Of a stretch of DNA of 64,000 nucleotides, positions 1 to 64,000 are shown in pieces. Positions within the stretch are counted from its first letter, which is position 1; the number at the start of each line of letters is the position of its first letter. The stretch is from NCBI GenBank assembly GCA_964016885.1, contig OZ024743.1, positions 292,268,001 through 292,332,000 of the forward strand. Reading direction: 5' to 3'. The position numbers were made by a program, and so were the translations under genes. Below the pieces are notes generated by a model. The model made no database searches. It worked only from the letters and a program-made list of their open reading frames with translations, and was not told where the DNA came from. This stretch comes from Eledone cirrhosa (lineage: Eukaryota).

Positions 1-1654
1 ACAAAAACCTCCTGATAACGGGGGATATTTTGAAAATCTCTGAACATTTTTCAATCCAACTGTGTGGCAAACTATCAAATGCTTTTTCATAATCTATCCA
101 AGCAATCGATAGATTTTTGTGTCTATTATGACAATCTTCCAGTATCATTTTGTTAACCAGAAGCTGATCCTTACAGCCATATGAGCCTCGTTTACACCCT
201 TTCTGCTCAATGGGAAATAGGTCATTTGTTATCAGGTGGTCATATGTGTATTCAGTTAGGACTGATGTTAAAATTTTATACATTGTGGTCAAGAAGGTTA
301 TCGGTCTGTAATGTTGGGGATTGTTTGTCTCATCATTCTTCGGTAGCAGGAATGTAATGCCGTTAACTCGCCATGATGGTATCTTTTCTGGCTCCTTAAC
401 TATTTCATTGTAAAGTTGGGCTAACAGTTCATGAGACTCTGTGAAGGCATTTATCCAAAAGTTTTGTATTTTGTCTTTTCCTGGGGATTTCCATTTGCTG
501 GTTTTTCTTAGAGCCAAGCGCAGCTGTTCAACTGTTATATTTTCCCATGTTTGTTCTTCAAGGTGAGCTGTTTCTTTCATTTGTCTGTCTATCCATGGGG
601 CATGTATGTTATGAACTTTTTCTTCGGCCCAGATCTTTTCCCAGAATTCTTGCACTTCCTCCTTGGGTGGTATTGATTTAGCAGTTATTGTTGACTTACC
701 AATTTTTCTGTAGAAGTTTCTTTGGTTGTTTTTGAACATATTATTGTCCTTATAGAATCTAGATCGTTTTTCAAAGCGCCTTGTACGAGCAGCTTTGGCC
801 GACACTTTTTGCTTGATTGTTTCTATCAGCATGTCTATGTCACATGTTGATCTTATACTGTACTTTTTTTTCAATTTTCTAAGTTTAGTTTGTTTAACAT
901 GTTCACCTACTTTATAGTTTGTTAAAATTTCTATGTCAGATCGGAGAAGGTTTATTTGGCGATTGATGTTATCTTGCCAAGTAGATTTCTTGTGGGAATT
1001 CCTTTGTTTTTTCATCTTCACTCCACATAAGTGAGTGGTGACTTTAGCCGATGCATAATAGAGATGATTTAAGTCAGTAATGTTTAGTTTGTTTGTGATG
1101 ATAATGTTTTTGAGAATTATGTTAGTCTTGTGTATTATCTTTTGGTTCTGTTTGGAGTTCTGGATCTTAGGGAGGGTGTCTCGTTCCACCATGTCAGATT
1201 CTTTCATTTTCATCCATTCGATCATAATTTCATCCTTCAAGTTGGCAAGTTCATTCTCATTCATTTCTTTATCATTTACGATCTCATTATTTTCATTTGG
1301 AGTTTCATCCTGAGCATGCACTCCCTCCACTTTTTCGCTCCTTTCTTTAATTTGTTCTGTTGCCAGTGATTCCGCCCCAACTCTGGGATTCGAAGTGTTA
1401 CAGTTTACCTCGTTTTCACTGACACATGCTTCATTTTCCCTTCGCTGACTTTGTGCTACTAGCTTCATCTGATCGATTTCTATATCAGTTAGTAACTTTT
1501 TTCTTACAATATTTCTTCGTATATTGGCTAGTTTGTTACTGTCAATATAGCCTCTGTTTTCGGGATGTTTCTTTTTCCAGTTGATATATGTTTGCTCTGT
1601 ATTCGATGTATTTGATGGGTAGTACATGGCAGTGTAGAAAGCCTCAAGGACTTC

Positions 1655-1656
<2 letters not shown>
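1..1656 (-). mobile_element. R4/Dong-like non-LTR retrotransposon family A, 5'-truncated copy (A1), continuing beyond the window start
   Basis: Near-identical to 6354-7700 of copy A2. Its 5' junction runs into (TTA)n at 1657. Confidence 0.85.

Positions 1657-1710
<54 letters not shown>
1657..1710. repeat. (TTA)n microsatellite
   Basis: Seen directly. Confidence 0.95.
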
Positions 1711-1712
<2 letters not shown>

Positions 1713-1713
1713 T

Positions 1714-1828
1714 AATGGCGGTGAATTGGCAGTATCGGTAGAGGGTCGGACGCCATGCTTTACAGCACAGTTACGTCCCTTTACGGACTGAGTTCAAAAC
1801 CCGCCGAGGTTAACTTTGCCTTTCATGC
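1714..1828 (+). mobile_element. tRNA-derived SINE, 5' part
   Basis: A-box-like TGGCAGTATCGG, B-box-like GAGTTCAAAACC and the core CCGAGGTTAACTTTGCCTTTCAT. Homologous to 15226-15416. Confidence 0.75.
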
Positions 1829-2075
1829 TGGGGCTTTTTATATTGTTGGTGGGGAAGGGGGGAGCCAGCAGTGCCATAGTCGTTGGCGTTTGACCGGGTC
1901 ACTAAGTCAGTCTATTTATATATTTTGCTAGCCTCTCCCTTGCCTAGTAATACCGCCACCTTCCCCTTTCTTAAATTAACGGAAGGTAGTGGGGTAGTAA
2001 TGGTAGCGGCGATGATGGGATAGTGGTAGCAATGATGGAGTGGTGACGGCGGTGACTGTAGTTAGGGCGTTGTCG
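1826..2075 (-). repeat. Unclassified repeat X, 3' fragment
   Basis: Similar to 8290-8560 (ggggctttttatattgttggt, gctagcctctcccttg, accgccaccttcccctttc). Confidence 0.7.
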
Positions 2076-2237
2076 CTACTTAGTTCTTTTGAATAGACTG
2101 TATTGAGTATGCGTTTCTTTGATCTGCATATCTATGCGGTTTATCGCCTATGTTTAAGATATATATGTTGAAATATTTCCGTAATATTTGAATTAAACAT
2201 TTTGAGAAAACTTGAGATACAATAATAGTAATTCGGT

Positions 2238-2307
2238 AAAATAAAGTACCAGTAATACACTGGGTATTTGCTGGACTTGTGCCAAAAGTAGAAACAATTA
2301 TTATTAT
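2238..2307 (+). mobile_element. SINE 3' tail ending in (TTA)n
   Basis: ataaagtaccagtaatacactggg...cttgtgccaaaagtagaaacaattatt matches 15358-15420. Confidence 0.8.
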
Positions 2308-2671
2308 GCTGGGATTTGTGATGGTGGTGGTGAAATTACCGTTATCTGGCTGTTGTATTTAGTGTATACAGAGGGGTGGTGTGATAGGTGGTGTATCTAG
2401 GTTGTGGTGTTGGTGAAATTGCTGTTATTTGGCTGTTCTATATAGTGTAGACAGAGGGAGTTTTCTTCCATTTATAACCATTTTCTTCTTTGAATATAAA
2501 ATTTAAAATACAAAATTCAATTTTTGAGCGATATCACAGGATATTATGGGTACTCATTTCCTGAGGGTAAAACCTGGTGCAATATGTCCCATGTGTACTA
2601 AGAATTTTTATATCACAATTATTTTAAATATGTTAAAAATCAAAAGCTTACGCGAGCGATTCTATAAAACT
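2308..2671 (-). repeat. Unclassified repeat X, 5' part, flanked by a 32-bp direct repeat
   Basis: Homologous to 33730-34070 (reverse strand) and 8690-8860. An identical 32-mer lies at 2276-2307 and 2672-2703. Confidence 0.7.
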
Positions 2672-2709
2672 CTTGTGCCAAAAGTAGAAACAATTATTAT
2701 TATTATTAC

Positions 2710-4427
2710 TCTTTGAGTCTCAGTCATTGATGTTAGTTAACTGGAAAGTTTGTAGAGATGAATATCAAGCCACTACCTGCAGCCTCAGATATTCAGAACG
2801 TATCGGAGTGTTCTTGCTGTTTCCAGCAAGCATGCCTTTTGAATCGTTCCAAAAAGCGTGAAGAGGCCAATTTTCTTTAACCATCCCTGGAAACTTTTTG
2901 AGATAGTCCCTAGTGCGTCTATGACAATCGGGATCACTTTGACTTCATGGCAGTTCCAAATCCTTTTTACCTCCCATTTTAAGTCCTGGTATCGGTTAAT
3001 TTTTCTCCCTCTCCTTCTCTTTCACTCTCGTGTCGAATGGGCAGGCCACATCCACAATCAGGCACGATCTTTTTTCTTTGTCCAAAACCACCAGGTCAGG
3101 TCTATTGTGTTCCAGTTTCTTGTCCGTCTGTATCCTAAAATCCCACAGCACCTTCACCTGATCGTTTTCTATCACCGACTCTGGCTTATGTTCATACCAC
3201 TTCTCAGAATGTGGTAAATTGTTTACTTTGCATAGGTGCCAGTGGATCACCCTGCCCATCACATCATGTCTCCAGCCCTTATAGTGAGCCTGGGCTAGGT
3301 GTTTACACTCGGATACAATGTGAGCCACAGTCTCCTCTCTCTCTCCACAGATCATGCACAGTGGGCTAGCCTCCTCCTTGTAAATGTGGTGTTTCAACCA
3401 TTTCGTTTGAGGGCCTGCTCCTGCGCAGCCATTAACATTCCTTCTGTAGCATTTTTAAGGTCTCCTCTTTTCAACCAGTTCCATGTCTGTGGATCTCTAA
3501 ATTCAGTTTTCTCAAAGAAGGTACTATGAAGGGGTTTTCATGAAGGCTGCTCTTACTCCTTGATGTTATTTCCTCCTTGGACATCCCCTGGCCTACTGTC
3601 CCCTCCCTCAGTACAGTTCTGAGCATTGGCTCCTTACTATCAGTCACGTATTTGTGTAGGTTGTTTTTCTCCATCTGAACACAGTCCTCTATGCTGATAA
3701 GACCTCTTCCACCTTCAGATCTCCTTAAGTAGAATCTATCGACATCACTCCTCTTGTGGAACATATTGTAGATAATCAATAGCTTCCTAGTCTTCCTATC
3801 CATTTCTTTTTGTTCAGCAACATTCCATCTCAGAATTCCCGCACTGTACCTAATAATAGACACAGCTCGGGAATTTACTGCACTTATGGCATTCCTACTG
3901 TTCAGATGTGACTTTAATACGTTCCTTACTCTCCGAAGGTATTCAGTTCTTATCAATTCCTTCATTTTTTTTGTTCTTGGTTTCATCAGCCTCCAGAACG
4001 CCCAAATACTTGTATCCTTCCTCAGAGTCAATTTCCTTTATCATCTCACCTGTTGGTATCTGGATTCCGTTACTTCTGCTCAACTTACTTCTCCTCATCA
4101 CAAGGACTCCACACTTACTAATACCAAATTGCATACATATATCATTGCTGAAAATACGGACAGTGTCAATAAGCACATCTAACTCCTTCTCACTCTTCCC
4201 GAAGAGCTTAAGATCGTCCATGAAGAGGAGGTGATTGATGGTAAGCCCTCCCTTTCCCAACCTGGATCCTGCTCTCACTTTTTGCAGTACACTGGTCAGG
4301 GGCATAAGGTCAAGGACAAACAACAGAGGGGACAGACTATCTCCCTTGAAGATACCTCTCTTGATCTTCACGCTTCCCAAGGATTCTCCAGTTGATGTTA
4401 ACTCTGTTTCCCAGGACTTCATACTTT
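2710..4427 (-). mobile_element. R4/Dong-like family B, 5'-truncated and frameshifted copy (B1)
   Basis: ORF pieces carry GDSLSPLLF, FMDDLKL, CMIC...HIVSEC and RPDLVV. The 3' UTR matches B4 and both ends abut TTA tracts. Confidence 0.9.
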
Positions 4428-4446
4428 ATTATTATTATTATTATTA

Positions 4447-7400
4447 CAGTTACATTTATCTTGCATTATGTTCATACGAGTTATCAGCAAGTCACAACCA
4501 GTGACCTCAAGAGACAACAAGGTCCGCCATGTTCAAGGAAGAACATACATACTCACACATGCATCTTTAGTGTTTAGACTTGTGATGTACTTATATTGAC
4601 AGAATCTTCCTTAGTATATGGGCAGTTCCCATTAGTACTATCTTTTGTATTTCTCCTATACGCGGGTTTCCTGGGATCTGCGATAAGTAATCATTAGACC
4701 CCTTAGGTATCATTCCCAGAGCGCCTACAACCACTGGTATTGTTTTAGTTCTCAATTTCCACATTTTTCCAATTTCTATCTCCAGGTCCTTATAGTTGCT
4801 CAATTTTTCAAATGTTTTTATAGATACATTCTTGTCTATTGGAACAGACATATCAATTAGCAGGCATACCCTCTTTTTAAAGTCCTTCAATACTATATCA
4901 GGTCTATTTGCATCTATTTTTCGGTCTGTTTGGATGCTAAAGTTCCACAAGATTGAGGTGTGATCTTTTTCAAGTATGGGAGGTGGTTGATGCTCCCACC
5001 AATTCTTTTGATGGGGCAGGTCAAAATGCTTACACATTATCCAATGTATGTATTGTGCAGCTCTGTCATGCCTGTTTAGGTATTCGGTTGGAGCTATAGG
5101 ACTGCACATTGAAATTATATGGTCAATGGTCTCTGGTTGTTTTTTGCATACACGGCATAATGGGCTGCATCCATTTTTTATTATGTTGGCTTGGTAATTT
5201 TTTGTTGGCAGACACTGATCTTGTGCTGATATAATCAGTCCTTCAGTCTCCGATTTCAGTCCAGAGGATGCCAACCACTGATGGGTTAATGTTTTGTCAA
5301 CATCAGGATTGTTAGCTCGCTCTGGGTATTTTCCATACAGAGGCTTTTCTTGCAATTTCTTAGCCAGTTTCTGTAGCAGTTCTTTCTTTGCAGTTACTTT
5401 TACCTGCTTTGCTTTTTCTGTGTTTTCCATTTCAGCAGTAAATGGGACTTCTGAAATTTGTAGTCCATTACTGTATCTTTGTGCATCTTTTGTAATGGAA
5501 TATGATCTTTTGATGCTTTCGTGTTTCAAAACGAGTTTGATCATCCAATCATGTGATTCCCTTAGATATGTAGATAATCCAATTGTTGCAGTTTTCAACA
5601 CAATGTCTAACTGGATTAATCCACGTCCTCCTTCTTTCCTAGGGAGATATATTCTATCTACATCTGCCTTAGGGTGATGCATTCTGTGCAAGGTTAAGAA
5701 CTTTCGAATTTTTGTATCGAGCCTACGGATCTCTGTGCTTGACCAGTTGATGACATTTTAATTGTAGGTTACTACTGGTATGGCAAGCGTGTTTATGGCA
5801 TCGATCCTATTCCCTGCATTCAATTCCGTTCTTAAGATTGCTCTTACTCTGCGGTAACATTCCTTCCTTATCCTTTCCCTCATTGTCGAGTGCTTGATTC
5901 CGTCTCCTTCACAAACACCTAGATATTTGTAAGTTTTTTCTTGATCAAGTTCTCTTATCACGTTCCCCCGATCAAGATTAATGTCTGAACTCTTCAGCAG
6001 CTTTCCTCTGGTGAACGTTGCTTTGGCGCATTTATCTAGTCCAAACTCCATTTTAATGTCATCACTGAACTGCTTCACTGTGGATAATAGCCCTTGCAAT
6101 TGTTCATCATTTTCTGCAAATAGTTTCAGGTCATCCATGTAGAACAGGTGATTAATGGTTTTGTCATAGACTTTATATCCATGTTTTGTTTCATTGAGCA
6201 TTTTACTTAATGTTATAAGTGCGATGCAGAATAAAAGCGGTGATAAAGGGTCACCCTGAAAAATTCCACAATTAATATTAACTTCTCCAGCTTCCAGTGA
6301 TTTTGTTTCACTATTCAAAAGGAGTGTCGTTTTCCATGTCTTCATACTGAATGACAAAAACCTCCTGACAACGGGGGATATTTTGAAAATCTCTAAACAT
6401 TTTTCAATCCAACTGTGTGGCAAACTATCGAATGCTTTTTTATAATCTATCCAAGCAATCGATAGAATTTTGTGTCTATTATGACAATCTTCCAGTATCA
6501 TTTTGTTAACCAGAAGCTGATCCTTACAGCCATATGAGCCTCGTTTACACCATTTCTGCTCAATGGGAAATAGGTCATTTGTTATCAGGTGGTTATATGT
6601 GTATTCAGTTAGGACTGATGTTAAAATTTTATACATTGTTGTCAAGCAAGTTATCGGTCTGTAATTTTTGGGATTGTTTTTTCTCATCATTCTTCGGAAG
6701 CAGGAATGTAATACCGTTAACCAGCCATGAAGGTATCTTTTCTGGCTCCTTAATTATTTCATTGTAAAGTTGGGCTAACAGCTCATGAGACTCTGTGAAG
6801 GCATTTATCCAAAATTTTGTATTTTGTCTTTTCCTGGGGATTTCCATTTGCTGGTTTTTCTTAGAGCCAAGCGCAACTGTTCAACTGTTATATTTTCCCA
6901 TGTTTCTTCCTCAAGGTGAGCTGTATCTTTCATTTGTCTGTCTATCCATGGGGCATGTATGTTATGAACTTTTTCTTCGACCCAGATCTTTTCCCAGAAT
7001 TCTTGCACTTCCTCCTTGGGTGGTATTGATTTAGCAGTTATTGTTGACTTACCAATTTTTCTGTAGAAGTTTCTTTAACATGTTCACCTACTTTATAGTT
7101 TGTTAAAATTTCTATGTCAGATCGGAGAAGGTTTATTTGGCGATTGATGTTCTCTTGCCAAGTAGATTTCTTGTGGGAATTCCTTTGTTTGTTCATCTTC
7201 ACTCCACATAAGTGAGTGGTGACTTTAGCCGATGCATAATAGAGATGATTTAAATCCGTAATGTTTAGTTTGTGTGTGATGATAATGTTTTTGAGAATTA
7301 TGTTAGTCTTGTGTATTATCTTTTGGTTCTGTTTGGAGTTCTGGATCTTAGGGAGGGTGTCTCGTTGCCCCATGTCAGATTCTTTCATTTTCATCCATTC

Positions 7401-8090
7401 GATCATAATTTCATCCTTCAAGTTGGCAAGTTCATTCTCATTCATTTTCTTATCATTTACGATCTCATTATTTTCATTTGGAGTTTCATCCTGAGCATGC
7501 ACTCCCTCCACTTTTTCGATACTTTCTTTAATTTGTTCTGTTGCATTACAATATTTCTTCGTATATTGGCTAGTTTGTTACTGTCAATATAGCCTCTGTT
7601 TTCGGGATGTTTCTTTTTCCAGTTGATATATGTCTGTTCTGTATTCGATGTATTTGATGGGTAGTACATGGCAGTGTAGAAAGCCTCAAGGACTTCTTTA
7701 TTATCTTCCCTTGACCATTTTTCTCTCTTTTTCTTTGGATTTCTTGGTGGTGAGCATGGAGGCCCACCAGTAGGAGTATTCCGGATACGGGAGGTCTCCA
7801 GCTCCGAAGTGATGGGAAGGTTTCAACCATTAGCTGATTTTTCGACCCCAGTCTGGTTCCTCTCTGAGGGATGCGGCCCTTTTTTACCCGGGTGACGGCC
7901 GATCCGGTATGAGATTTTATCATTAGACATTTACTTTATTTTGTCGCATTTTATCCTTATCCGTCAAGGGGTAATCATGTCGTGTTACCACTTCTAGAAC
8001 GAGTGTCAACCAAGACTAGAGGGGTCGTTCTCCCCTAGAGACACGGCTATTCCCTGCCGGCCGCCATCCCGGTATTTCTTGGTCACGTGG
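4447..8090 (-). mobile_element. R4/Dong-like family A, near full-length disrupted copy (A2)
   Basis: RT motifs GIFQGDPLSPLLF and HLFYMDDLKLF (5758-6690). CCHC CRVC..HIISMC and RLE RPDIVL..LIDMSVP (4591-5691). The 3' end is followed by TAA on the sense strand. Confidence 0.9.
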
Positions 8091-8174
8091 TTTTCTTTTT
8101 GTTGTTTTTTAAAATTGTTATTATCATGAGTGGTTCCTTAATGTGAGCATTGCGTGGCTTAAGAATGAAATTAT

Positions 8175-8230
8175 TAATAATTGTCTCCACTCCAGGCACA
8201 AGGCCAGCAATCACCCAGTGCATTACAATA
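8175..8230 (-). mobile_element. Degenerate SINE tail fragment
   Basis: Minus strand gtaatgcactgggtgattgctggccttgtgcc...gacaattatt matches the SINE 3' end. Confidence 0.6.
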
Positions 8231-8289
8231 ATATAATATACTTTTTGTTGTAGTTGGCTGTTATTGTTGTTGGCTATGTCGGTGGTGGT

Positions 8290-8857
8290 GCCGGGGCTTT
8301 TTATATTGTTGGTGAGGAAGGGGTGAGCCAGCAGTCCCATAGTTGTTGATGTTGACATTTGGTGGCCAGGTCACTAAGTCAATCTATTTATATCTTTTGC
8401 TAGCCTCTCCCTTGTCTAGTGATACCGCCACCTTCCCCTTTCTCTCTCAAGTTAACAGGGGAATAGTGGTGGTAGCATTGAAGGAGTGGTGGCGGCGACG
8501 ATGGGATAGTGGTAGCAATGATGGATGGGGTGGGGTGGTGGCAGCGGTGACAATGCTGGTGGTCATGTCGATACTAGGCAGTGGTGATGTGATCGTATTA
8601 CTGTAGTGATGGTGTTGTAGCGGTGGTAGCAATGAAGGAGTGGTGGCGGCGGTGATGGGATAGTGGTGGTAATGATGGCAGTAGTGAGTGGTGGTGGTGA
8701 AATTGCCGTTATCTGGATGTTGTGTTTAGTGTACAGAGAGAGGTGATGGCGTAGGTGTTGTATCTAGTTTCTGGTGTTGGTGAGATTGGTGTTGTTTGGC
8801 TGTTCTATATAGCGTAGACAGAGGAGGGGGGGTATTCTTCCATTTATAGCCATTTTC

Positions 8858-8862
<5 letters not shown>
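8290..8862 (-). repeat. Unclassified repeat X upstream of A2
   Basis: Homologous to 33915-34560 and to 1826-2490. Confidence 0.75.

Positions 8863-8927
<65 letters not shown>
8863..8927. repeat. (TTA)n microsatellite
   Basis: Seen directly. Confidence 0.95.
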
Positions 8928-11900
8928 GGCGAACTATGTAGTAAATCGTATCATTGTGAGCTCCGCAAAGGTTTGTTATTTTCGTTTGTTAAAAATTGTC
9001 ATTTATGGAAAATTTTATTGTTAACATTTTATAAGCGCACATACATTGTTTTCCGAAAAGGACACCCAAAAGGATTGGGGCCTTGTGCCCAAAATTTAAA
9101 CTTTTATTATTATCAAAAATTTCTTTGAAAAAAAATGGCTAATTCACCTCTGCACCAAGCAGCTGAAAGCCTTCCTCACAAATTAACACCTCACACCGAC
9201 ACCACCATTGTAAATGTTACTACGTTTGCCAACACAAAAAAAAAATAAGCAGTAGCAATATTTTAAATTTGTCTCAGGCAGACATTCATTTCCCGTCATT
9301 ACCAATGACTGCAGGTGTTAAAGCCTCCACCACCACGACCACCGCGACAACCACCACCCCCACCACCACCGCGACAACAGAAACAAAAGAATAAAAAAAT
9401 AAATTAACTCGTGATGTCGAAATGAAATCAAGCAAAATGGACTCTTCCCCACCAAAGACGACTGACGTCACCACCAGCACAACTGAAACTAAAATTAATA
9501 TTAACACAAATAACGATAGCAACAACAACAACAATGTCATTATAAAACCGACCCACAGTTTCGCCAGAGTAGCAAAACAGTTCGAAGCATTTACGGTAAC
9601 TCAGGAGGATTTAGAAAATGCCAAACAAATGGTAAAGAAAGATGGGTACAGGGTCAGTTTCACCCCCCACCTAATAAAATGGAGCATCGGCGCCTATGCA
9701 CCGTGTCGTATAGAACAATAAATGTAAAATCGCGCCGAGTGGAACGTGCATCCGAGTCCCAAATCCAAAAAGCTTTGGGACATGTGTGGGCAAGAAAAAC
9801 CCACATCAGACGTGGGCAAAAGTATGGAACCGTGGACGTGTTCTTTGAAACACCAGAGGAGGCTAGAGAACACGCCATGGCCCCATTAAGAAGTGACGAC
9901 TTCACACTCGTCCCAAGCTATTGTGGCCAGAGACTCGTAAAGATCAGGGTGACCCACGTTCCACCGGCCATCGAAATTCCCTGGCTAATAGCGGCCGTCC
10001 TGGCCGGTATCGAAGCCAACACAAAAATAATAGCAATAACAAAAGAAAAGCAGGAGAACTGGTCCGGATCTGGGATGGAGCTCCTGATCCAAGCGGACCA
10101 ACAAAGCATTGAGGAGATCCCAGATGTAATAGACCTCACTGACGGCAGCCACCTCACGGTAATTGTCGAGGGCAGAAGACCTAGGTGTGTCGTTTGTGGT
10201 GAAGGAACCCACCTAAGGTCTTTCTGCCCTCAGGCTAAAAGGTTGAGGCCACCTCTCCTACCCACCCCAGTGACACAACCATCAACAACACCACTAGCAG
10301 AGATGGCAGCAACAACTGTAGCAGCAACAACAGAAGCAACTATAACAGCAACAACCCCAGCAACAGTAGCAAAACCAACACCACCACCACCACCAGCAAA
10401 GCCAACACCACCACAACCCAACGCTTCAGAACTAGCACCAGCGCCTACACCATCCACCACGCCACAACCAAAACATACGCCTGTGGAGGATTTTCCACTC
10501 CCCGGCCTATCACAACTGGAGACAGATTGTGACGACGAGGAGTGGGAAACGATATCCGGAAAAAAAAAAGAAACCAAAAAAGAAAAAATTCTCTTCCTTC
10601 CCCCTCCAAAAACAAAATACAGAGGGAAACAAATAAACTAAGAAACAAAAAAGTTAGGACAGATATGCCACCATCCACACCAGCATCACCAACCCCATCA
10701 ACCCAAACACCAACACCATCACCATCATTAACTCCAACACCACCATCACCTACACCACAAAAGTCACCAAAATGCGAAACAGAAACAAACCCACAACAAA
10801 CGCAAACAAAACAAAACAACCAAAACGATACACACTACACGGCATTAAATTTGAACAACAAGCAATTATTACACTACATCCAACACAACACCAGCATCAC
10901 AGAAAAAGACTAAACAACAACGCCAAAATTCACACCACCTCCACACATACAAATCACTCGCATCACACAGAAAACGTAAATGACACTAAAACAAAAATTC
11001 CCCAAAGACATCGGAGACTTCCGACAAGCACTCTCCAGGAGGATTTATAAGGATATCCTTCCTGAGGAGGCCACAAGCAGTGAAAAGGATGGAAAAACCG
11101 TCCTTCCCCTACGAGAAGTAAGGTAAGTGGTCTTTCCCATCTTTTCCACTCCTTTTCAACATAACCTCACTCAGAATAGGCAGCATAAATGTGCGTGGCT
11201 TGGGGTCGTCATGGAAGCAGGGCGACCTGCTCAACGACCTCAGGTCCCTAAACATAGATATAGTGGCCATCAGCGAGACCAGAATCTGCGAAGCACAGGC
11301 TTTCGAACCGATCTTCGGCGGCTACGATGTGTACGCATCTCCCAGCCGTCCGGCATCGGGTTGAGGAGTTGCTGTGCTTTTTCGGAGAGGTTTTGATCTT
11401 GCCATACGGGCCATCTTCCTGGACCCAGAAGGTAAGTTGGTGGTGCTGGACGTGACCAGCGGAGACGGGCAAGCTTTCAGGTTAGTGGCCGTCTATGCCC
11501 CGACAGGAGCAGGGCGGCCTGATTTCTTCCGGCGTCTGGAGACCTTTCTTGGAACGTCCCGCACTTTAGTGTTAGTGGGCGACCGGAACGGGATCTTAGA
11601 TGCACGCTGGGATTGTGTGGGATTAGTGGATAGGGAAGGAGGGTGCAAGAGTCTCACCAACCTGCTCAGACGTTTTGAACTGTCTGACAGGTACCGAATG
11701 GATTTCCCGAATGTACCAATGTGGACTTGGACAAATCGCATAGGGTCATCCAGATCATATCTAGATAGAGTATTTTGTAGGGAAATAGATAGGTCTAGCA
11801 TAGGCTGTCCACAATTCAAGATAGTCAGCTACACGGACCACAAATTCGTGATCTGTGTGCTTGACTTAGATAGGCTTCATAGGCGAGGACCCGGCTACTG

Positions 11901-14825
11901 GAAGCTAAACGCGTCCTTACCAACGTGCAAGGCCTACAGAGACCGGATTAGCGAACTAGTTAAGCGGGCGTTGACGGGGGCCATCGTCAACAACAAGTGG
12001 CGGTTTGCTCTGAAAAGAGCAATTAGAATAGAGTCCATTAGGTTTAGTAAGACTTTAGCAATAGAGAAAAATAGAGCAGAGGGAGAATTAGTTAGAAAAT
12101 TAGATGAGGCGCTTAGCAAAGCATCGCGACCGACGTACTTGCGGCGAAATTGGCCCTTGACCAATTCTTCAATGCAAAGCACGAAGTCTGCGTTGTCAGA
12201 CCTAGGGTGCGTGCTCTCAGACACGAGGGGACGAAAGCCGTTCAATGGGCCCTAGTGGCGGAGGCACGTCGTGGCAACAAAGCCACGATCTGGTCTTTGG
12301 TGGACCACGACGGGCGCATGCTACTCGATCCCGGGCAAATGTGTGAAGTTTTTCAGCGACACTTCGCTCAACTGTTCGGGGGCAGTGGCGGGCCGGATCG
12401 AGGGATGGACTTTAGTGTCTACCTCGACGGACTGCCGCGGCTTTCGGTCACTGAGGCGGAGTGTTGCGAAAAGCCGATAACAACCGCTGAAGTACGGGAT
12501 GCAATGACTAGTTGCACAAGGGGTAAATCGCCTGGTTTGGATGGTCTGCCCTATGAACTTTACGTACAAATGCCAAACTTGTTCCGAGGCCTCTTGGCGG
12601 ACGTCTACTGCGACTGGCAACAGAACGGGAGAATTCCCAGCTCTGTGAGCCGAGGAGCGGTGGCGCTGCTGAGAAAGGATCCGAACAAGGGGGATAACAT
12701 AGATAATTTTAGGCCCATAACTCTGCTAAACACTGAGTTCAAGATTTTGGCCAAGGTGCTAGCAAAGAGGTTGGCGCTTGTCGTTGGTGGTCTGGTGGGA
12801 GAGGCACAGACATGCGCCATTCCCGACAGATCCATCCACGACAACCTCCACCTCATGCGATACATCGTAGAGAGTGTAGCTAGGGAACCTGGCACGGGTG
12901 GGTCTTTGATCAATTTAGATCAGTCGAAAGCCTTCGATAGGGTCGACCATCGTTACCTAGCGGCAGTCCTGAGGGCGGCTGGCTTTGGGCCCGTCTTCAG
13001 AGGCTGGATCGCTGCCATGCACAGCGACATCTGCTCTGTAGTGAGAGTGAACGGTCACCTTTCGGAACCGTTCAACATCATGCGCTCGGTCCGCCAAGGA
13101 TGTCCCCTCTCGTCCCTATTGTACGTATTGACTCTCGAGCCATTACTGCACAAACTGGAGACGTTGAGGGGGGTCCCGCGCGAACTAGGATGCGGAAGAT
13201 CCGTGTCAGCATATGCCGACGATGTCACGGTAGTGGTGTCGAACGCCAAACACATCGAGGCGATCGGCACTACACTAAGAGAATACGAAGCGGTGACAGG
13301 AGCAATGATCAACCAGGAAAAGTCAGTGGGCCTGCAGCTCAGCACCTGGAGAGGCAGGTCCATGCCGTCCAACAGCGTCGTCGGGCGCTGGACAGACGGA
13401 CCGGTTAAATTGCTAGGGGTCTGGTTCGGTCCAGACCTCCAGACGGACAAAAACTGGGACGAGGTGACGAGCAGGGTGGCTTCTCTCACCCAGAAATGGG
13501 CCGAGAGGAAGCTATCCCTGAAAGGTCGAGCGGAGGTGGCGAATGCGTACATCGCATCCGTCATCTACTACCGCCTGACCGTCGTATCTTGTCCTAAGCC
13601 CCGCCTGACTGCGCTGGAGCGTTTGCTCTTTCGCTTCTTGTGGAAGGGACGCGCTCCGATGGTCAGGCGGTCCATCTGCTGTCAACACCCGCTACGTGGA
13701 GGGCTGGGCATGCCGTGGCTGATGATGCGCAGACACGCGCTCAGGATACGAAATCTCCACCTCTTCCTCGACGGTGATCAGGTGTGGTCGCCGTTTGCTA
13801 GACACGTTTTTCCCCAGCTCGTCTCCTTGACGGAGCTGCAGTCCTGGGTCAAGCGAAGACCGAGAGGGAGCTCTTGGAGACTGGAATGTCTTCAGGCGCT
13901 CACAGCCCTCGACCAATCGGGCAATGTGATCGGTGGAAACTCCACCTTGGCGTTCTATAGGGGATTAGTGGAGGGGAAGAGCGACGACGTACTTTGAGAA
14001 ACTCTAGGCGTCGACGAAAATCAACTAGCCAATCTCTTCGGAAGGACTTTCGGGCCGGGGCCTATGGACAACTTCCAGAAATCCCTGGCCTGGCAGTGCT
14101 ACCGAGGAGCTTTGCAAGTTCGGGATAAACTCTACAGGCATGGAGGTGCCGTCAGCCGGGCATGTCCGAGATGCGCGCAGGGCGACGAAACCGTCCTGCA
14201 CGCACTCGTCCAGTGTCCGAGCATTGCTGACTTGTCGGTTTATGTCGAACACCTGCTGTCACGTGTAGGACGGATCCAGCTATCAGCTGAGTCCATCGTG
14301 AGGATTGCCCCGCCCCCTTCCTTTAGCCGGGAAGGGCAGGCAGTTTTTATCTGTCTGGTGACCATGGCGAAAGAGATAGTATGGTGGACACGTTTGAAAG
14401 GGCTGAAGACGAGCACTTACCTCTTCGGTGATGCCCTGATTAACTTTTTCAAATTTCATTTGAAAAGGAAAATCAGGGTAGAGAGGGAAGTGCTCTCTTC
14501 CCGGCATTTTGTTGAAAGATGGGTGAGAGATGCAAGTATGGCCCGAATGAATGGTCCTTCTCTGAGCTTGTGTCTGTAAATTAAAGGTGGAAAACTGGAA
14601 GAGGGCACTTGCCCTGGTGGTCAGGGCCACTGTGGTCTTTTAATGGGCTTTCTCCACAAATGTCCATCGGAAGTCTCCCCCCTATTGGGGAATTTTTTTC
14701 TTGGTTATTTTATATCAACCACTGTTTTTTTTACACGCAGAAATGCCCATTTGTACCGTCCTGTATTGTCCTGTACTGTCCTTAATGTCTACTTTATGTA
14801 AACCCTTGTGGTTAATAAAGAAAAC
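8928..14825 (+). mobile_element. Tx1-like (L1-related, APE) retrotransposon family T1, full-length disrupted copy (T1a)
   Basis: ORF1 has the knuckle CVVCGEGTHLRSFC. ORF2 has APE, RT (RQGCPLS, AYADD) and a C-terminal CPRC..ETVLHALVQC, with several frameshifts and stops. Flanked by TTA on both sides. Confidence 0.9.
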
Positions 14826-15182
<357 letters not shown>

Positions 15183-15191
15183 TTATTATTA

Positions 15192-15225
<34 letters not shown>

Positions 15226-15226
<1 letters not shown>

Positions 15227-15416
15227 AAGGCCGTGGATTGGAAGTATCGATAGAGGGCCGGACGCGTTGCTCTGACGCAAAGAGTTACGGCCCTTTCCAT
15301 TCTGAGTTCAAATCCCTCCGAGGTTAACTTTGCCTTTCATCCTTACGGGGTCAATTAAATAAAGTACCAGTAATACACTGGGTAATTGCTGGCCTTGTGC
15401 CAAAAGTAGAAACAAT
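15226..15416 (+). mobile_element. Full-length tRNA-derived SINE with (TTA)n tail
   Basis: B-box GAGTTCAAATCC, core and tail as in the other copies. Resembles octopus SINEs (recalled, not searched). Confidence 0.8.
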
Positions 15417-15431
15417 TATTATTATTATTAT

Positions 15432-17467
15432 TCTTTGAGTCTCAGTCATTGATGTTAGTTAACTGGAAAGTTTGTTGAAATGAATATCAAGCCTCTACCT
15501 GCAGCCTCAGATATTCAGGACATATCGGAGGGTTCTTGCTGTTCCCAGCAAGCATGCCTTTTGAAGCGTTCCAAAAAGCGTGGTGGGGCCAATTTTCTTT
15601 AACCATCCCTGGAACCTTTTTGAGATAGTATCTAGTGCGCCTATGACAATCGGGACCACTTTGACTTCATGGCAGTTCCAAATCATTTTTACCTCCCACT
15701 TTAAGTCCTGGTATCGGTTAATTTTCTCCCTCTCCTTCTCTTGCACTCTCGTGTCGAATGGGCAGGCCACATCCACAATCAGGCACGATCTTTTTTCCTT
15801 GTCCAAAACCACCATGTCAGGTCAATTGTGTTCCAGTTTCTTGTCCGTCTGTATCCTAAAATCCCATAGAACCTTCACCTGATCGTTTTCTATCACCGAC
15901 TCTGGCTTATGCTCATATCACTTCTCAGAATGTGGTAAATTGTTTACTTTGCATAGGTACCAGTGGATCAACCTGCCCATCACATCATGTCTCCAGCCTT
16001 TATAGTCTGGGCTAGGTGTTTACACTCGGATACAATGTGGGCCACAGTCTCCTCTCTCTCTCCACAGATCATGCACAGTGGGCTAGCCTCCTCCTTGTAA
16101 ATATGGTGCTTCAACCACTTCGTTTTGAGGGCCTGCTATTGCGCAGCCATTAACATTCCTTCTGTAGCATTTTTAAGGTCTCCTCTTTTCAACCAGTTCC
16201 ATGTCTGTGGATCTCTGAATTCAGTTTTCTCAAAGAAGGTACTATGAAGGGATTTTTCATGAAGGCTGCTCTTTCTCCTTGTTGTTATTTCCTCCTTGGA
16301 CATCCCCTCGTCTATTGTCCTCTCATTCAGTACAATTCTGAGCATTGGCTCCTTACTATCAGTCACGTATTTGTGTAGGTTGTTTTTCTCCATCTGAACA
16401 CAGTCCTCTATGCTGATAAGACCTCTTCCACCTTCAGATCTCCTTAAGTAGAATCTATCGACATCACTCCTCTTGTGGAACATGTTATAGATAGTCAATA
16501 GCATCCTAGTCTTCCTATCCATTTCTTTTTGTTCAGCAACATTCCATCTCAGAATTCCCGCACTGTACCTAATAATAGACACAGCTCGGGAATTTACTGC
16601 ACTTATGGCATTCCTACTCTTCAGATGTGACTTTAATACGCTCCTTACTCTCCGAATGTATTCAGATCTTTTCAATTACTTCATTTGTTTTTGTTCTTGA
16701 TGTCATCGGCCTCCAGAACACCCAAATACTTGTATCCTTCTTCAGTGTCAATTTCCTTTATCATCTCACCTGTTGGTACCTGGAATCCGTTGCTCTGCTC
16801 AATTTACCCCTCTTCATCACAAGGACTCCACACTTACTAAAACCAAATTGCATACATATATCATTGCTGAAAATACGGACAGTGTCAACAAGCACATCCA
16901 ACTCCTTCTCACTCTTCCCGAAGAGCTTAAGATCGTCCATGAAGAGGAGGTGATTGATGGTAAGCTCTCCCTTTCCCAACTTGTATCCTGCTCTCACTTT
17001 TCGCAGTATAATGGTCAGGGGTATCAGGGCAAGGACAAACAACAGAGTGGACAGACTATCTCCCTGGAAGATACCTCTCTTGATCTTCACGCCTCCCAAG
17101 GATTCTCCAGCTGATGTTAAGTCTGTTTTCCCGGACTTCATACTTTTGCCCAACAACTGTCTGATGTTAGCTGCCACCTTGAAGATAGCTAGGCTTTTGG
17201 TGATCCAAGAATGCCAAACACCTTTTTGTAGTGTATCCATCCCATGGCAAGACCAGTGTGTCTCCTCTTGCAAATGCCTCATTACCATCTTATCAATAAG
17301 TAACTGGTCCTTTGTACCACGGGTCTTCTTTTGGCATCCTTTCTGTTCGTACGGTAACAAGTTGTTTGTGTGGAGGTGATGGTAGATTTCCTCAGACATA
17401 ATGCTTGTCAACAGTTTCCACTTTACGGACAGACATGTAATAGATCTATAGTTGGTAACATCATTAC
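15432..17467 (-). mobile_element. R4/Dong family B, 5'-truncated disrupted copy (B3)
   Basis: RT and RLE ORF fragments homologous to B4. The 3' end sits in the SINE TTA tail. Confidence 0.9.
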
Positions 17468-17595
17468 GTAGTGGGCAAATAACTAATAAAACAAATAAAC
17501 AAATAATAAATAATAACGATTATTTTTACTGGCCTTGTCCCGAAATTATAAATCATGTTTTTGTCTTGTTGTATGTGGTAGTGTTTCTTTCATTA

Positions 17596-17680
<85 letters not shown>
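17596..17680. repeat. (TAG)n microsatellite
   Basis: Seen directly. Confidence 0.95.
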
Positions 17681-18140
17681 TATTCTAACCATCATGGTAC
17701 TCATCATGAGTATCAAGATTTCAAAGATTTCATTATTGTTGCCGATATTGTTTCCCGTCGTTCGATATTCATCTTATAGCATATATATGAATTGCACAGC
17801 ATTGTTACTCTTCTCGTCACAGATCTGGCGTCTACTTACTAATTATATTGCGATCAAAGGATAACAATAGCTTCATTTGAGATACAGATATATAATAAGT
17901 GAGATCATTAATTTCATCCTTAGGTCTAATACCCCTTAGGTTTCTTTTCGTTTCTTTGTATCTCCTTTTACTTCCTTAAGAATGCAGAGTTGTTTATACT
18001 TGTGAAAAAGAGCGTATCAATCTATTTCTCTCTATCTCCCTCTCTTTCCTTTTCTTTTCTTCCAACGCTTCTTTTACTCTTTCTATCTGTGTATATATAA
18101 TATAGTAAATTGCAGACAGCGTACTTTTCTCCTTACACAC

Positions 18141-18232
<92 letters not shown>

Positions 18233-18293
18233 CGAGAGAGCGAGAGGGAGAGAGAGAGATTGACCTAAGTAGTTATGTATCTCTCACTATTTA

Positions 18294-18339
<46 letters not shown>

Positions 18340-18343
<4 letters not shown>

Positions 18344-20840
18344 ATATTAACAAATGGTAACTATATTTACGCAAACTATGGTGCGCTTTCATCAGATAAA
18401 ATATAATATAGGTTAGTTTTATAAATAAATATTGACATACCCTGAAAAAATGCAACCATTCTGGTTGGAATCTCCTGGATAGTGGAGTTATTAGATTTAT
18501 TGTTGGTTTATTATGCAAATTAGTGTCGGAAAGGTTTAAATAACAGTATATTTAAATTAAGCCGTTGGAATAGGGAAAAAACAAAGAAAGAGAAAAAAAC
18601 GAAAGAAAGAAAGTGAAAAACCTGAGTATATTTAAGTGAGAGAGAATATTAGTTATAAGGATAGTAATAGCGTAATTTTGAGAGAAGAGGCGAAGAAATG
18701 AATATAGCGTGGATGAATACCGTAGCGTGGATAAACAATAAATAATAAAGCGTGGATAAATAATAATATCCGGATTCATTATAATGATAAGTTGAAGAAT
18801 TTTATCTAATGTTTAATTAATAAATTTGATTAAATGTTTAATAAATAATTTATCAATTCAATCCGTAGTTTAAATGTGTATGTTAGATTGTTAAAATTGA
18901 GACATATATATTATTAAAGAATATATATTATTAAAATATATATTATTAGAAAATATGTTATTATTACAAAACCATATATAATTGTATTAATTATTAATTA
19001 ATTATTTAAAATTTGTTTAAGTTTAAAATATCCGAATATTTCTAAGCCCATGGAAATTCCGAGAGTTTACAGAAGAATAATCCCTTATTTGTAATAGCAG
19101 TAGAGCGTAAAGGAAATTTCTAGAGATTTACTAATAATTTAGATAGCTCTAAGGATTAAATGCTATAAAGTTAAGATTGTTAAAATAATTAAATTTTCCA
19201 TCTTAATAATGTAATTAGAGTATGAATCTTATGTTATTTTAAAGCAAGTTATAATTTTATAAATCTACCTGTTATACAGTTATGACTGTTAAAACATAAA
19301 TTTGTTTGCTACAACGTCTTAACATTTAAAATGTGTTCATGGAATATATCTAAAGCATAAACCATAAAAACTCTTTCATAGGAGTATATCTATAGAATAT
19401 ATTTAAAGTATAAATTTTATATATATATAAATATTTTGATATATATATATTAAGCATTTGAAAAATATATAAATATATAAATATAAAATATACAATATAA
19501 AATATGAATTATAATTTTAAAAAATGAATTATAATTTAAAAAAAAATAAGAATATAGAAAATAAAATACACAGTATAAAATATGAATTATGAATTATAAT
19601 TTTCTTCTACCCATCAGAGGAATTTTCAAAAAAATCCTTCTTCAAATCTTTCAGTACGTTTATCAAGAAAAGTTTTTCAAGAAAAAATGTTTTTTCAAGA
19701 AAAACTTTCTTTTAAGAGAGTTATTATCAGTCATATGAAGGAATCTAATGCATTATCGATAGGTTTAATAAAGATGAGTTATGTATTACATTATATATAT
19801 ATATTTAAACGTTGAGTTCAATCTATGTTTGCAAGAACTGAAAAGATTATTCCTTAAATTAACAGAATTCTTACTTTTTAATATAAAGAATATTTCCTCT
19901 ATACAAAGAGCACAATTTTCAGAAGAAGCATTGAATGGAGGAGCTTTGGAGATTCCAAAGTAAAGAATAGTTAGTGTTGTTTGATTTTAGGTCCCATAGT
20001 AAATTAAATAGAGAAGTTGAAGATGTTTTATTTATATTCGTAAAAGAGCATTTATAGTTATTAAAACGGGACTTAAAATCTGTGAAGGTAGAGCCTACGT
20101 AATTAAATGAATTTAAATTAGTTGTTACATTACAATTATATACTATATTTTTTACTAAACAATTGTTATTTAACGGACAGTTAGATTTATTTCTACAGTT
20201 ATATTTATCAAAATTTAAGTTTCTAGGAGCCGTATTATTCAGTTGGATGTTGCAGGGGTTATTAATGGTATTCTGGTTAGGTTTTAAGTTTCTATTATTA
20301 ATTCTATTAATATTATGCGCTAAATTAGTGGTGGTTGAATACTTTAATTTTATAGTATGTCTATTAAATATTGAGTAATACCTATGTGTTCTAGGGAAGC
20401 ATTCATCTAGAGCTTTAAAGACTAATTTAGCAATAGGAGTTTTAATACTTAATGAGAAAAGAGGAGGGAACAATGATATATTCCTAGTCCTATTTCTTTT
20501 TTTGTTTTTCGAATTATTGTAAGGTTTTCTATTATAGTTGTTAAAATTATGGTTTTTTGTCATATCATTATTATCAATGTATTTAATTTTATTACTATAT
20601 CCAGCTCTACCTAAGGCTTCGTTATAATATAGCACTTTATCTTCAAAAATATTCTTATTAGCTGAAAATGCCTTGGTGGCCCTTGAATCATGTATAATGA
20701 AATAAATAAGGTTTTATAAATATAGTTTCCATTTGTTAATATATTGTATATTTACTCCAATAATTTGTTGAGTGCTTTATATCAGTTATAACATATTTTG
20801 CTTGTTGAATCCCAACAAATTTTATATAACCTCTACATAT
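18340..20840 (-). mobile_element. Penelope-like element remnant: GIY-YIG region, 3' pseudo-LTR and inverted pLTR fragment
   Basis: GIY-YIG ORF at 19919-20635. 18340-18860 is the reverse complement of about 60170-60690. 20673-20840 is an oppositely oriented pLTR piece. (TA)n flanks on both sides. Confidence 0.75.
19780..20635 (-). pseudogene. Penelope-type linker plus GIY-YIG endonuclease fragment
   Basis: NCRNKSNCPLNNNCLVKNIVYNC...YVGSTFTDFKSRF, then CALC after a frameshift. Confidence 0.8.
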
Positions 20841-20852
20841 ATATATATATAT

Positions 20853-21247
20853 ATAATCTGAGTTTTTCGAATATTAATAACATTAGATTTGTTTGCAATT
20901 ATGAAAACAACCCTCATTTTAAAAGCCATATCAGTAGAATGAACCCTTCATTCTTGTTCTTGTGTTGACATCCAGTCTGCTAATATGCAAATCAGGTTGA
21001 TCAGTCACTGTATATGTTAGAAAATAGCATATATTTTCAGTAGCTCTAAAAGTTGGCAGGTGAACAGTGAGATGTACTGATGAAGGGTGATGCCCAGAAA
21101 CATTAGTGTCTGAAGTTCTGTTTACATGCCAAGACAAGAGCAAGAATGAAGGGTTCATTCTACTGACATGGCTTTAAAAATGAGGCATGTTTGCATAATT
21201 GCAAACGAATCGAATATTATTATTAATATTCTAAGAACACAGATTAC
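20853..21247 (+). mobile_element. Fold-back element: ~118-bp imperfect inverted arms around a hammerhead-like core
   Basis: 20853-20970 is the imperfect reverse complement of 21126-21247. CTGATGA lies at 21077 and GAAAC..GTC at 21097-21110. Confidence 0.7.
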
Positions 21248-21274
21248 ATTTATTGTATTCAGCCACGTAGAGCG

Positions 21275-21320
<46 letters not shown>

Positions 21321-21324
<4 letters not shown>

Positions 21325-21438
21325 AAAAGTATGACCCCGACGGCAGAGCTCAAGCCGTTTCGACGGCTAATTCTGGACTAATTCCAGAATTAGCCGTCGA
21401 AACGGCTTGAGCTCTACCGTCGGTGTCCTATTCGTTCC

Positions 21439-21514
<76 letters not shown>

Positions 21515-21579
21515 GTTACGTTATTCGGGGTGGAATCGGAGGTAACCACAGTAAGTTAGGTACTCAATACATAGCAGAG

Positions 21580-21621
<42 letters not shown>

Positions 21622-21760
21622 CTGAAATAGCCGTCGAAACGGCCTGAGCTCTGCCGTCGCAGTTTAACATTTTCCTATTACCCACTTTACTACCCTAGGT
21701 ATTGAGTATTCTGGTGCGTTATGGTCCATCTGGTTCCTTACCACACCTCCTTCGTTATAT
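21321..21760. repeat. PLE-derived palindromic repeat fragments carrying a hammerhead 3' half
   Basis: 41-bp inverted arms at 21337-21423. GAAACGGC-ttgagctct-GCCGTC recurs at 21636, and a related copy lies at 27650-27825. Confidence 0.6.
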
Positions 21761-23035
21761 ATATATATATGTATATAAATAATGTCTTGTCCTCTCTGTT
21801 AATTTTCCTAAGTTTATCCTTTATCTGTGACGAACCTGCTATCTCTTCTCCCCCTTAATTTAAATTGCTTACTTTATTCTTCTGGCTTTTTCCTCCTTTT
21901 TCTTCCTTTTTTCCCTCTCTTTCATTTCCGAGATAATTCGTGTTATACGTAGCACCACACATGTCCATGGCGTCACACAAATTCTGTCTGTTTTTGTTAT
22001 AATGAAATTGCAATAAATTAATGTTTTGTCCTTCGTCTCTAACTCCTCTGGACAGCATTTGGCTTGTGTCAGACGTTGAAACCCCGGGTGTACTAGAAGA
22101 ACCGTTGGTAGGGGTCGAACCTGCCAAAGACCACCTCAACGGCCGTTGACCATGGATTTCTGTTACTTTCGTTTACATTTTTATTTTCTTAATAAACAAG
22201 TTTTAAGGTCCCCCTTCAAAAACTGTTTTTCGTTTTCCCTTGTTTACGTTTGTTGTATTCTATCTATTAATTTTCCTAAGTTTATATATATAACAGCTTT
22301 TCAAACATGTTTTCAAAGTTACATTTGTGATGTGCTGGTTTTGTGCATTTCCTAATGACACGTTTTTAAATACGTGCAAATCATTCCGAATTTCTTTCAT
22401 GAAAATCTAATCTTTACGTTGACTTCAATTGTCAGTGTCTTAAATGTATATGAATTGTCAATAGGCACACAACTACACACACACACAAACGCTCGTGCGG
22501 ACGTATAAATATACATGTATTAATCTTTAATAAGAAAACATAAATCACGTGACGACCATTTTATGCTAATTTTGACAGAGAAATGATAATTTCATACATA
22601 TCTCTCTACCAATCTTTCTCACATTGTTATGACAAGATGTTCAATGATCAGGCAGCAGCTATCTATATCTACCTACCTCTTTCTAACGTCGTACAATGAA
22701 TGTATTTAACGTCAGCAGCCCGTCTGAGGAAGCAGCCTCGCGAGGTTGGGTGGCTGTTGCAGCGGGTGATGCTAGACATTGCCCACGGGGCGCAGCCACA
22801 ACACCGCCGTGCACTAAGCCTAGAGCACATCAGTCTCCACTTGCCTCTCCCCATTCTTCTGTGACACCAGAGTCCTTGCTTTTTCATAACAATAAAAGAC
22901 ACTTGAATATTCAATGTAACACCACTTTGTGCAGTGAGTACTGATTTATTTGTTCAACGTTTACATCTGTTTTCCCAGATCTATAAATACATCTATCTGC
23001 CTACATACCTACCTATATATATATCTATCTTTCTT

Positions 23036-23051
23036 GTAGTAGTAGTAGTAA

Positions 23052-23118
<67 letters not shown>
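23036..23118. repeat. (TAG)n microsatellite
   Basis: Seen directly. Confidence 0.95.
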
Positions 23119-23507
23119 CGAGTGGGGAGTCGAAACAAATGTGATTCTATTGGGACGTGACGTGCAGCGACTGGTATATCAAACCAACCTTGTTGCTTCG
23201 GCCACAAACCCGAGAACCACTGCCCGCAATGCGGAAGAGATAGACAAATACTGAGGTCTGACAGAGCGCCCTATTGTCCACGAGGCACAGCTGAGTTACT
23301 GATCAAACTGGGGTGTAGTGAATGTCCCTCGATACTCCCTTCCTTTCATTGCTTGGTCTTTTTTTTTCCTTTTTTTTTCATATCTTTTTTCTTTCTTTCT
23401 TTTTTGTTCCCTTTAATAGCGTGTTTTATTAGATTCTGCTCAATAGTCTTTATATGATGTCAATGGTGTTTCATGACAGTATGAATTGTATTTCATTCTT
23501 CACACTA

Positions 23508-23681
<174 letters not shown>

Positions 23682-24669
23682 CGGGGATTTAATTCCTAGG
23701 CACATGACTACTCACTGTACTGAAACACGAATAATGTTATCAATGTTTACTTTATTGATTGGATGCTTTGAGACCACAACTAAGATAAAGAGGATGAAAT
23801 CGATGTAAAGAACTGTTGGTGATAAATGGGAAATTATTTCTAGCTTTTGTTTTAAAAACAATATTGAGATTTATAGCACCAAATTTATTTCAGAGCTAGT
23901 CCAGACTTAATTCTTTCTATAGAATTTATTAATTCACATATTCAATGAAAGTTTACGTAATTTTCCTCTCCATGTTACTCATGTCTGCATTTTAATTCTG
24001 TCTGCAGTGAATATTTGATTTGCTCGTTGACCCAGTATTTTAGCTTTAATATCCAACGATGCTATTGTTTACCAATGCATGAAATGCAAACAGTGAAAGC
24101 TAGACGGGAGCAAAAATTGATGTCAATGGAACGGTATAACTTTGCATTGTTAAGAGCTAACGACGAATACTGCTTGTAATCGCTTGGTCTATTAAAAAAA
24201 AATCTCAATCTCCCTCAAATCACAACCTCATATCTTACAAAGTAGCACGTTACGAATGCATAAAATGCAAACAAATCGCTAAAATGCCTTGCAACATCGA
24301 CTGCAAGCTTAGAGTATAAAATTAAGTCTCCAAAGCGGTATAATTTCGGAAGCCACGTGAGGAATATTGAATGTAATAGTTCGGTCTATTAATAATAGCA
24401 GCCCAATCTCCCTCTAATCGAGCTACCCTTTCTTACATAGTGGCACATTGAATAGTTATCTGGTTTACATAATGTCTTAAAATGGTTAGGTTCTAGTCTG
24501 ATTGATTGTGCAACACAACACAGCATCAACAGAAACAGTAATAACGTTACATCAGAGCTGTTCAAATTTTAAAATCTTTTTTGAGATTGGAGGATCATCA
24601 GGTCGGATCTTATCCAGGTGGAGTTTGGTGACAGGGTGTATAAAAATTCCTCCTGGGGAGTTGTTGATT

Positions 24670-24800
24670 ATACGTAGTTTCAGCTGCAATAAATGAAGCA
24701 ATTTCAATTGAAATGCTTTCCTGAAAGACACGATACACTGCCAGGGATGAGGATTAAAAACACGATCGTAAATAGAACATACTAAACATTTACCCACATG
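24670..24800 (-). mobile_element. Highly degenerate SINE head/core
   Basis: Weak similarity to the SINE at 63719 (gtgtc...atttca...cagctg). Confidence 0.3.
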
Positions 24801-26653
24801 CATTTATTAGTATGGTATGAATATAACTGCTTTATAGCTTTATATTTCAAATCTAAATGAAAACAACTACATAAGTATTAAGAATCGGGTTCTTTCTCTA
24901 ACCAGTCTAAGTATTTCACTGATCACAAAGCGTTTTCAAAAGTTTTCCACACCACTTCTCTTTCTCTGAACGATTGACAGACCTTCGTTCCATTTAGCTC
25001 AGTATTATCTTCAAATATATGTCTTCGTCTCTGGTTTCTTTAACTTCGAGTGATGTCTCAAGGATTTAGTCATTGTACATAGATTTATGATTTTAGGAAA
25101 TGTATTCTAGATGAATGGTAGAAGATCCTGGACAACAAAGTACTGACAACACAAGTGGAATGATTTCAAACGTCAGAGTTCATTGAAATCTTAAGATCTT
25201 TTCTCGCATCTTGTAAATTAATAGAATTTTGTAAGCATTTGAGTAACATAAAAGCAAAGCAATAATTACCGACGTAAAACCTGAGGTAGGTTAGTATAAA
25301 ATCGAGACTAAAAGTGTTCGCTCTCAGTTGATAGCAATATATAACATTCTAAGCTTTCTTTTTTAATTAATTCTAAAATCAAATTCGGAAGGTGAAAAGT
25401 TTAATCTTTACTACCTCACTGCACATCCATAACGATATACTGAATATTGAGAAATGAATTTTGGTCAGATTGATCTATGGTGGACACGTTTATTTGCTTT
25501 AACATGGAAGGTGTGGTGGAGGGAGCAGTGTCCATGTCCTGCACAGGAACTTTGAGAGACGAGGAATCGATGCCGTTGATATTGTTTAAAATGTGAAGGC
25601 CCACTTCTTTTGAAAAGGCATGCGCAGAGACGGAGAGAAGAATTTTAACAAAATGAAACGTGTATAATGAAATAGTATTTAAGGCCAGGTTAATGACTTT
25701 GCGTTTTTAAATGAATCACCTTGAGTAACATAACTGATTATTAGATAGTAACAAACATAAAGTTTTCAGTTATCAACCAGTACTGAAATTCCATTTCTCT
25801 TTGGAGGCGGGAGAGTGAATTCTGTCAATTCAATGGAAAAAATAGAATGTTTCCAAATTAGAATATTAGGTCCAATATTTGTCGGGTCCAATATTTTTCC
25901 CTAAATCACTATTGTCGTAATTGAATAAATTGTCTTCAAATGAATATTCAAATATATATTGCAGACATGGCTCACCTTGACTCTTCAACAACGTCCCTTA
26001 AACTAGGGCTCTGCCAAATTAATGCTGAGTGTCCTGTTGCTAAGTATTTCGTCATGCCAAGCTATTATATGTACATTTTTCTCTTAGTATAATCCGTTCT
26101 CTAAATCGAATGATATACTCTCTCTATAACAATCTCTGATAGTAGAGTAATTGCCTGGAGAACGAGGTGCAATTGAGAATCCCTGATCCACATGTTGCTA
26201 CAAGTCACCTGCCACTAAATAAATCCCAAAAGTCATTGTTTTTCTGGTTTCTTCGTTGAGCTAATTATGGTTGATTTGGTGTTCATGATAAGTAAGATGA
26301 CAAGATTCTTCCTGGAAGAATAACTGATCTACACAAGATGTATTCATGTTAGGCTTTTAACTATTTCAAGCAAACCAAATCTAGTGTAAAATATATAATG
26401 ATCCTGCAGCTTAGTGCTGCTAATTTTACCGATAAATAGAGAATTGTTCTGATCAATGCATTTAAGTGCATTGTGCCATATACATAATTATGTGAATTAG
26501 TCGTAGAAACAGCACATCACCAGGGAAAATATATGAACCGTGAATACTCTCGTCCGCACTTTGACGCCCCTTTTATCGCAGCAAAGTGCCGATTTGATAT
26601 CAATGATGTATATATATTTGTGTGTGTGTGTGTGTGTCTGTGTGTGTCTGTGT

Positions 26654-26705
<52 letters not shown>

Positions 26706-27477
26706 GTGTGCGTGTGTGTGCTTGTGTGAGTATTGTATGTATATAGTGCAGTGTTGAAATTAATTTAATTTACATATGTATTTGACCGACATGTTTTATT
26801 AATTCAAAATATTACAGAAATGGAATAGAAAACTCAAAATGTTGTCATACATCGTTAATGATCCAGTATTTCTGGCAATATACTGCCTTCAAAAAGAGCT
26901 AAACAACTATTACAATATATATATAAAACAATAGATGTAGCTCAACATAATTCACTAATACCATTTTAATCTCACGCAATACGGTTTTTTCCTTTTATGT
27001 CAAAACGAAATTTCATGAAAGAAAAGAAAATCGAGGCCACAAGTATAAAATTGAAATTCATTTTATTTTACCATGATGAAAACTTTTCTCCATGTATCGA
27101 ATAATGAAAAATGATTGCTTCTCTGCCAAAAATAGAAAAGTTAGTTTACATTTCACTGGTCGTTTTGAAAGTAACACAATTTCAAGTCTATTTTTTCTGC
27201 CCCGTTGATTACCTTCACTAATCAGATCATACCCCGCAACACACCAAGAGACAAACGCACAACAGACAAACAACTTTGTTCAAAGTCGGATGGTTCCGTA
27301 AGAAAAAAAATTAAACAAATAAGTGAAAGATGGCGATGTTATATTTTTAGTTGTTTGTTTACCAATGTTCAGAAAATATAAATGTGAAAAACAAAAAGAG
27401 ATTAAAAAAAAGATGTCGCCAGAAGCTTGTGTGACAGCGTTTCTTTGATGCAATTTGTATTTTTCGAGAAAGATATT

Positions 27478-28045
<568 letters not shown>

Positions 28046-28351
28046 TAGTTAGATAGATTGATAGGTAGTTAGATAGATAGATAAATTATATCTAGTTTAT
28101 ACAAGAAATTGGAAATTGACAAAACTAATAATGATCTTGTCCAATTCACTTTACCTTTACTCACTTCGAAGGCCAAACGGTATTTTAAAATGTTCCAAGC
28201 TTGGCAGACGATATCTAACTAGATTCGTTAGACGAGATCTCTTTAAGTTTAAATCTAATTTTGAAGAAACCTTATAAAATACGGAAGTTTTTATCAGAAT
28301 GTTTTATTTGATTTTGTGGCTGTAAGAAGAAAATGTCTATCATGTTCAGAC

Positions 28352-28430
<79 letters not shown>
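28352..28430. repeat. (TAA)n microsatellite at the left edge of array 2
   Basis: Seen directly. Confidence 0.95.
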
Positions 28431-28431
<1 letters not shown>

Positions 28432-31400
28432 TTTTCTTTATTAACCACAAGGGTTTACATAAAGTAGACATTAAGGCCAGTACAGGACAATACAGGACGG
28501 TACAAATGGGCATTTCTGCGTGTAAAAAAACAGAGGATGTAATAAAATAACAAAGAAAGATTCCCCAATAGGGGGGAGATTTCCGAGGGACATTTGTGGA
28601 GAAAGCCTATTAAAAGACCACAGTGACCCTGACCACCAGGGCAAGTGCCCTCTCCCAGTTTTCCACCTTTAATTTACAGACACATCCTCAGAGTAGGACC
28701 ATTCACTCGGGCCATTCTTGCCTCTCTCACCCATCTTTCAACAAAATGCTGGGAAGTGAGCACTTTCCTCTCTACCCTGATTTTCTTTTTCAAATGAAAT
28801 TTGAAAAAGTTAATCAGAGCATCACCGAAGAGGTAAGTGCTCGTCTTTAACCCTTTCAAACGTGTCCACCATACTATCTCTTTCGCCATGGCCACCAGTC
28901 AGATAAAAACTGCCTGCCCTTCCCGGCTAAAGGAAGAGGGCGAGGCAATCCTCACGATGGACTCAGCTGATAGCTGGATCCGCCCTTCACGCGACAGCAG
29001 GCGTTCGACATAAACCCACAAGTCAGCAATGCTCGGACACTGGACGAGTGCGTGCAGGACGGTTTCGTCGCCCTGCACGCATCTCGGACATGCCCGGCTG
29101 ACGGCACCACCATGCCTGTAGAGTTTATCTCGAACTGGCAAAGCTCCTCGGTAGCACTGCCAGGCCAGGGATTTCTGGAAGTTTTCCATAGGCCCCGGCC
29201 CGAAAGATCTTCCGAAGAGATTGGCTAGTTGATTTTCGTCGGCGCCTTGAATTTCTCCAAATACGTCGACGCTCTTCCCCTCCACTAATCCTCTATAGAA
29301 CGCCAAGGTGTAGTTTCCACCGATAACATTGCCCAATTGGTCGAGAGCTGTGAGCGCCTGAAGACATGCCAATCTCCAAGCGCTCCCTCACGGTCTTCGC
29401 TAGACCCAGGACTGCAGCTCCCTCAAGGAGACGAGCTGGGGTAAGACAGGTCTAGCAAACAGCGACCACACCTGATCACCGTCGAGGAAGAGGTGGAGAT
29501 GTCGTAGCCTGAGCGCGTGTCTGCGCATCATCAGCCATAACATGCCCAGCCCTCCACGTAGCGGGTGCTGACAGCAGATGGACAGCCTGACCATCGGAGC
29601 GCGTCCCTTCCACAAAAGGCGAAAGAGCAAACGTTCCAGCGAGTCAGGTGGGGCTTAGGACAGTATACAATAGTCAGGCGGTAGTAGATGATGGACGCGA
29701 TATACGGGTTAGCCAGTTCCGCTCGACCTTTCAGGGATAGCTTCCTCTCCGCACATTTCTGGGTGAGAAGCCACCCTGCTCGTCACCTCGTCCCAGCTTT
29801 TGTCCGTCTGGAGGTCCGGACCGAACCAGACCCCTAGCAATATAACCGGTCCGTCCGTCCAGTGCCTGACGACGCTGTTGGACGGCATGGACCTGCCTCT
29901 CCAGATGCCAAGCTGCAGGCCCACTGACTTTTCCTGGTTGATCATTGCTCCTGTCACCGCTTCGTATTCTCGCCGATCGCCTCGATATGTTTGGCGTTCG
30001 ACACCACTACGGTGACATCGTCCGCATAGGCTGACCCGGTCTTCCGCGTCCTAGTTCGCGTGGGATCCCCCTCAACATCTCCAGTTTGTGCAGTAATGGT
30101 TCGAGAGTCAATACGTACAAGAGGGACGAGAAGGGACATCCTTGGCGGACCGAGTGCATGATGTTGAACGGTTCCGAAAGGTGACCGTTCACTCTCACCA
30201 CAGTGCAGATGTCGCTGTGCACGGCAGCGATCCAGCCTCTGAAGACGGGCCCAAAGCCAGCCGCTGTTAGGACTGCCGCTAGGTAACGATGGTCGACCCT
30301 ATCGAAATCTTTCGACTGATCTAAATTGATCAAGGACAACCCGTGCCAGGTTCCCTAGCTACCCTCTCTACGATGTATCGCATGAGGTGGAGGTTGTCGT
30401 GGATGGATCTGTCGTGAATGGCGCATGTCTGCTCCTCTCCCACCAGACCACCAACGACAAGCCCCACCTCTTGCCTAGCACCTTGGCCAAAATCTTGAAC
30501 TCTGTGTTTAGCAAAGTTATGGGCCTGAAATTATCTATGTTATCCGACCTTGTACGGATCCTTTCTCAACAGCGCCACCGGACCTCGGTTCACAGAGCTG
30601 GGAATTCTCCCGTTCTGTTGCCAGTTGCTGTAGACGTCCGCCAAGAGGCCTACGAACAAGTCTGGCATCTGTACGTAAAGTTCATAGGGCAAACGATCCA
30701 AACCAGGCGATTTACCCCTTGTGCAGCCAGTCATTGCATCCCGTACTTCAGCGGCTGTTATCGTCTTTTCGCAACACTCTGCCTCAGTGGCCGAGAGCCG
30801 CGGCAGTCCGTCGAGGTAGACACTAATGTCCATCCCACGATCCGGCCCGCCGCTGCCCCCGAAAAGCTGAGCGAAGTGTCCCTGAAAAGCTTCACAGATT
30901 TGCCCGGGATCGAGTAGCATGCGCCCTTCGAGGTCCACCAAAGACCGGATCGTGCATTTGTTGCCACGACGCGCCTCCGCCACTCAGGCCCATTGAACGG
31001 CTTTCGTCCCCTCGTGTCTGAGAGCTCGAACCCTAGCTCTGCCAACGTAGTCTTCGTGCTTTGCATTGAAGAATTGGTCAAGGGCCAATTTCGCCGCAAG
31101 TACGTCGGTCGCAATGCCTTTGCTAAGCGCCTCGTCTAATGTTCTAACTAGTTCTCCCTTTGCTCTATTTTTCTCTATTGCTAAAGCCTTACTAAGCCTA
31201 ATGGACTCTATTCTAATCGCTATTTTCAGTGCAAACCACCACCTGTTGTTGACGATGGCCCCCGTCAACGCCCGCTTAACTAGTTCGCTAATCCGGTCCC
31301 TGTAGACCTTGCGCGCTGGTAAGGCGCGTTTACCTTCCAGTAGCCGAATCCTCGTGTATGAAGCCTATCTAAGTCAAGAACAAAAATCACGAATTTGTGG

Positions 31401-33577
31401 TCCGTGTAGCTGACTATCTTGAATTGTGGACAGCCTATACTAGACCTATCTATTTCCCTACAAAATACTCTATCTAGATATAATCTGGATGACCCGATGC
31501 GGTTTATCCGAATCCACATTGGCACATTCGGGAAATCCACTCAGTACCTGTCAGACAGTTCAAAACGCCTGAGCAAGTTGGTGAGGCTCTTGCACCCTCC
31601 TCCCCTCTCCGCTAATCCCACACAGTCCCAGCGTGCATCTAGGATCCCTTTCCAGTCGCCCACTAACACTAAAGTGAGGGATGTTCCAAGAAAGGTCTCC
31701 AGACGCCGGAAGAAATCAAGCCGCCCTGCCCCTGTCGGGGCATAGAGGGCCACTAGCCTGAAAGCTTACCCGTCTCCGCTGGTCACGTCCAGCCCCACCA
31801 ACTTACCTTCTGGGTCCAGGACGATGGCCCGTATGGCGAGATCCAAACCTCTCCGAAAAAGCACAGCAACTCCTCCCCCCGATCCAGGACGGCTGGGAGA
31901 TGCGTTCACATCGTAGCCGCCGAAGATCGGTGCGAAGGCCCGTGCTTCGGAGATTCTGGTCTCGCTGATGGCCACTACATCTATGTTTAGTGACCTGAGG
32001 TCTCTTGAGCAGGTGGCCCTGCTTCCATGACAACCCCAAGCCACGCGCATTTATGCTTCCTATTCTGAGTGAGGTCATGTTGAAATGGAGTGGAAAAAGA
32101 TGGGAAAGACCACTTACCTTACTTCTCGTAGAGGAAGGATGGTTTCTCCATCCTTTTCACTGCTTGTGGGTAAGAGAGGTGGCCTCAACTTTTTAGCCTG
32201 AGGGCAGAAACCCCTTATGTGGGTTCCTTCACCACAAACGACGGTTACGGTGAGGTGGCTGCCGTCAGTGAGGTCTATTACCTCTGGGATCTCCTCAATG
32301 CTTTTTTTGGTCCGCTTGGATCAGGAGCTCCATCCCAGATCCGGACCAGTTCTCCTGCTTTTCTTTTGCTATTTCTATTATTTTGGTGTTGGACTAGATG
32401 CCGGCGAGGACGGCAGCCATTAGCCAGAGAATTTCGATGGCTGGTGGAACGAGGGTCACCCTGATCTTTACGAGTCTCTGGCCACAATAGCTTGGGACGA
32501 GTGTGAAGTCGTGGCTTCTTAATGGGTCCATAGAGTGCTATCTGGCCTCCTGTGGTATTCCAAAGAACACGTCCACGGTTCCATATTTCTGGCCATGTTT
32601 GATGTGGTGTTTTTTTGCCCACACATGTCCCAAAGCTTTTTGGATTTGGGACTCTAATGCCTGTTCCACTCGGCGCGATTTTATGTTAATCGTCCGATAA
32701 GACACGGTGCATAGGCGCCGATGCTCCATTTTATTAGGTGTGGGGGGTGAGGCTGACCCTGTACCCATCTATCTTTACCATTGTTTTGGCTTCATCTAAT
32801 TCCTCCTGACTTACCTGGATTTTTTCCCAATTTTTGACTACTTTGGCAAACGACACGGTGTTGTTATTCTCATTGTTGTTGTTGCTGTTTTTGTTATTGT
32901 TATTTCTGTTATTGTTATTTTTAGTTTCACTGTCAGTGGTGTTCGGTGTGGAAGAGTCGATTCCGGGTGAATCGATTTCGATGTCACGAGATCATTTTTT
33001 TTTTGTTTCTGTTGTCGCTGTGGTGGTGGTGGGGGTGGCGGTTTCAACACCTGCAGTCAGTGGACGTGTTCTTTGGACCACCACAGGAAGCCAGAGAGCA
33101 CTCTATGGCCATATGAAGAAGCGACGACTTCACACTCGTCCCAAGCTATTGTAGCCAGAGACTCGTAAAGATCAAGGTGACCCTCGTTCCATCGGCCATC
33201 GAAATTCCCTGGCTAATGGCGGGAAATAAATGTCTTCATGAGACAAATTTAAATTATTGCTACTGCTTATAATTTTAGTGTTGGCAAACGTAGTAATATT
33301 TACAATGGTGCTGTTGGTGTGAGGTGTTAGTTTGTGAGGAAGGACTGACACTGAGTCCTCCATGATTTTTCAAAGAAAAATTTTTGTTTTATAATTATAA
33401 AAGTTTAAATTTTGGGCTCAAGGCCCCAATCTTTTTGGGTGTCCTTTTCAGATAATAATGTATGTGCACTTATATACAGTTAATAATAAAAAATTTCCAT
33501 AAATGGCAATTTTAAACAACTGAAAATAACAAGACTTTGCGGAGCTCACGATGATACGATTTATTACGTAGGTCGCC
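28431..33577 (-). mobile_element. Tx1-like T1, degenerate copy with both ends, an ~0.8-kb ORF1 deletion and an internal inverted duplication (T1b)
   Basis: Same 5' start (GGCGA) and 3' end as T1a. Many frameshifted ORF pieces. Confidence 0.9.
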
Positions 33578-33612
33578 AATAATAATAATAATAATGATAA
33601 TAATAATAATAA

Positions 33613-33674
<62 letters not shown>
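33578..33674. repeat. (TAA)n microsatellite
   Basis: Seen directly. Confidence 0.95.
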
Positions 33675-33675
<1 letters not shown>

Positions 33676-33704
33676 GGGAAGAATAATAATAAGAATAAGG
33701 GAAG

Positions 33705-34600
33705 AAGACGCACGAGGTGACGGAGGTCATGAAATCGCTCCCGTAAGTTTTGAATTTTTAACATATTTAAATCATTTGTGAAATAACAACTCTTAGTACA
33801 AATGCTACGTAAAGCACCCGGCTTGAGCCCCAAAAAAATTCGGACCCAAAATATATTGTTATAAGGCTCAAATATTCAAATATTCAACTTTGTATTGTAC
33901 ACTGTATATCCAAAAAAAAATGGCTATAAATGGAAGAAGAAGAACCCCCCCCCCCTCCTCTCCTCTGGCTACACTATATAGGACAGCTAAACTCACCAAC
34001 ACCAGAAACTAGATACACCACCCACCCCATCATCTGTGTACACTGAACACAACAGCATTTTCACCTTCACCGCCACCGCTCACTACGGCCATCATTACCA
34101 CCACTATCCCATCACCGCCGCAACCACCCCTTGACTCCTTCACTGCTGCTGCCACCGCTACAGCACCATCACTACAGTAATACGGCTCAAATATTCAAAT
34201 ATTCAACTTTGTATTGTACACTGTATATCCAAAAAAAAATAAAATGGCTATAAATGGAAGAAGAAGAACCCCCCCCCCTCCTCTCCTCTGGCTACACTAT
34301 ATAGGACAGCGAAACTCACCAACACCAGAAACTAGATACACCACCCACCCCATCATCTGTGTACACTAAACACAACAGCATTTTCACCTTCACCGCCACC
34401 GCTCACTACGGCCATCATTACCACCACTATCCCATCACCGCCGCCACCACCCCCTGACTCCTTCACTGCTGCTGCCACCGCTACAGCACCATCACTACAG
34501 TAATACGGTCGCATCACCGCCACCACTGCCTCGGTATCGACATCACCACCACCACTGTCTCAGTATCGCCAACGACGCCAGTCTCTGCTGGCTACCACTT
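33705..34600 (+). repeat. Unclassified repeat X with an internal ~320-bp tandem duplication, upstream of B4
   Basis: 33865-34185 is repeated at 34184-34508. Homologous to the X copies at 1.8-2.7 kb and 8.3-8.9 kb. Confidence 0.75.
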
Positions 34601-34849
34601 CCACATTATAGAATTCCTAATACTAACAAAGAGGAAGGCATCAAAATATATAGATAGACTCAAAAGAAAAAAGAAAAAACAAACAACAAAAGCAGCACAG
34701 CAACAACAGTAAAAAACGAGAAAAACAGAGAAAAACAAAAACAAAAAAAGAAACCCCAAAAACGTAAAGAAAATAAGAATGAAGAGAGAAGCAGGCGGAC
34801 GGACAGAGAAGAGGGGGGAAAAAGTAAAACTTAAAAAACAAAAACTAAG

Positions 34850-37800
34850 TCAGACATTCGAATACTACATTACAATGAAACTTATGCTTATTCATTTTTG
34901 GGGCCCTTTCTGCCCGTGTGTTTGTTTGTTTATGTGTGTCCGTATACAGCGTGGTGATAATGCCACACAAGGGCCAAGTGGGATGGCGGATCCACAGATG
35001 GCTATGTAAACATACATTCGCCAATCCTCGATAAGAGTGTTTAAATATCGAACATAAACAGTTCGAATAACGGTGAAATGGAGACTAGAACGTCATGTGA
35101 CAGACTCTCACCCAACAGGTGCCCCCTGGCTCAGCAGCAGGAACCTGACTGTCAACCAAATACTGCTGATGTTGGAGGAAGAAGAAGAAGGAAAGGGGCC
35201 AGAACCAACTGGACGAAAGAATTGAATAGAACTGTTATGCAATGCTACCTGAAAAGTAACCCCAAGGAGAGGGGCTACAGGAGACGGATGCATAACATCT
35301 GGAACGAGATTGGTTTATTTAAATTAGATGAACAAAAATTGGCCGGGCAGGCTCGGGTAATAAGAACTAATGGGTGGATAAGCGAGCTGGAACTGGAGGA
35401 ACTGAGCAGAGAGAATGGCTTGGAGTTGGCGGGTGTAGTATGCCAGACAAGCGAGCCGGCGGGAAATGAAGGTGAGGAGGTCCTGAGAACGGAGGAACCA
35501 CCCGAAGCAGACAATGATCTGAATACTGAGATAAATAATACCTGGAACAGAGAAACGGCCACTGAGGAGATGAATGCTGACGGGCTAGGACAAGATTCGG
35601 TTGACATCCTAAATTTAGTGGTAGATGAGTTGAACAATGATAGTGGGAGACCTATGAACCTAAGATTTGTAGACAGGAAAAAGTTAAAAGAAACAACAGC
35701 TAAGGTAAACAAAGTCATCCCATACCTTGAGGCGAGGAGTCTTCACCAGTGCAACAATATCCTCAAAGCAACAGCAAATACGGTGAGGAAACTACTTGGT
35801 ATAAAAGCGAGAGGAAACAACAGACAAGAAAGAGCAGAGCCGTGGTGGAAGAAGCGACTGAGTGGGCAAATCGGGGAAATGAGAAATGACATAGGAAAGC
35901 TTGAGTCACTACTGAATGGGACACTAAAAAACATAGGCACTAAAAATAGACTGGAAATAAAATACAAAACTAGGAGTAAAAAGCTAAATATTATCATAGA
36001 GGAATTGAAGCAACGCATTGTAGCAAAGAGTGCCAAAATCAGGCGATACGAGAACAGAGTCAGTCAGTATAAACAGAACCGCATGTTCGACAACAACCAG
36101 AAGATGCTGTTTGGACAGCTTGAGGGGAAAGAAAGAGGCAACGACTTGATCCCTGGGGCGGAACAAGCTAAAACATTCTGGAGAGGAATATGGGAGCAGG
36201 ATGTTAGACACAATGCCCAGGCAGGGTGGATTGAGACAGTACAGAGGGAGATCGGTGAGCAGGCACAGCAACAGACTGATTTGAGTATCACAGTTGAAAC
36301 TCTTAAGGGGCAAGCCAAAAAACTAACCAACTGGAAATCACCAGGCCCAGATGGTGTGCAGGGGTATTGGATTAAACATTTAACATCCCTCCACCCGAAG
36401 CTGACGGCCATGTTCAATGACTGCTTGGTGTCGGGTGAGGTGCCAGAGTGGTTGACAAAAGGTACCACAGTTCTGATAATGAAAGACCGAATCAAGGGTA
36501 ATGATGTTACCAACTATAGACCTATCACATGTCTGCCCGTAATGTGGAAACTCTTGACGAGCATTGTGTCTGAGGAAATCTACCATCACCTCCACACAAA
36601 CAACTTGTTGCCGGACGAACAGAAAGGATGCCGAAAGAAGTCACGTGGTACAAAGGACCAGTTGCTTATTGATAAGATGGTAATGGGGAATTGCAGGAGG
36701 AGACACACTGATCTTGCCATGGGATGGATAGACTACAGAAAGGCATTTGACATGGTGCCTCATTTCTGGATCACCAAAAGCCTGGAGATCTTCAGGGTGG
36801 CAGATAACATCAGACAGTTGCTGGGCAGGAGTATGGGGTCCTGGGAGACAGAGTTGACATCAACTGGAGTATCCTTGGGAAGCGTGAAGATCAAGAGAGG
36901 TATCTTCCAGGGAGATAGCCTGTCCCCTCTGTTGTTTGTCCTTGCCCTGATGCCCTTGACCATTATGCTGCGAAAAGTGAGAGCAGGATACAAGTTGGGA
37001 AGGGGAGAGCTTACCATCAATCACCTCCTCTTCATGGACGATCTTAAGCTCTTCGGGAAAAGTGAGAAGGAGTTGGATGTGCTTGTTGACACTGTCCGTA
37101 TTTTCAGCAGTGATATATGTATGCAGTTTGGTATTGGTAAATGTGGAGTCATTGTGATGAGGAGGGGTAGGTTGAGCAGAAGTAACGGGATCCAGATACC
37201 AACAGGTGAGATGATAAAGGAAATTGACTCTGAGGAAGGATACAAGTATTTGGGCGTTCTGGAGGCTGATGGCATAAAGAACAAAAAAATGAAGGAATTG
37301 TTAAGAACTGAATACATTCGGAGAGTAAGGAGCGTATTGAAGTCACATCTGAACAGCAGAAATGCCATAAGCGCAGTAAATTCCCGAGCTGTGTCTATTA
37401 TTAGGTACAGTGCGGGAATTCTGAGATGGAATGTTGCTGAACAAAAAGAAATGGATAGGAAGACTAGGAAGCTATTGACTATCTACAACATGTTCCACAA
37501 GAGGAGTGATGTCGATAGACTCTACCTAAGGAGATCTGAGGGTGGAAGAGGTCTTATCAGCATAGAGGACTGTGTTCAGATGGAGAAAAACAACCTATAC
37601 AAATACGTGACCTATAGTAAGGAGCCAATGCTCAGAGCTGTACTGAAGGAGGGGACAGTAGGCCAGGGGATACCAAAGGAGGAAATAACATCAAGGAGGG
37701 AGAGCAGCCTTAAGGGAAAATCCCTTCATAGTACCTTCTTTGAGAAAACTGAATTTAGAGATCCACAGACATGGAACTGGTTGAGAAGAGGAGACCTCAA

Positions 37801-38544
37801 AAAGGCTACAGAGGGAATGCTAATGGCTGCGCAGGAGCAGGCCCTCAAAACTAAGTGGTTGAAGCACCATATCTACAAGGAGGAGGCTAGCCCACTGTGC
37901 AGGATCTGTGGAGAGAGAGAGGAGACTGTGGCTCACATTGTGTCCGAGTGTAAACACCTAGCCCAGACCCACTATAAGGGCTGGAGACACGATGTGATGG
38001 GCAGGGTGATCCACTGGCACCTGTGCAAAGTAAACAATCTACCACATTCTGAGAAATGGTATGAGCATAGTCCAGAGGCGGTGATGGAGAACAGTCAGGT
38101 GAAGGTACTGTGGGATTTTAGGATACAGACGGACAAAAAACTGGAACACAATAGACCTGACCTGGTGGTTGTGGACAAAGAAAAAAGATCGTGCCTGATT
38201 GTGGATGTGGCCTGCCCGTTCGACACGAGAGTGCAAGAGAAGGAGAGGGAGAAAATTAACCGATACCAGGACCTAAAGTGGGAGGTGAAAAGGATTTGGA
38301 ACTGCCATGAAGTCAAAGTGATCCCGATTGTCATAGGCGCACTGGAGACTATCTCCAAAGGTTTCCAGGGATGGTTAAAGAAAATCGGCCCCTTCACGCT
38401 TTTCGGAACGCTTCAAAAGGCATGCTTGCTTGGAACGGCAAGAACCCTCCGATACGTCCTGAATATCTGAGGCTGCAGGTAGTGGCTTGATATTCAATCC
38501 AACGGACTTTCCAGTTAACCAACATCAATGACTGAGATTCAAGG
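34850..38544 (+). mobile_element. R4/Dong-like family B, intact copy (B4); 5' boundary uncertain
   Basis: Single uninterrupted ORF, short 3' UTR and TAA tail. Confidence 0.9.
35078..38470 (+). CDS. R4/Dong-clade polyprotein: N-terminal domain, reverse transcriptase, CCHC zinc knuckle and restriction-like endonuclease (1130 aa)
   Basis: RTNWTKELNRTVMQCY N-terminal motif; KSPGPDG, NYRPITCL, GIFQGDSLSPLLF, FMDDLKL; CRIC..HIVSEC; RPDLVV..IVDVACP. Confidence 0.93.
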   Translation: METRTSCDRLSPNRCPLAQQQEPDCQPNTADVGGRRRRKGARTNWTKELNRTVMQCYLKSNPKERGYRRRMHNIWNEIGLFKLDEQKLAGQARVIRTNGWISELELEELSRENGLELAGVVCQTSEPAGNEGEEVLRTEEPPEADNDLNTEINNTWNRETATEEMNADGLGQDSVDILNLVVDELNNDSGRPMNLRFVDRKKLKETTAKVNKVIPYLEARSLHQCNNILKATANTVRKLLGIKARGNNRQERAEPWWKKRLSGQIGEMRNDIGKLESLLNGTLKNIGTKNRLEIKYKTRSKKLNIIIEELKQRIVAKSAKIRRYENRVSQYKQNRMFDNNQKMLFGQLEGKERGNDLIPGAEQAKTFWRGIWEQDVRHNAQAGWIETVQREIGEQAQQQTDLSITVETLKGQAKKLTNWKSPGPDGVQGYWIKHLTSLHPKLTAMFNDCLVSGEVPEWLTKGTTVLIMKDRIKGNDVTNYRPITCLPVMWKLLTSIVSEEIYHHLHTNNLLPDEQKGCRKKSRGTKDQLLIDKMVMGNCRRRHTDLAMGWIDYRKAFDMVPHFWITKSLEIFRVADNIRQLLGRSMGSWETELTSTGVSLGSVKIKRGIFQGDSLSPLLFVLALMPLTIMLRKVRAGYKLGRGELTINHLLFMDDLKLFGKSEKELDVLVDTVRIFSSDICMQFGIGKCGVIVMRRGRLSRSNGIQIPTGEMIKEIDSEEGYKYLGVLEADGIKNKKMKELLRTEYIRRVRSVLKSHLNSRNAISAVNSRAVSIIRYSAGILRWNVAEQKEMDRKTRKLLTIYNMFHKRSDVDRLYLRRSEGGRGLISIEDCVQMEKNNLYKYVTYSKEPMLRAVLKEGTVGQGIPKEEITSRRESSLKGKSLHSTFFEKTEFRDPQTWNWLRRGDLKKATEGMLMAAQEQALKTKWLKHHIYKEEASPLCRICGEREETVAHIVSECKHLAQTHYKGWRHDVMGRVIHWHLCKVNNLPHSEKWYEHSPEAVMENSQVKVLWDFRIQTDKKLEHNRPDLVVVDKEKRSCLIVDVACPFDTRVQEKEREKINRYQDLKWEVKRIWNCHEVKVIPIVIGALETISKGFQGWLKKIGPFTLFGTLQKACLLGTARTLRYVLNI

Positions 38545-38580
38545 AATAACAACAATAATAATAATAATAATAATAATAAT

Positions 38581-41500
38581 GATTTCATTTATTGGCCACA
38601 AGGGCCGACATATAGGGGACAATACAAAAGACTGGGACATGGGGTTTTACAGAAAAACTGAGTAAATAATATGAATAACAATAACAAAGTAACAATAAAG
38701 TAACAATAAAATTACAACAAGAAAAAAATTCCCCAATAGGGGGGATGACCACCTAGGGTTCGCTCAGGTACCCCACCAGTCCTTAACGACCCGACGCTTC
38801 GAAAGCACCCCGGATGCGCAACCCTCCCCTCTTCAAATTTACCTACCTACAGCCGGATGACCAGAGTAGGCCCACTCACACGGGCCATTCTTGCCACATT
38901 CACCCACCTTTCAGCAAATGTACTGGGGGGGGGGGCAGCACTTCTCTCTCCACCTTCACCTTCCTTTCCTAGTGAAACTTGAAAAAGTTGATGAGGGATT
39001 GGCCGAAGAGAAAGGTCTCTGTCTTCCGTCCTTTCAACCTCGTCCACCATATAACCTCTTTCGCTACTGCCACCAGACAGAGGAAAATTGCCTGCCCTTC
39101 CTGGCCAAAACAAGACGGCGGGTCAATCTTCACTATGGACTTGGCCGATAGCCGGATCCGTTCTACACGCGACAACAGCTGTTCAACATAACTCCACAAG
39201 TCAGTAATGCACGGACACTGGACGAGTGCGTGCTGAACGGTTTCGTCGCTCTGCGCGCATCTCGGGCAGGTCCGTCTGACAGCACTTCCGTGCCTGTAGA
39301 GTTTATCTCGAACCAACAGTGCCCCCCAGTAGCACTGCCAAGCGAGGGATTTTTGGAAATTATCCCTCGTCCCCGGCTCGAAATTCCTCCCGTACAGACT
39401 GGTTAGTTCGACTTCGTTGACTCCCAGGGCCTCTCCGAGTGCGTCGTCGCACTTGCCCACCACTAATCCTCTATAGAACTGGAGAGTGGAAGTTCCACTG
39501 ACTGCATTGCCCGCCTGGTAGAGGGGAGTGAGTGCTTGGCAACATTCCAGATGCCACTCACCCAGTTTCGGTCTCTTCTTGACCCATGACTGCAACTCAG
39601 TCAAAGAAACGATCTGCGAAAAGGCACGTCTGACAAACGGCGACCACACCTGTTCACCGTTTAGGCAGAATATCTGAAGATGCCGCAGCTTCAGCCCGTG
39701 CCTGCGCATCATTAGCCACGGCATGCCCAGCCCTCCACGTAGAGGGTGCTGGCAGCCGATGGACCGCCTCACCAGCGGAACCTGACCCCTCCACAGAAAT
39801 TTGAAGAGGAGCCGCTCCAAGATGGCGAGGCGCAAACGGGGGCAAGGGACGACAGTCATACGGTAGTAGATGAGGACGCGATGTACGCGTTCGCAACCTC
39901 CGCCCGACCTTTCAGTGATAGCTTCATCCCAGCCCATTTCTGGGTGAGACTGACTACCCTGCCCTTCACCTAGTCCCAATTCTTATCCACCTGGAGGTCT
40001 GGCCCGAACCAAACCCCTAACAACTTTACCGGTCCGTCCGTCCAGCGCCTAACGACGCTGTTTGACGGCATGGACTTGCCTCTCCAGGTGCCGAGTTGCA
40101 AGCCCACTGACTTTTCCGGGTTAAGTTTTGCTCCCATCAACCTTTCATATTCCTCCAATAAGTTGCCGACCACCTTTATTTCTGAGGTGTCCGACACCAT
40201 CACGGTGATGTCATCCGTATAAGCCGACACAGCCTTTCCGCGTCCCGGTTCGAGCGGGATGCCCTGCAACAGCTCCAGCTTCCGCAGTAAAGGCTCGAGA
40301 GTCAATACGTACAGAAGGGAGGAGAGAGGGCACCCTTGACGGACCGATCGGGAGACCTGAAACGGTTCCGAGAGGTGGCCATTAATTTTGACCACCGAGC
40401 AGGTGCCGCTGTGAATTGCAGCGATCCAGCTTCTGAAGACGGGGCCGAAGCCAGCCGACTTGAGGTCAGCCTCCAGGTACCGATGGTCGACCCTATCGAA
40501 TGCTTTCGATTGATCTAAATTGATCAGAGCCCCACCGAAACCAGGTTTACACCCTACTCTCTCTATGATGTATTGCATTAGGTGGAGGTTGTCGTGTATG
40601 GACCTGGTTGGGATTGCGCAAGTTTGCGCCTCCCCAACCAAATCCCCGACGGCACACGCCAACCTATTCGCTAACACCCTGGCCAAAATCTTAAACTCTG
40701 TGTTGAGCAGAATTATGGGCCTGAAATTGTCTAATATGTCCCTCTTCTTCTCGTCTTTCCTTATCAGCGTCACTACGCCCCGGCTCACAGAACTGGGAAT
40801 ACACCCGTTTTGCTGCCAGTTGCAGTAGAGGGCTTCGAGGAGATTGGAGAACAATTCTGGCATATTTACGTAAAGCTCGTAGGGCAGACCATCCAAACCG
40901 GGTGACTTGCGCCTCATGCAGCCGACAAGGGCATCCTGATCTCGGCTGAAGTAATTGGCCTTTCGCAGCGCCCAGCGTCAGCCGTCGAGTGTTGCGGCAA
41001 GCCATCGAGTTAGAGACTGAAGTCCGCCACCATCTCTGACCTGCCACTTCATTCGAACAACCGACAAAAATGTTGGCAAAAGGCCTCACACATCCGCTGG
41101 GAATCGCTCAGCTCGTGTCCGTATCGGTCCGTGAAAGACCGAATCGTGTTTTTTTTACCATGCTGCGCCTCTGCCACGCGGGCCCATCGTACAGCTTTGA
41201 TTCCCTCGTTTCTCAGAGCTCGCGCCTTAGCTCTGACAATGCAACCTTCGTGTTTCGCATTGAAGAAATGGTCTAATCCTATTCTCGCCGCTAGCACGTC
41301 AGTTGCAATGCCACTACCAATAGCCTCGTCTAACTTATCTACCAACTCCCCTTCCTTTCTATTTTTCTCTAATGCTACTTCTCTGCTAAACTCTATCGAC
41401 ATTACTCTAATCTCTCTTTTGAGAGCCCCCCCCCCCCCCCCCACCCACTATCTATTGTTGACGACTCCCCCTGTCATCTTTTTCTTAACTAATTTGTTGA

Positions 41501-44500
41501 CCTGGTCCCTGTAAGCCTTACGTGCCGCAAATGACATGTTTAGCTTCCAGTAACCAGGTCCTAACCTACGCGTCTAACTAGGTCGGCCATACAGATCACA
41601 AACTTGTGATCTGAATAGGCCACCGTTTCAAAACGTGGACAGTTTACACTATTTCTGTCTATTTTCCTAATGAATATCCTGTCTATATACGATCTAGATG
41701 ACCCTATGCGGTTAGTCCAGGTCCACACTGGCGCATTAGGGATATCTAGTTGGTACCTGTCAGACATTTGGAACTGGCTGATCAGGTTCTTAGAGGCTTT
41801 TGCACCCACCCCCCACCCGCTCCTATCGGATACTCCGACACAGTCCCAGCGTTCGTCTAAGATGCCGTTCCAGTCCCCCGCTAACAGTAAAGGGCGAGAC
41901 ATACCCAGAGAGGCTTCCAGGCGTCTAAAGAAGTCCGGCCGTCCTGCCCAGTAGGAGCATAGATGGCCACCAGTCTAAAGGCACCACCTTCGTTATTGTT
42001 CACGTCGAGGACCACCAACTTCCCGTCCGGGTCCCGGAAGATCGACCTTACCTCGAGATCCAGGCCTTTCCTAAACAGCACTGCCACCCCGCCTCCCATT
42101 CCCGGCCAACTAACAGATGCAAAGATCTGATAGTCGTCGAAAATGGGGGCTAGTGCGCGCGTGTCGGAAATCCTGGTCTCGCTGACGGCAATTACATCCA
42201 TTTCTAGAGACCTGAGGTCGTTGAGCAGGTGTCCCTGCTTCCAGGACGATCCCAGGCCTCGCACATTTAATCGTCCTACTCTTAATACGGCCACGTTGAC
42301 AGGTTAAAAAGAGAGAGGAAAGGTTTACTTACCTTCCGGGCTCTTGTGAAGGTTGGGTGGTTCGACTTCCATTGTTGGTGGGGTTTCTTTTGGAAACCCC
42401 TTTAAAGGTCTTGAAGTGGGTTTTACGTTCGGGGTTCCCACGTCCCGAGGAAAGCTGTCTCGTATTTCTTTGTATAAATCGAGCGACATTCGCACCAGAA
42501 ACAAATCTTCCGGCAAGCGAAATGTGCTCGATTTAAAATGTCCCCCTCTTTTAGTATATTTTCCCTTCGTGCTACGAGGGCCATCAGTTCCTTGTTGGCC
42601 CTCCTGACGCGCACCAAGTTTTGTATGTTTTGTTGGTGTGATTTTATTTGTTTGCGTGGCTGTGGTTGTGATGGTTTTGGTGGTGTTGTTTCGGTTGTGT
42701 CTGTGTTTGTTGTGAGTGCGGTGTCTGTGGTTTCAGATGTTTGTGTGTATATTTGTTCTTGCGTCTGTTTCAGTTGTTTGCGTTTGGGGGATTCTGGTGA
42801 TGGTGATGGTGGTGTTGATGTTGGTGTTATTGGAGAGATGTTTGCGTGGGTGTTGTCTGCGTTTTGTACTGTGGGTGATTTTGTGCTTTGTTGATTTTTT
42901 TTGTCTTTTTGTGTTTCCTTTTTTGTATTTTGGGGGATTTGGGCTTTTCCTCATCTTCACTACTGGTAGATAAGGTTTCTCTGTCTGTAAGTGTGTCTGT
43001 GTGTATGTTTATGTTTTTATTGGTGTGTGTATTTGGGTGGAGGGATTTAACAGCTCTCCTCGTTCCCCCCCCTGAGTGGTCAATGTTTGTGGTGGTCATT
43101 CTATTGGTGTTGTTGTTGGTGGATTTGCCGGTGCTGGTGTTGGTTGTGGTCCTCTCCCAGGCGTCGGCAGCAGTGGAGCCTTTGAACCCTTGCCTCTTTC
43201 AGCAGTTGAGGGCAGAAGGTTAGCAAATGGGTTTTTTCCCCACAAACAAAACAATGCGGTCTTTTCAGTTCGGTCATAATGTGAATGACCGTCCCATTCT
43301 GAAGGCGGATGTGGTCCGGGATTGTCTTCACATTCTCGGGCCTAATCTGGAGAAGGATCTCCAGGTCAACCTGGACCAGTCCTCTCTGGCCGTTCTGGTC
43401 ACTTCTATAAGGACGGTATCCGTCCCCTCCACAATCACACATCCCAGAAGCCACCACATGTCTAGTCCTGGTGGAATTCTGGGAATGCGGAGGCGGGCCG
43501 TTCTTGTTCCCATGTGGGAGGGGTACATTATGACCTTGCTGGTTTTGCAAGGAGTCATAGCGTGTTTCATAGCGAGGGCTTCTGACTTGAACAACACCGA
43601 AATGGTGCCGTACTGTCTGCCCCTCGCTATGTATTCGGTGTCTTCTCTGATGCACTACAGCGCGACTTCGACATCTGCGTGTGGGATTAAAGCTGCCCTT
43701 TTGGTTTGTGCTGAGATGCATCTATAAAGCACCGTTCTGCGCTCCACTGCCTCAATAGCTTCTACCGGGACAATTATGTTGACCCAGGTTTGCTCTTGTT
43801 TGATGTGCTTCCATGCCTGGGCCAACTTTTCATATTTGTTTGAGAGGTCCATGTTGAAGCATGGCCTCTCTTTTGCTGCTGCCGCAGCGAAAGTGTTCTT
43901 GATTTCGTTGGGGGTGTTGTTGTCGTTGTCGTTGTTCTTGTTGGTATTGTTGTTATCACTGTCGCTATTATCATTGTTGTCTTTGTTGCCACCGTTGTTC
44001 TCGGTGCATTTGGTATTGTTGCTGTTGGTGTTGTCGCTATTTGTTTTCATGTTAGTGGTGTTGATATTTTTGTTGCATTTGTCAATTTTTTTATTATCTG
44101 TATTTTCGTTGTCGCTGTTACTGTCATTTTTTTCCAAAATTAGAGTTCTCTTTGGTATCATTGGTGTCTTTGTTTACATTGTTTGTGGTGGTGTTTGTGT
44201 TATCAATTTGTGTTAATTTCGCTGTAGAGCTCCTCTCAACTTCCACGTCGTTGTCGCACGCCAGCAGACATATCGCTGGGGCGCGTGGCTCAGCCATGAT
44301 TTTTTTTTTCTTGGTAAATTTTTTAAAATGTAAAAAAAGTTCAAATATTTGGGCCAAAAGGCCCAAATATTATTCTTCCCCCTTCACAGGGCAAAGTCCA
44401 AAGGCTTCTATGCCTTACACAACAACAAAAATTCAAAAAATCAGTTTTGATAGGTAAATAAGTGAACTTACGGGAGCGAGCAAAAAGACGTCCGTTCAGA

Positions 44501-44503
44501 CTC
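38581..44503 (-). mobile_element. Tx1-like family T2, full-length disrupted copy
   Basis: ORF1 has CFVCGEKTHLLTFC. ORF2 fragments include APE (LNVRGL, AVSET), RT (RQGCPLS, AYTDD) and CPRC..HALVQC. Clearly diverged from T1, with TAA on both flanks. Confidence 0.9.
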
Positions 44504-44530
44504 AATAATAATAATAATAATAATAGAAAT

Positions 44531-44610
44531 GCTTTCTTTATTAACCACAAATGTTTACACAAAGTAGACATTAAGGGCAGTACAGGACAATACAGGACAA
44601 TACAGGACAA
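44531..44610 (-). mobile_element. T1 3'-terminal ~80-bp fragment (T1c)
   Basis: Matches the T1 3' UTR at 28431-28500. Confidence 0.8.
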
Positions 44611-44706
44611 GAAGAAGAAGAAGAAGAAGAAGAAGAAGAAGAAGAAGAAGAAGAAGAAGAAGAAGAAGAAGAAGAAGAAGAAGAAGAAGAAGAAGAAGAA
44701 GAAGAA
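44609..44706. repeat. (GAA)n microsatellite
   Basis: Seen directly. Confidence 0.95.
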
Positions 44707-44708
44707 TT

Positions 44709-46322
44709 TGTTGTTTGTCCTTGCCCTGATGCCCTTGACCATTATGCTGCGAAAAGTGAGAGCAGGATACAAGTTGGGAAGGGGAGAGCTTACCATCAAT
44801 CACCTCCTCTTCATGGACGATCTTAAGCTCTTCGGGAAAAGTGAGAAGGAGTTGGATGTGCTTGTTGACACTGTCCGTATTTTCAGCAGTGATATATGTA
44901 TGCAGTTTGGTATTGGTAAATTTAGAGTCATTGTGATGAGGAGGGGTAGGTTGAGCAGAAGTAACGGAATCCAGATACCAACAGGTGAGATGATAAAGGA
45001 AATTGACTCTGAGGAAGGTTACAAGTATTTGGGCGTTCTGGCGGCTGATGGCATAAAGAACAAAAAAATGAAGGAATTGTTAAGAACTGAATACATTCGG
45101 AGAGTAAGGAGCGTATTGAAGTCACATTTGAACAGCAGAAATGCCATAAGCGCAGTAAATTCCCGAGCTGTGTCTATTATTAGGTACAGTGCGGGAATTC
45201 TGAGATGGAATGGTGCTGAACAAAAAGAAATGGATAGGAAGACTAGGAAGCTATTGACTATCTACAACATGTTCCACAAGAGGAGTGATGTCGATAGACT
45301 CTACCTAAGGAGATCTGAGGGTGGAAGAGGTCTTATCAGCATAGAGGACTGTGTTCAGATGGAGAAAAACAGCCTACACAAATACGTGACTGATAGTAAG
45401 GAGCCAATGCTCAGAACTGTACTGAAGGATGGGACAATAGGCCAGGGGATGTCCAAGGAGGAAATAACATCAAGGAGAAAGAGCAGCCTTCGGGAAAAAT
45501 TCCTTCATAGTACCTTCTTTGAGAAAACTGAATTTAGAGATCCACAGACATGGAACTGGTTGAGAAGAGGAGACCTTAAAAAGGCTACAGAAGGAATGTT
45601 AATGGCTGCGCAGGAGCAGGCTCTCAAAACGAAGTGGTTGAAACACCATATTTACAAGGAGGAGGCTAGCCCACTGTGCAGGATCTGTGGAGAGAGAGAG
45701 GAGACTGTGGCTCACATTGTATCCGAGTGTAAACACCTAGCCCAGACCCACTATAAGGGCTGGAGACATGATGTGATGGGCAGGGTGATCCACTGGCACC
45801 TGTGCAAAGTAAACAATTTACCACATTCTGAGAAATGGTATCAGCATAAGCCAGAGGCGGTGATGGAGAACGATCAGGTGAAGGTGCTGTGGGATTTTAG
45901 GATACAGACGGACAAGAAACTGGAACACAATAGACCTGACCTGGTGGTTGTGGACAAAGAAAAAAGATCGTGTCTGATTGTGGATGTGGCCTGCCCATTC
46001 GACACGGGAGTGCAAGAGAAGGAGAGGGAGAAAATTAACCGATACCAGGACTTAAAGTGGGAGGTAAAAAGGATTTGGAACTGCCATGAAGTCAAAGTGA
46101 TGCCGATTGTCATAGGCGCACTGGGGACTATCTCCAAAAGTTTCCAGGGATGGTTAAAGAAAATCGGCCCCTTCACGCTTTTTGGAACGCTTCAAAAGGC
46201 ATGCTTGCTGGGAACAGCAAGAACCCTCCAATACGTCCTGAATATCTGAGGCTGCAGGTAGTGGCTTGATATTCATTCCAACGGACTTTCCAGTTAACTA
46301 ACATCAATGACTGAGATTCAAG

Positions 46323-46323
<1 letters not shown>
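44709..46323 (+). mobile_element. R4/Dong family B, 5'-truncated copy with an open frame (B5)
   Basis: Near-identical to B4 36929-38544 and open to the stop at 46249. TAA tail. Confidence 0.92.
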
Positions 46324-46383
<60 letters not shown>

Positions 46384-46385
<2 letters not shown>

Positions 46386-46682
46386 TTTCTTTATTAACCA
46401 CAAGGGTTTACATAAAGTAGACATTAAGGACAGTGCAGGACAATGCAGGACGGTACAAATGGGCATTTCTGCGTGTAAAAAAACAGAGGTTGAAATAAAA
46501 TAACAAAGAAAAATTCCCCAATAGGGGGGGGGGGGAGACTTCCAAGGGACATTTGTGGAGAAAGCCCATTAAAAGACCACAGTGGCCCTGACCACCAGGG
46601 CAAGTGCCCTCTCCCAGTTTTCCACCTTTAATTTACAGACACATACTCAGAGAAGGCCCATTCATTCGGGCCATACTTGCTT
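46384..46682 (-). mobile_element. T1 3' fragment (T1d)
   Basis: Matches 47428-47721. TAA on both flanks. Confidence 0.9.
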
Positions 46683-46714
46683 ATAATAATAATAATAATA
46701 ATAATAATCACATC

Positions 46715-47350
46715 AAAATACCCACAGCGAGCTAACAATCCTGATGTTGACAAAATACATACATTGGATAATGTGAAAGCATTTTGACCTGCCCCATCAA
46801 AAGAATTGGTGGGAGCATCAACCACCTCCCATACTTGAAAAAGATCACATCTCAAACTTGTGGAACTTTAGCATCCAAACAGACCGAAAAATAGACGCAA
46901 ATAGACCTGATATAATATTGAAGGACTTTAAAAAGAGGGTATGCCTGCTAATTGATATGTCTGTTCCAATAGACAAGAATGTATCTATAAAAACATTTGA
47001 AAAATTGACAAGTATAAGGACCTGCAGATAGAAATTGGAAAAATGTGAAAATTGAGAACTAAAACAATACCAGTGGTTGTAGGCGCTCTGGGAATGATAC
47101 CTAATGATTACTTATCGCAAATCCCAGGAAACCCGCGTGTAGGAGAAATACAAAAGATAGTACTAATGGGAACTGCCCATATACTAAGGAAGATTCTGTC
47201 AATATAAGTACATCACAAGTCTAAACACTAAAGATGCATGTGTGAGTATGTGTGTTCTTTCTTGAACATGGCGGACCTTGTTGTCTCTTGAGGTCACTGG
47301 TTGTGACTTGGTGATAACTCGTATGAACATAAAGCAAGATAAATGCAACT

Positions 47351-47351
<1 letters not shown>
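46715..47351 (+). mobile_element. R4/Dong family A, 3' fragment with an internal deletion (A3)
   Basis: Reverse complement of 4447-5330 with a gap. TAA on both flanks. Confidence 0.88.
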
Positions 47352-47428
<77 letters not shown>

Positions 47429-47671
47429 TTTTCTTTATTAACCACAAGGGTTTACATAAAGTAGACATTAAGGACGGTACAGGACAATACAGTACGGTAC
47501 AAATGGGCATTTCTGCGTGTAAAAAAAACAGAGGATGAAATAAAATAACAAAGAAAAATTCCCCAATAGGGGGGAGACTTCCGAGGGACATTTGTGGAGA
47601 AAGCCCATTAACAGACCACAGTGGCCCTGACCACCAGGGCAAGTGCCCTCTCCCAGTTTTCCACCTTTAAT

Positions 47672-50600
47672 TTACAGACACATACTCAGAGAAGGCCCAT
47701 TCATTCGGGCCATACTTGCTTCTCTCACCCATCTTTCAACAAAATGCTGGGAAGAGAGCACTTCCCTCTCTACCCTGATTTTCCTTTTCAAATGAAATTT
47801 GAAAAAGTTAATCAGGGCATCACCGAAGAGGTAAGTGCTCGTCTTCAGCCCTTTCAAACGTGTCCACCATACTATCTCTTTCGCCATGGCCACCAGACAG
47901 ATAAAAACTGCCTGCCCTTCCCGGCTAAAGGAAGAGGGCGGAGCAAACCTCACGATGGACTCAGCTGATAGCTGGATCCGTCCTACACGTGACAGCAGGT
48001 GTTCGACATAAACCCACAAGTCAGCAATGCTCGGACACTGGACGAGTGCGTGCAGGACGGTTTCGTCGCCCTGTGCGCATCTCAGACATGCCCGGCTGAC
48101 GGCACCTCCATGCTTGTAAAGTTTATCCCGAACTGGCAAAGCACCCCGGTAGCACTGCCAGGCCAGGGATTTCTGGAAGTTGTCCATAGGCCCCGGCCCG
48201 AAAGTCCTTCCGAAGAGATTGGCTAGTTGATTTTCGTCGACGCCTAGATTTTCTCCAAGTACGTCGTCGCTCTTCCCCTCCACTAATCCCCTATAGAACG
48301 CCAAGGTGGAGTTTCCACCGATCACATTGCCCGATTGGTCGAGGGCTGTGAGCGCCTGAAGACATTCCAGTCTCCAAGCGCTCCCTCTCGGTCTTCGCTT
48401 GACCCAGGACTGCAGCTCCGTCAAGGAGACGAGCTGGGGAAAAACGTGTCTAGCAAACGGCGACCACACCTGATCACCGTCGAGGAAGAGGTGGAGATTT
48501 CGTAGCCTGAGCGCGTGTCTGCGCATCATCAGCCACGGCATGCCCAACCCTCCACATAGTGGGTGTTGACAGCAGATGGACCGCCTGACCATCGGAGCGC
48601 GTCCCTTCCACAAGAAGCGAAAGAGCAAACGCTCCAGCGCAGTCAGGCGGGGCTTAGGACAAGGTACGACGGTCAGGCGGTAGTAGATGACGGACGCGAT
48701 GTACGCGTTAGCCACCTCCGCTCGACCTTTCAGGGATAGCTTCCTCTCGGCCCATTTCTGGGTGAGAGAAGCCACCCTGCTCGTCACCTCGTCCCAGTTT
48801 TTGTCCGTCTGGAGGTCTGGACCGAACCAGACCCCTAGCAATTTAACCGGTGCGTCTGTCCAGCGCCCGACGACGCTGTTGGACGGCATGGAACTGCCTC
48901 TCCAGGTGCTGAGCTGCAGGCCAACTGACTTTTCCTGGTTGATCATTGCTCCTCTCACCGCTTCGTATTCTCTTAGTGTAGTGCCGATCGCCTCGATGTG
49001 TTTGGCGTTCGACACCACTACGGTGACATCGTCGGCATATGCTGACACGGATCTTCCGCATCCTAGTTCGCGCGGGATCCCCCTCAACGTCTCCAGTTTG
49101 TGCAGTAATGGCTCGAGAGTCAATACGTACAATAGGGACGAGAGGGGACATCCTTGGCGGACCGAGCGCATGATGTTGAACGGTTCCGAAGGGTGACCCT
49201 TCACTCTCACTACAGAGCAGATGTTGCTGTGCATGGCAGCGATCCAGCCTCTGAAGACGGGCCCAAAGCCAGCCGCCCTCAGGACTGCCTCTAGGTAACG
49301 ATGGTCGACCCTATAGAAGGCTTTCGACTGATCTAAATTGATCAAAGACCCACCCGTGCCAGATTCCCTAGCTAACCTCTCTACGATGTATCGCATGAGG
49401 TGGAGGTTGTCGTGGATGGATCTGTCGGGAATGGCGCATGTCTGTGCCTCTCCCACCAGACCACCAACGACAAGCGCCAACCTCTTTGCTAGCACCTTGG
49501 CCAAAATCTTGAACTCTGTGTTTAGCAGAGTTATGGGCCTAAAATTATCTATGTTATCCCCCTTGTTCGGATCCTTTCTCAGCAGCGCCACCGCTCCTCG
49601 GCTCACAGAGCTGGGAATTCTCCCGTTCTGTTGCCAGTTGCAGTAGACGTCCGCCAAGAGGCCTCCGAACAAGTTTGGCATTTGTACGTAAAGTTCATAG
49701 GGCAGACCATCCAGACCAGGCGATTTACCCCTTGTGCAACTAGTCATTGCATCCCGTACTTCAGCGGTTGTTATCGGCTTTTCGCAACACTCCGCCTCAG
49801 TGGCCGAAAGCCGCGGCAGTCCGTCGAGGTAGACACTAAAGTCCATCCCTCGATCCGGCCCGCCACTGCCCCCGAACAGTTGAGCGAAGTGTCGCTGAAA
49901 AGCTTCACACATTTGCTCGGGATCGAGTAGCATGCGCCCGTCGTGGTCCACCAAAGACCGGATCGTGGCTTTGTTGCCACGACGCGCCTCCGCCACTCGG
50001 GCCCATTGAACGGCTTTCGTCCCCTCGTGTCTGAGAGCACGCACCCTAGGTCTGACAACGCAGCCTTCGTGCTTTGCATTGAAGAATTGGTCAAGGGCCA
50101 ATTTCGCCGCAAGTACGTCGGTCGCGATGCCTTTGCTAAGCGCCCCATCTAATTTTCTAACTAATTCTCCCTCTGCTCTATTTTTCTCTATTGCTAAAGT
50201 CTTACTAAACCTAATGGACTCTATTCTAATTGCTCTTTTCAGAGCAAACCACCACTTGTTGTTGACGATGGCCCCCGTCAACGCCCGCTTAACTAGTTCG
50301 CTAATCCGGTCTCTGTAGGCCTTGCACGTTGGTAAGGACGCGTTTAGCTTCCAGTAGCCGGGTCCTCGCCTATGAAGCCTATCTAAGTCAAGCACACAGA
50401 TCACGAATTTGTGGTCCGTGTAGCTGACTATCTTGAATTGTGGACAGCCTATGCTAGACCTATCTATTTCCCTACAAAATACTCTATCTAGATATGATCT
50501 GGATGACCCTATGCGATTTGTCCAAGTCCACATTGGTACATTCGGGAAATCCATTCGGTACCTGTCAGACAGTTCAAAACGTCTGAGCAGGTTGGTGAGA

Positions 50601-51091
50601 CTCTTGCACCCTCCTTCCCTATCCACTAATCCCACACAATCCCAGCGTGCATCTAAGATCCCGTTCCAGTCGCCCACTAACACTAAAGAGCGGGACGTTC
50701 CAAGAAAGGTCTCCAGACGCCGGAAGAAATCAGGCCGCCCTGCTCCTGTCGGGGCATAGACGGCCACTAACCTGAAAGCTTGCCCGTCTCCGCTGGTCAC
50801 GTCCAGCACCACCAACTTACCTTCTGGGTCCAGGAAGATGGCCCGTATGGCAAGATCCAAACCTCTCCGAAAAAGCACAGCAACTCCTCCCCCCGATCTC
50901 GGACGGCTGGGAGATGCGTACACATCGTAGCCGCCGAAGATCGGTGCGAAAACCTGTGCTTCGGAGATTCTGGTCTCGCTGATGGCCACTACATCTCTGT
51001 TTAGTGACCTGAGGTCGTTGAGCAGGTGGCCCTGCTTCCATGACAACCCCAAGCCACGCGCATTTATGCTGCCTATTCTGAGTGAGGTCAT
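47672..51091 (-). CDS. Tx1-like ORF2: APE endonuclease, reverse transcriptase and zinc-binding domain (1139 aa)
   Basis: SINARGL, AISET, VGDWN, LDRVF, YTDH; KSPGLDG, NFRPITLLN, RQGCPLS, AYADD; CLRC..ETVLHALVQC. Confidence 0.93.
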   Translation of the reverse strand: MTSLRIGSINARGLGLSWKQGHLLNDLRSLNRDVVAISETRISEAQVFAPIFGGYDVYASPSRPRSGGGVAVLFRRGLDLAIRAIFLDPEGKLVVLDVTSGDGQAFRLVAVYAPTGAGRPDFFRRLETFLGTSRSLVLVGDWNGILDARWDCVGLVDREGGCKSLTNLLRRFELSDRYRMDFPNVPMWTWTNRIGSSRSYLDRVFCREIDRSSIGCPQFKIVSYTDHKFVICVLDLDRLHRRGPGYWKLNASLPTCKAYRDRISELVKRALTGAIVNNKWWFALKRAIRIESIRFSKTLAIEKNRAEGELVRKLDGALSKGIATDVLAAKLALDQFFNAKHEGCVVRPRVRALRHEGTKAVQWARVAEARRGNKATIRSLVDHDGRMLLDPEQMCEAFQRHFAQLFGGSGGPDRGMDFSVYLDGLPRLSATEAECCEKPITTAEVRDAMTSCTRGKSPGLDGLPYELYVQMPNLFGGLLADVYCNWQQNGRIPSSVSRGAVALLRKDPNKGDNIDNFRPITLLNTEFKILAKVLAKRLALVVGGLVGEAQTCAIPDRSIHDNLHLMRYIVERLARESGTGGSLINLDQSKAFYRVDHRYLEAVLRAAGFGPVFRGWIAAMHSNICSVVRVKGHPSEPFNIMRSVRQGCPLSSLLYVLTLEPLLHKLETLRGIPRELGCGRSVSAYADDVTVVVSNAKHIEAIGTTLREYEAVRGAMINQEKSVGLQLSTWRGSSMPSNSVVGRWTDAPVKLLGVWFGPDLQTDKNWDEVTSRVASLTQKWAERKLSLKGRAEVANAYIASVIYYRLTVVPCPKPRLTALERLLFRFLWKGRAPMVRRSICCQHPLCGGLGMPWLMMRRHALRLRNLHLFLDGDQVWSPFARHVFPQLVSLTELQSWVKRRPRGSAWRLECLQALTALDQSGNVIGGNSTLAFYRGLVEGKSDDVLGENLGVDENQLANLFGRTFGPGPMDNFQKSLAWQCYRGALPVRDKLYKHGGAVSRACLRCAQGDETVLHALVQCPSIADLWVYVEHLLSRVGRIQLSAESIVRFAPPSSFSREGQAVFICLVAMAKEIVWWTRLKGLKTSTYLFGDALINFFKFHLKRKIRVEREVLSSQHFVERWVREASMARMNGPSLSMCL

Positions 51092-51125
51092 GTTGAAAAG
51101 GAGTGGAAAAGATGGGAAAGACCAC

Positions 51126-52830
51126 TTACCTTACTTCTCGTAGGGGAAGGACGGTTTTTCCATCCTTTTCACTGCTTGTGGCCTCCTCAGGAAGGATGTC
51201 CTTATAAATCCTCCTGGAGAGTGCTTGTCGGAAGTCTCCGATGTCTTTGGGGAATGTTTGTTTTAGTGTCATGTACGTTTTCTGTGTGATGCGAGTGATT
51301 TGTATGTGTGGAGGTGGTGTGAATTTTGGGGTTGTTGTGTAGTCTTTTTCTGTGATGCTGGTGTTGTGTTGGATGTAGTGCAATAATTGCTTGTTGTTCA
51401 AATTTAATGCTGTGAAGTGTGTATCGTTTTGGTTGTTTTGTTTTGTTTGCGTTTGTTGTGGGTTTGTTTCTGTTTCGCATTTTGGTGACTTTTGTGGTGT
51501 AGGTGATGGTGGTGTTGGAGTTAATGATGGTGATGGTGTTGGTGTTTGGGTTGATGGGGTTGGTGATGCTGGTGTGGATGGTGGCATATCTGTCCTAACT
51601 TTTTTGTTTCTTAGTTTATTTGTTTCCCTCTGTATTTTGTTTTTGGAGGGGGAAGGAAGAGAATTTTTTCTTTTTTGGTTTCTTTTTTTTTTTCCGGATA
51701 TCGTTTCCCACTCCTCGTCGTCACAATCTGTCTCCAGTTGTGATAGGCCGGGGAGTGGAAAATCCTCCACAGCCGTTAGTTTTGGTTGTGGTGTGGTGGA
51801 TGGTGTAGGCGCTGGTGCTAGTTCTGAAGCGTTGGGTGGTGGTGGTGTTGGTTTTGCTGGTGGTGGTAGTGGTGTTGGTTTTGCTACTGTTGCTGGGGTT
51901 GTTGCTGTTATAGTTGCTTCTGTTGTTGCTGCTACAGTTGTTGCTGGCATCTCTGCTACTGGTGGTGTTGATGGTTGTGTCACTGGGGTGGGTAGGAGAG
52001 GTGGCCTCAACCTTTTAGCCTGAGGGCAGAAAGCCCTTAGGTGGGTTCCTTCACCACAAACGACACACCTAGGTCTTCTGCCCTCGACAATTACCGTGAG
52101 GTGGCTGCCGTCAGTGAGGTCTATTACCTCTGGGATCTCCTCAATGCTTTTTTGGTCCGCTTGGATCAGGAGCTCCATCCCAGATCCGGACCAGTTTTCC
52201 TGCTTTTCTTTTGCTATTGTTATTATTTTCGTGTTGGCCTCGATGCCGGCGATGACAGCCGCTATTAGCCAGGGAATTTCGATGGCCGGTGGAACGTGGG
52301 TCACCCTGATCTTTACGAGTCTCTGGCCACAATAGCTTGGGACGAGTGTGAAGTCGTCACTTTTTAATGGGGCCATGGAGTGTTCTCTAGCCTCCTCTGG
52401 TGTTTCAAAGAACACATCCACGGTTCCATACTTTTGCCCACGTCTGATGTGGGTTTTTCTTGCCCACACATGTCCCAAAGCTTTTCGGATTTGGGACTCG
52501 GATGCCCGTTCCACTCGGCGCGATTTTACATTTATTGTTCTATACGACACGGTGCACAGGCGCCGATGCTCCATTTTATTAGGTGGGGGGGGGGGGGGTG
52601 AGGATGACCCTGTACCCATCTTTCTTTACCATTTGTTTGGCATTTTCTAAATCTTCTTGAGTTACCGTGAACGCTTCGAATTGTTTTGCTACTCTGGCGA
52701 AACTGAGGGTCGGTTTTATAATGTCATTGTTGTTGTTGTTGCTATCGTTGATATTAATTTTATTTTCAGTTCTGGTGGTGGTGACGTCAGTCGTCTTTGG
52801 TGGGGAAGAGTCCATTTTGCTTGATTTCAT
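51126..52830 (-). CDS. Tx1-like ORF1 (gag-like, CX2CX4HX4C knuckle, Pro/Thr-rich linker), with a frameshift at a G-run near 52590
   Basis: ORFs 52579-52878 and 51126-52619 join across a homopolymer, which may be a sequencing error. Contains CVVCGEGTHLRAFC. Confidence 0.8.
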
Positions 52831-52849
52831 TTCGACATCACGCAGTATT

Positions 52850-53250
52850 TGGTTCAAACTACTGTGTTTTGATTTCAAATTCCGAATTAAACATTGCCAT
52901 TTATCCCTTCGAATACAATAAATAAATTTGTACCATGGCGCTGTCGATTGCTGGAATTTTTAAATCATCGGTTGTGATGTCTTGTGGTAACTATTTCGGC
53001 CATTTTCATTATGTTTTTGCTTACGATATCAATGTTGCCAAACAGTATTAACAGTAGCCTTCCAATTAAACAAAAGTGGTGTCCTGGAGAAGAGATATTT
53101 GCATGCATGTTATATCTGTTGATCTTCGATAGAAAATAAAACCCGCCCGGGCCTGCGGATCCGAGCAAGATTTTCACATTATAGATGAATCCATGGTATT
53201 GGGATCCCGGCAAAAGGTCTAAATATAATCCAACTAAATGCTGAGTTCAA
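52850..53250 (-). pseudogene. Very decayed Penelope-like RT fragment
   Basis: SAGPGGFYFLSKINR...ANISSPG resembles the PLE pattern P.FY.LPKIHK..RPIISS. A frameshifted AID-SAM/TNL..EGI follows. Confidence 0.4.
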
Positions 53251-53823
53251 ACAGTAAAATCTAACGTCGGACTTTACTTTAACGTTTAAAGAAATATGTT
53301 TCCAACACAAAACAGAACATTTGGGATTAATTAACATAATTTTGATCACCATTTCTTCGTAGTCGGAAATATTTAATTCAACTTCAACTAAATCACAGTC
53401 AAAGATTTCAAATAAATTAGATGTAACTTTCTTACAGAACCTTTAGATAGCGAAAATAATACATCAATTTTTACCAAAGAGTTTATACAAATGCTCCGGC
53501 ATCCGTCGCAACTTTTCTATTAAATAGTTATATTTTATTTCATGGAAGCCATATTAGTTATTTATCTGACTTTAACAAATAACTGAACATCATTTTTAAG
53601 ATTCCAGAAACCTTAATAACATTTTCTGCAAAGAAAGTTACAAGCTAAAACTTCAAACAGAAACATTTCTACTATGGTTCCTCACAATTAAGATTAAACG
53701 TCTTAATTGTTAATGCTAAAATACAAATATCTTTCGGGTCATTACATAATATATTATTTAATATCATCACTCTTTCTTTGATAATTATACCCTTCTTTCT
53801 TTCTTTACTTCTTTCTTTAAGTA

Positions 53824-53902
<79 letters not shown>

Positions 53903-53909
53903 TCTCTCT

Positions 53910-53965
<56 letters not shown>

Positions 53966-54030
53966 TTCTCTCTCTCTTTCCCTCTCTCCCTCGCTCTATC
54001 TCTCTCTCTCTCTATTTATATATATATATG

Positions 54031-54088
<58 letters not shown>

Positions 54089-54148
54089 AATTATTTAAAA
54101 AATAATGAATAAACAAAGAAACAGTTCCTTATATTAAACAAAAAAAGT

Positions 54149-54289
54149 TCATTATTTTACGATCGTTTCTAGGACATATATGTGTTAGAATTGGTATGCA
54201 TATTCAAAAGATCTATGTACAAAATTATACAAACTATCAGAGTGAATATACATACCTTCACATATATATGCTGTCTTCAGAAATAATGA
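54149..54289 (-). ncRNA. Type I hammerhead ribozyme with long stem II (inverted copy)
   Basis: Reverse complement of 57190-57330. Confidence 0.6.
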
Positions 54290-54544
54290 TGCTTGTTTAT
54301 TGATAATAACAACAATTCAAAATAATAGGTCTGTTTGGGAACAGATTTTAAATAGACCAATGAAATAAAGATTGAGATACATAAACATTTATCAAGAAAA
54401 TACAGTTAGGTGTGTATATATGTATGTAAATACGCTCACAGATGTGCATAAAAGTGTATGCTCATATGTATACGTATAGTGAAAAAGTGTATGTAAATAT
54501 AAAATTTAGGGCTAATGTATCTGTATGTCTGTAATCAACAGACA

Positions 54545-54590
<46 letters not shown>

Positions 54591-55213
54591 TAAGTATATG
54601 AATATTGAGGAGCTCACAGAAACACGCCCACACACACTTACATTTAGATGCGGAAGTAAAAGAGGTAAGGGAGTATAGTAATTAAAAGAAAGTGTCAATC
54701 TCGACATACTTATAAAAATGTATCAATAAATTAGAAATGAAAAATAAAAAAAAAATTTTATATAGAAGGAAAAAACTCAAGAAAAGAAGACAAAAAAAGA
54801 CAAAAAAAGGGGGGGTACGTACATACACAGACACACATGTCTCACAAAAAAAAACATGAAAAAAAAAAAACATAAAAGAGAGACATAAAATATACATGCT
54901 TATATACACACGCACATTTACACATCCATACGTTCGATACGTACATACATACACACACACATACACATACTTACACTCACGCATATTGACCTGTTTGTAT
55001 GCACACACATTAAAATAAGTAAAACATATACCCATACATATAAATATACACCTATATATATATACACACACATACCCATGTATATAAACAACCACACACA
55101 CACACACACACACACTCAGACATACATATATATATATACATACTCACACATATATACACCGTCAGACACATATACACATATATACACATACATACACACA
55201 TCTCTACACATAC

Positions 55214-55317
<104 letters not shown>

Positions 55318-55868
55318 GCATACATATATATTTTTATACTCACATACAAACACACATACATGCATACACACTTACATACACATACACACATCCACGCTTA
55401 CATATACATATAATTATGGGGGGGGGTGAAGGGGGATTACATTTATTAGTGGGAAATAGTAAATATATAGGTTTCAAGGAACATAGAATACTAACCTGCA
55501 GTTAAAGCTTTATATGTGTTTACTTAGTGGTATCTGTTTTAGGAAATGGTATTTGTAAGAAGGAAAGCCAAATTATGTATTTTAATATAAGTAGAATATT
55601 AATTATAGGTTAACTAAACTAAAAATAGTTAATATATTAATTTCTAAGGTGTATACTAATTAGGTTTATAATATTTAAAGCGGAATTTTGAAGTTAAACA
55701 GTAGTAGAGTATTAATTATAGCATAACTAAATTAAAAATAATTACATATATTTACATGATGGTATCAATTTTAGGAAATGAATTTTGTAAGAGGGAAAGC
55801 CAAATTAAGTAGTTCATCGGTAGTTAAATTCTCATACTCAACAACTAAAAACATAAAACAAAATATAA

Positions 55869-56390
55869 GTGCCTTTTAATGCATATAAATGTAAAGAAAC
55901 CATAAGTATACCACCAGTACATCAAACTAGCCATATTATCTCCTCAAATACAGAATTAACGAAAGGTTGTAACTGTAGAAACAAGGCAAACTGCCCATTA
56001 AAAGGAAATTGTCTTGTTAACAACATAGTATATAAATGTAAAATTAAAACTAAGGATTCTATTTGCTCATATATAGGAGCTACTTCTAACAATTTTAAGG
56101 TAAGATTTAATACCCACAAACATAGTTTTAAAAATGCCGCACTGGCTAATACAACATCTCTAGCAGAAAAAATTAATAGTTATAGAAACAGGAATATAGA
56201 ATATGATATGACCTGGAGTGTGCTCAAAAGAGCCACCCCTTATCAAAATAATAGAAATGAATGTAGATTGTGTTCCCAAGAACTATTTTAAATAATGAAA
56301 TCTAAGGATATCCTATTAAATAAGCGACAGGAATTAATAATATCGTGTAATCATAAACTGAGAAAAACATTTAAATATTATAAATCTAAT
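55869..56390 (+). pseudogene. Penelope-type GIY-YIG endonuclease fragment
   Basis: CNCRNKANCPLKGNCLVNNIVYKC...YIGATSNNFKVRFNTHKHSF...CRLCSQE. Confidence 0.85.
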
Positions 56391-57189
56391 TAATAATATA
56401 TATTTTAGAAATTAATATATAAATTAATTTTAATGTAGTTAACCTATAATTTTAATTAAAATTCTACTACAGATGAAATAAAAAATATCGTATAATCATA
56501 AACATGTGTGTGCATACAAACAGGTCAATATGCATGTGTATGTGTTTGTGTATATATGTACGTATCGAACGTATGGATGTGTAAATGTGCGTGTGTATAT
56601 AAGCATGTATATTTTGTGTCTCTCTTTTATGTTTTTTTTTTTAATGTTTTTTTGTGAGACATGTGTGTCTGTGTATGTACGTACCCCCCCTTTTTTGTCT
56701 TTTTTTGTCTTCTTTTCTTGAGTTTTTCCTTCTATATGAAATTTTTTTTTTATTTTTCATTTCTAATTTATTGATACATTTTTATAAGTATGTCGAGATT
56801 GACACTTTCCTTTAATTACTATACTCCCTTACCTCTTTTACTTCCGCATCTAAATGTAAGTGTGTGTGGGCGTGTTTCTGTGAGCTCCTCAATATTCATA
56901 TACTTATGATATATATATATATATATATATATTCTGTCTGTTGATTACAGACATACCGATACATTAGCCCTAAATTTTATATTTACATACACTTTTTCAC
57001 TATACGTATACATATGAGAATACACTTTTATGCACATCTGTGAGCGTATTTACATACATATATACACACCTAACTGTATTTTCTTGATAAATTTTTATGT
57101 ATCTCAATCTTTATTTCATTGGTCTATTTAAAATCTGTTCCCAAACAGACCTATTATTTTGAATTGTTGTTATTATCAATAAACAAGCA

Positions 57190-57330
57190 TCATTATTTCT
57201 GAAGACAGCATATATATGTGAAGGTATGTATATTCACTCTGATAGTTTGTATAATTTTGTACATAGATCTTTTGAATATGCATACCAATTCTAACACATA
57301 TATGTCCTAGAAACGATCGTAAAATAATGA
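57190..57330 (+). ncRNA. Type I hammerhead ribozyme with long stem II
   Basis: Stem I tcattattt/aaataatga; CTGAAGA at 57199; GAAA at 57310; palindromic ACGATCGT; GTA cleavage triplet at 57319-57321. Confidence 0.65.
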
Positions 57331-57541
57331 ACTTTTTTTGTTTAATATAAGGAAGTGTTTCTTTGTTTATTCCTTATTTTTTTCATAATTTATCTTGACT
57401 CTGTTTTCCGTTTATCTTTCACCGAATGTGATTTTTGAATGCATCTCTTCTTTTCAAGATATCCGGATTACATTGAGTTCTTCATACGGATTGGACACTA
57501 CCGTAAACTTTTGGTAGATTTATCTACATATATATATACAT

Positions 57542-57575
<34 letters not shown>

Positions 57576-57577
57576 AT

Positions 57578-57756
<179 letters not shown>

Positions 57757-57793
57757 CATATATATATATACCTATACATACATACGCATACAC

Positions 57794-57832
<39 letters not shown>

Positions 57833-57834
57833 CG

Positions 57835-59155
57835 TGGAAAAAAAGAAACGAAATTTCATTTCTCACACTAGTACGGCTGTTACTTAAATATAAGTATGTA
57901 TAGGTACATACATATATGTATACAGACGTACAGTAGTATGCATATATATACATACATGCACACATATATATATGTACGTACGGATTTATTGACGATAGCT
58001 AATAAGCTTGAAACTAGTACATCGTTACTTTGTCAGTGTTGAACAAAAGGGTAACGATGGTTGCTAAACACTGTACGGCTTAATTCGGGATGTTTGTTTA
58101 CAAACAAACCGAGCATTATAATAAATGTTCGGTAAATCCATACGTACATATATGTATATATATATGTGTGCATGTATGTATATATATACATACTACTGTA
58201 AGTCTATATACATATATGTATGTACGTATACTTACTTATATTTAAGTAACAGCCGTACTAAGAGTGAGAAATAAGATTTCGTTTCACTTTTTACATTTAT
58301 CGTTTTCGGTGCACCCGGCCGATTAACTCACTCGATATGCAAATTAGGATGCTCAGCCGTTAATATGCATAAGGAAAGTATATACTTTCAGACGTTCAAT
58401 CATCTGGTAGGAAGGTATACGGTGCTGACGATAGCTAATAAGCTTGAAACTAGTACATCGTTCCTTTGTCAGTGTTGAATAAAAGGGCAACGATGGTTGC
58501 TAAACACTGTACGGCATAATTCGGGATGTTTGTTTACAAACAAACCGAGCATTATAATGAATGATCGGTAAATCCATACGTACATATATATATATGTGTG
58601 CATGTATGTATATATATACATGCGACTGTACGTCTGTATACATATATGTATGTACGTATACTTACTTATATTTAAGTAACAGCCGTACTAAGAGTGAGAA
58701 ATGAAATTTCGTTTCATTTTTTCCATTTATCGTTTTCGGTGCGCCTGGCCGATTAACTCACTCGATATGCAAATTAGGCTGCTCAGCCGTTAATATGCAT
58801 AAGGAAAGTATATACTTTCAGACGTTCAATCATCTGGCAGGAAGCTATACGATGGTGAGGATAGCTAATAAGCTTGAAACAAGTACATCGTTCCTTTGTC
58901 AGTGTTGAATAAAAGGGCAACAATGGCTGCTAAACGCTGTACAGATTAATTCGGGCTGTTTTTTAGAAACAAACCGAGCATTATAATAAATGTTCGGTAA
59001 ACCCATACGTACATATATATATGTGTGCATGTATGTATATATATGCATACCACTGTACGTCTGCATACATATATGTATGACCGTATACATGCTTATATTT
59101 AAGTAACAACCGTACTAAGAGTGAGAAATGAAATTCCGTTTCATTTTTTCCATTT
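57835..59155 (+). mobile_element. Tandem ~430-bp hammerhead-bearing repeats (about 2.7 units) preceded by an inverted partial unit; retrozyme/pLTR-like
   Basis: GAAAC cores at 58010, 58446 and 58876. 57835-57989 is inverted relative to the units. Confidence 0.8.
58420..58460 (+). ncRNA. Minimal type I hammerhead ribozyme
   Basis: cggtg-CTGACGA-tagctaataagctt-GAAA-ctag-TA-catcg, with palindromic ACTAGT in stem III. Confidence 0.8.
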
Positions 59156-59167
59156 ATATATATATAT

Positions 59168-59338
59168 CTAAGGCGGGTAAAATTCCCAAGATCCATGGAC
59201 GAGTTCTCTCCAGCGGTCTCTGTCCCTCATTATCGCTGCCATGTCCTGCGTCTCCAACAGACCAGTGTCTGTCCTTAGGGCATCGAACATACGTTAACCT
59301 TGGTCTTCCTCTTCTAGTGTGTACATGTAGGGGCTCCC
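59168..59338 (-). mobile_element. RTE-like LINE 3' fragment
   Basis: With one frameshift it reads RRGRPRLTYV/DALRTDTGLLETQDMAAIMRDRDRWRELV, a typical RTE C-terminus. Confidence 0.65.
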
Positions 59339-60016
59339 TATATATATATATATATTTATTTATTAGAATTGGTGCTCTGAAATAGCGATGTATACATGAA
59401 TTTATGTATAGTATATTTGGCAATACACCGTATGTATATGTTATGGCGTATATTTTATATATTGTGGTATATATGCTTTTGGTTATGTGTATACGTGAGT
59501 TTTGCGTCTGTGTGAGTATGCGGGTTGGCACGTATGTAGGGTGTGTGTACATGTGTACTTCGTGTTTTGGTTGACATCATCTCCAAACATATGTGTATTT
59601 ACATGTAGGTATGTGTGTGCGCTTGTCATATACGTATTTATTTATTTATATACGTTTATTTAATTACTACGATCCATATATGACGTATTATCTTCGTTTT
59701 TTCTGTTCATTGCCAGAGAACGTCTCTATGAACCACCTAATAGAATATTAGTCTACGACTTCTTTTATACCATAAACGTGGTTTTGTCTTTGCGTGTAAT
59801 TGTTTTTCACCGCTCCAAATAATGACGAATTATATTCGTTTTTTCCCGTTCTTTGCCAGGGAACGTTTCCACGAACCAAAGTATCGTCTTCCTGTCTCCC
59901 TCCGGTTGCAACGTTTTTTGAAATATTCACTTCTGCGTTTACAGATTGACTTTGTTAGTTTCAGAAGATCCCGTTAAGGGTGAAAGTAGCGATTCTTTGC
60001 TTAAGCTTTAATCTGT

Positions 60017-60090
<74 letters not shown>

Positions 60091-60092
<2 letters not shown>

Positions 60093-60772
60093 GATATATT
60101 AACAAATGGAAACTATATTTATAAAACCATATTTATTTCATTATACATATTTCAAGGACACCAAGTTAAATTATTCGTAACTCATCCAATAAATATTTAT
60201 TTTTTCACTTCATCTTAAATGTTACGCTAATACAACAACCTATCACTTAGGGCTTTCTCTTTCTCTTTCTCTTTCTCTTTCTCTTTCTTTTTTTCTTTTT
60301 TTCCTTCTCTTCCTCTTTATCTTTCTCTTTCTCTTGTTTTCTTATTTTCCTCTTAGAGTTTGCTCTTTTTTCACTTTTTTCTCTTTCTTTTCTTTCCCTT
60401 TTTCCATACCCCAACGGCTTATTTTAAATCTACTGTGATTTAAATATATCCGACACTAATTTGCATAATAGACTAAATAAATTTAATAACCCCACTATCC
60501 GGGAGCTTCCAACAGAAATGGTCACATTCTTTAAGGGTATGTCAATATTTATTTATAAAACTGATCTATATTATATTTTATCTGATGAAAGCACACCATA
60601 ATTTAACGTGGTGTCCTTGAAATATGTATAATGAAATAAATATGGTTTTATAAATATAGTTTCCATTTGTTAATATATCGTATTTTTACTCCAATAATTT
60701 GTTGAGTGCTTTAATTCAGTTATAAAAATATTTGCTTATTGTATCCCAACAATTTAAATAGAACTTCTACAT
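60091..60772 (+). mobile_element. PLE pseudo-LTR (same family as 18340-20840) with a short inverted copy at 60091-60174
   Basis: Direct homology to the 18-21 kb element. (TA)n on both sides. Confidence 0.75.
60574..60638 (+). ncRNA. Type I hammerhead ribozyme
   Basis: tattttat-CTGATGA-aagcacacca..tggtgtcctt-GAAA-tatgta-TA-atgaaata. Confidence 0.65.
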
Positions 60773-60789
60773 ATATATCTATATATCTA

Positions 60790-61590
<801 letters not shown>

Positions 61591-61705
61591 TATATATATA
61601 CATTTCGTTTTAATCATTGTCTAGCCCAGAAAAAAGAGAGATAAAGACACAAAAAAAAGGAAAAAAATATATCTTTCTTCCTCATAATCGTCTGTTTTTC
61701 CAGGT

Positions 61706-61801
<96 letters not shown>

Positions 61802-62011
61802 GTAAAAAAGATGATATCGAAAATGCAACTGGAGTCTTTTTAAGAATATTTATTTGTTTCAATTACCGGTTTCGCAGTTCTTATGCTTTTCAAAAGTAGA
61901 ATTGAGATGGATGGTTTTTGGTTCTTCTCGCATCTCTCTCTCTCTTCCTCTCTATTCCTCTCTATCTCTCTCTCTCTCTCTCTCTGTATCTCTCTCTCTC
62001 TCTCTCTCTCT

Positions 62012-62107
<96 letters not shown>

Positions 62108-62419
62108 GAAAATGAAAAATGAGTGATGCATCGGAACTCAATTTATTGTGGGTTACAATTGTTTCTACGTGTGTGGATCTACCTGACTCTAGACTCGCAG
62201 GTTCCTCGGACACATCTATTGATTTCGAATCATATCCTCTTTCTGGTGTTTTCTGGTCCTACAAGCCTATATCGTCCACCTTCATCCGCTTTGCACGTCC
62301 TTGGGTTGGTCACTGGGTACTGACGTCATCATTATTCTGACCACTTGTAGCAGCTCACTGACCGTCAGGGCGTGAGCTGTTACTCACTCACTGCTCCATC
62401 AGTAAAATTTCTGCTGTTT

Positions 62420-62842
62420 GTCAGCTCACACTCCCACTCACACACACACACACACAGATACTGACATACAGATACAGAGTAGCTTGTGTGCTTACATTCA
62501 CACACAGAAATAGTCACACAAATATACGCATACATGCACACAGAGAGGCACACACGAACAAAGGCGCGTGGATATACGCACGCATATACACAGACACATG
62601 CACATACACGCACTATACATGCACTCAGACACACGTACGCATCCGTACGTATACATACACGTACACTCACACATATATATATACATATACATACATTTAC
62701 GTACACACATCTGCACATCTGCACATGCACATGCATACATACACACATACACATACACGCCCACACATACGTATATACACATACGTCTACACATACGTCT
62801 ACACACACATATATACACACACACGCACATATATACACACAC

Positions 62843-62902
<60 letters not shown>

Positions 62903-63020
62903 CATACATACATATATACACACGCATACCCTAATACATTTTTGTTTCCCCCTGCACGTGTGCATACTCACACACAGACTCGCATATATATTCTTACACA
63001 TATGTATACACACATAAAAA
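62420..63020. repeat. Degenerate (CA)/(TA) low-complexity tract
   Basis: Seen directly. Confidence 0.9.
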
Positions 63021-63718
63021 AATGTACGAAAACTACATGCAAGAAATATTGAATTGAATTTCTAACATTACTAATTCATTTTTCAAATCCCACCGCTGTC
63101 TTTTAATCACGTGATGTTTACACACACATATCCATATAATGAACATAGGATAACAGAAAATTAAACACACACAAAAGAAGATAGGATAAAGATCAAAGTT
63201 ATTTGTAAGACGCTCAGGTTAAAGGAAGAAATATTTATTTTTGACGTTTTGGACAGTTTCCTTCTTTGAAAAATAGTAGTGGAAAAAAAAGATAATAACG
63301 GAAATGTTCAAACAATTAGTATTTTCGTTACCCAATACTCATGGACTGAGCTAAAGTAAGAACATGTTCAGTTTAAGTATTCAAGTCTAACAAGCAAATG
63401 GTGGACGTGTGACGTGTTGTGTATATATGTGTATATATGTGTGTGAGTATATGTGTGAGTGAGTGTTTTTTTCTGAGAGAGAAAGAAATTTGACTTAAAT
63501 GTATATGTATGAGTCATTTCGTATGTGAACATGTGCGTGCATTTACACCGTGTAATCTTTTGAAAGTAGAATGTTTAAATACGGGGTGTAAGTGTATATG
63601 TATGTGTCTCACTAATTACTTTAGATGTATAATTTTGTGTTTGTTTTTTTAAAAGTCATGTATGTCTGGCTGACTTTGACACGGTGTGCACGTGTGTTTA
63701 TTAGTGCAGTATGTGCGT

Positions 63719-63960
63719 GAAGGCGCCCGGTTAGTGGTTAGAGCGTTCAGCTTGCAATCGTGAGGTTGTGAGTTTGATTCTCGCTCCGAGTGATGCATTG
63801 AATCGTTGAACGACATATTTTATTTCACGTTACGCCAGTTTACTCAGCTGTAGAAATGAGTTGCGACGTCACTGGTACGAAACTGTATTAGTCATTGCCT
63901 TTCCATTGGGCAACATCGGTGCCGTAAAGAAGGGAGCCTTGTACGAATCAATAAGTTGCG
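63719..63960 (+). mobile_element. tRNA-derived SINE (second family)
   Basis: A-box-like GGTTAGTGG, B-box-like GAGTTTGATTC and the core atttcacgtt..ccagtttactcagctgtagaaatgag. Confidence 0.7.
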
Positions 63961-64000
63961 TATTTTGTGGGAAGGCTCAAATCGAAATCTGATTGGAACG

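Follow-up and report, generated by a model that had tools for sequence, protein, structure and literature searches.

How two retrotransposon lineages with unrelated endonucleases come to occupy one microsatellite, facing opposite ways, is the question raised by the window analysed here, a stretch of 64,000 nucleotides of Eledone cirrhosa DNA. The initial annotation had described two arrays containing eight R4/Dong-type and six Tx1-type copies, the former flanked by TAA on their sense strand and the latter by TTA, without exception.

Two mixed arrays in the window

We built a copy inventory by self-BLAST, open reading frames, Pfam and direct reading of the sequence. It returned the same fourteen copies, eight R4-type (A1-A3, B1-B5) and six Tx1-type (T1a-e, T2), together with a ninth, leader-only R4 piece (1826-2670) and SINE copies that had been overlooked. 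Array 1 is ~19 kb long, with its left end ~2 kb outside the window and its right end at 17467; array 2 spans 28352-52842. The features are as follows, with flanks given on the sense strand of the element.

1..1655, minus: A1, R4-type family A, 5'-truncated, continuing ~2 kb beyond the window to a TAA tail
1656..1711: (TTA)18 tract, 5' flank of A1 (TAA) and of a SINE head (TTA)
1714..2692: SINE pieces (plus) interleaved with an A/B-type leader fragment (minus, 1826-2670)
2708..4425, minus: B1, family B, 5'-truncated; both flanks TAA
4447..8862, minus: A2, family A with leader, near full-length; both flanks TAA
8863..8927: (TTA)21 tract, head-to-head, A2 and T1a
8928..14826, plus: T1a, Tx1-type, full-length (5.9 kb), ORFs broken; both flanks TTA
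14827..14933: (TTA)36 tract, tail-to-tail, T1a and B2
14934..15182, minus: B2, 3' stub of 250 nt; both flanks TAA
15226..15414, plus: SINE, presumably tRNA-type, 3' end like Tx1 3' ends; both flanks TTA
15433..17467, minus: B3, 5'-truncated; tail TAA, 5' flank unique DNA (exception)
28352..28430: (TAA)26 tract, T1b tail and left end of array 2
28431..33577, minus: T1b, 5' end full-length, ORF1 deletion and a rearranged piece; both flanks TTA
33578..33696: (AAT)40 tract, imperfect, head-to-head, T1b and B4
33697..38544, plus: B4, full-length family B, 4848 nt
38545..38580: (AAT)12 tract, tail-to-tail, B4 and T2
38581..44503, minus: T2, second Tx1-type family, full-length, ORFs broken; both flanks TTA
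44525..44606, minus: T1c, 3' stub of ~80 nt; tail TTA, 5' flank (TTC)n (exception)
44609..44706: (AAG)32 tract, separating T1c and B5
44707..46323, plus: B5, 5'-truncated; tail TAA, 5' flank (GAA)n (exception)
46384..46682, minus: T1d, T1, 5'-truncated, 300 nt; both flanks TTA
46709..47351, plus: A3, family A, 5'-truncated; both flanks TAA
47352..47427: (TAA)25 tract, tail-to-tail, A3 and T1e
47428..52842, minus: T1e, 5'-truncated; tail TTA, 5' flank unique DNA (exception)

The claim of a polarity without exception holds for the tails, which read TAA in 7 of the 7 R4 copies ending in the window (and in A1 just outside it) and TTA in 6 of 6 Tx1 copies. It fails for the 5' flanks, 4 of 14 of which lack the repeat (B3 and T1e in unique DNA, B5 and T1c on one common (GAA)32 tract). 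As annotated, no R4 or Tx1 copy in the window has a poly(A) tail, and no element ends at its (TAG)28, (TAG)21 or (TA)n tracts. Each tract in the window is common to two neighbours, and the 14 copies are therefore not 14 independent events.

The element families

Families A and B are 32-36% identical in protein and have the same architecture, a single ORF encoding a reverse transcriptase (RT), a CCHC finger and a PD..D-type restriction-like endonuclease (RLE), with no apurinic-type endonuclease (APE). B4 retains an intact ORF of 1130 amino acids (35078-38470) with all three domains, while the ORF of A2 is broken, with the RT, CCHC and PD..D RLE motif still recognisable. In P0001 we read FMDD at 663, CX2CX8HX4C at 952 and RPD..D..K at 1037, motifs that are identical in kind in A, and its best matches both by sequence and by fold are R2 proteins. 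In the R4 clade, Dong included, the N terminus is described as lacking zinc fingers and carrying a SANT/Myb-like domain (PMC7998251). Pfam gave no hit for the N-terminal domain of the R4-type protein; the full structure model contains a confident four-helix module at residues 58-128, and the domain modelled alone is poor (pLDDT 48).

A and B also have a common 1.4-kb leader, 77% identical, which in B4 is 1.38 kb long and contains a 323-bp tandem repeat. A leader common to such deeply divergent families suggests that the arrays are sites where LINE 5' modules are exchanged. The segment 33697-34560, considered as a third Tx1 5' end, was rejected, since it is the B leader. Family B includes young copies, with 40 5' ends that are 100% identical, and TAA stands at the 5' flank of 20 of 20 full-length copies. 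Interrupted tail units are inherited among them, two variants being common to 32 and 15 of 105 copies; because these units come from source copies, the B RNA must include 12 nt or more of the repeat.

Dong of Bombyx mori, DongAg, DongBg and Darwinula Dong1/2 resemble A and B in having a single ORF carrying RT and a C-terminal RLE, and a (TAA)n target. Insects, molluscs and cnidarians all have Dong-like elements with this target (PMC7998251, PMC3812793), and the primer design in PMC3774820 places TAA on the sense 5' flank of Dong. Unlike Dong, A and B have a leader common to two families and occupy their target jointly with an APE element. B. mori Dong carries an HDV-like ribozyme at its 5' end (PMC3774820), whereas Rfam, which can miss such ribozymes, found none in positions 28000-53000 at E <= 1, only one chance hit.

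The Tx1-type families comprise an ORF1 with a CCHC knuckle (CX2CX4HX4C) and an ORF2 with APE, RT and zinc finger, an organisation with L1-group affinity. The motifs NARG, SET, GDWN, SYLD, TDH and YADD can be read, Pfam finds PF03372, PF00078 and PF13966 in the T1 and T2 proteins, and the top match of ORF2 is human L1 ORF2p (E 4e-51, versus 4e-20 for R2). T1e encodes an intact ORF2 (51091-47672) and an ORF1 with the knuckle. T2 is 73% identical to T1 in ORF2 DNA, and T1 includes young copies, 98-99% identical. The 3' ends of all Tx1 and SINE copies pass directly into ATT without poly(A); T1 has AATAAA close to its 3' end, yet poly(A) appears in no copy seen. The SINE at 15226..15414 is probably of tRNA origin, judging from a B-box-like motif. 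The labels 'Dong' for A/B and 'Tx1' for T1/T2 are supported by architecture and target rather than by a tree with named members. Of two metagenome scans, the first, with P0002, gave no relative and the second distant relatives only (22-40% identity), of which 17 of 80 had a simple repeat and none a TTA/TAA run.

Two side observations concern splice signals. The stop codon of Tx1 ORF1 falls within a conserved splice-donor motif, and T2 and B have in common a 15-nt motif that ends in a splice donor; candidate donors also lie ~45 nt into the leaders. A search for retrocopies spliced at the ORF1 donor gave 2 hits against 1108 unspliced, neither actually spliced, with a pattern blind to products starting with G or with T second.

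Polarity and targeting across the genome

The shared AAT/ATT target with opposite polarity, first described in the window, holds genome-wide. A junction survey took in 359 de-duplicated tracts from beyond the window, of which 341 had a neighbour that is known. The sense strand reads TTA at 207 of 207 Tx1 junctions (73 of them on the 5' side), TAA at 288 of 292 R4 junctions (136 on the 5' side) and TTA at 37 of 38 SINE junctions. These counts, with those of T1 5' ends and of truncated copies given below, exclude a chance origin of the polarity seen in the window. Among targeted loci the rule is broken by four R4 ends and one SINE end; an even sample of 40 evenly placed 10-kb stretches adds one of each, and the R4 cases look like inversions. 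Insertion leaves repeat on either side, as had been proposed (median 9-15 units).

In the even sample, 13 of 15 TAA tracts touch R4, Tx1 or SINE, compared with 0/9 GAA/TTC, 0/46 GA/TC, 0/46 CAA, 0/17 GAT and 4/327 TA tracts. Occasionally (GAA)n/(TTC)n replaces the repeat, as at B5 and T1c in the window and, within targeted loci, at 11 of 19 GAA tracts; TTC was found solely as an occasional neighbour of TTA within arrays.

The initial annotation had reasoned that a TTA tail would be element-encoded if most Tx1 copies lacked TTA upstream. The counts do not bear this out. In the whole-genome count TTATTATT precedes 1588 of 1692 T1 5' ends, and of the 104 without it two were fetched, both with interrupted TTA tracts. 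Copies were picked for their resemblance to young ones in the window, which leaves old copies under-sampled. From the truncated set, 41 pieces (22 Tx1, 19 R4) were left out as the result of an internal deletion, a later insertion or a reference boundary. Among 5'-truncated, 3'-intact Tx1 copies, 22 have TTA, none TAA and 12 neither at the 5' flank, with 20 different truncation points; the corresponding R4 copies number 70 with TAA, none with TTA and 6 with neither, at 67 truncation points (Fisher p = 1e-21 between the two, background ~2% for each). A first, unfiltered pass over truncated copies had given 14/30 for T1. The flanks of truncated copies reflect real targeting of the repeat, looser in Tx1.

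These counts bear on a reading in which only R4 targets the repeat, Tx1 making its own TTA tail and having TTA carried or added at the 5' end as well, with the resulting tracts later invaded by R4. The junction of full-length T1 is invariably ATT|G, and 12 of 34 truncated Tx1 copies, like T1e in the window, lack a 5' repeat, as this reading would predict. Against it, the 22 truncated copies break at 20 points and all follow TTA, far above background; several other element 5' ends of differing sequence are likewise preceded by TTA; and in 16 of the 41 tail-to-tail pairs compared it is T1 that arrived later. We therefore judge it very improbable.

Strand choice, array growth and precedents

We consider it likely that two unrelated LINE lineages, the RLE-type A/B and the APE-type T1/T2 with the SINE, enter one AAT/ATT microsatellite in fixed opposite orientations, probably by way of different primer strands. 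Since target-primed reverse transcription is an established mechanism, the primer strand can be taken to be complementary to the 3' flank as read on the sense strand; priming would then likely use the TTA strand for R4 and the TAA strand for Tx1. Strand-selective nicking probably makes this choice, and pairing of the repeat that each RNA carries at its 3' end would reinforce it.

As to which molecule picks the strand, endonuclease or RNA, we infer that nicking is probably the deciding step. The endonucleases might instead nick both strands, at TpA steps, with polarity arising only from annealing of (AUU)n RNA to the TAA strand and of (AAU)n RNA to the TTA strand. RNA pairing could set the polarity because TpA steps occur on both strands and the B RNA carries repeat units of its own; the direct passage of Tx1 and SINE 3' ends into ATT is consistent with it, as is cutting by human L1 at TT/AAAA-type sites (PMC3812793). 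On the other hand, a T2 copy at one locus (L156) lies in a target of two units, with a 15-nt duplication beginning ATTATT and no added tail, which suggests that little pairing is needed; among T1 tails no inherited variants turned up; and target choice is held to be mainly endonuclease-determined (Kojima 2015, PMC4494074). We consider annealing as the sole source of polarity less likely than not. A short Tx1-tailed piece elsewhere (L019) has an 18-nt target-site duplication; such duplications are masked within pure repeat, and none was found for most of the truncated Tx1 copies without repeat that were inspected.

Every insertion splits one tract in two and so permits further insertions by either clade, unequal exchange between tracts would also enlarge the arrays, and tail slippage may lengthen the tracts. 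An array would thereby act as a self-renewing landing site common to both clades, cooperation being unnecessary. The arrays in which both pile up measure 20-30 kb. Growth by insertion, proposed in the initial annotation, is indeed observed, and tandem duplication contributes as well: arrays expand through insertions from both clades and through duplicates such as four A copies spaced 4955 bp apart (C28) and those at L251, L053 and L063/L064. In the 41 tail-to-tail pairs the younger partner is T1 in 16 and R4 in 7, with similar ages in 18.

Exact local duplicates of this kind are what one would expect if recombination, segmental duplication or assembly error in low-complexity sequence had built the arrays. 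Adjoining copies, however, are truncated at different points and diverge to different degrees (0-11%) from the closest relatives in the sample, and solitary copies on many contigs keep the same polarity; as the main cause, such processes are largely refuted and have almost negligible probability.

The arrangement also raised the possibility that mixed arrays are mutual-silencing or piRNA source loci, through antisense read-through between clades. The geometry would allow this, with 46 tail-to-tail and 37 head-to-head R4/Tx1 junctions, and the T1 AATAAA without poly(A) in the copies seen fits read-through. We regard it as improbable, since neighbours are assorted approximately at random (odds ratio 0.60, p = 0.17), both clades include the young copies described above, and no T1 plus antisense-R4 unit, as 3' transduction would leave, was common to separate loci in 20 clusters inspected. 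The look-alike breaks in those clusters were a refetched locus, local duplicates or slightly different points. The downstream flanks common to L052/L057/L059, which match at 94-96% across 1.7-1.9 kb, are best explained by a further repeat. For 37600-39600, contigs from four sequencing runs cover the B and T2 parts and none spans the stretch, an outcome to which we attach no weight.

Pairs of LINEs in one niche have precedents. R1 and R2 bring APE and RLE elements together in the multicopy 28S rDNA; they use separate unique sites within the gene, in the same orientation, whereas the niche described here is a self-renewing simple repeat entered in opposite orientations. The nearest mechanistic precedent is TRAS and SART in Bombyx mori telomeres, two LINE families that form arrays in one simple repeat in opposite orientation (PMC10088271). 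Both are described as APE-type R1-clade elements of telomeric repeats; the present pair works alike without being a member, combining APE with RLE in a microsatellite that is dispersed over thousands of interstitial positions. Among Tx1 elements, Kibi, Koshi and the crocodilian (TTCC)n/(TTTC)n families are APE-type and microsatellite-specific (PMC4494074), with targets that are T-rich like TTA if their names give the sense strand. T1 and T2 differ in targeting (TTA)n rather than TC, TTC, TTCC or TTTC (in the even sample, no GA/TC or GAA/TTC tract touched an element), in their invertebrate-type host and in being co-arrayed with R4. Dong-R4 and L1-Tx1 LINEs are reported to be numerous in Octopus vulgaris, with recent activity (PMC13282606, Table 1), and to have expanded in coleoids (PMC8967140); the available passages of these reports give counts and do not mention a target repeat, its polarity or mixed arrays. 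A genome of 3 Gb, its AT-rich microsatellites and the SINE would fit a host of this kind. Targeting of TAA by Dong and the opposite-facing pair TRAS/SART are already known, and no TTA-polar Tx1 partner was found in the published literature, to which that search was confined.

A far-reaching reading, unlikely as a whole, is that an undescribed (TTA)n-specific Tx1 lineage and its SINE came by convergence to use the microsatellite of Dong from its opposite strand. With R4 they would both make and occupy the majority of long AAT tracts in a 3-Gb genome, as thousands of head-to-head and tail-to-tail arrays, with swapping of promoter-like 5' leaders and cross-clade antisense read-through RNA; in Tx1, ORF2 expression may even be controlled through a U1-type donor at the ORF1 stop. 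The list of Tx1-type targets gains (TTA)n, so far as the literature search reached, and the location of most long AAT microsatellites is explained (13/15 in the even sample), which is relevant to marker design and repeat annotation. APE and RLE elements, with an intact protein-coding copy of each in the window, use opposite strands of one 3-bp repeat. They constitute a natural paired experiment, a direct way to test what fixes orientation in target-primed reverse transcription, the specificity of the endonuclease or the pairing of RNA with the primer.

Composition of the two arrays

Two GC-richer blocks stand out in the window from flanking AT-rich microsatellite DNA, and self-comparison, ORFs, Pfam and direct reading identify both as arrays of non-LTR retrotransposons with AAT/ATT tracts between the copies:

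Array 1: begins about 2 kb before the window's left edge, ends at 17467; all tracts TTA on the + strand
Array 2: 28352-52842; all tracts TAA except one (AAG)32

The initial annotation counted eight copies of the single-ORF families A and B and six of the two-ORF families T1 and T2, which we confirmed, and reported no poly(A) tail; there is none among the window tails. Its rule that the two groups have strictly opposite polarity, without exception, is obeyed by all window tails but broken by 4 of 14 5' flanks: B3 and T1e begin in unique DNA, and B5 and T1c at one common (AAG)32 tract. Because tracts are common to neighbours and the tail is possibly element-made, the window alone is weak evidence, and the decisive test lies in 5' flanks elsewhere.

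Copy B4 has an intact ORF with reverse transcriptase (RT), CCHC finger and PD..D motif, all also present in A, and its protein matches R2 proteins best by sequence and by fold. In T1e, ORF1 has a CCHC knuckle, and the intact ORF2 combines the catalytic motifs of an APE with RT and a zinc finger, with human L1 ORF2p as top match. From these motifs and best matches, families A and B belong to the RLE type, and T1 and T2 to the APE type of the L1 group; the names Dong and Tx1 are based on architecture and target rather than on a tree with reference elements, and no element name was found on any of the homologs matched.

Other features were observed in the window:

1714-1829 (+) and 15226-15414 (+): copies of a tRNA-type SINE, also at many other loci
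19919-20713 (-): open frame of 264 codons in very AT-rich DNA, no Pfam match
33060-33222: 163-nt T1 ORF1 piece in a second, rearranged position in the 5' part of T1b
44609-44706: long (GAA)n/(TTC)n tract
54086-55010 / 56504-57393: inverted repeat pair, 925 bp, 95% identical
57990-59157: 430-bp tandem repeat with inverted sub-parts

The repeats at 54086-59157 sit between (TA)n tracts; a DNA transposon or a MITE residing in TA repeats is a possible identity for them. Inside arrays, long (GAA)n/(TTC)n tracts are also present at L035, L040, L119, L175, L242 and L249; they often immediately precede the A/B leader, which starts with GAAGAAGA, and may originate by slippage at the 5' junction.

Polarity across the genome

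Family pieces served as queries against the 3.0-Gb genome, the best 30-40 matches of each were taken, and 10-kb stretches were retrieved around 39 T1 and 20 B copies. Similarity to the query, and not the flank, decided which copies were picked, with a bias to young copies; the control was an even sample of 40 stretches of 10 kb, set out evenly at round coordinates of large contigs, which is no random draw. Among 359 de-duplicated tracts of at least 15 nt, 341 adjoin a known element, reading sense-TTA at 207/207 Tx1 ends, sense-TAA at 288/292 R4 ends and sense-TTA at 37/38 SINE ends. The four R4 exceptions, from three loci, look like inversions or fragments; the even sample holds two ends of unexpected polarity, one R4 and one SINE. 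By whole-genome pattern counts, 1588 of 1692 T1 5' ends directly follow TTATTATT, and the two retrieved from the remaining 104 both lie in interrupted TTA tracts.

Since the repeat before a full-length copy could be the element's own, truncated copies provide a stricter test. The 3'-intact, 5'-truncated Tx1 copies are preceded by TTA in 22 cases, TAA in 0 and neither in 12 (20 distinct break points), and their R4 counterparts by TAA in 70, TTA in 0 and neither in 6 (67 break points), against a background of about 2% per repeat; pieces lacking the flank expected for their clade (22 Tx1, 19 R4) had been excluded before counting because they abutted another element piece or marked a reference boundary. 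In an earlier pass under a narrower rule, the expected flank preceded 14/30 T1 and 63/72 R4 copies. These counts indicate that targeting is real for both clades, and that in Tx1 either it is less strict or deletion follows it more often. Together with the 341 element-touching tracts and the T1 5'-end counts, they bear out genome-wide the proposal that the two clades target a shared repeat with opposite polarity. In the even sample, 13/15 TAA tracts adjoin these elements, as do 0/9 GAA, 0/46 CAA, 0/17 GAT, 0/46 GA, 1/128 CA and 4/327 TA tracts; at ≥85% identity, Tx1 covers about 1.5% of this sample and R4 about 0.5%.

Inverted element pieces occur at L298, L331, L080, L092 and L329; their junctions flip from TAA to TTA, as 5' inversion or subsequent recombination could produce. 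The SINE is abundant (about 2.5% of the even sample); its 3' end resembles Tx1 3' ends, whose polarity it has in 37 of 38 cases, and it is likely a passenger of Tx1 LINEs.

Strand choice, array growth and putative module exchange

In target-primed reverse transcription, the primer strand is the complement of the sense 3' flank; the observed polarity thus implies a TTA primer strand for R4 and a TAA one for Tx1. That RNA pairing alone selects this strand is a serious rival explanation, since TpA steps are found on both strands and interrupted tail units are passed on to B copies (two variants, in 32/105 and 15/105), but a T2 insertion at L156, where the target has two repeat units, 15 nt are duplicated and no tail was added, needed almost no pairing. 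Given this insertion, and because the endonuclease is described as the main determinant of target choice in the available portion of PMC4494074, we favor strand-selective nicking as what would set the strand.

The repeat remains on both sides of insertions (medians 9-15 units). Junctions comprise 68 R4-R4, 46 tail-to-tail R4/Tx1, 37 head-to-head and 15 Tx1-Tx1, and neighbour assortment is close to random (odds ratio 0.60, p = 0.17). With distance to the third-nearest sampled copy as age proxy, the younger member of 41 tail-to-tail pairs is T1 in 16 and R4 in 7, the two being alike in 18. Mutual silencing of the clades, raised in the initial annotation, is an idea drawn solely from array geometry. 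A second growth route is exact local duplication, including repeated stubs and four A copies at 4955-bp spacing; the latter, near-identical, full-length and in tandem, with (TAA)7-8 joints, lie at C28:114444325-114459490 (L223-L226, L318, L319). Mixed arrays also occur elsewhere, at one site spanning all 30 kb retrieved. Forty B copies are 100% identical over 204 nt at their 5' ends, and the ORF is kept in 8/18 measurable full-length B copies and ORF2 in 1/26 full-length T1 copies; by such sequence measures, R4 and Tx1 are both recently active.

Several 5' modules and motifs recur across families:

33697-35077 (+) and 7920-8862 (-), also L223-L226: A/B leaders
44467-44481 (-) in T2 and 33735-33749 (+) in B, approximate: 15-mer TCGCTCCCGTAAGTT
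51126 (-), 11122 (+), 32115 (-) and 42330 (-), approximate, also L066, L253, L263, L287, L300 and L041: GGTAAGT at the ORF1 stop

The proteins of A and B share 32-36% identity and their coding DNA is alignable over 41 bp only, whereas the first 336 nt of the two leaders match at 77% identity, a contrast that points to exchange of leaders. The A leader contains a sense-oriented SINE tail, and leaders thus appear to take up adjacent DNA of the array. T2 and B each carry TCGCTCCCGTAAGTT in their first 60 nt; at other Tx1 5' ends, GTAAG occurs near this position and T-rich DNA follows, a possible promoter or first-exon motif common to both clades.

In at least seven divergent Tx1 lineages, the ORF1 stop lies within GGTAAGT, a perfect 5' splice-site motif, followed by a pyrimidine-rich spacer of variable length (28-45 nt) and the ORF2 start, an arrangement found in 37/41 distinct contexts. 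In nearly all contexts, AGA encodes the Arg of the ORF2 motif L-R-(I/V)-G and might be an in-frame acceptor. Among distant relatives, 1/48 has GGTAAGT at this stop (absent in 47/48), and no retrocopy spliced at the donor-like motif was found among 1108 genomic copies; speculatively, the motif might serve U1 binding or regulated splicing. Additional 5' ends begin with G directly after TTA, in cluster C8 (L013, L042, L049, L062) and at L060, L204; L066, L133; L135; and L182. At least one leads to an ORF2 about 95% like that of T1, with a different ORF1 and 5' UTR, suggesting swapping of ORF1 and leader among Tx1 families.

Relation to known targeted elements

Every ingredient has precedent. In the portions of the literature available to us, Dong targets (TAA)n, molluscs included (PMC7998251, PMC3812793, PMC3774820), TRAS and SART insert in opposite orientations within one repeat (PMC10088271), and Dong-R4 and L1-Tx1 are abundant and recent in octopus (PMC13282606, PMC8967140). 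Octopuses are probably the host group here. The microsatellite-specific Tx1 families described in the available part of PMC4494074 target TC, TTC, TTCC and TTTC, unlike T1 and T2, which target TTA. A full-text literature search, of partly accessible sources and with Repbase and Dfam outside its scope, found neither a TTA-targeting Tx1 nor a Tx1/Dong co-array. Targeting of one common repeat with opposite polarity is well supported as real and genome-wide, and a TTA-specific Tx1-type lineage and the pairing of APE and RLE elements on one microsatellite appear to be new within the literature searched.

Follow-up and report, generated by a model that had tools for sequence, protein, structure and literature searches.

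The repeat X, which lies upstream of the Dong copy B4 in the 64,000-nucleotide stretch of DNA analysed here (the window), is the 5' leader of two R4/Dong families, A and B, and not a separate repeat. Sequence comparison across the 3.0-Gb animal assembly, probably that of an octopod judging by its repeats, makes it likely that these families captured the leader ready-made from a Tx1 element as a putative RNA polymerase II promoter, and that it has since been passed between A and B.

Positions 1-53,000 of the window form a nest of non-LTR elements within (TAA)n tracts. Two of the element types, T1 and T2, encode APE and RT; the other two, A and B, have a single ORF with RT and without APE. The features relevant here are the following (a slash marks a donor or acceptor boundary).

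1826..2661, minus strand: third and older copy of the X leader, preceding Dong A1; broken by SINE pieces; has TCGCTCGCGTAAGCT
8160..8862, minus strand: X leader of Dong A2, truncated on its 5' side; made up of an X unit, an A-specific tail and a 66-nt SINE 3' end, with A proper following
33360..33577, minus strand: T1 (Tx1-type) 5' UTR; leader homologous, with donor-like AAG/GTTTGT in most copies
33578..33698, plus strand: target tract (TAA)n/AAG separating the T1 5' end from the Dong B4 start
33699..33742, plus strand: element 5' end and first exon, 44 nt, GGGAAGAAGAC...TCGCTCCC; putative, probable internal promoter core, retained in spliced copies
33735..33749, plus strand: motif TCGCTCCC/GTAAGTT, found in the X variants and in T2; the 5' splice donor is at 33743
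33743..33919, plus strand: AT-rich 5' UTR intron, apparently homologous to the Tx1 leader
33920..34560, plus strand: ATG, then a C/A-rich low-complexity stretch with early stops; ORF1-like by position and composition only
34560..35040, plus strand: B-specific leader tail with conserved pyrimidine tract and acceptor-like TACAG/ at 34948-34949
35045..38470, plus strand: single ORF of B4, a copy of Dong B, spanning 1141 aa between stops; includes RT, a CCHC-type knuckle and a PD-(D/E)xK-type nuclease, no APE
44290..44503, minus strand: T2 (Tx1-type) 5' UTR; has the 15-mer of X

The start of X is sharp: of 137 copies, 71 have the donor GT 44-46 nt past the TAA run, and in 14 the distance is shorter. 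The B4 leader contains two tandem units of ~325 bp (33858-34185 and 34177-34508), the number of which ranges from one to at least five in other X copies. In A-type leaders the intron ends in AAAAAAAG/AAAATGG, the AG of which has been lost in the young B copy B4. The positions given in a preliminary description of this DNA for TCGCTCCCGTAAGTT (33735-33749) and its T2 counterpart (44479-44465) hold, with the nonamer acggaggtc at 33720-33728 and that of T2 at 44495-44487, as does the placement of X ahead of both B4 and A2. In the A2 copy (8290-8862), however, the 5' end is truncated and the motif absent, and the third copy, at 2661-1826 on the minus strand before A1, had been overlooked. The match between the starts of X and T2 stands for TCGCTCCCGTAAGTT, which is constant and has 2,151 exact genomic matches against 6 for a reversed control. 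It does not stand for the nonamer, which is peculiar to the young B leader and is replaced in other X variants by gtagaaggtc, gcggaaggtc or atatcgttatgg; with this variation the suggestion of a DPE-like GGACG is not supported. Each X copy of the window does, as described, face a T1 5' end across (TAA)n, but of 59 loci scored only 8 show this arrangement, which fits a common target, and T1 neighbours in head-to-head position are incidental. In many X copies (AAG)n separates the TAA run from the 5' end, and the B copy at 44609-44706 begins at an (AAG)n tract within T2.

Families A and B are placed in the R4/Dong clade by their domains, motifs and (TAA)n target. In a domain search the 1141-aa ORF of B4 matches RVT_1 only, Exo_endo_phos being absent. 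Its translation carries C-terminal CRIC...H....C and RPD...D motifs, which we take to be a CCHC knuckle and an REL nuclease, and the zf-RVT match is weak. A W-T-K-E-L-N...GY...M...W stretch is visible near the N-terminus and, when checked as a SANT/Myb-like domain, gave no Pfam match. The TAA/AAG polarity expected of (TAA)n insertion is found upstream in 86 of 88 non-T2 loci. Homologues were found at 30-66% identity, nearly all of them unnamed. The A and B proteins are 39% identical over 821 aligned residues; the ORF2 proteins of T1 and T2 share 59-74% identity. The Tx1-type ORF2 at 47675-51130 contains Exo_endo_phos, RVT_1 and zf-RVT and has a 499-aa frame upstream. For T1 and T2 we assume the label Tx1, carried over from the preliminary description and from general knowledge, the features tested here being the APE, RT and zf domains.

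Several further Tx1-type sequences were noted. A third family has its 5' end at L077:2475-3200, with (ATT)n and AAG/GTTCGT at ~+41; its leader fits a combined T1+T2 profile, and its ORF1 starts MEIFDLETV... and includes a block resembling T2 ORF1. Loci L187-L216 represent an older and larger T2 subfamily (453 pattern matches) with one added base before the donor, giving CCCA/GTAAGT or CCCT/GTAAGT. In the T1 copy L168 nearly all of ORF1 is deleted, and the leader is joined straight to the ORF1 end (…TATACGAGAAGTAAGGTAAGT…).

The identity of X is settled by what follows it in the genome. Its first 216 nt gave 1,488 genomic candidates, and the 40 that were scored were all identical. In samples biased to young copies, the B-specific tail follows within 1.5 kb at 29 of 30 identical-X loci, the remaining one being a tandem array of at least five 325-bp units; the X-linked tail is present ahead of A at 23 of 30 A 5' loci, 21 of which show the full X start; and 29 of 30 loci with the A-type X tail (X') continue into A. 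An unselected sample, the first 90 listed of the 2,151 motif matches, all on one contig (C1), comprised 38 XB, 12 XA and 11 XC leaders joined to B, 17 XA and two XB leaders joined to A, two T2 copies, and eight matches for which the 1.5-2.3 kb read contained no A/B 5' region. This scoring of downstream sequence, a check that the preliminary description had proposed genome-wide, yields 61 B and 19 A, and since 80 of the 90 matches are joined to A or B, X is the leader of both families. The leaders of A and B are ~80-99% identical. X had been listed as a repeat of its own; it is simply the 5' end of autonomous elements, fixed in A and B, and no stand-alone X family was found among these first 90 matches. 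Likewise, no X-free ancestral subfamily of A or B was found among the loci examined, and a search of the fetched loci for a third Dong family without X returned only a few diverged fragments among 335 matches.

X shares with Tx1 5' UTRs its motif, its length, an intron-like segment and the context of its ATG. We compared the intervening sequence using a T1+T2 profile built from 31 T1 and 38 T2 stretches running from donor to ATG, with the motif excluded. In a first pass over 8 leaders the most diverged variant, XC, stood out, and so all XC, all XA and 8 XB leaders of the unselected sample were retested without the terminal A-run, against 200 block shuffles per leader. Nine of the 12 XC leaders beat all 200 shuffles and align in register, mostly profile 5-127 on sequence 6-129, scoring up to 22 bits; for comparison, a T1 profile scores 23-28 bits on T2. 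The sequence AT[AC]AAG lies at ~+69 in XC and at +63-69 in T1 and T2. Only one of 31 XA leaders beats all shuffles (the basal A-linked L120, 16 bits) and none of the 8 XB leaders does, and the reciprocal XC profile is weak, detecting 3 of 31 T1 and 15 of 38 T2 leaders (medians 1.1 and -1.3 bits). Judged from XC, the X leader looks Tx1-derived, and this alignment lends support to the earlier proposal that R4/Dong elements captured a Tx1-type leader.

The direction of transfer is indicated by the leader ATG, which opens a frame of at least 60 codons in 15 of 24 T1 and 12 of 33 T2 copies and in only 2 of 115 X copies, pointing from Tx1 to Dong. It is unlikely, if marginally the most probable of the alternatives, that the related leaders came to both classes from a third source, such as a host first exon and intron, or passed from Dong to Tx1. 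A search for a Tx1-polarity family with an X-like start gave only 5 matches at 4 places, all of young-B type by the matched text, so that a direct Tx1 donor is missing; and because an ancestral subfamily of A or B free of X did not turn up, capture is deduced from the Tx1 side. Past the ATG of X there is no significant profile match to T1 or T2 ORF1, ATG position and composition being alike, and a search for homologues of T1 ORF1 returned none at E 1e-5. The leader tree, moreover, has no outside root. Against a third source or a reverse transfer, the leader precedes ORF1 in three Tx1 families, with its ATG opening a long frame, whereas in Dong the leader ATG is functionless and far from the ORF; and the A leader, which has a SINE end within it, is visibly a mosaic.

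The tree was computed from 54 leaders (14 A, 32 B and 8 T), a chosen subset in which near-identical young copies were thinned. A 99/99 branch separates the X leaders from those of T1 and T2. The A-linked leaders are scattered among the B-linked ones, with five label changes by parsimony, three of them forced by well-supported branches, and a tree that unites the A leaders in one clade is rejected (p-AU 0.0003). Given these several positions of A-linked leaders, the leader has likely been swapped repeatedly between A and B; the old leaders of A and those of B both hold basal positions. Embedded in the A leader are a 66-nt SINE 3' end and a remnant of TTA/TAA, and SINE insertions are present in old B leaders. 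These pieces are consistent with the leaders having grown by read-through in nested clusters.

The GTAAGT of the motif, already described as a donor, behaves as one that the spliceosome recognises, to judge from two genomic copies of A, L156 and L160, that lack exactly a GT...AG stretch of 167-169 nt: CCC is joined to AAAATGG, the sequence after AAAAAAAG. The two copies lie on different contigs, are identical at 590 of 629 aligned bases and carry several different indels, and their nearest unspliced relatives differ, so that they likely record two events. They emerged from 13 loci matching a pattern of exon 1 followed by anything but xT, among which were eight point or 1-nt changes, one SINE insertion and four deletions starting at the GT. 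In the other two deletions, the neighbouring pair L154 and L155, the loss begins at the donor and stops 5 nt short of the L156/L160 endpoint, where there is no AG. Six loci matched a wider pattern, namely two of the above again, three point changes and L312, in which the donor is joined to A proper and the AG is not confirmed. Four deletion events at the donor compare with ~0.5 breaks expected at one position (extrapolated to 2,100 copies from 4 breaks found along 185 nt in 88 loci; P ~0.002), in a search anchored on the donor and with a rough background. The clean spliced copies number 2 against ~2,100 motif-bearing 5' ends. The proximal AG has been lost in most young B leaders, and the strong acceptor-like site at 34949 is kept in all B subfamilies; splicing to this site before the B ORF was seen in 0 of 25 candidate junction loci. 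No spliced copies were found in 23 T1 matches, in the 30 T2 loci read of 453 matches, or at the predicted T2 junction. Contigs from five sequencing runs of unspecified kind, which could reveal neither start sites nor absence, contained no GT-AG joint.

X might be the leader of these elements and yet not their promoter. RNA produced by read-through in nested clusters could have its sharp end made by processing, and copies do occur in tandem clusters. We consider such an origin improbable, to much the same degree as a third source for the leader. An Rfam search with E up to 5 at the 5' ends of three loci returned low-complexity matches only and no ribozyme; the motif is invariant where its flanks diverge; and the Tx1 homologues begin equally sharply.

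Convergence is less probable still. If the same factor-binding and U1 site had evolved in both element classes, AT-rich sequence might account for the remaining resemblance. Certainly the young X leaders, that of the window included, have no detectable homology to T1 or T2 past the motif: downstream of it the window's X compares with T2 at z 2.0, matched or exceeded by 27 of 500 shuffles and not significant alone, while the similarity of T1 to T2 is clear (z 7.8). In all, 38 of the 39 XA and XB leaders are not significant, and the donor lies 31-32 nt from the 5' end in T2 against 44-46 nt in X. Yet the in-register XC signal over ~120 nt survives shuffling in 10-, 20- and 30-nt blocks, and UTR length and ATG context are equal in X and Tx1. 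Natural AT-rich sequence, too, scores no more than 2.8 bits unless it is a Tx1 leader: this was the best of 718 tiles of the window, and the best of 348 AT-rich tiles taken from the loci, run with T1 and T2 leaders filtered out, reached 11.9 bits and proved to be the leader of the third Tx1 family.

A non-autonomous X inserting independently upstream of Dong in the same TAA tracts, as the preliminary description had offered as its other reading, is largely refuted and has very little left to recommend it beyond the eight motif matches with no A/B 5' region in the sequence read: the 80 others are fused at regular spacing, through family-specific sequence, to the Dong ORF region, at a joint with neither TAA tract nor tail where a SINE-like X should show its own 3' end and tail and ORF-less copies, and the spliced copies retain X exon 1 fused to A.

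Capture from Tx1 could have come about as follows. Dong and Tx1 elements accumulate in common TAA/TTA tracts, where either insertion of a Dong element after a Tx1 5' end or template switching would place it in a transcript from the Tx1 promoter that the Dong enzyme could copy whole. The Tx1 ORF1 start would then have decayed into spacer, and later swaps between A and B would have used the common leader as homology. Copying of mostly unspliced RNA would keep the leader, rare spliced RNAs giving rise to SpIRE-like copies. We incline, by a modest degree, to a further-reaching form of this proposal: that an RLE lineage acquired its internal, intron-bearing Pol II promoter as a 5' module from an APE-type Tx1 element with the same microsatellite target, that the module circulates between Dong families only 39% identical, and that splicing at the donor sets the full-length RNA available for copying.

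To our knowledge, the transcription of RLE elements that lie off the rDNA, in scattered microsatellites, is not well settled. X would provide a concrete transcription route for such elements, in the form of a 220-nt piece whose donor class is traceable, and the spliced copies add genomic evidence that its GTAAGT donor is recognised by the spliceosome. The following comparisons draw on the available portions of the reports cited. Dong elements of the R4/Dong clade (Bombyx Dong, DongBg and ostracod Dong) target TAA (PMC7998251, PMC3812793), and A and B resemble the R4/Dong elements described there in their single ORF, RT, REL-type nuclease, lack of APE and (TAA)n insertion. They depart from those descriptions, as far as available, in a leader of 0.8-1.4 kb with a relationship to Tx1 5' UTRs, a splice donor and tandem units. 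Dong-R4 and L1-Tx1 have been recently active in Octopus vulgaris (PMC13282606), and a Dong with its full ORF has been recorded in O. bimaculoides (PMC9115989); the X leader may partly account for this recent activity of Dong-R4, as reported for octopus genomes (PMC13282606). Among microsatellite-targeting examples of the Tx1 group are Kibi and Koshi (PMC3812793); X is unlike this group in having no ORF1 or APE-RT behind it and in its TAA rather than TTA polarity.

Promoter capture by LINEs is itself known. Mouse L1 has recruited 5' UTRs and promoters, with 11 replacements estimated (PMC3600994), and tobacco RTE elements have switched 5' ends (10.1101/2022.11.04.512097). There, as here, non-homologous 5' ends have been taken up and exchanged and the leader contains tandem monomers, and the routes proposed are those suggested for X, template switching or insertion beside a promoter. 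In the accessible parts of those accounts, exchange is within one clade or from an unknown donor, whereas X has a probable APE-type Tx1 donor, an RLE recipient and families 39% identical. What is probably new, therefore, is transfer from an APE-type donor to an RLE-type recipient. We found no report of a Tx1-derived leader on R4/Dong elements in the open literature; Repbase, supplements and subscription papers could hold one. Human L1 SpIREs are copies without a 5' UTR intron, made by retrotransposition of spliced RNA (PMC5860796), and L156 and L160 are like them in the exact loss of a 5' UTR GT...AG stretch. They differ, going by the sections available, in belonging to an invertebrate RLE element and in numbering two clean copies against ~2,100 5' ends. 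For R2, an RLE-type relative, Pol I co-transcription and release through an HDV-like ribozyme have been described (PMC11331408); set against this account, as far as it is available, Dong A and B have a spliceosomal donor and no Rfam ribozyme match.

Some smaller observations concern the sequence around the leader. In A proper, just 5' of the ORF (7960-8060, minus strand), short complementary segments (GTGTC with GACAC, AACGA with TCGTT, and TCTAGGGG with CCCCTCTAG) could pair as a pseudoknot; Rfam gave no match. A candidate pseudoknot at 35037-35070 was rejected, as it overlaps the first codons and has no clear covariation by eye. SINE bodies derived from LINEs have been described (PMC5786205, in the part available). 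The window contains copies of an abundant SINE that inserts in TTA polarity (15226-15435, 1714-1829, 2233-2307 and 8161-8226), and its 3' end is a fixed component of the A leader. Its head is presumably tRNA-like. An ATG in exon 1 (33729-33746), conserved in XA, XB and XC and without counterpart in T2, opens a five-codon uORF that ends in the TAA of the donor (ATG RAA TCG CTC CCG TAA). At the start of the B ORF (35043-35080), older B subfamilies have ATG TCG AAC where young B has ATA, and young B has gained a new ATG, from GTG, 11 codons downstream of the old start.
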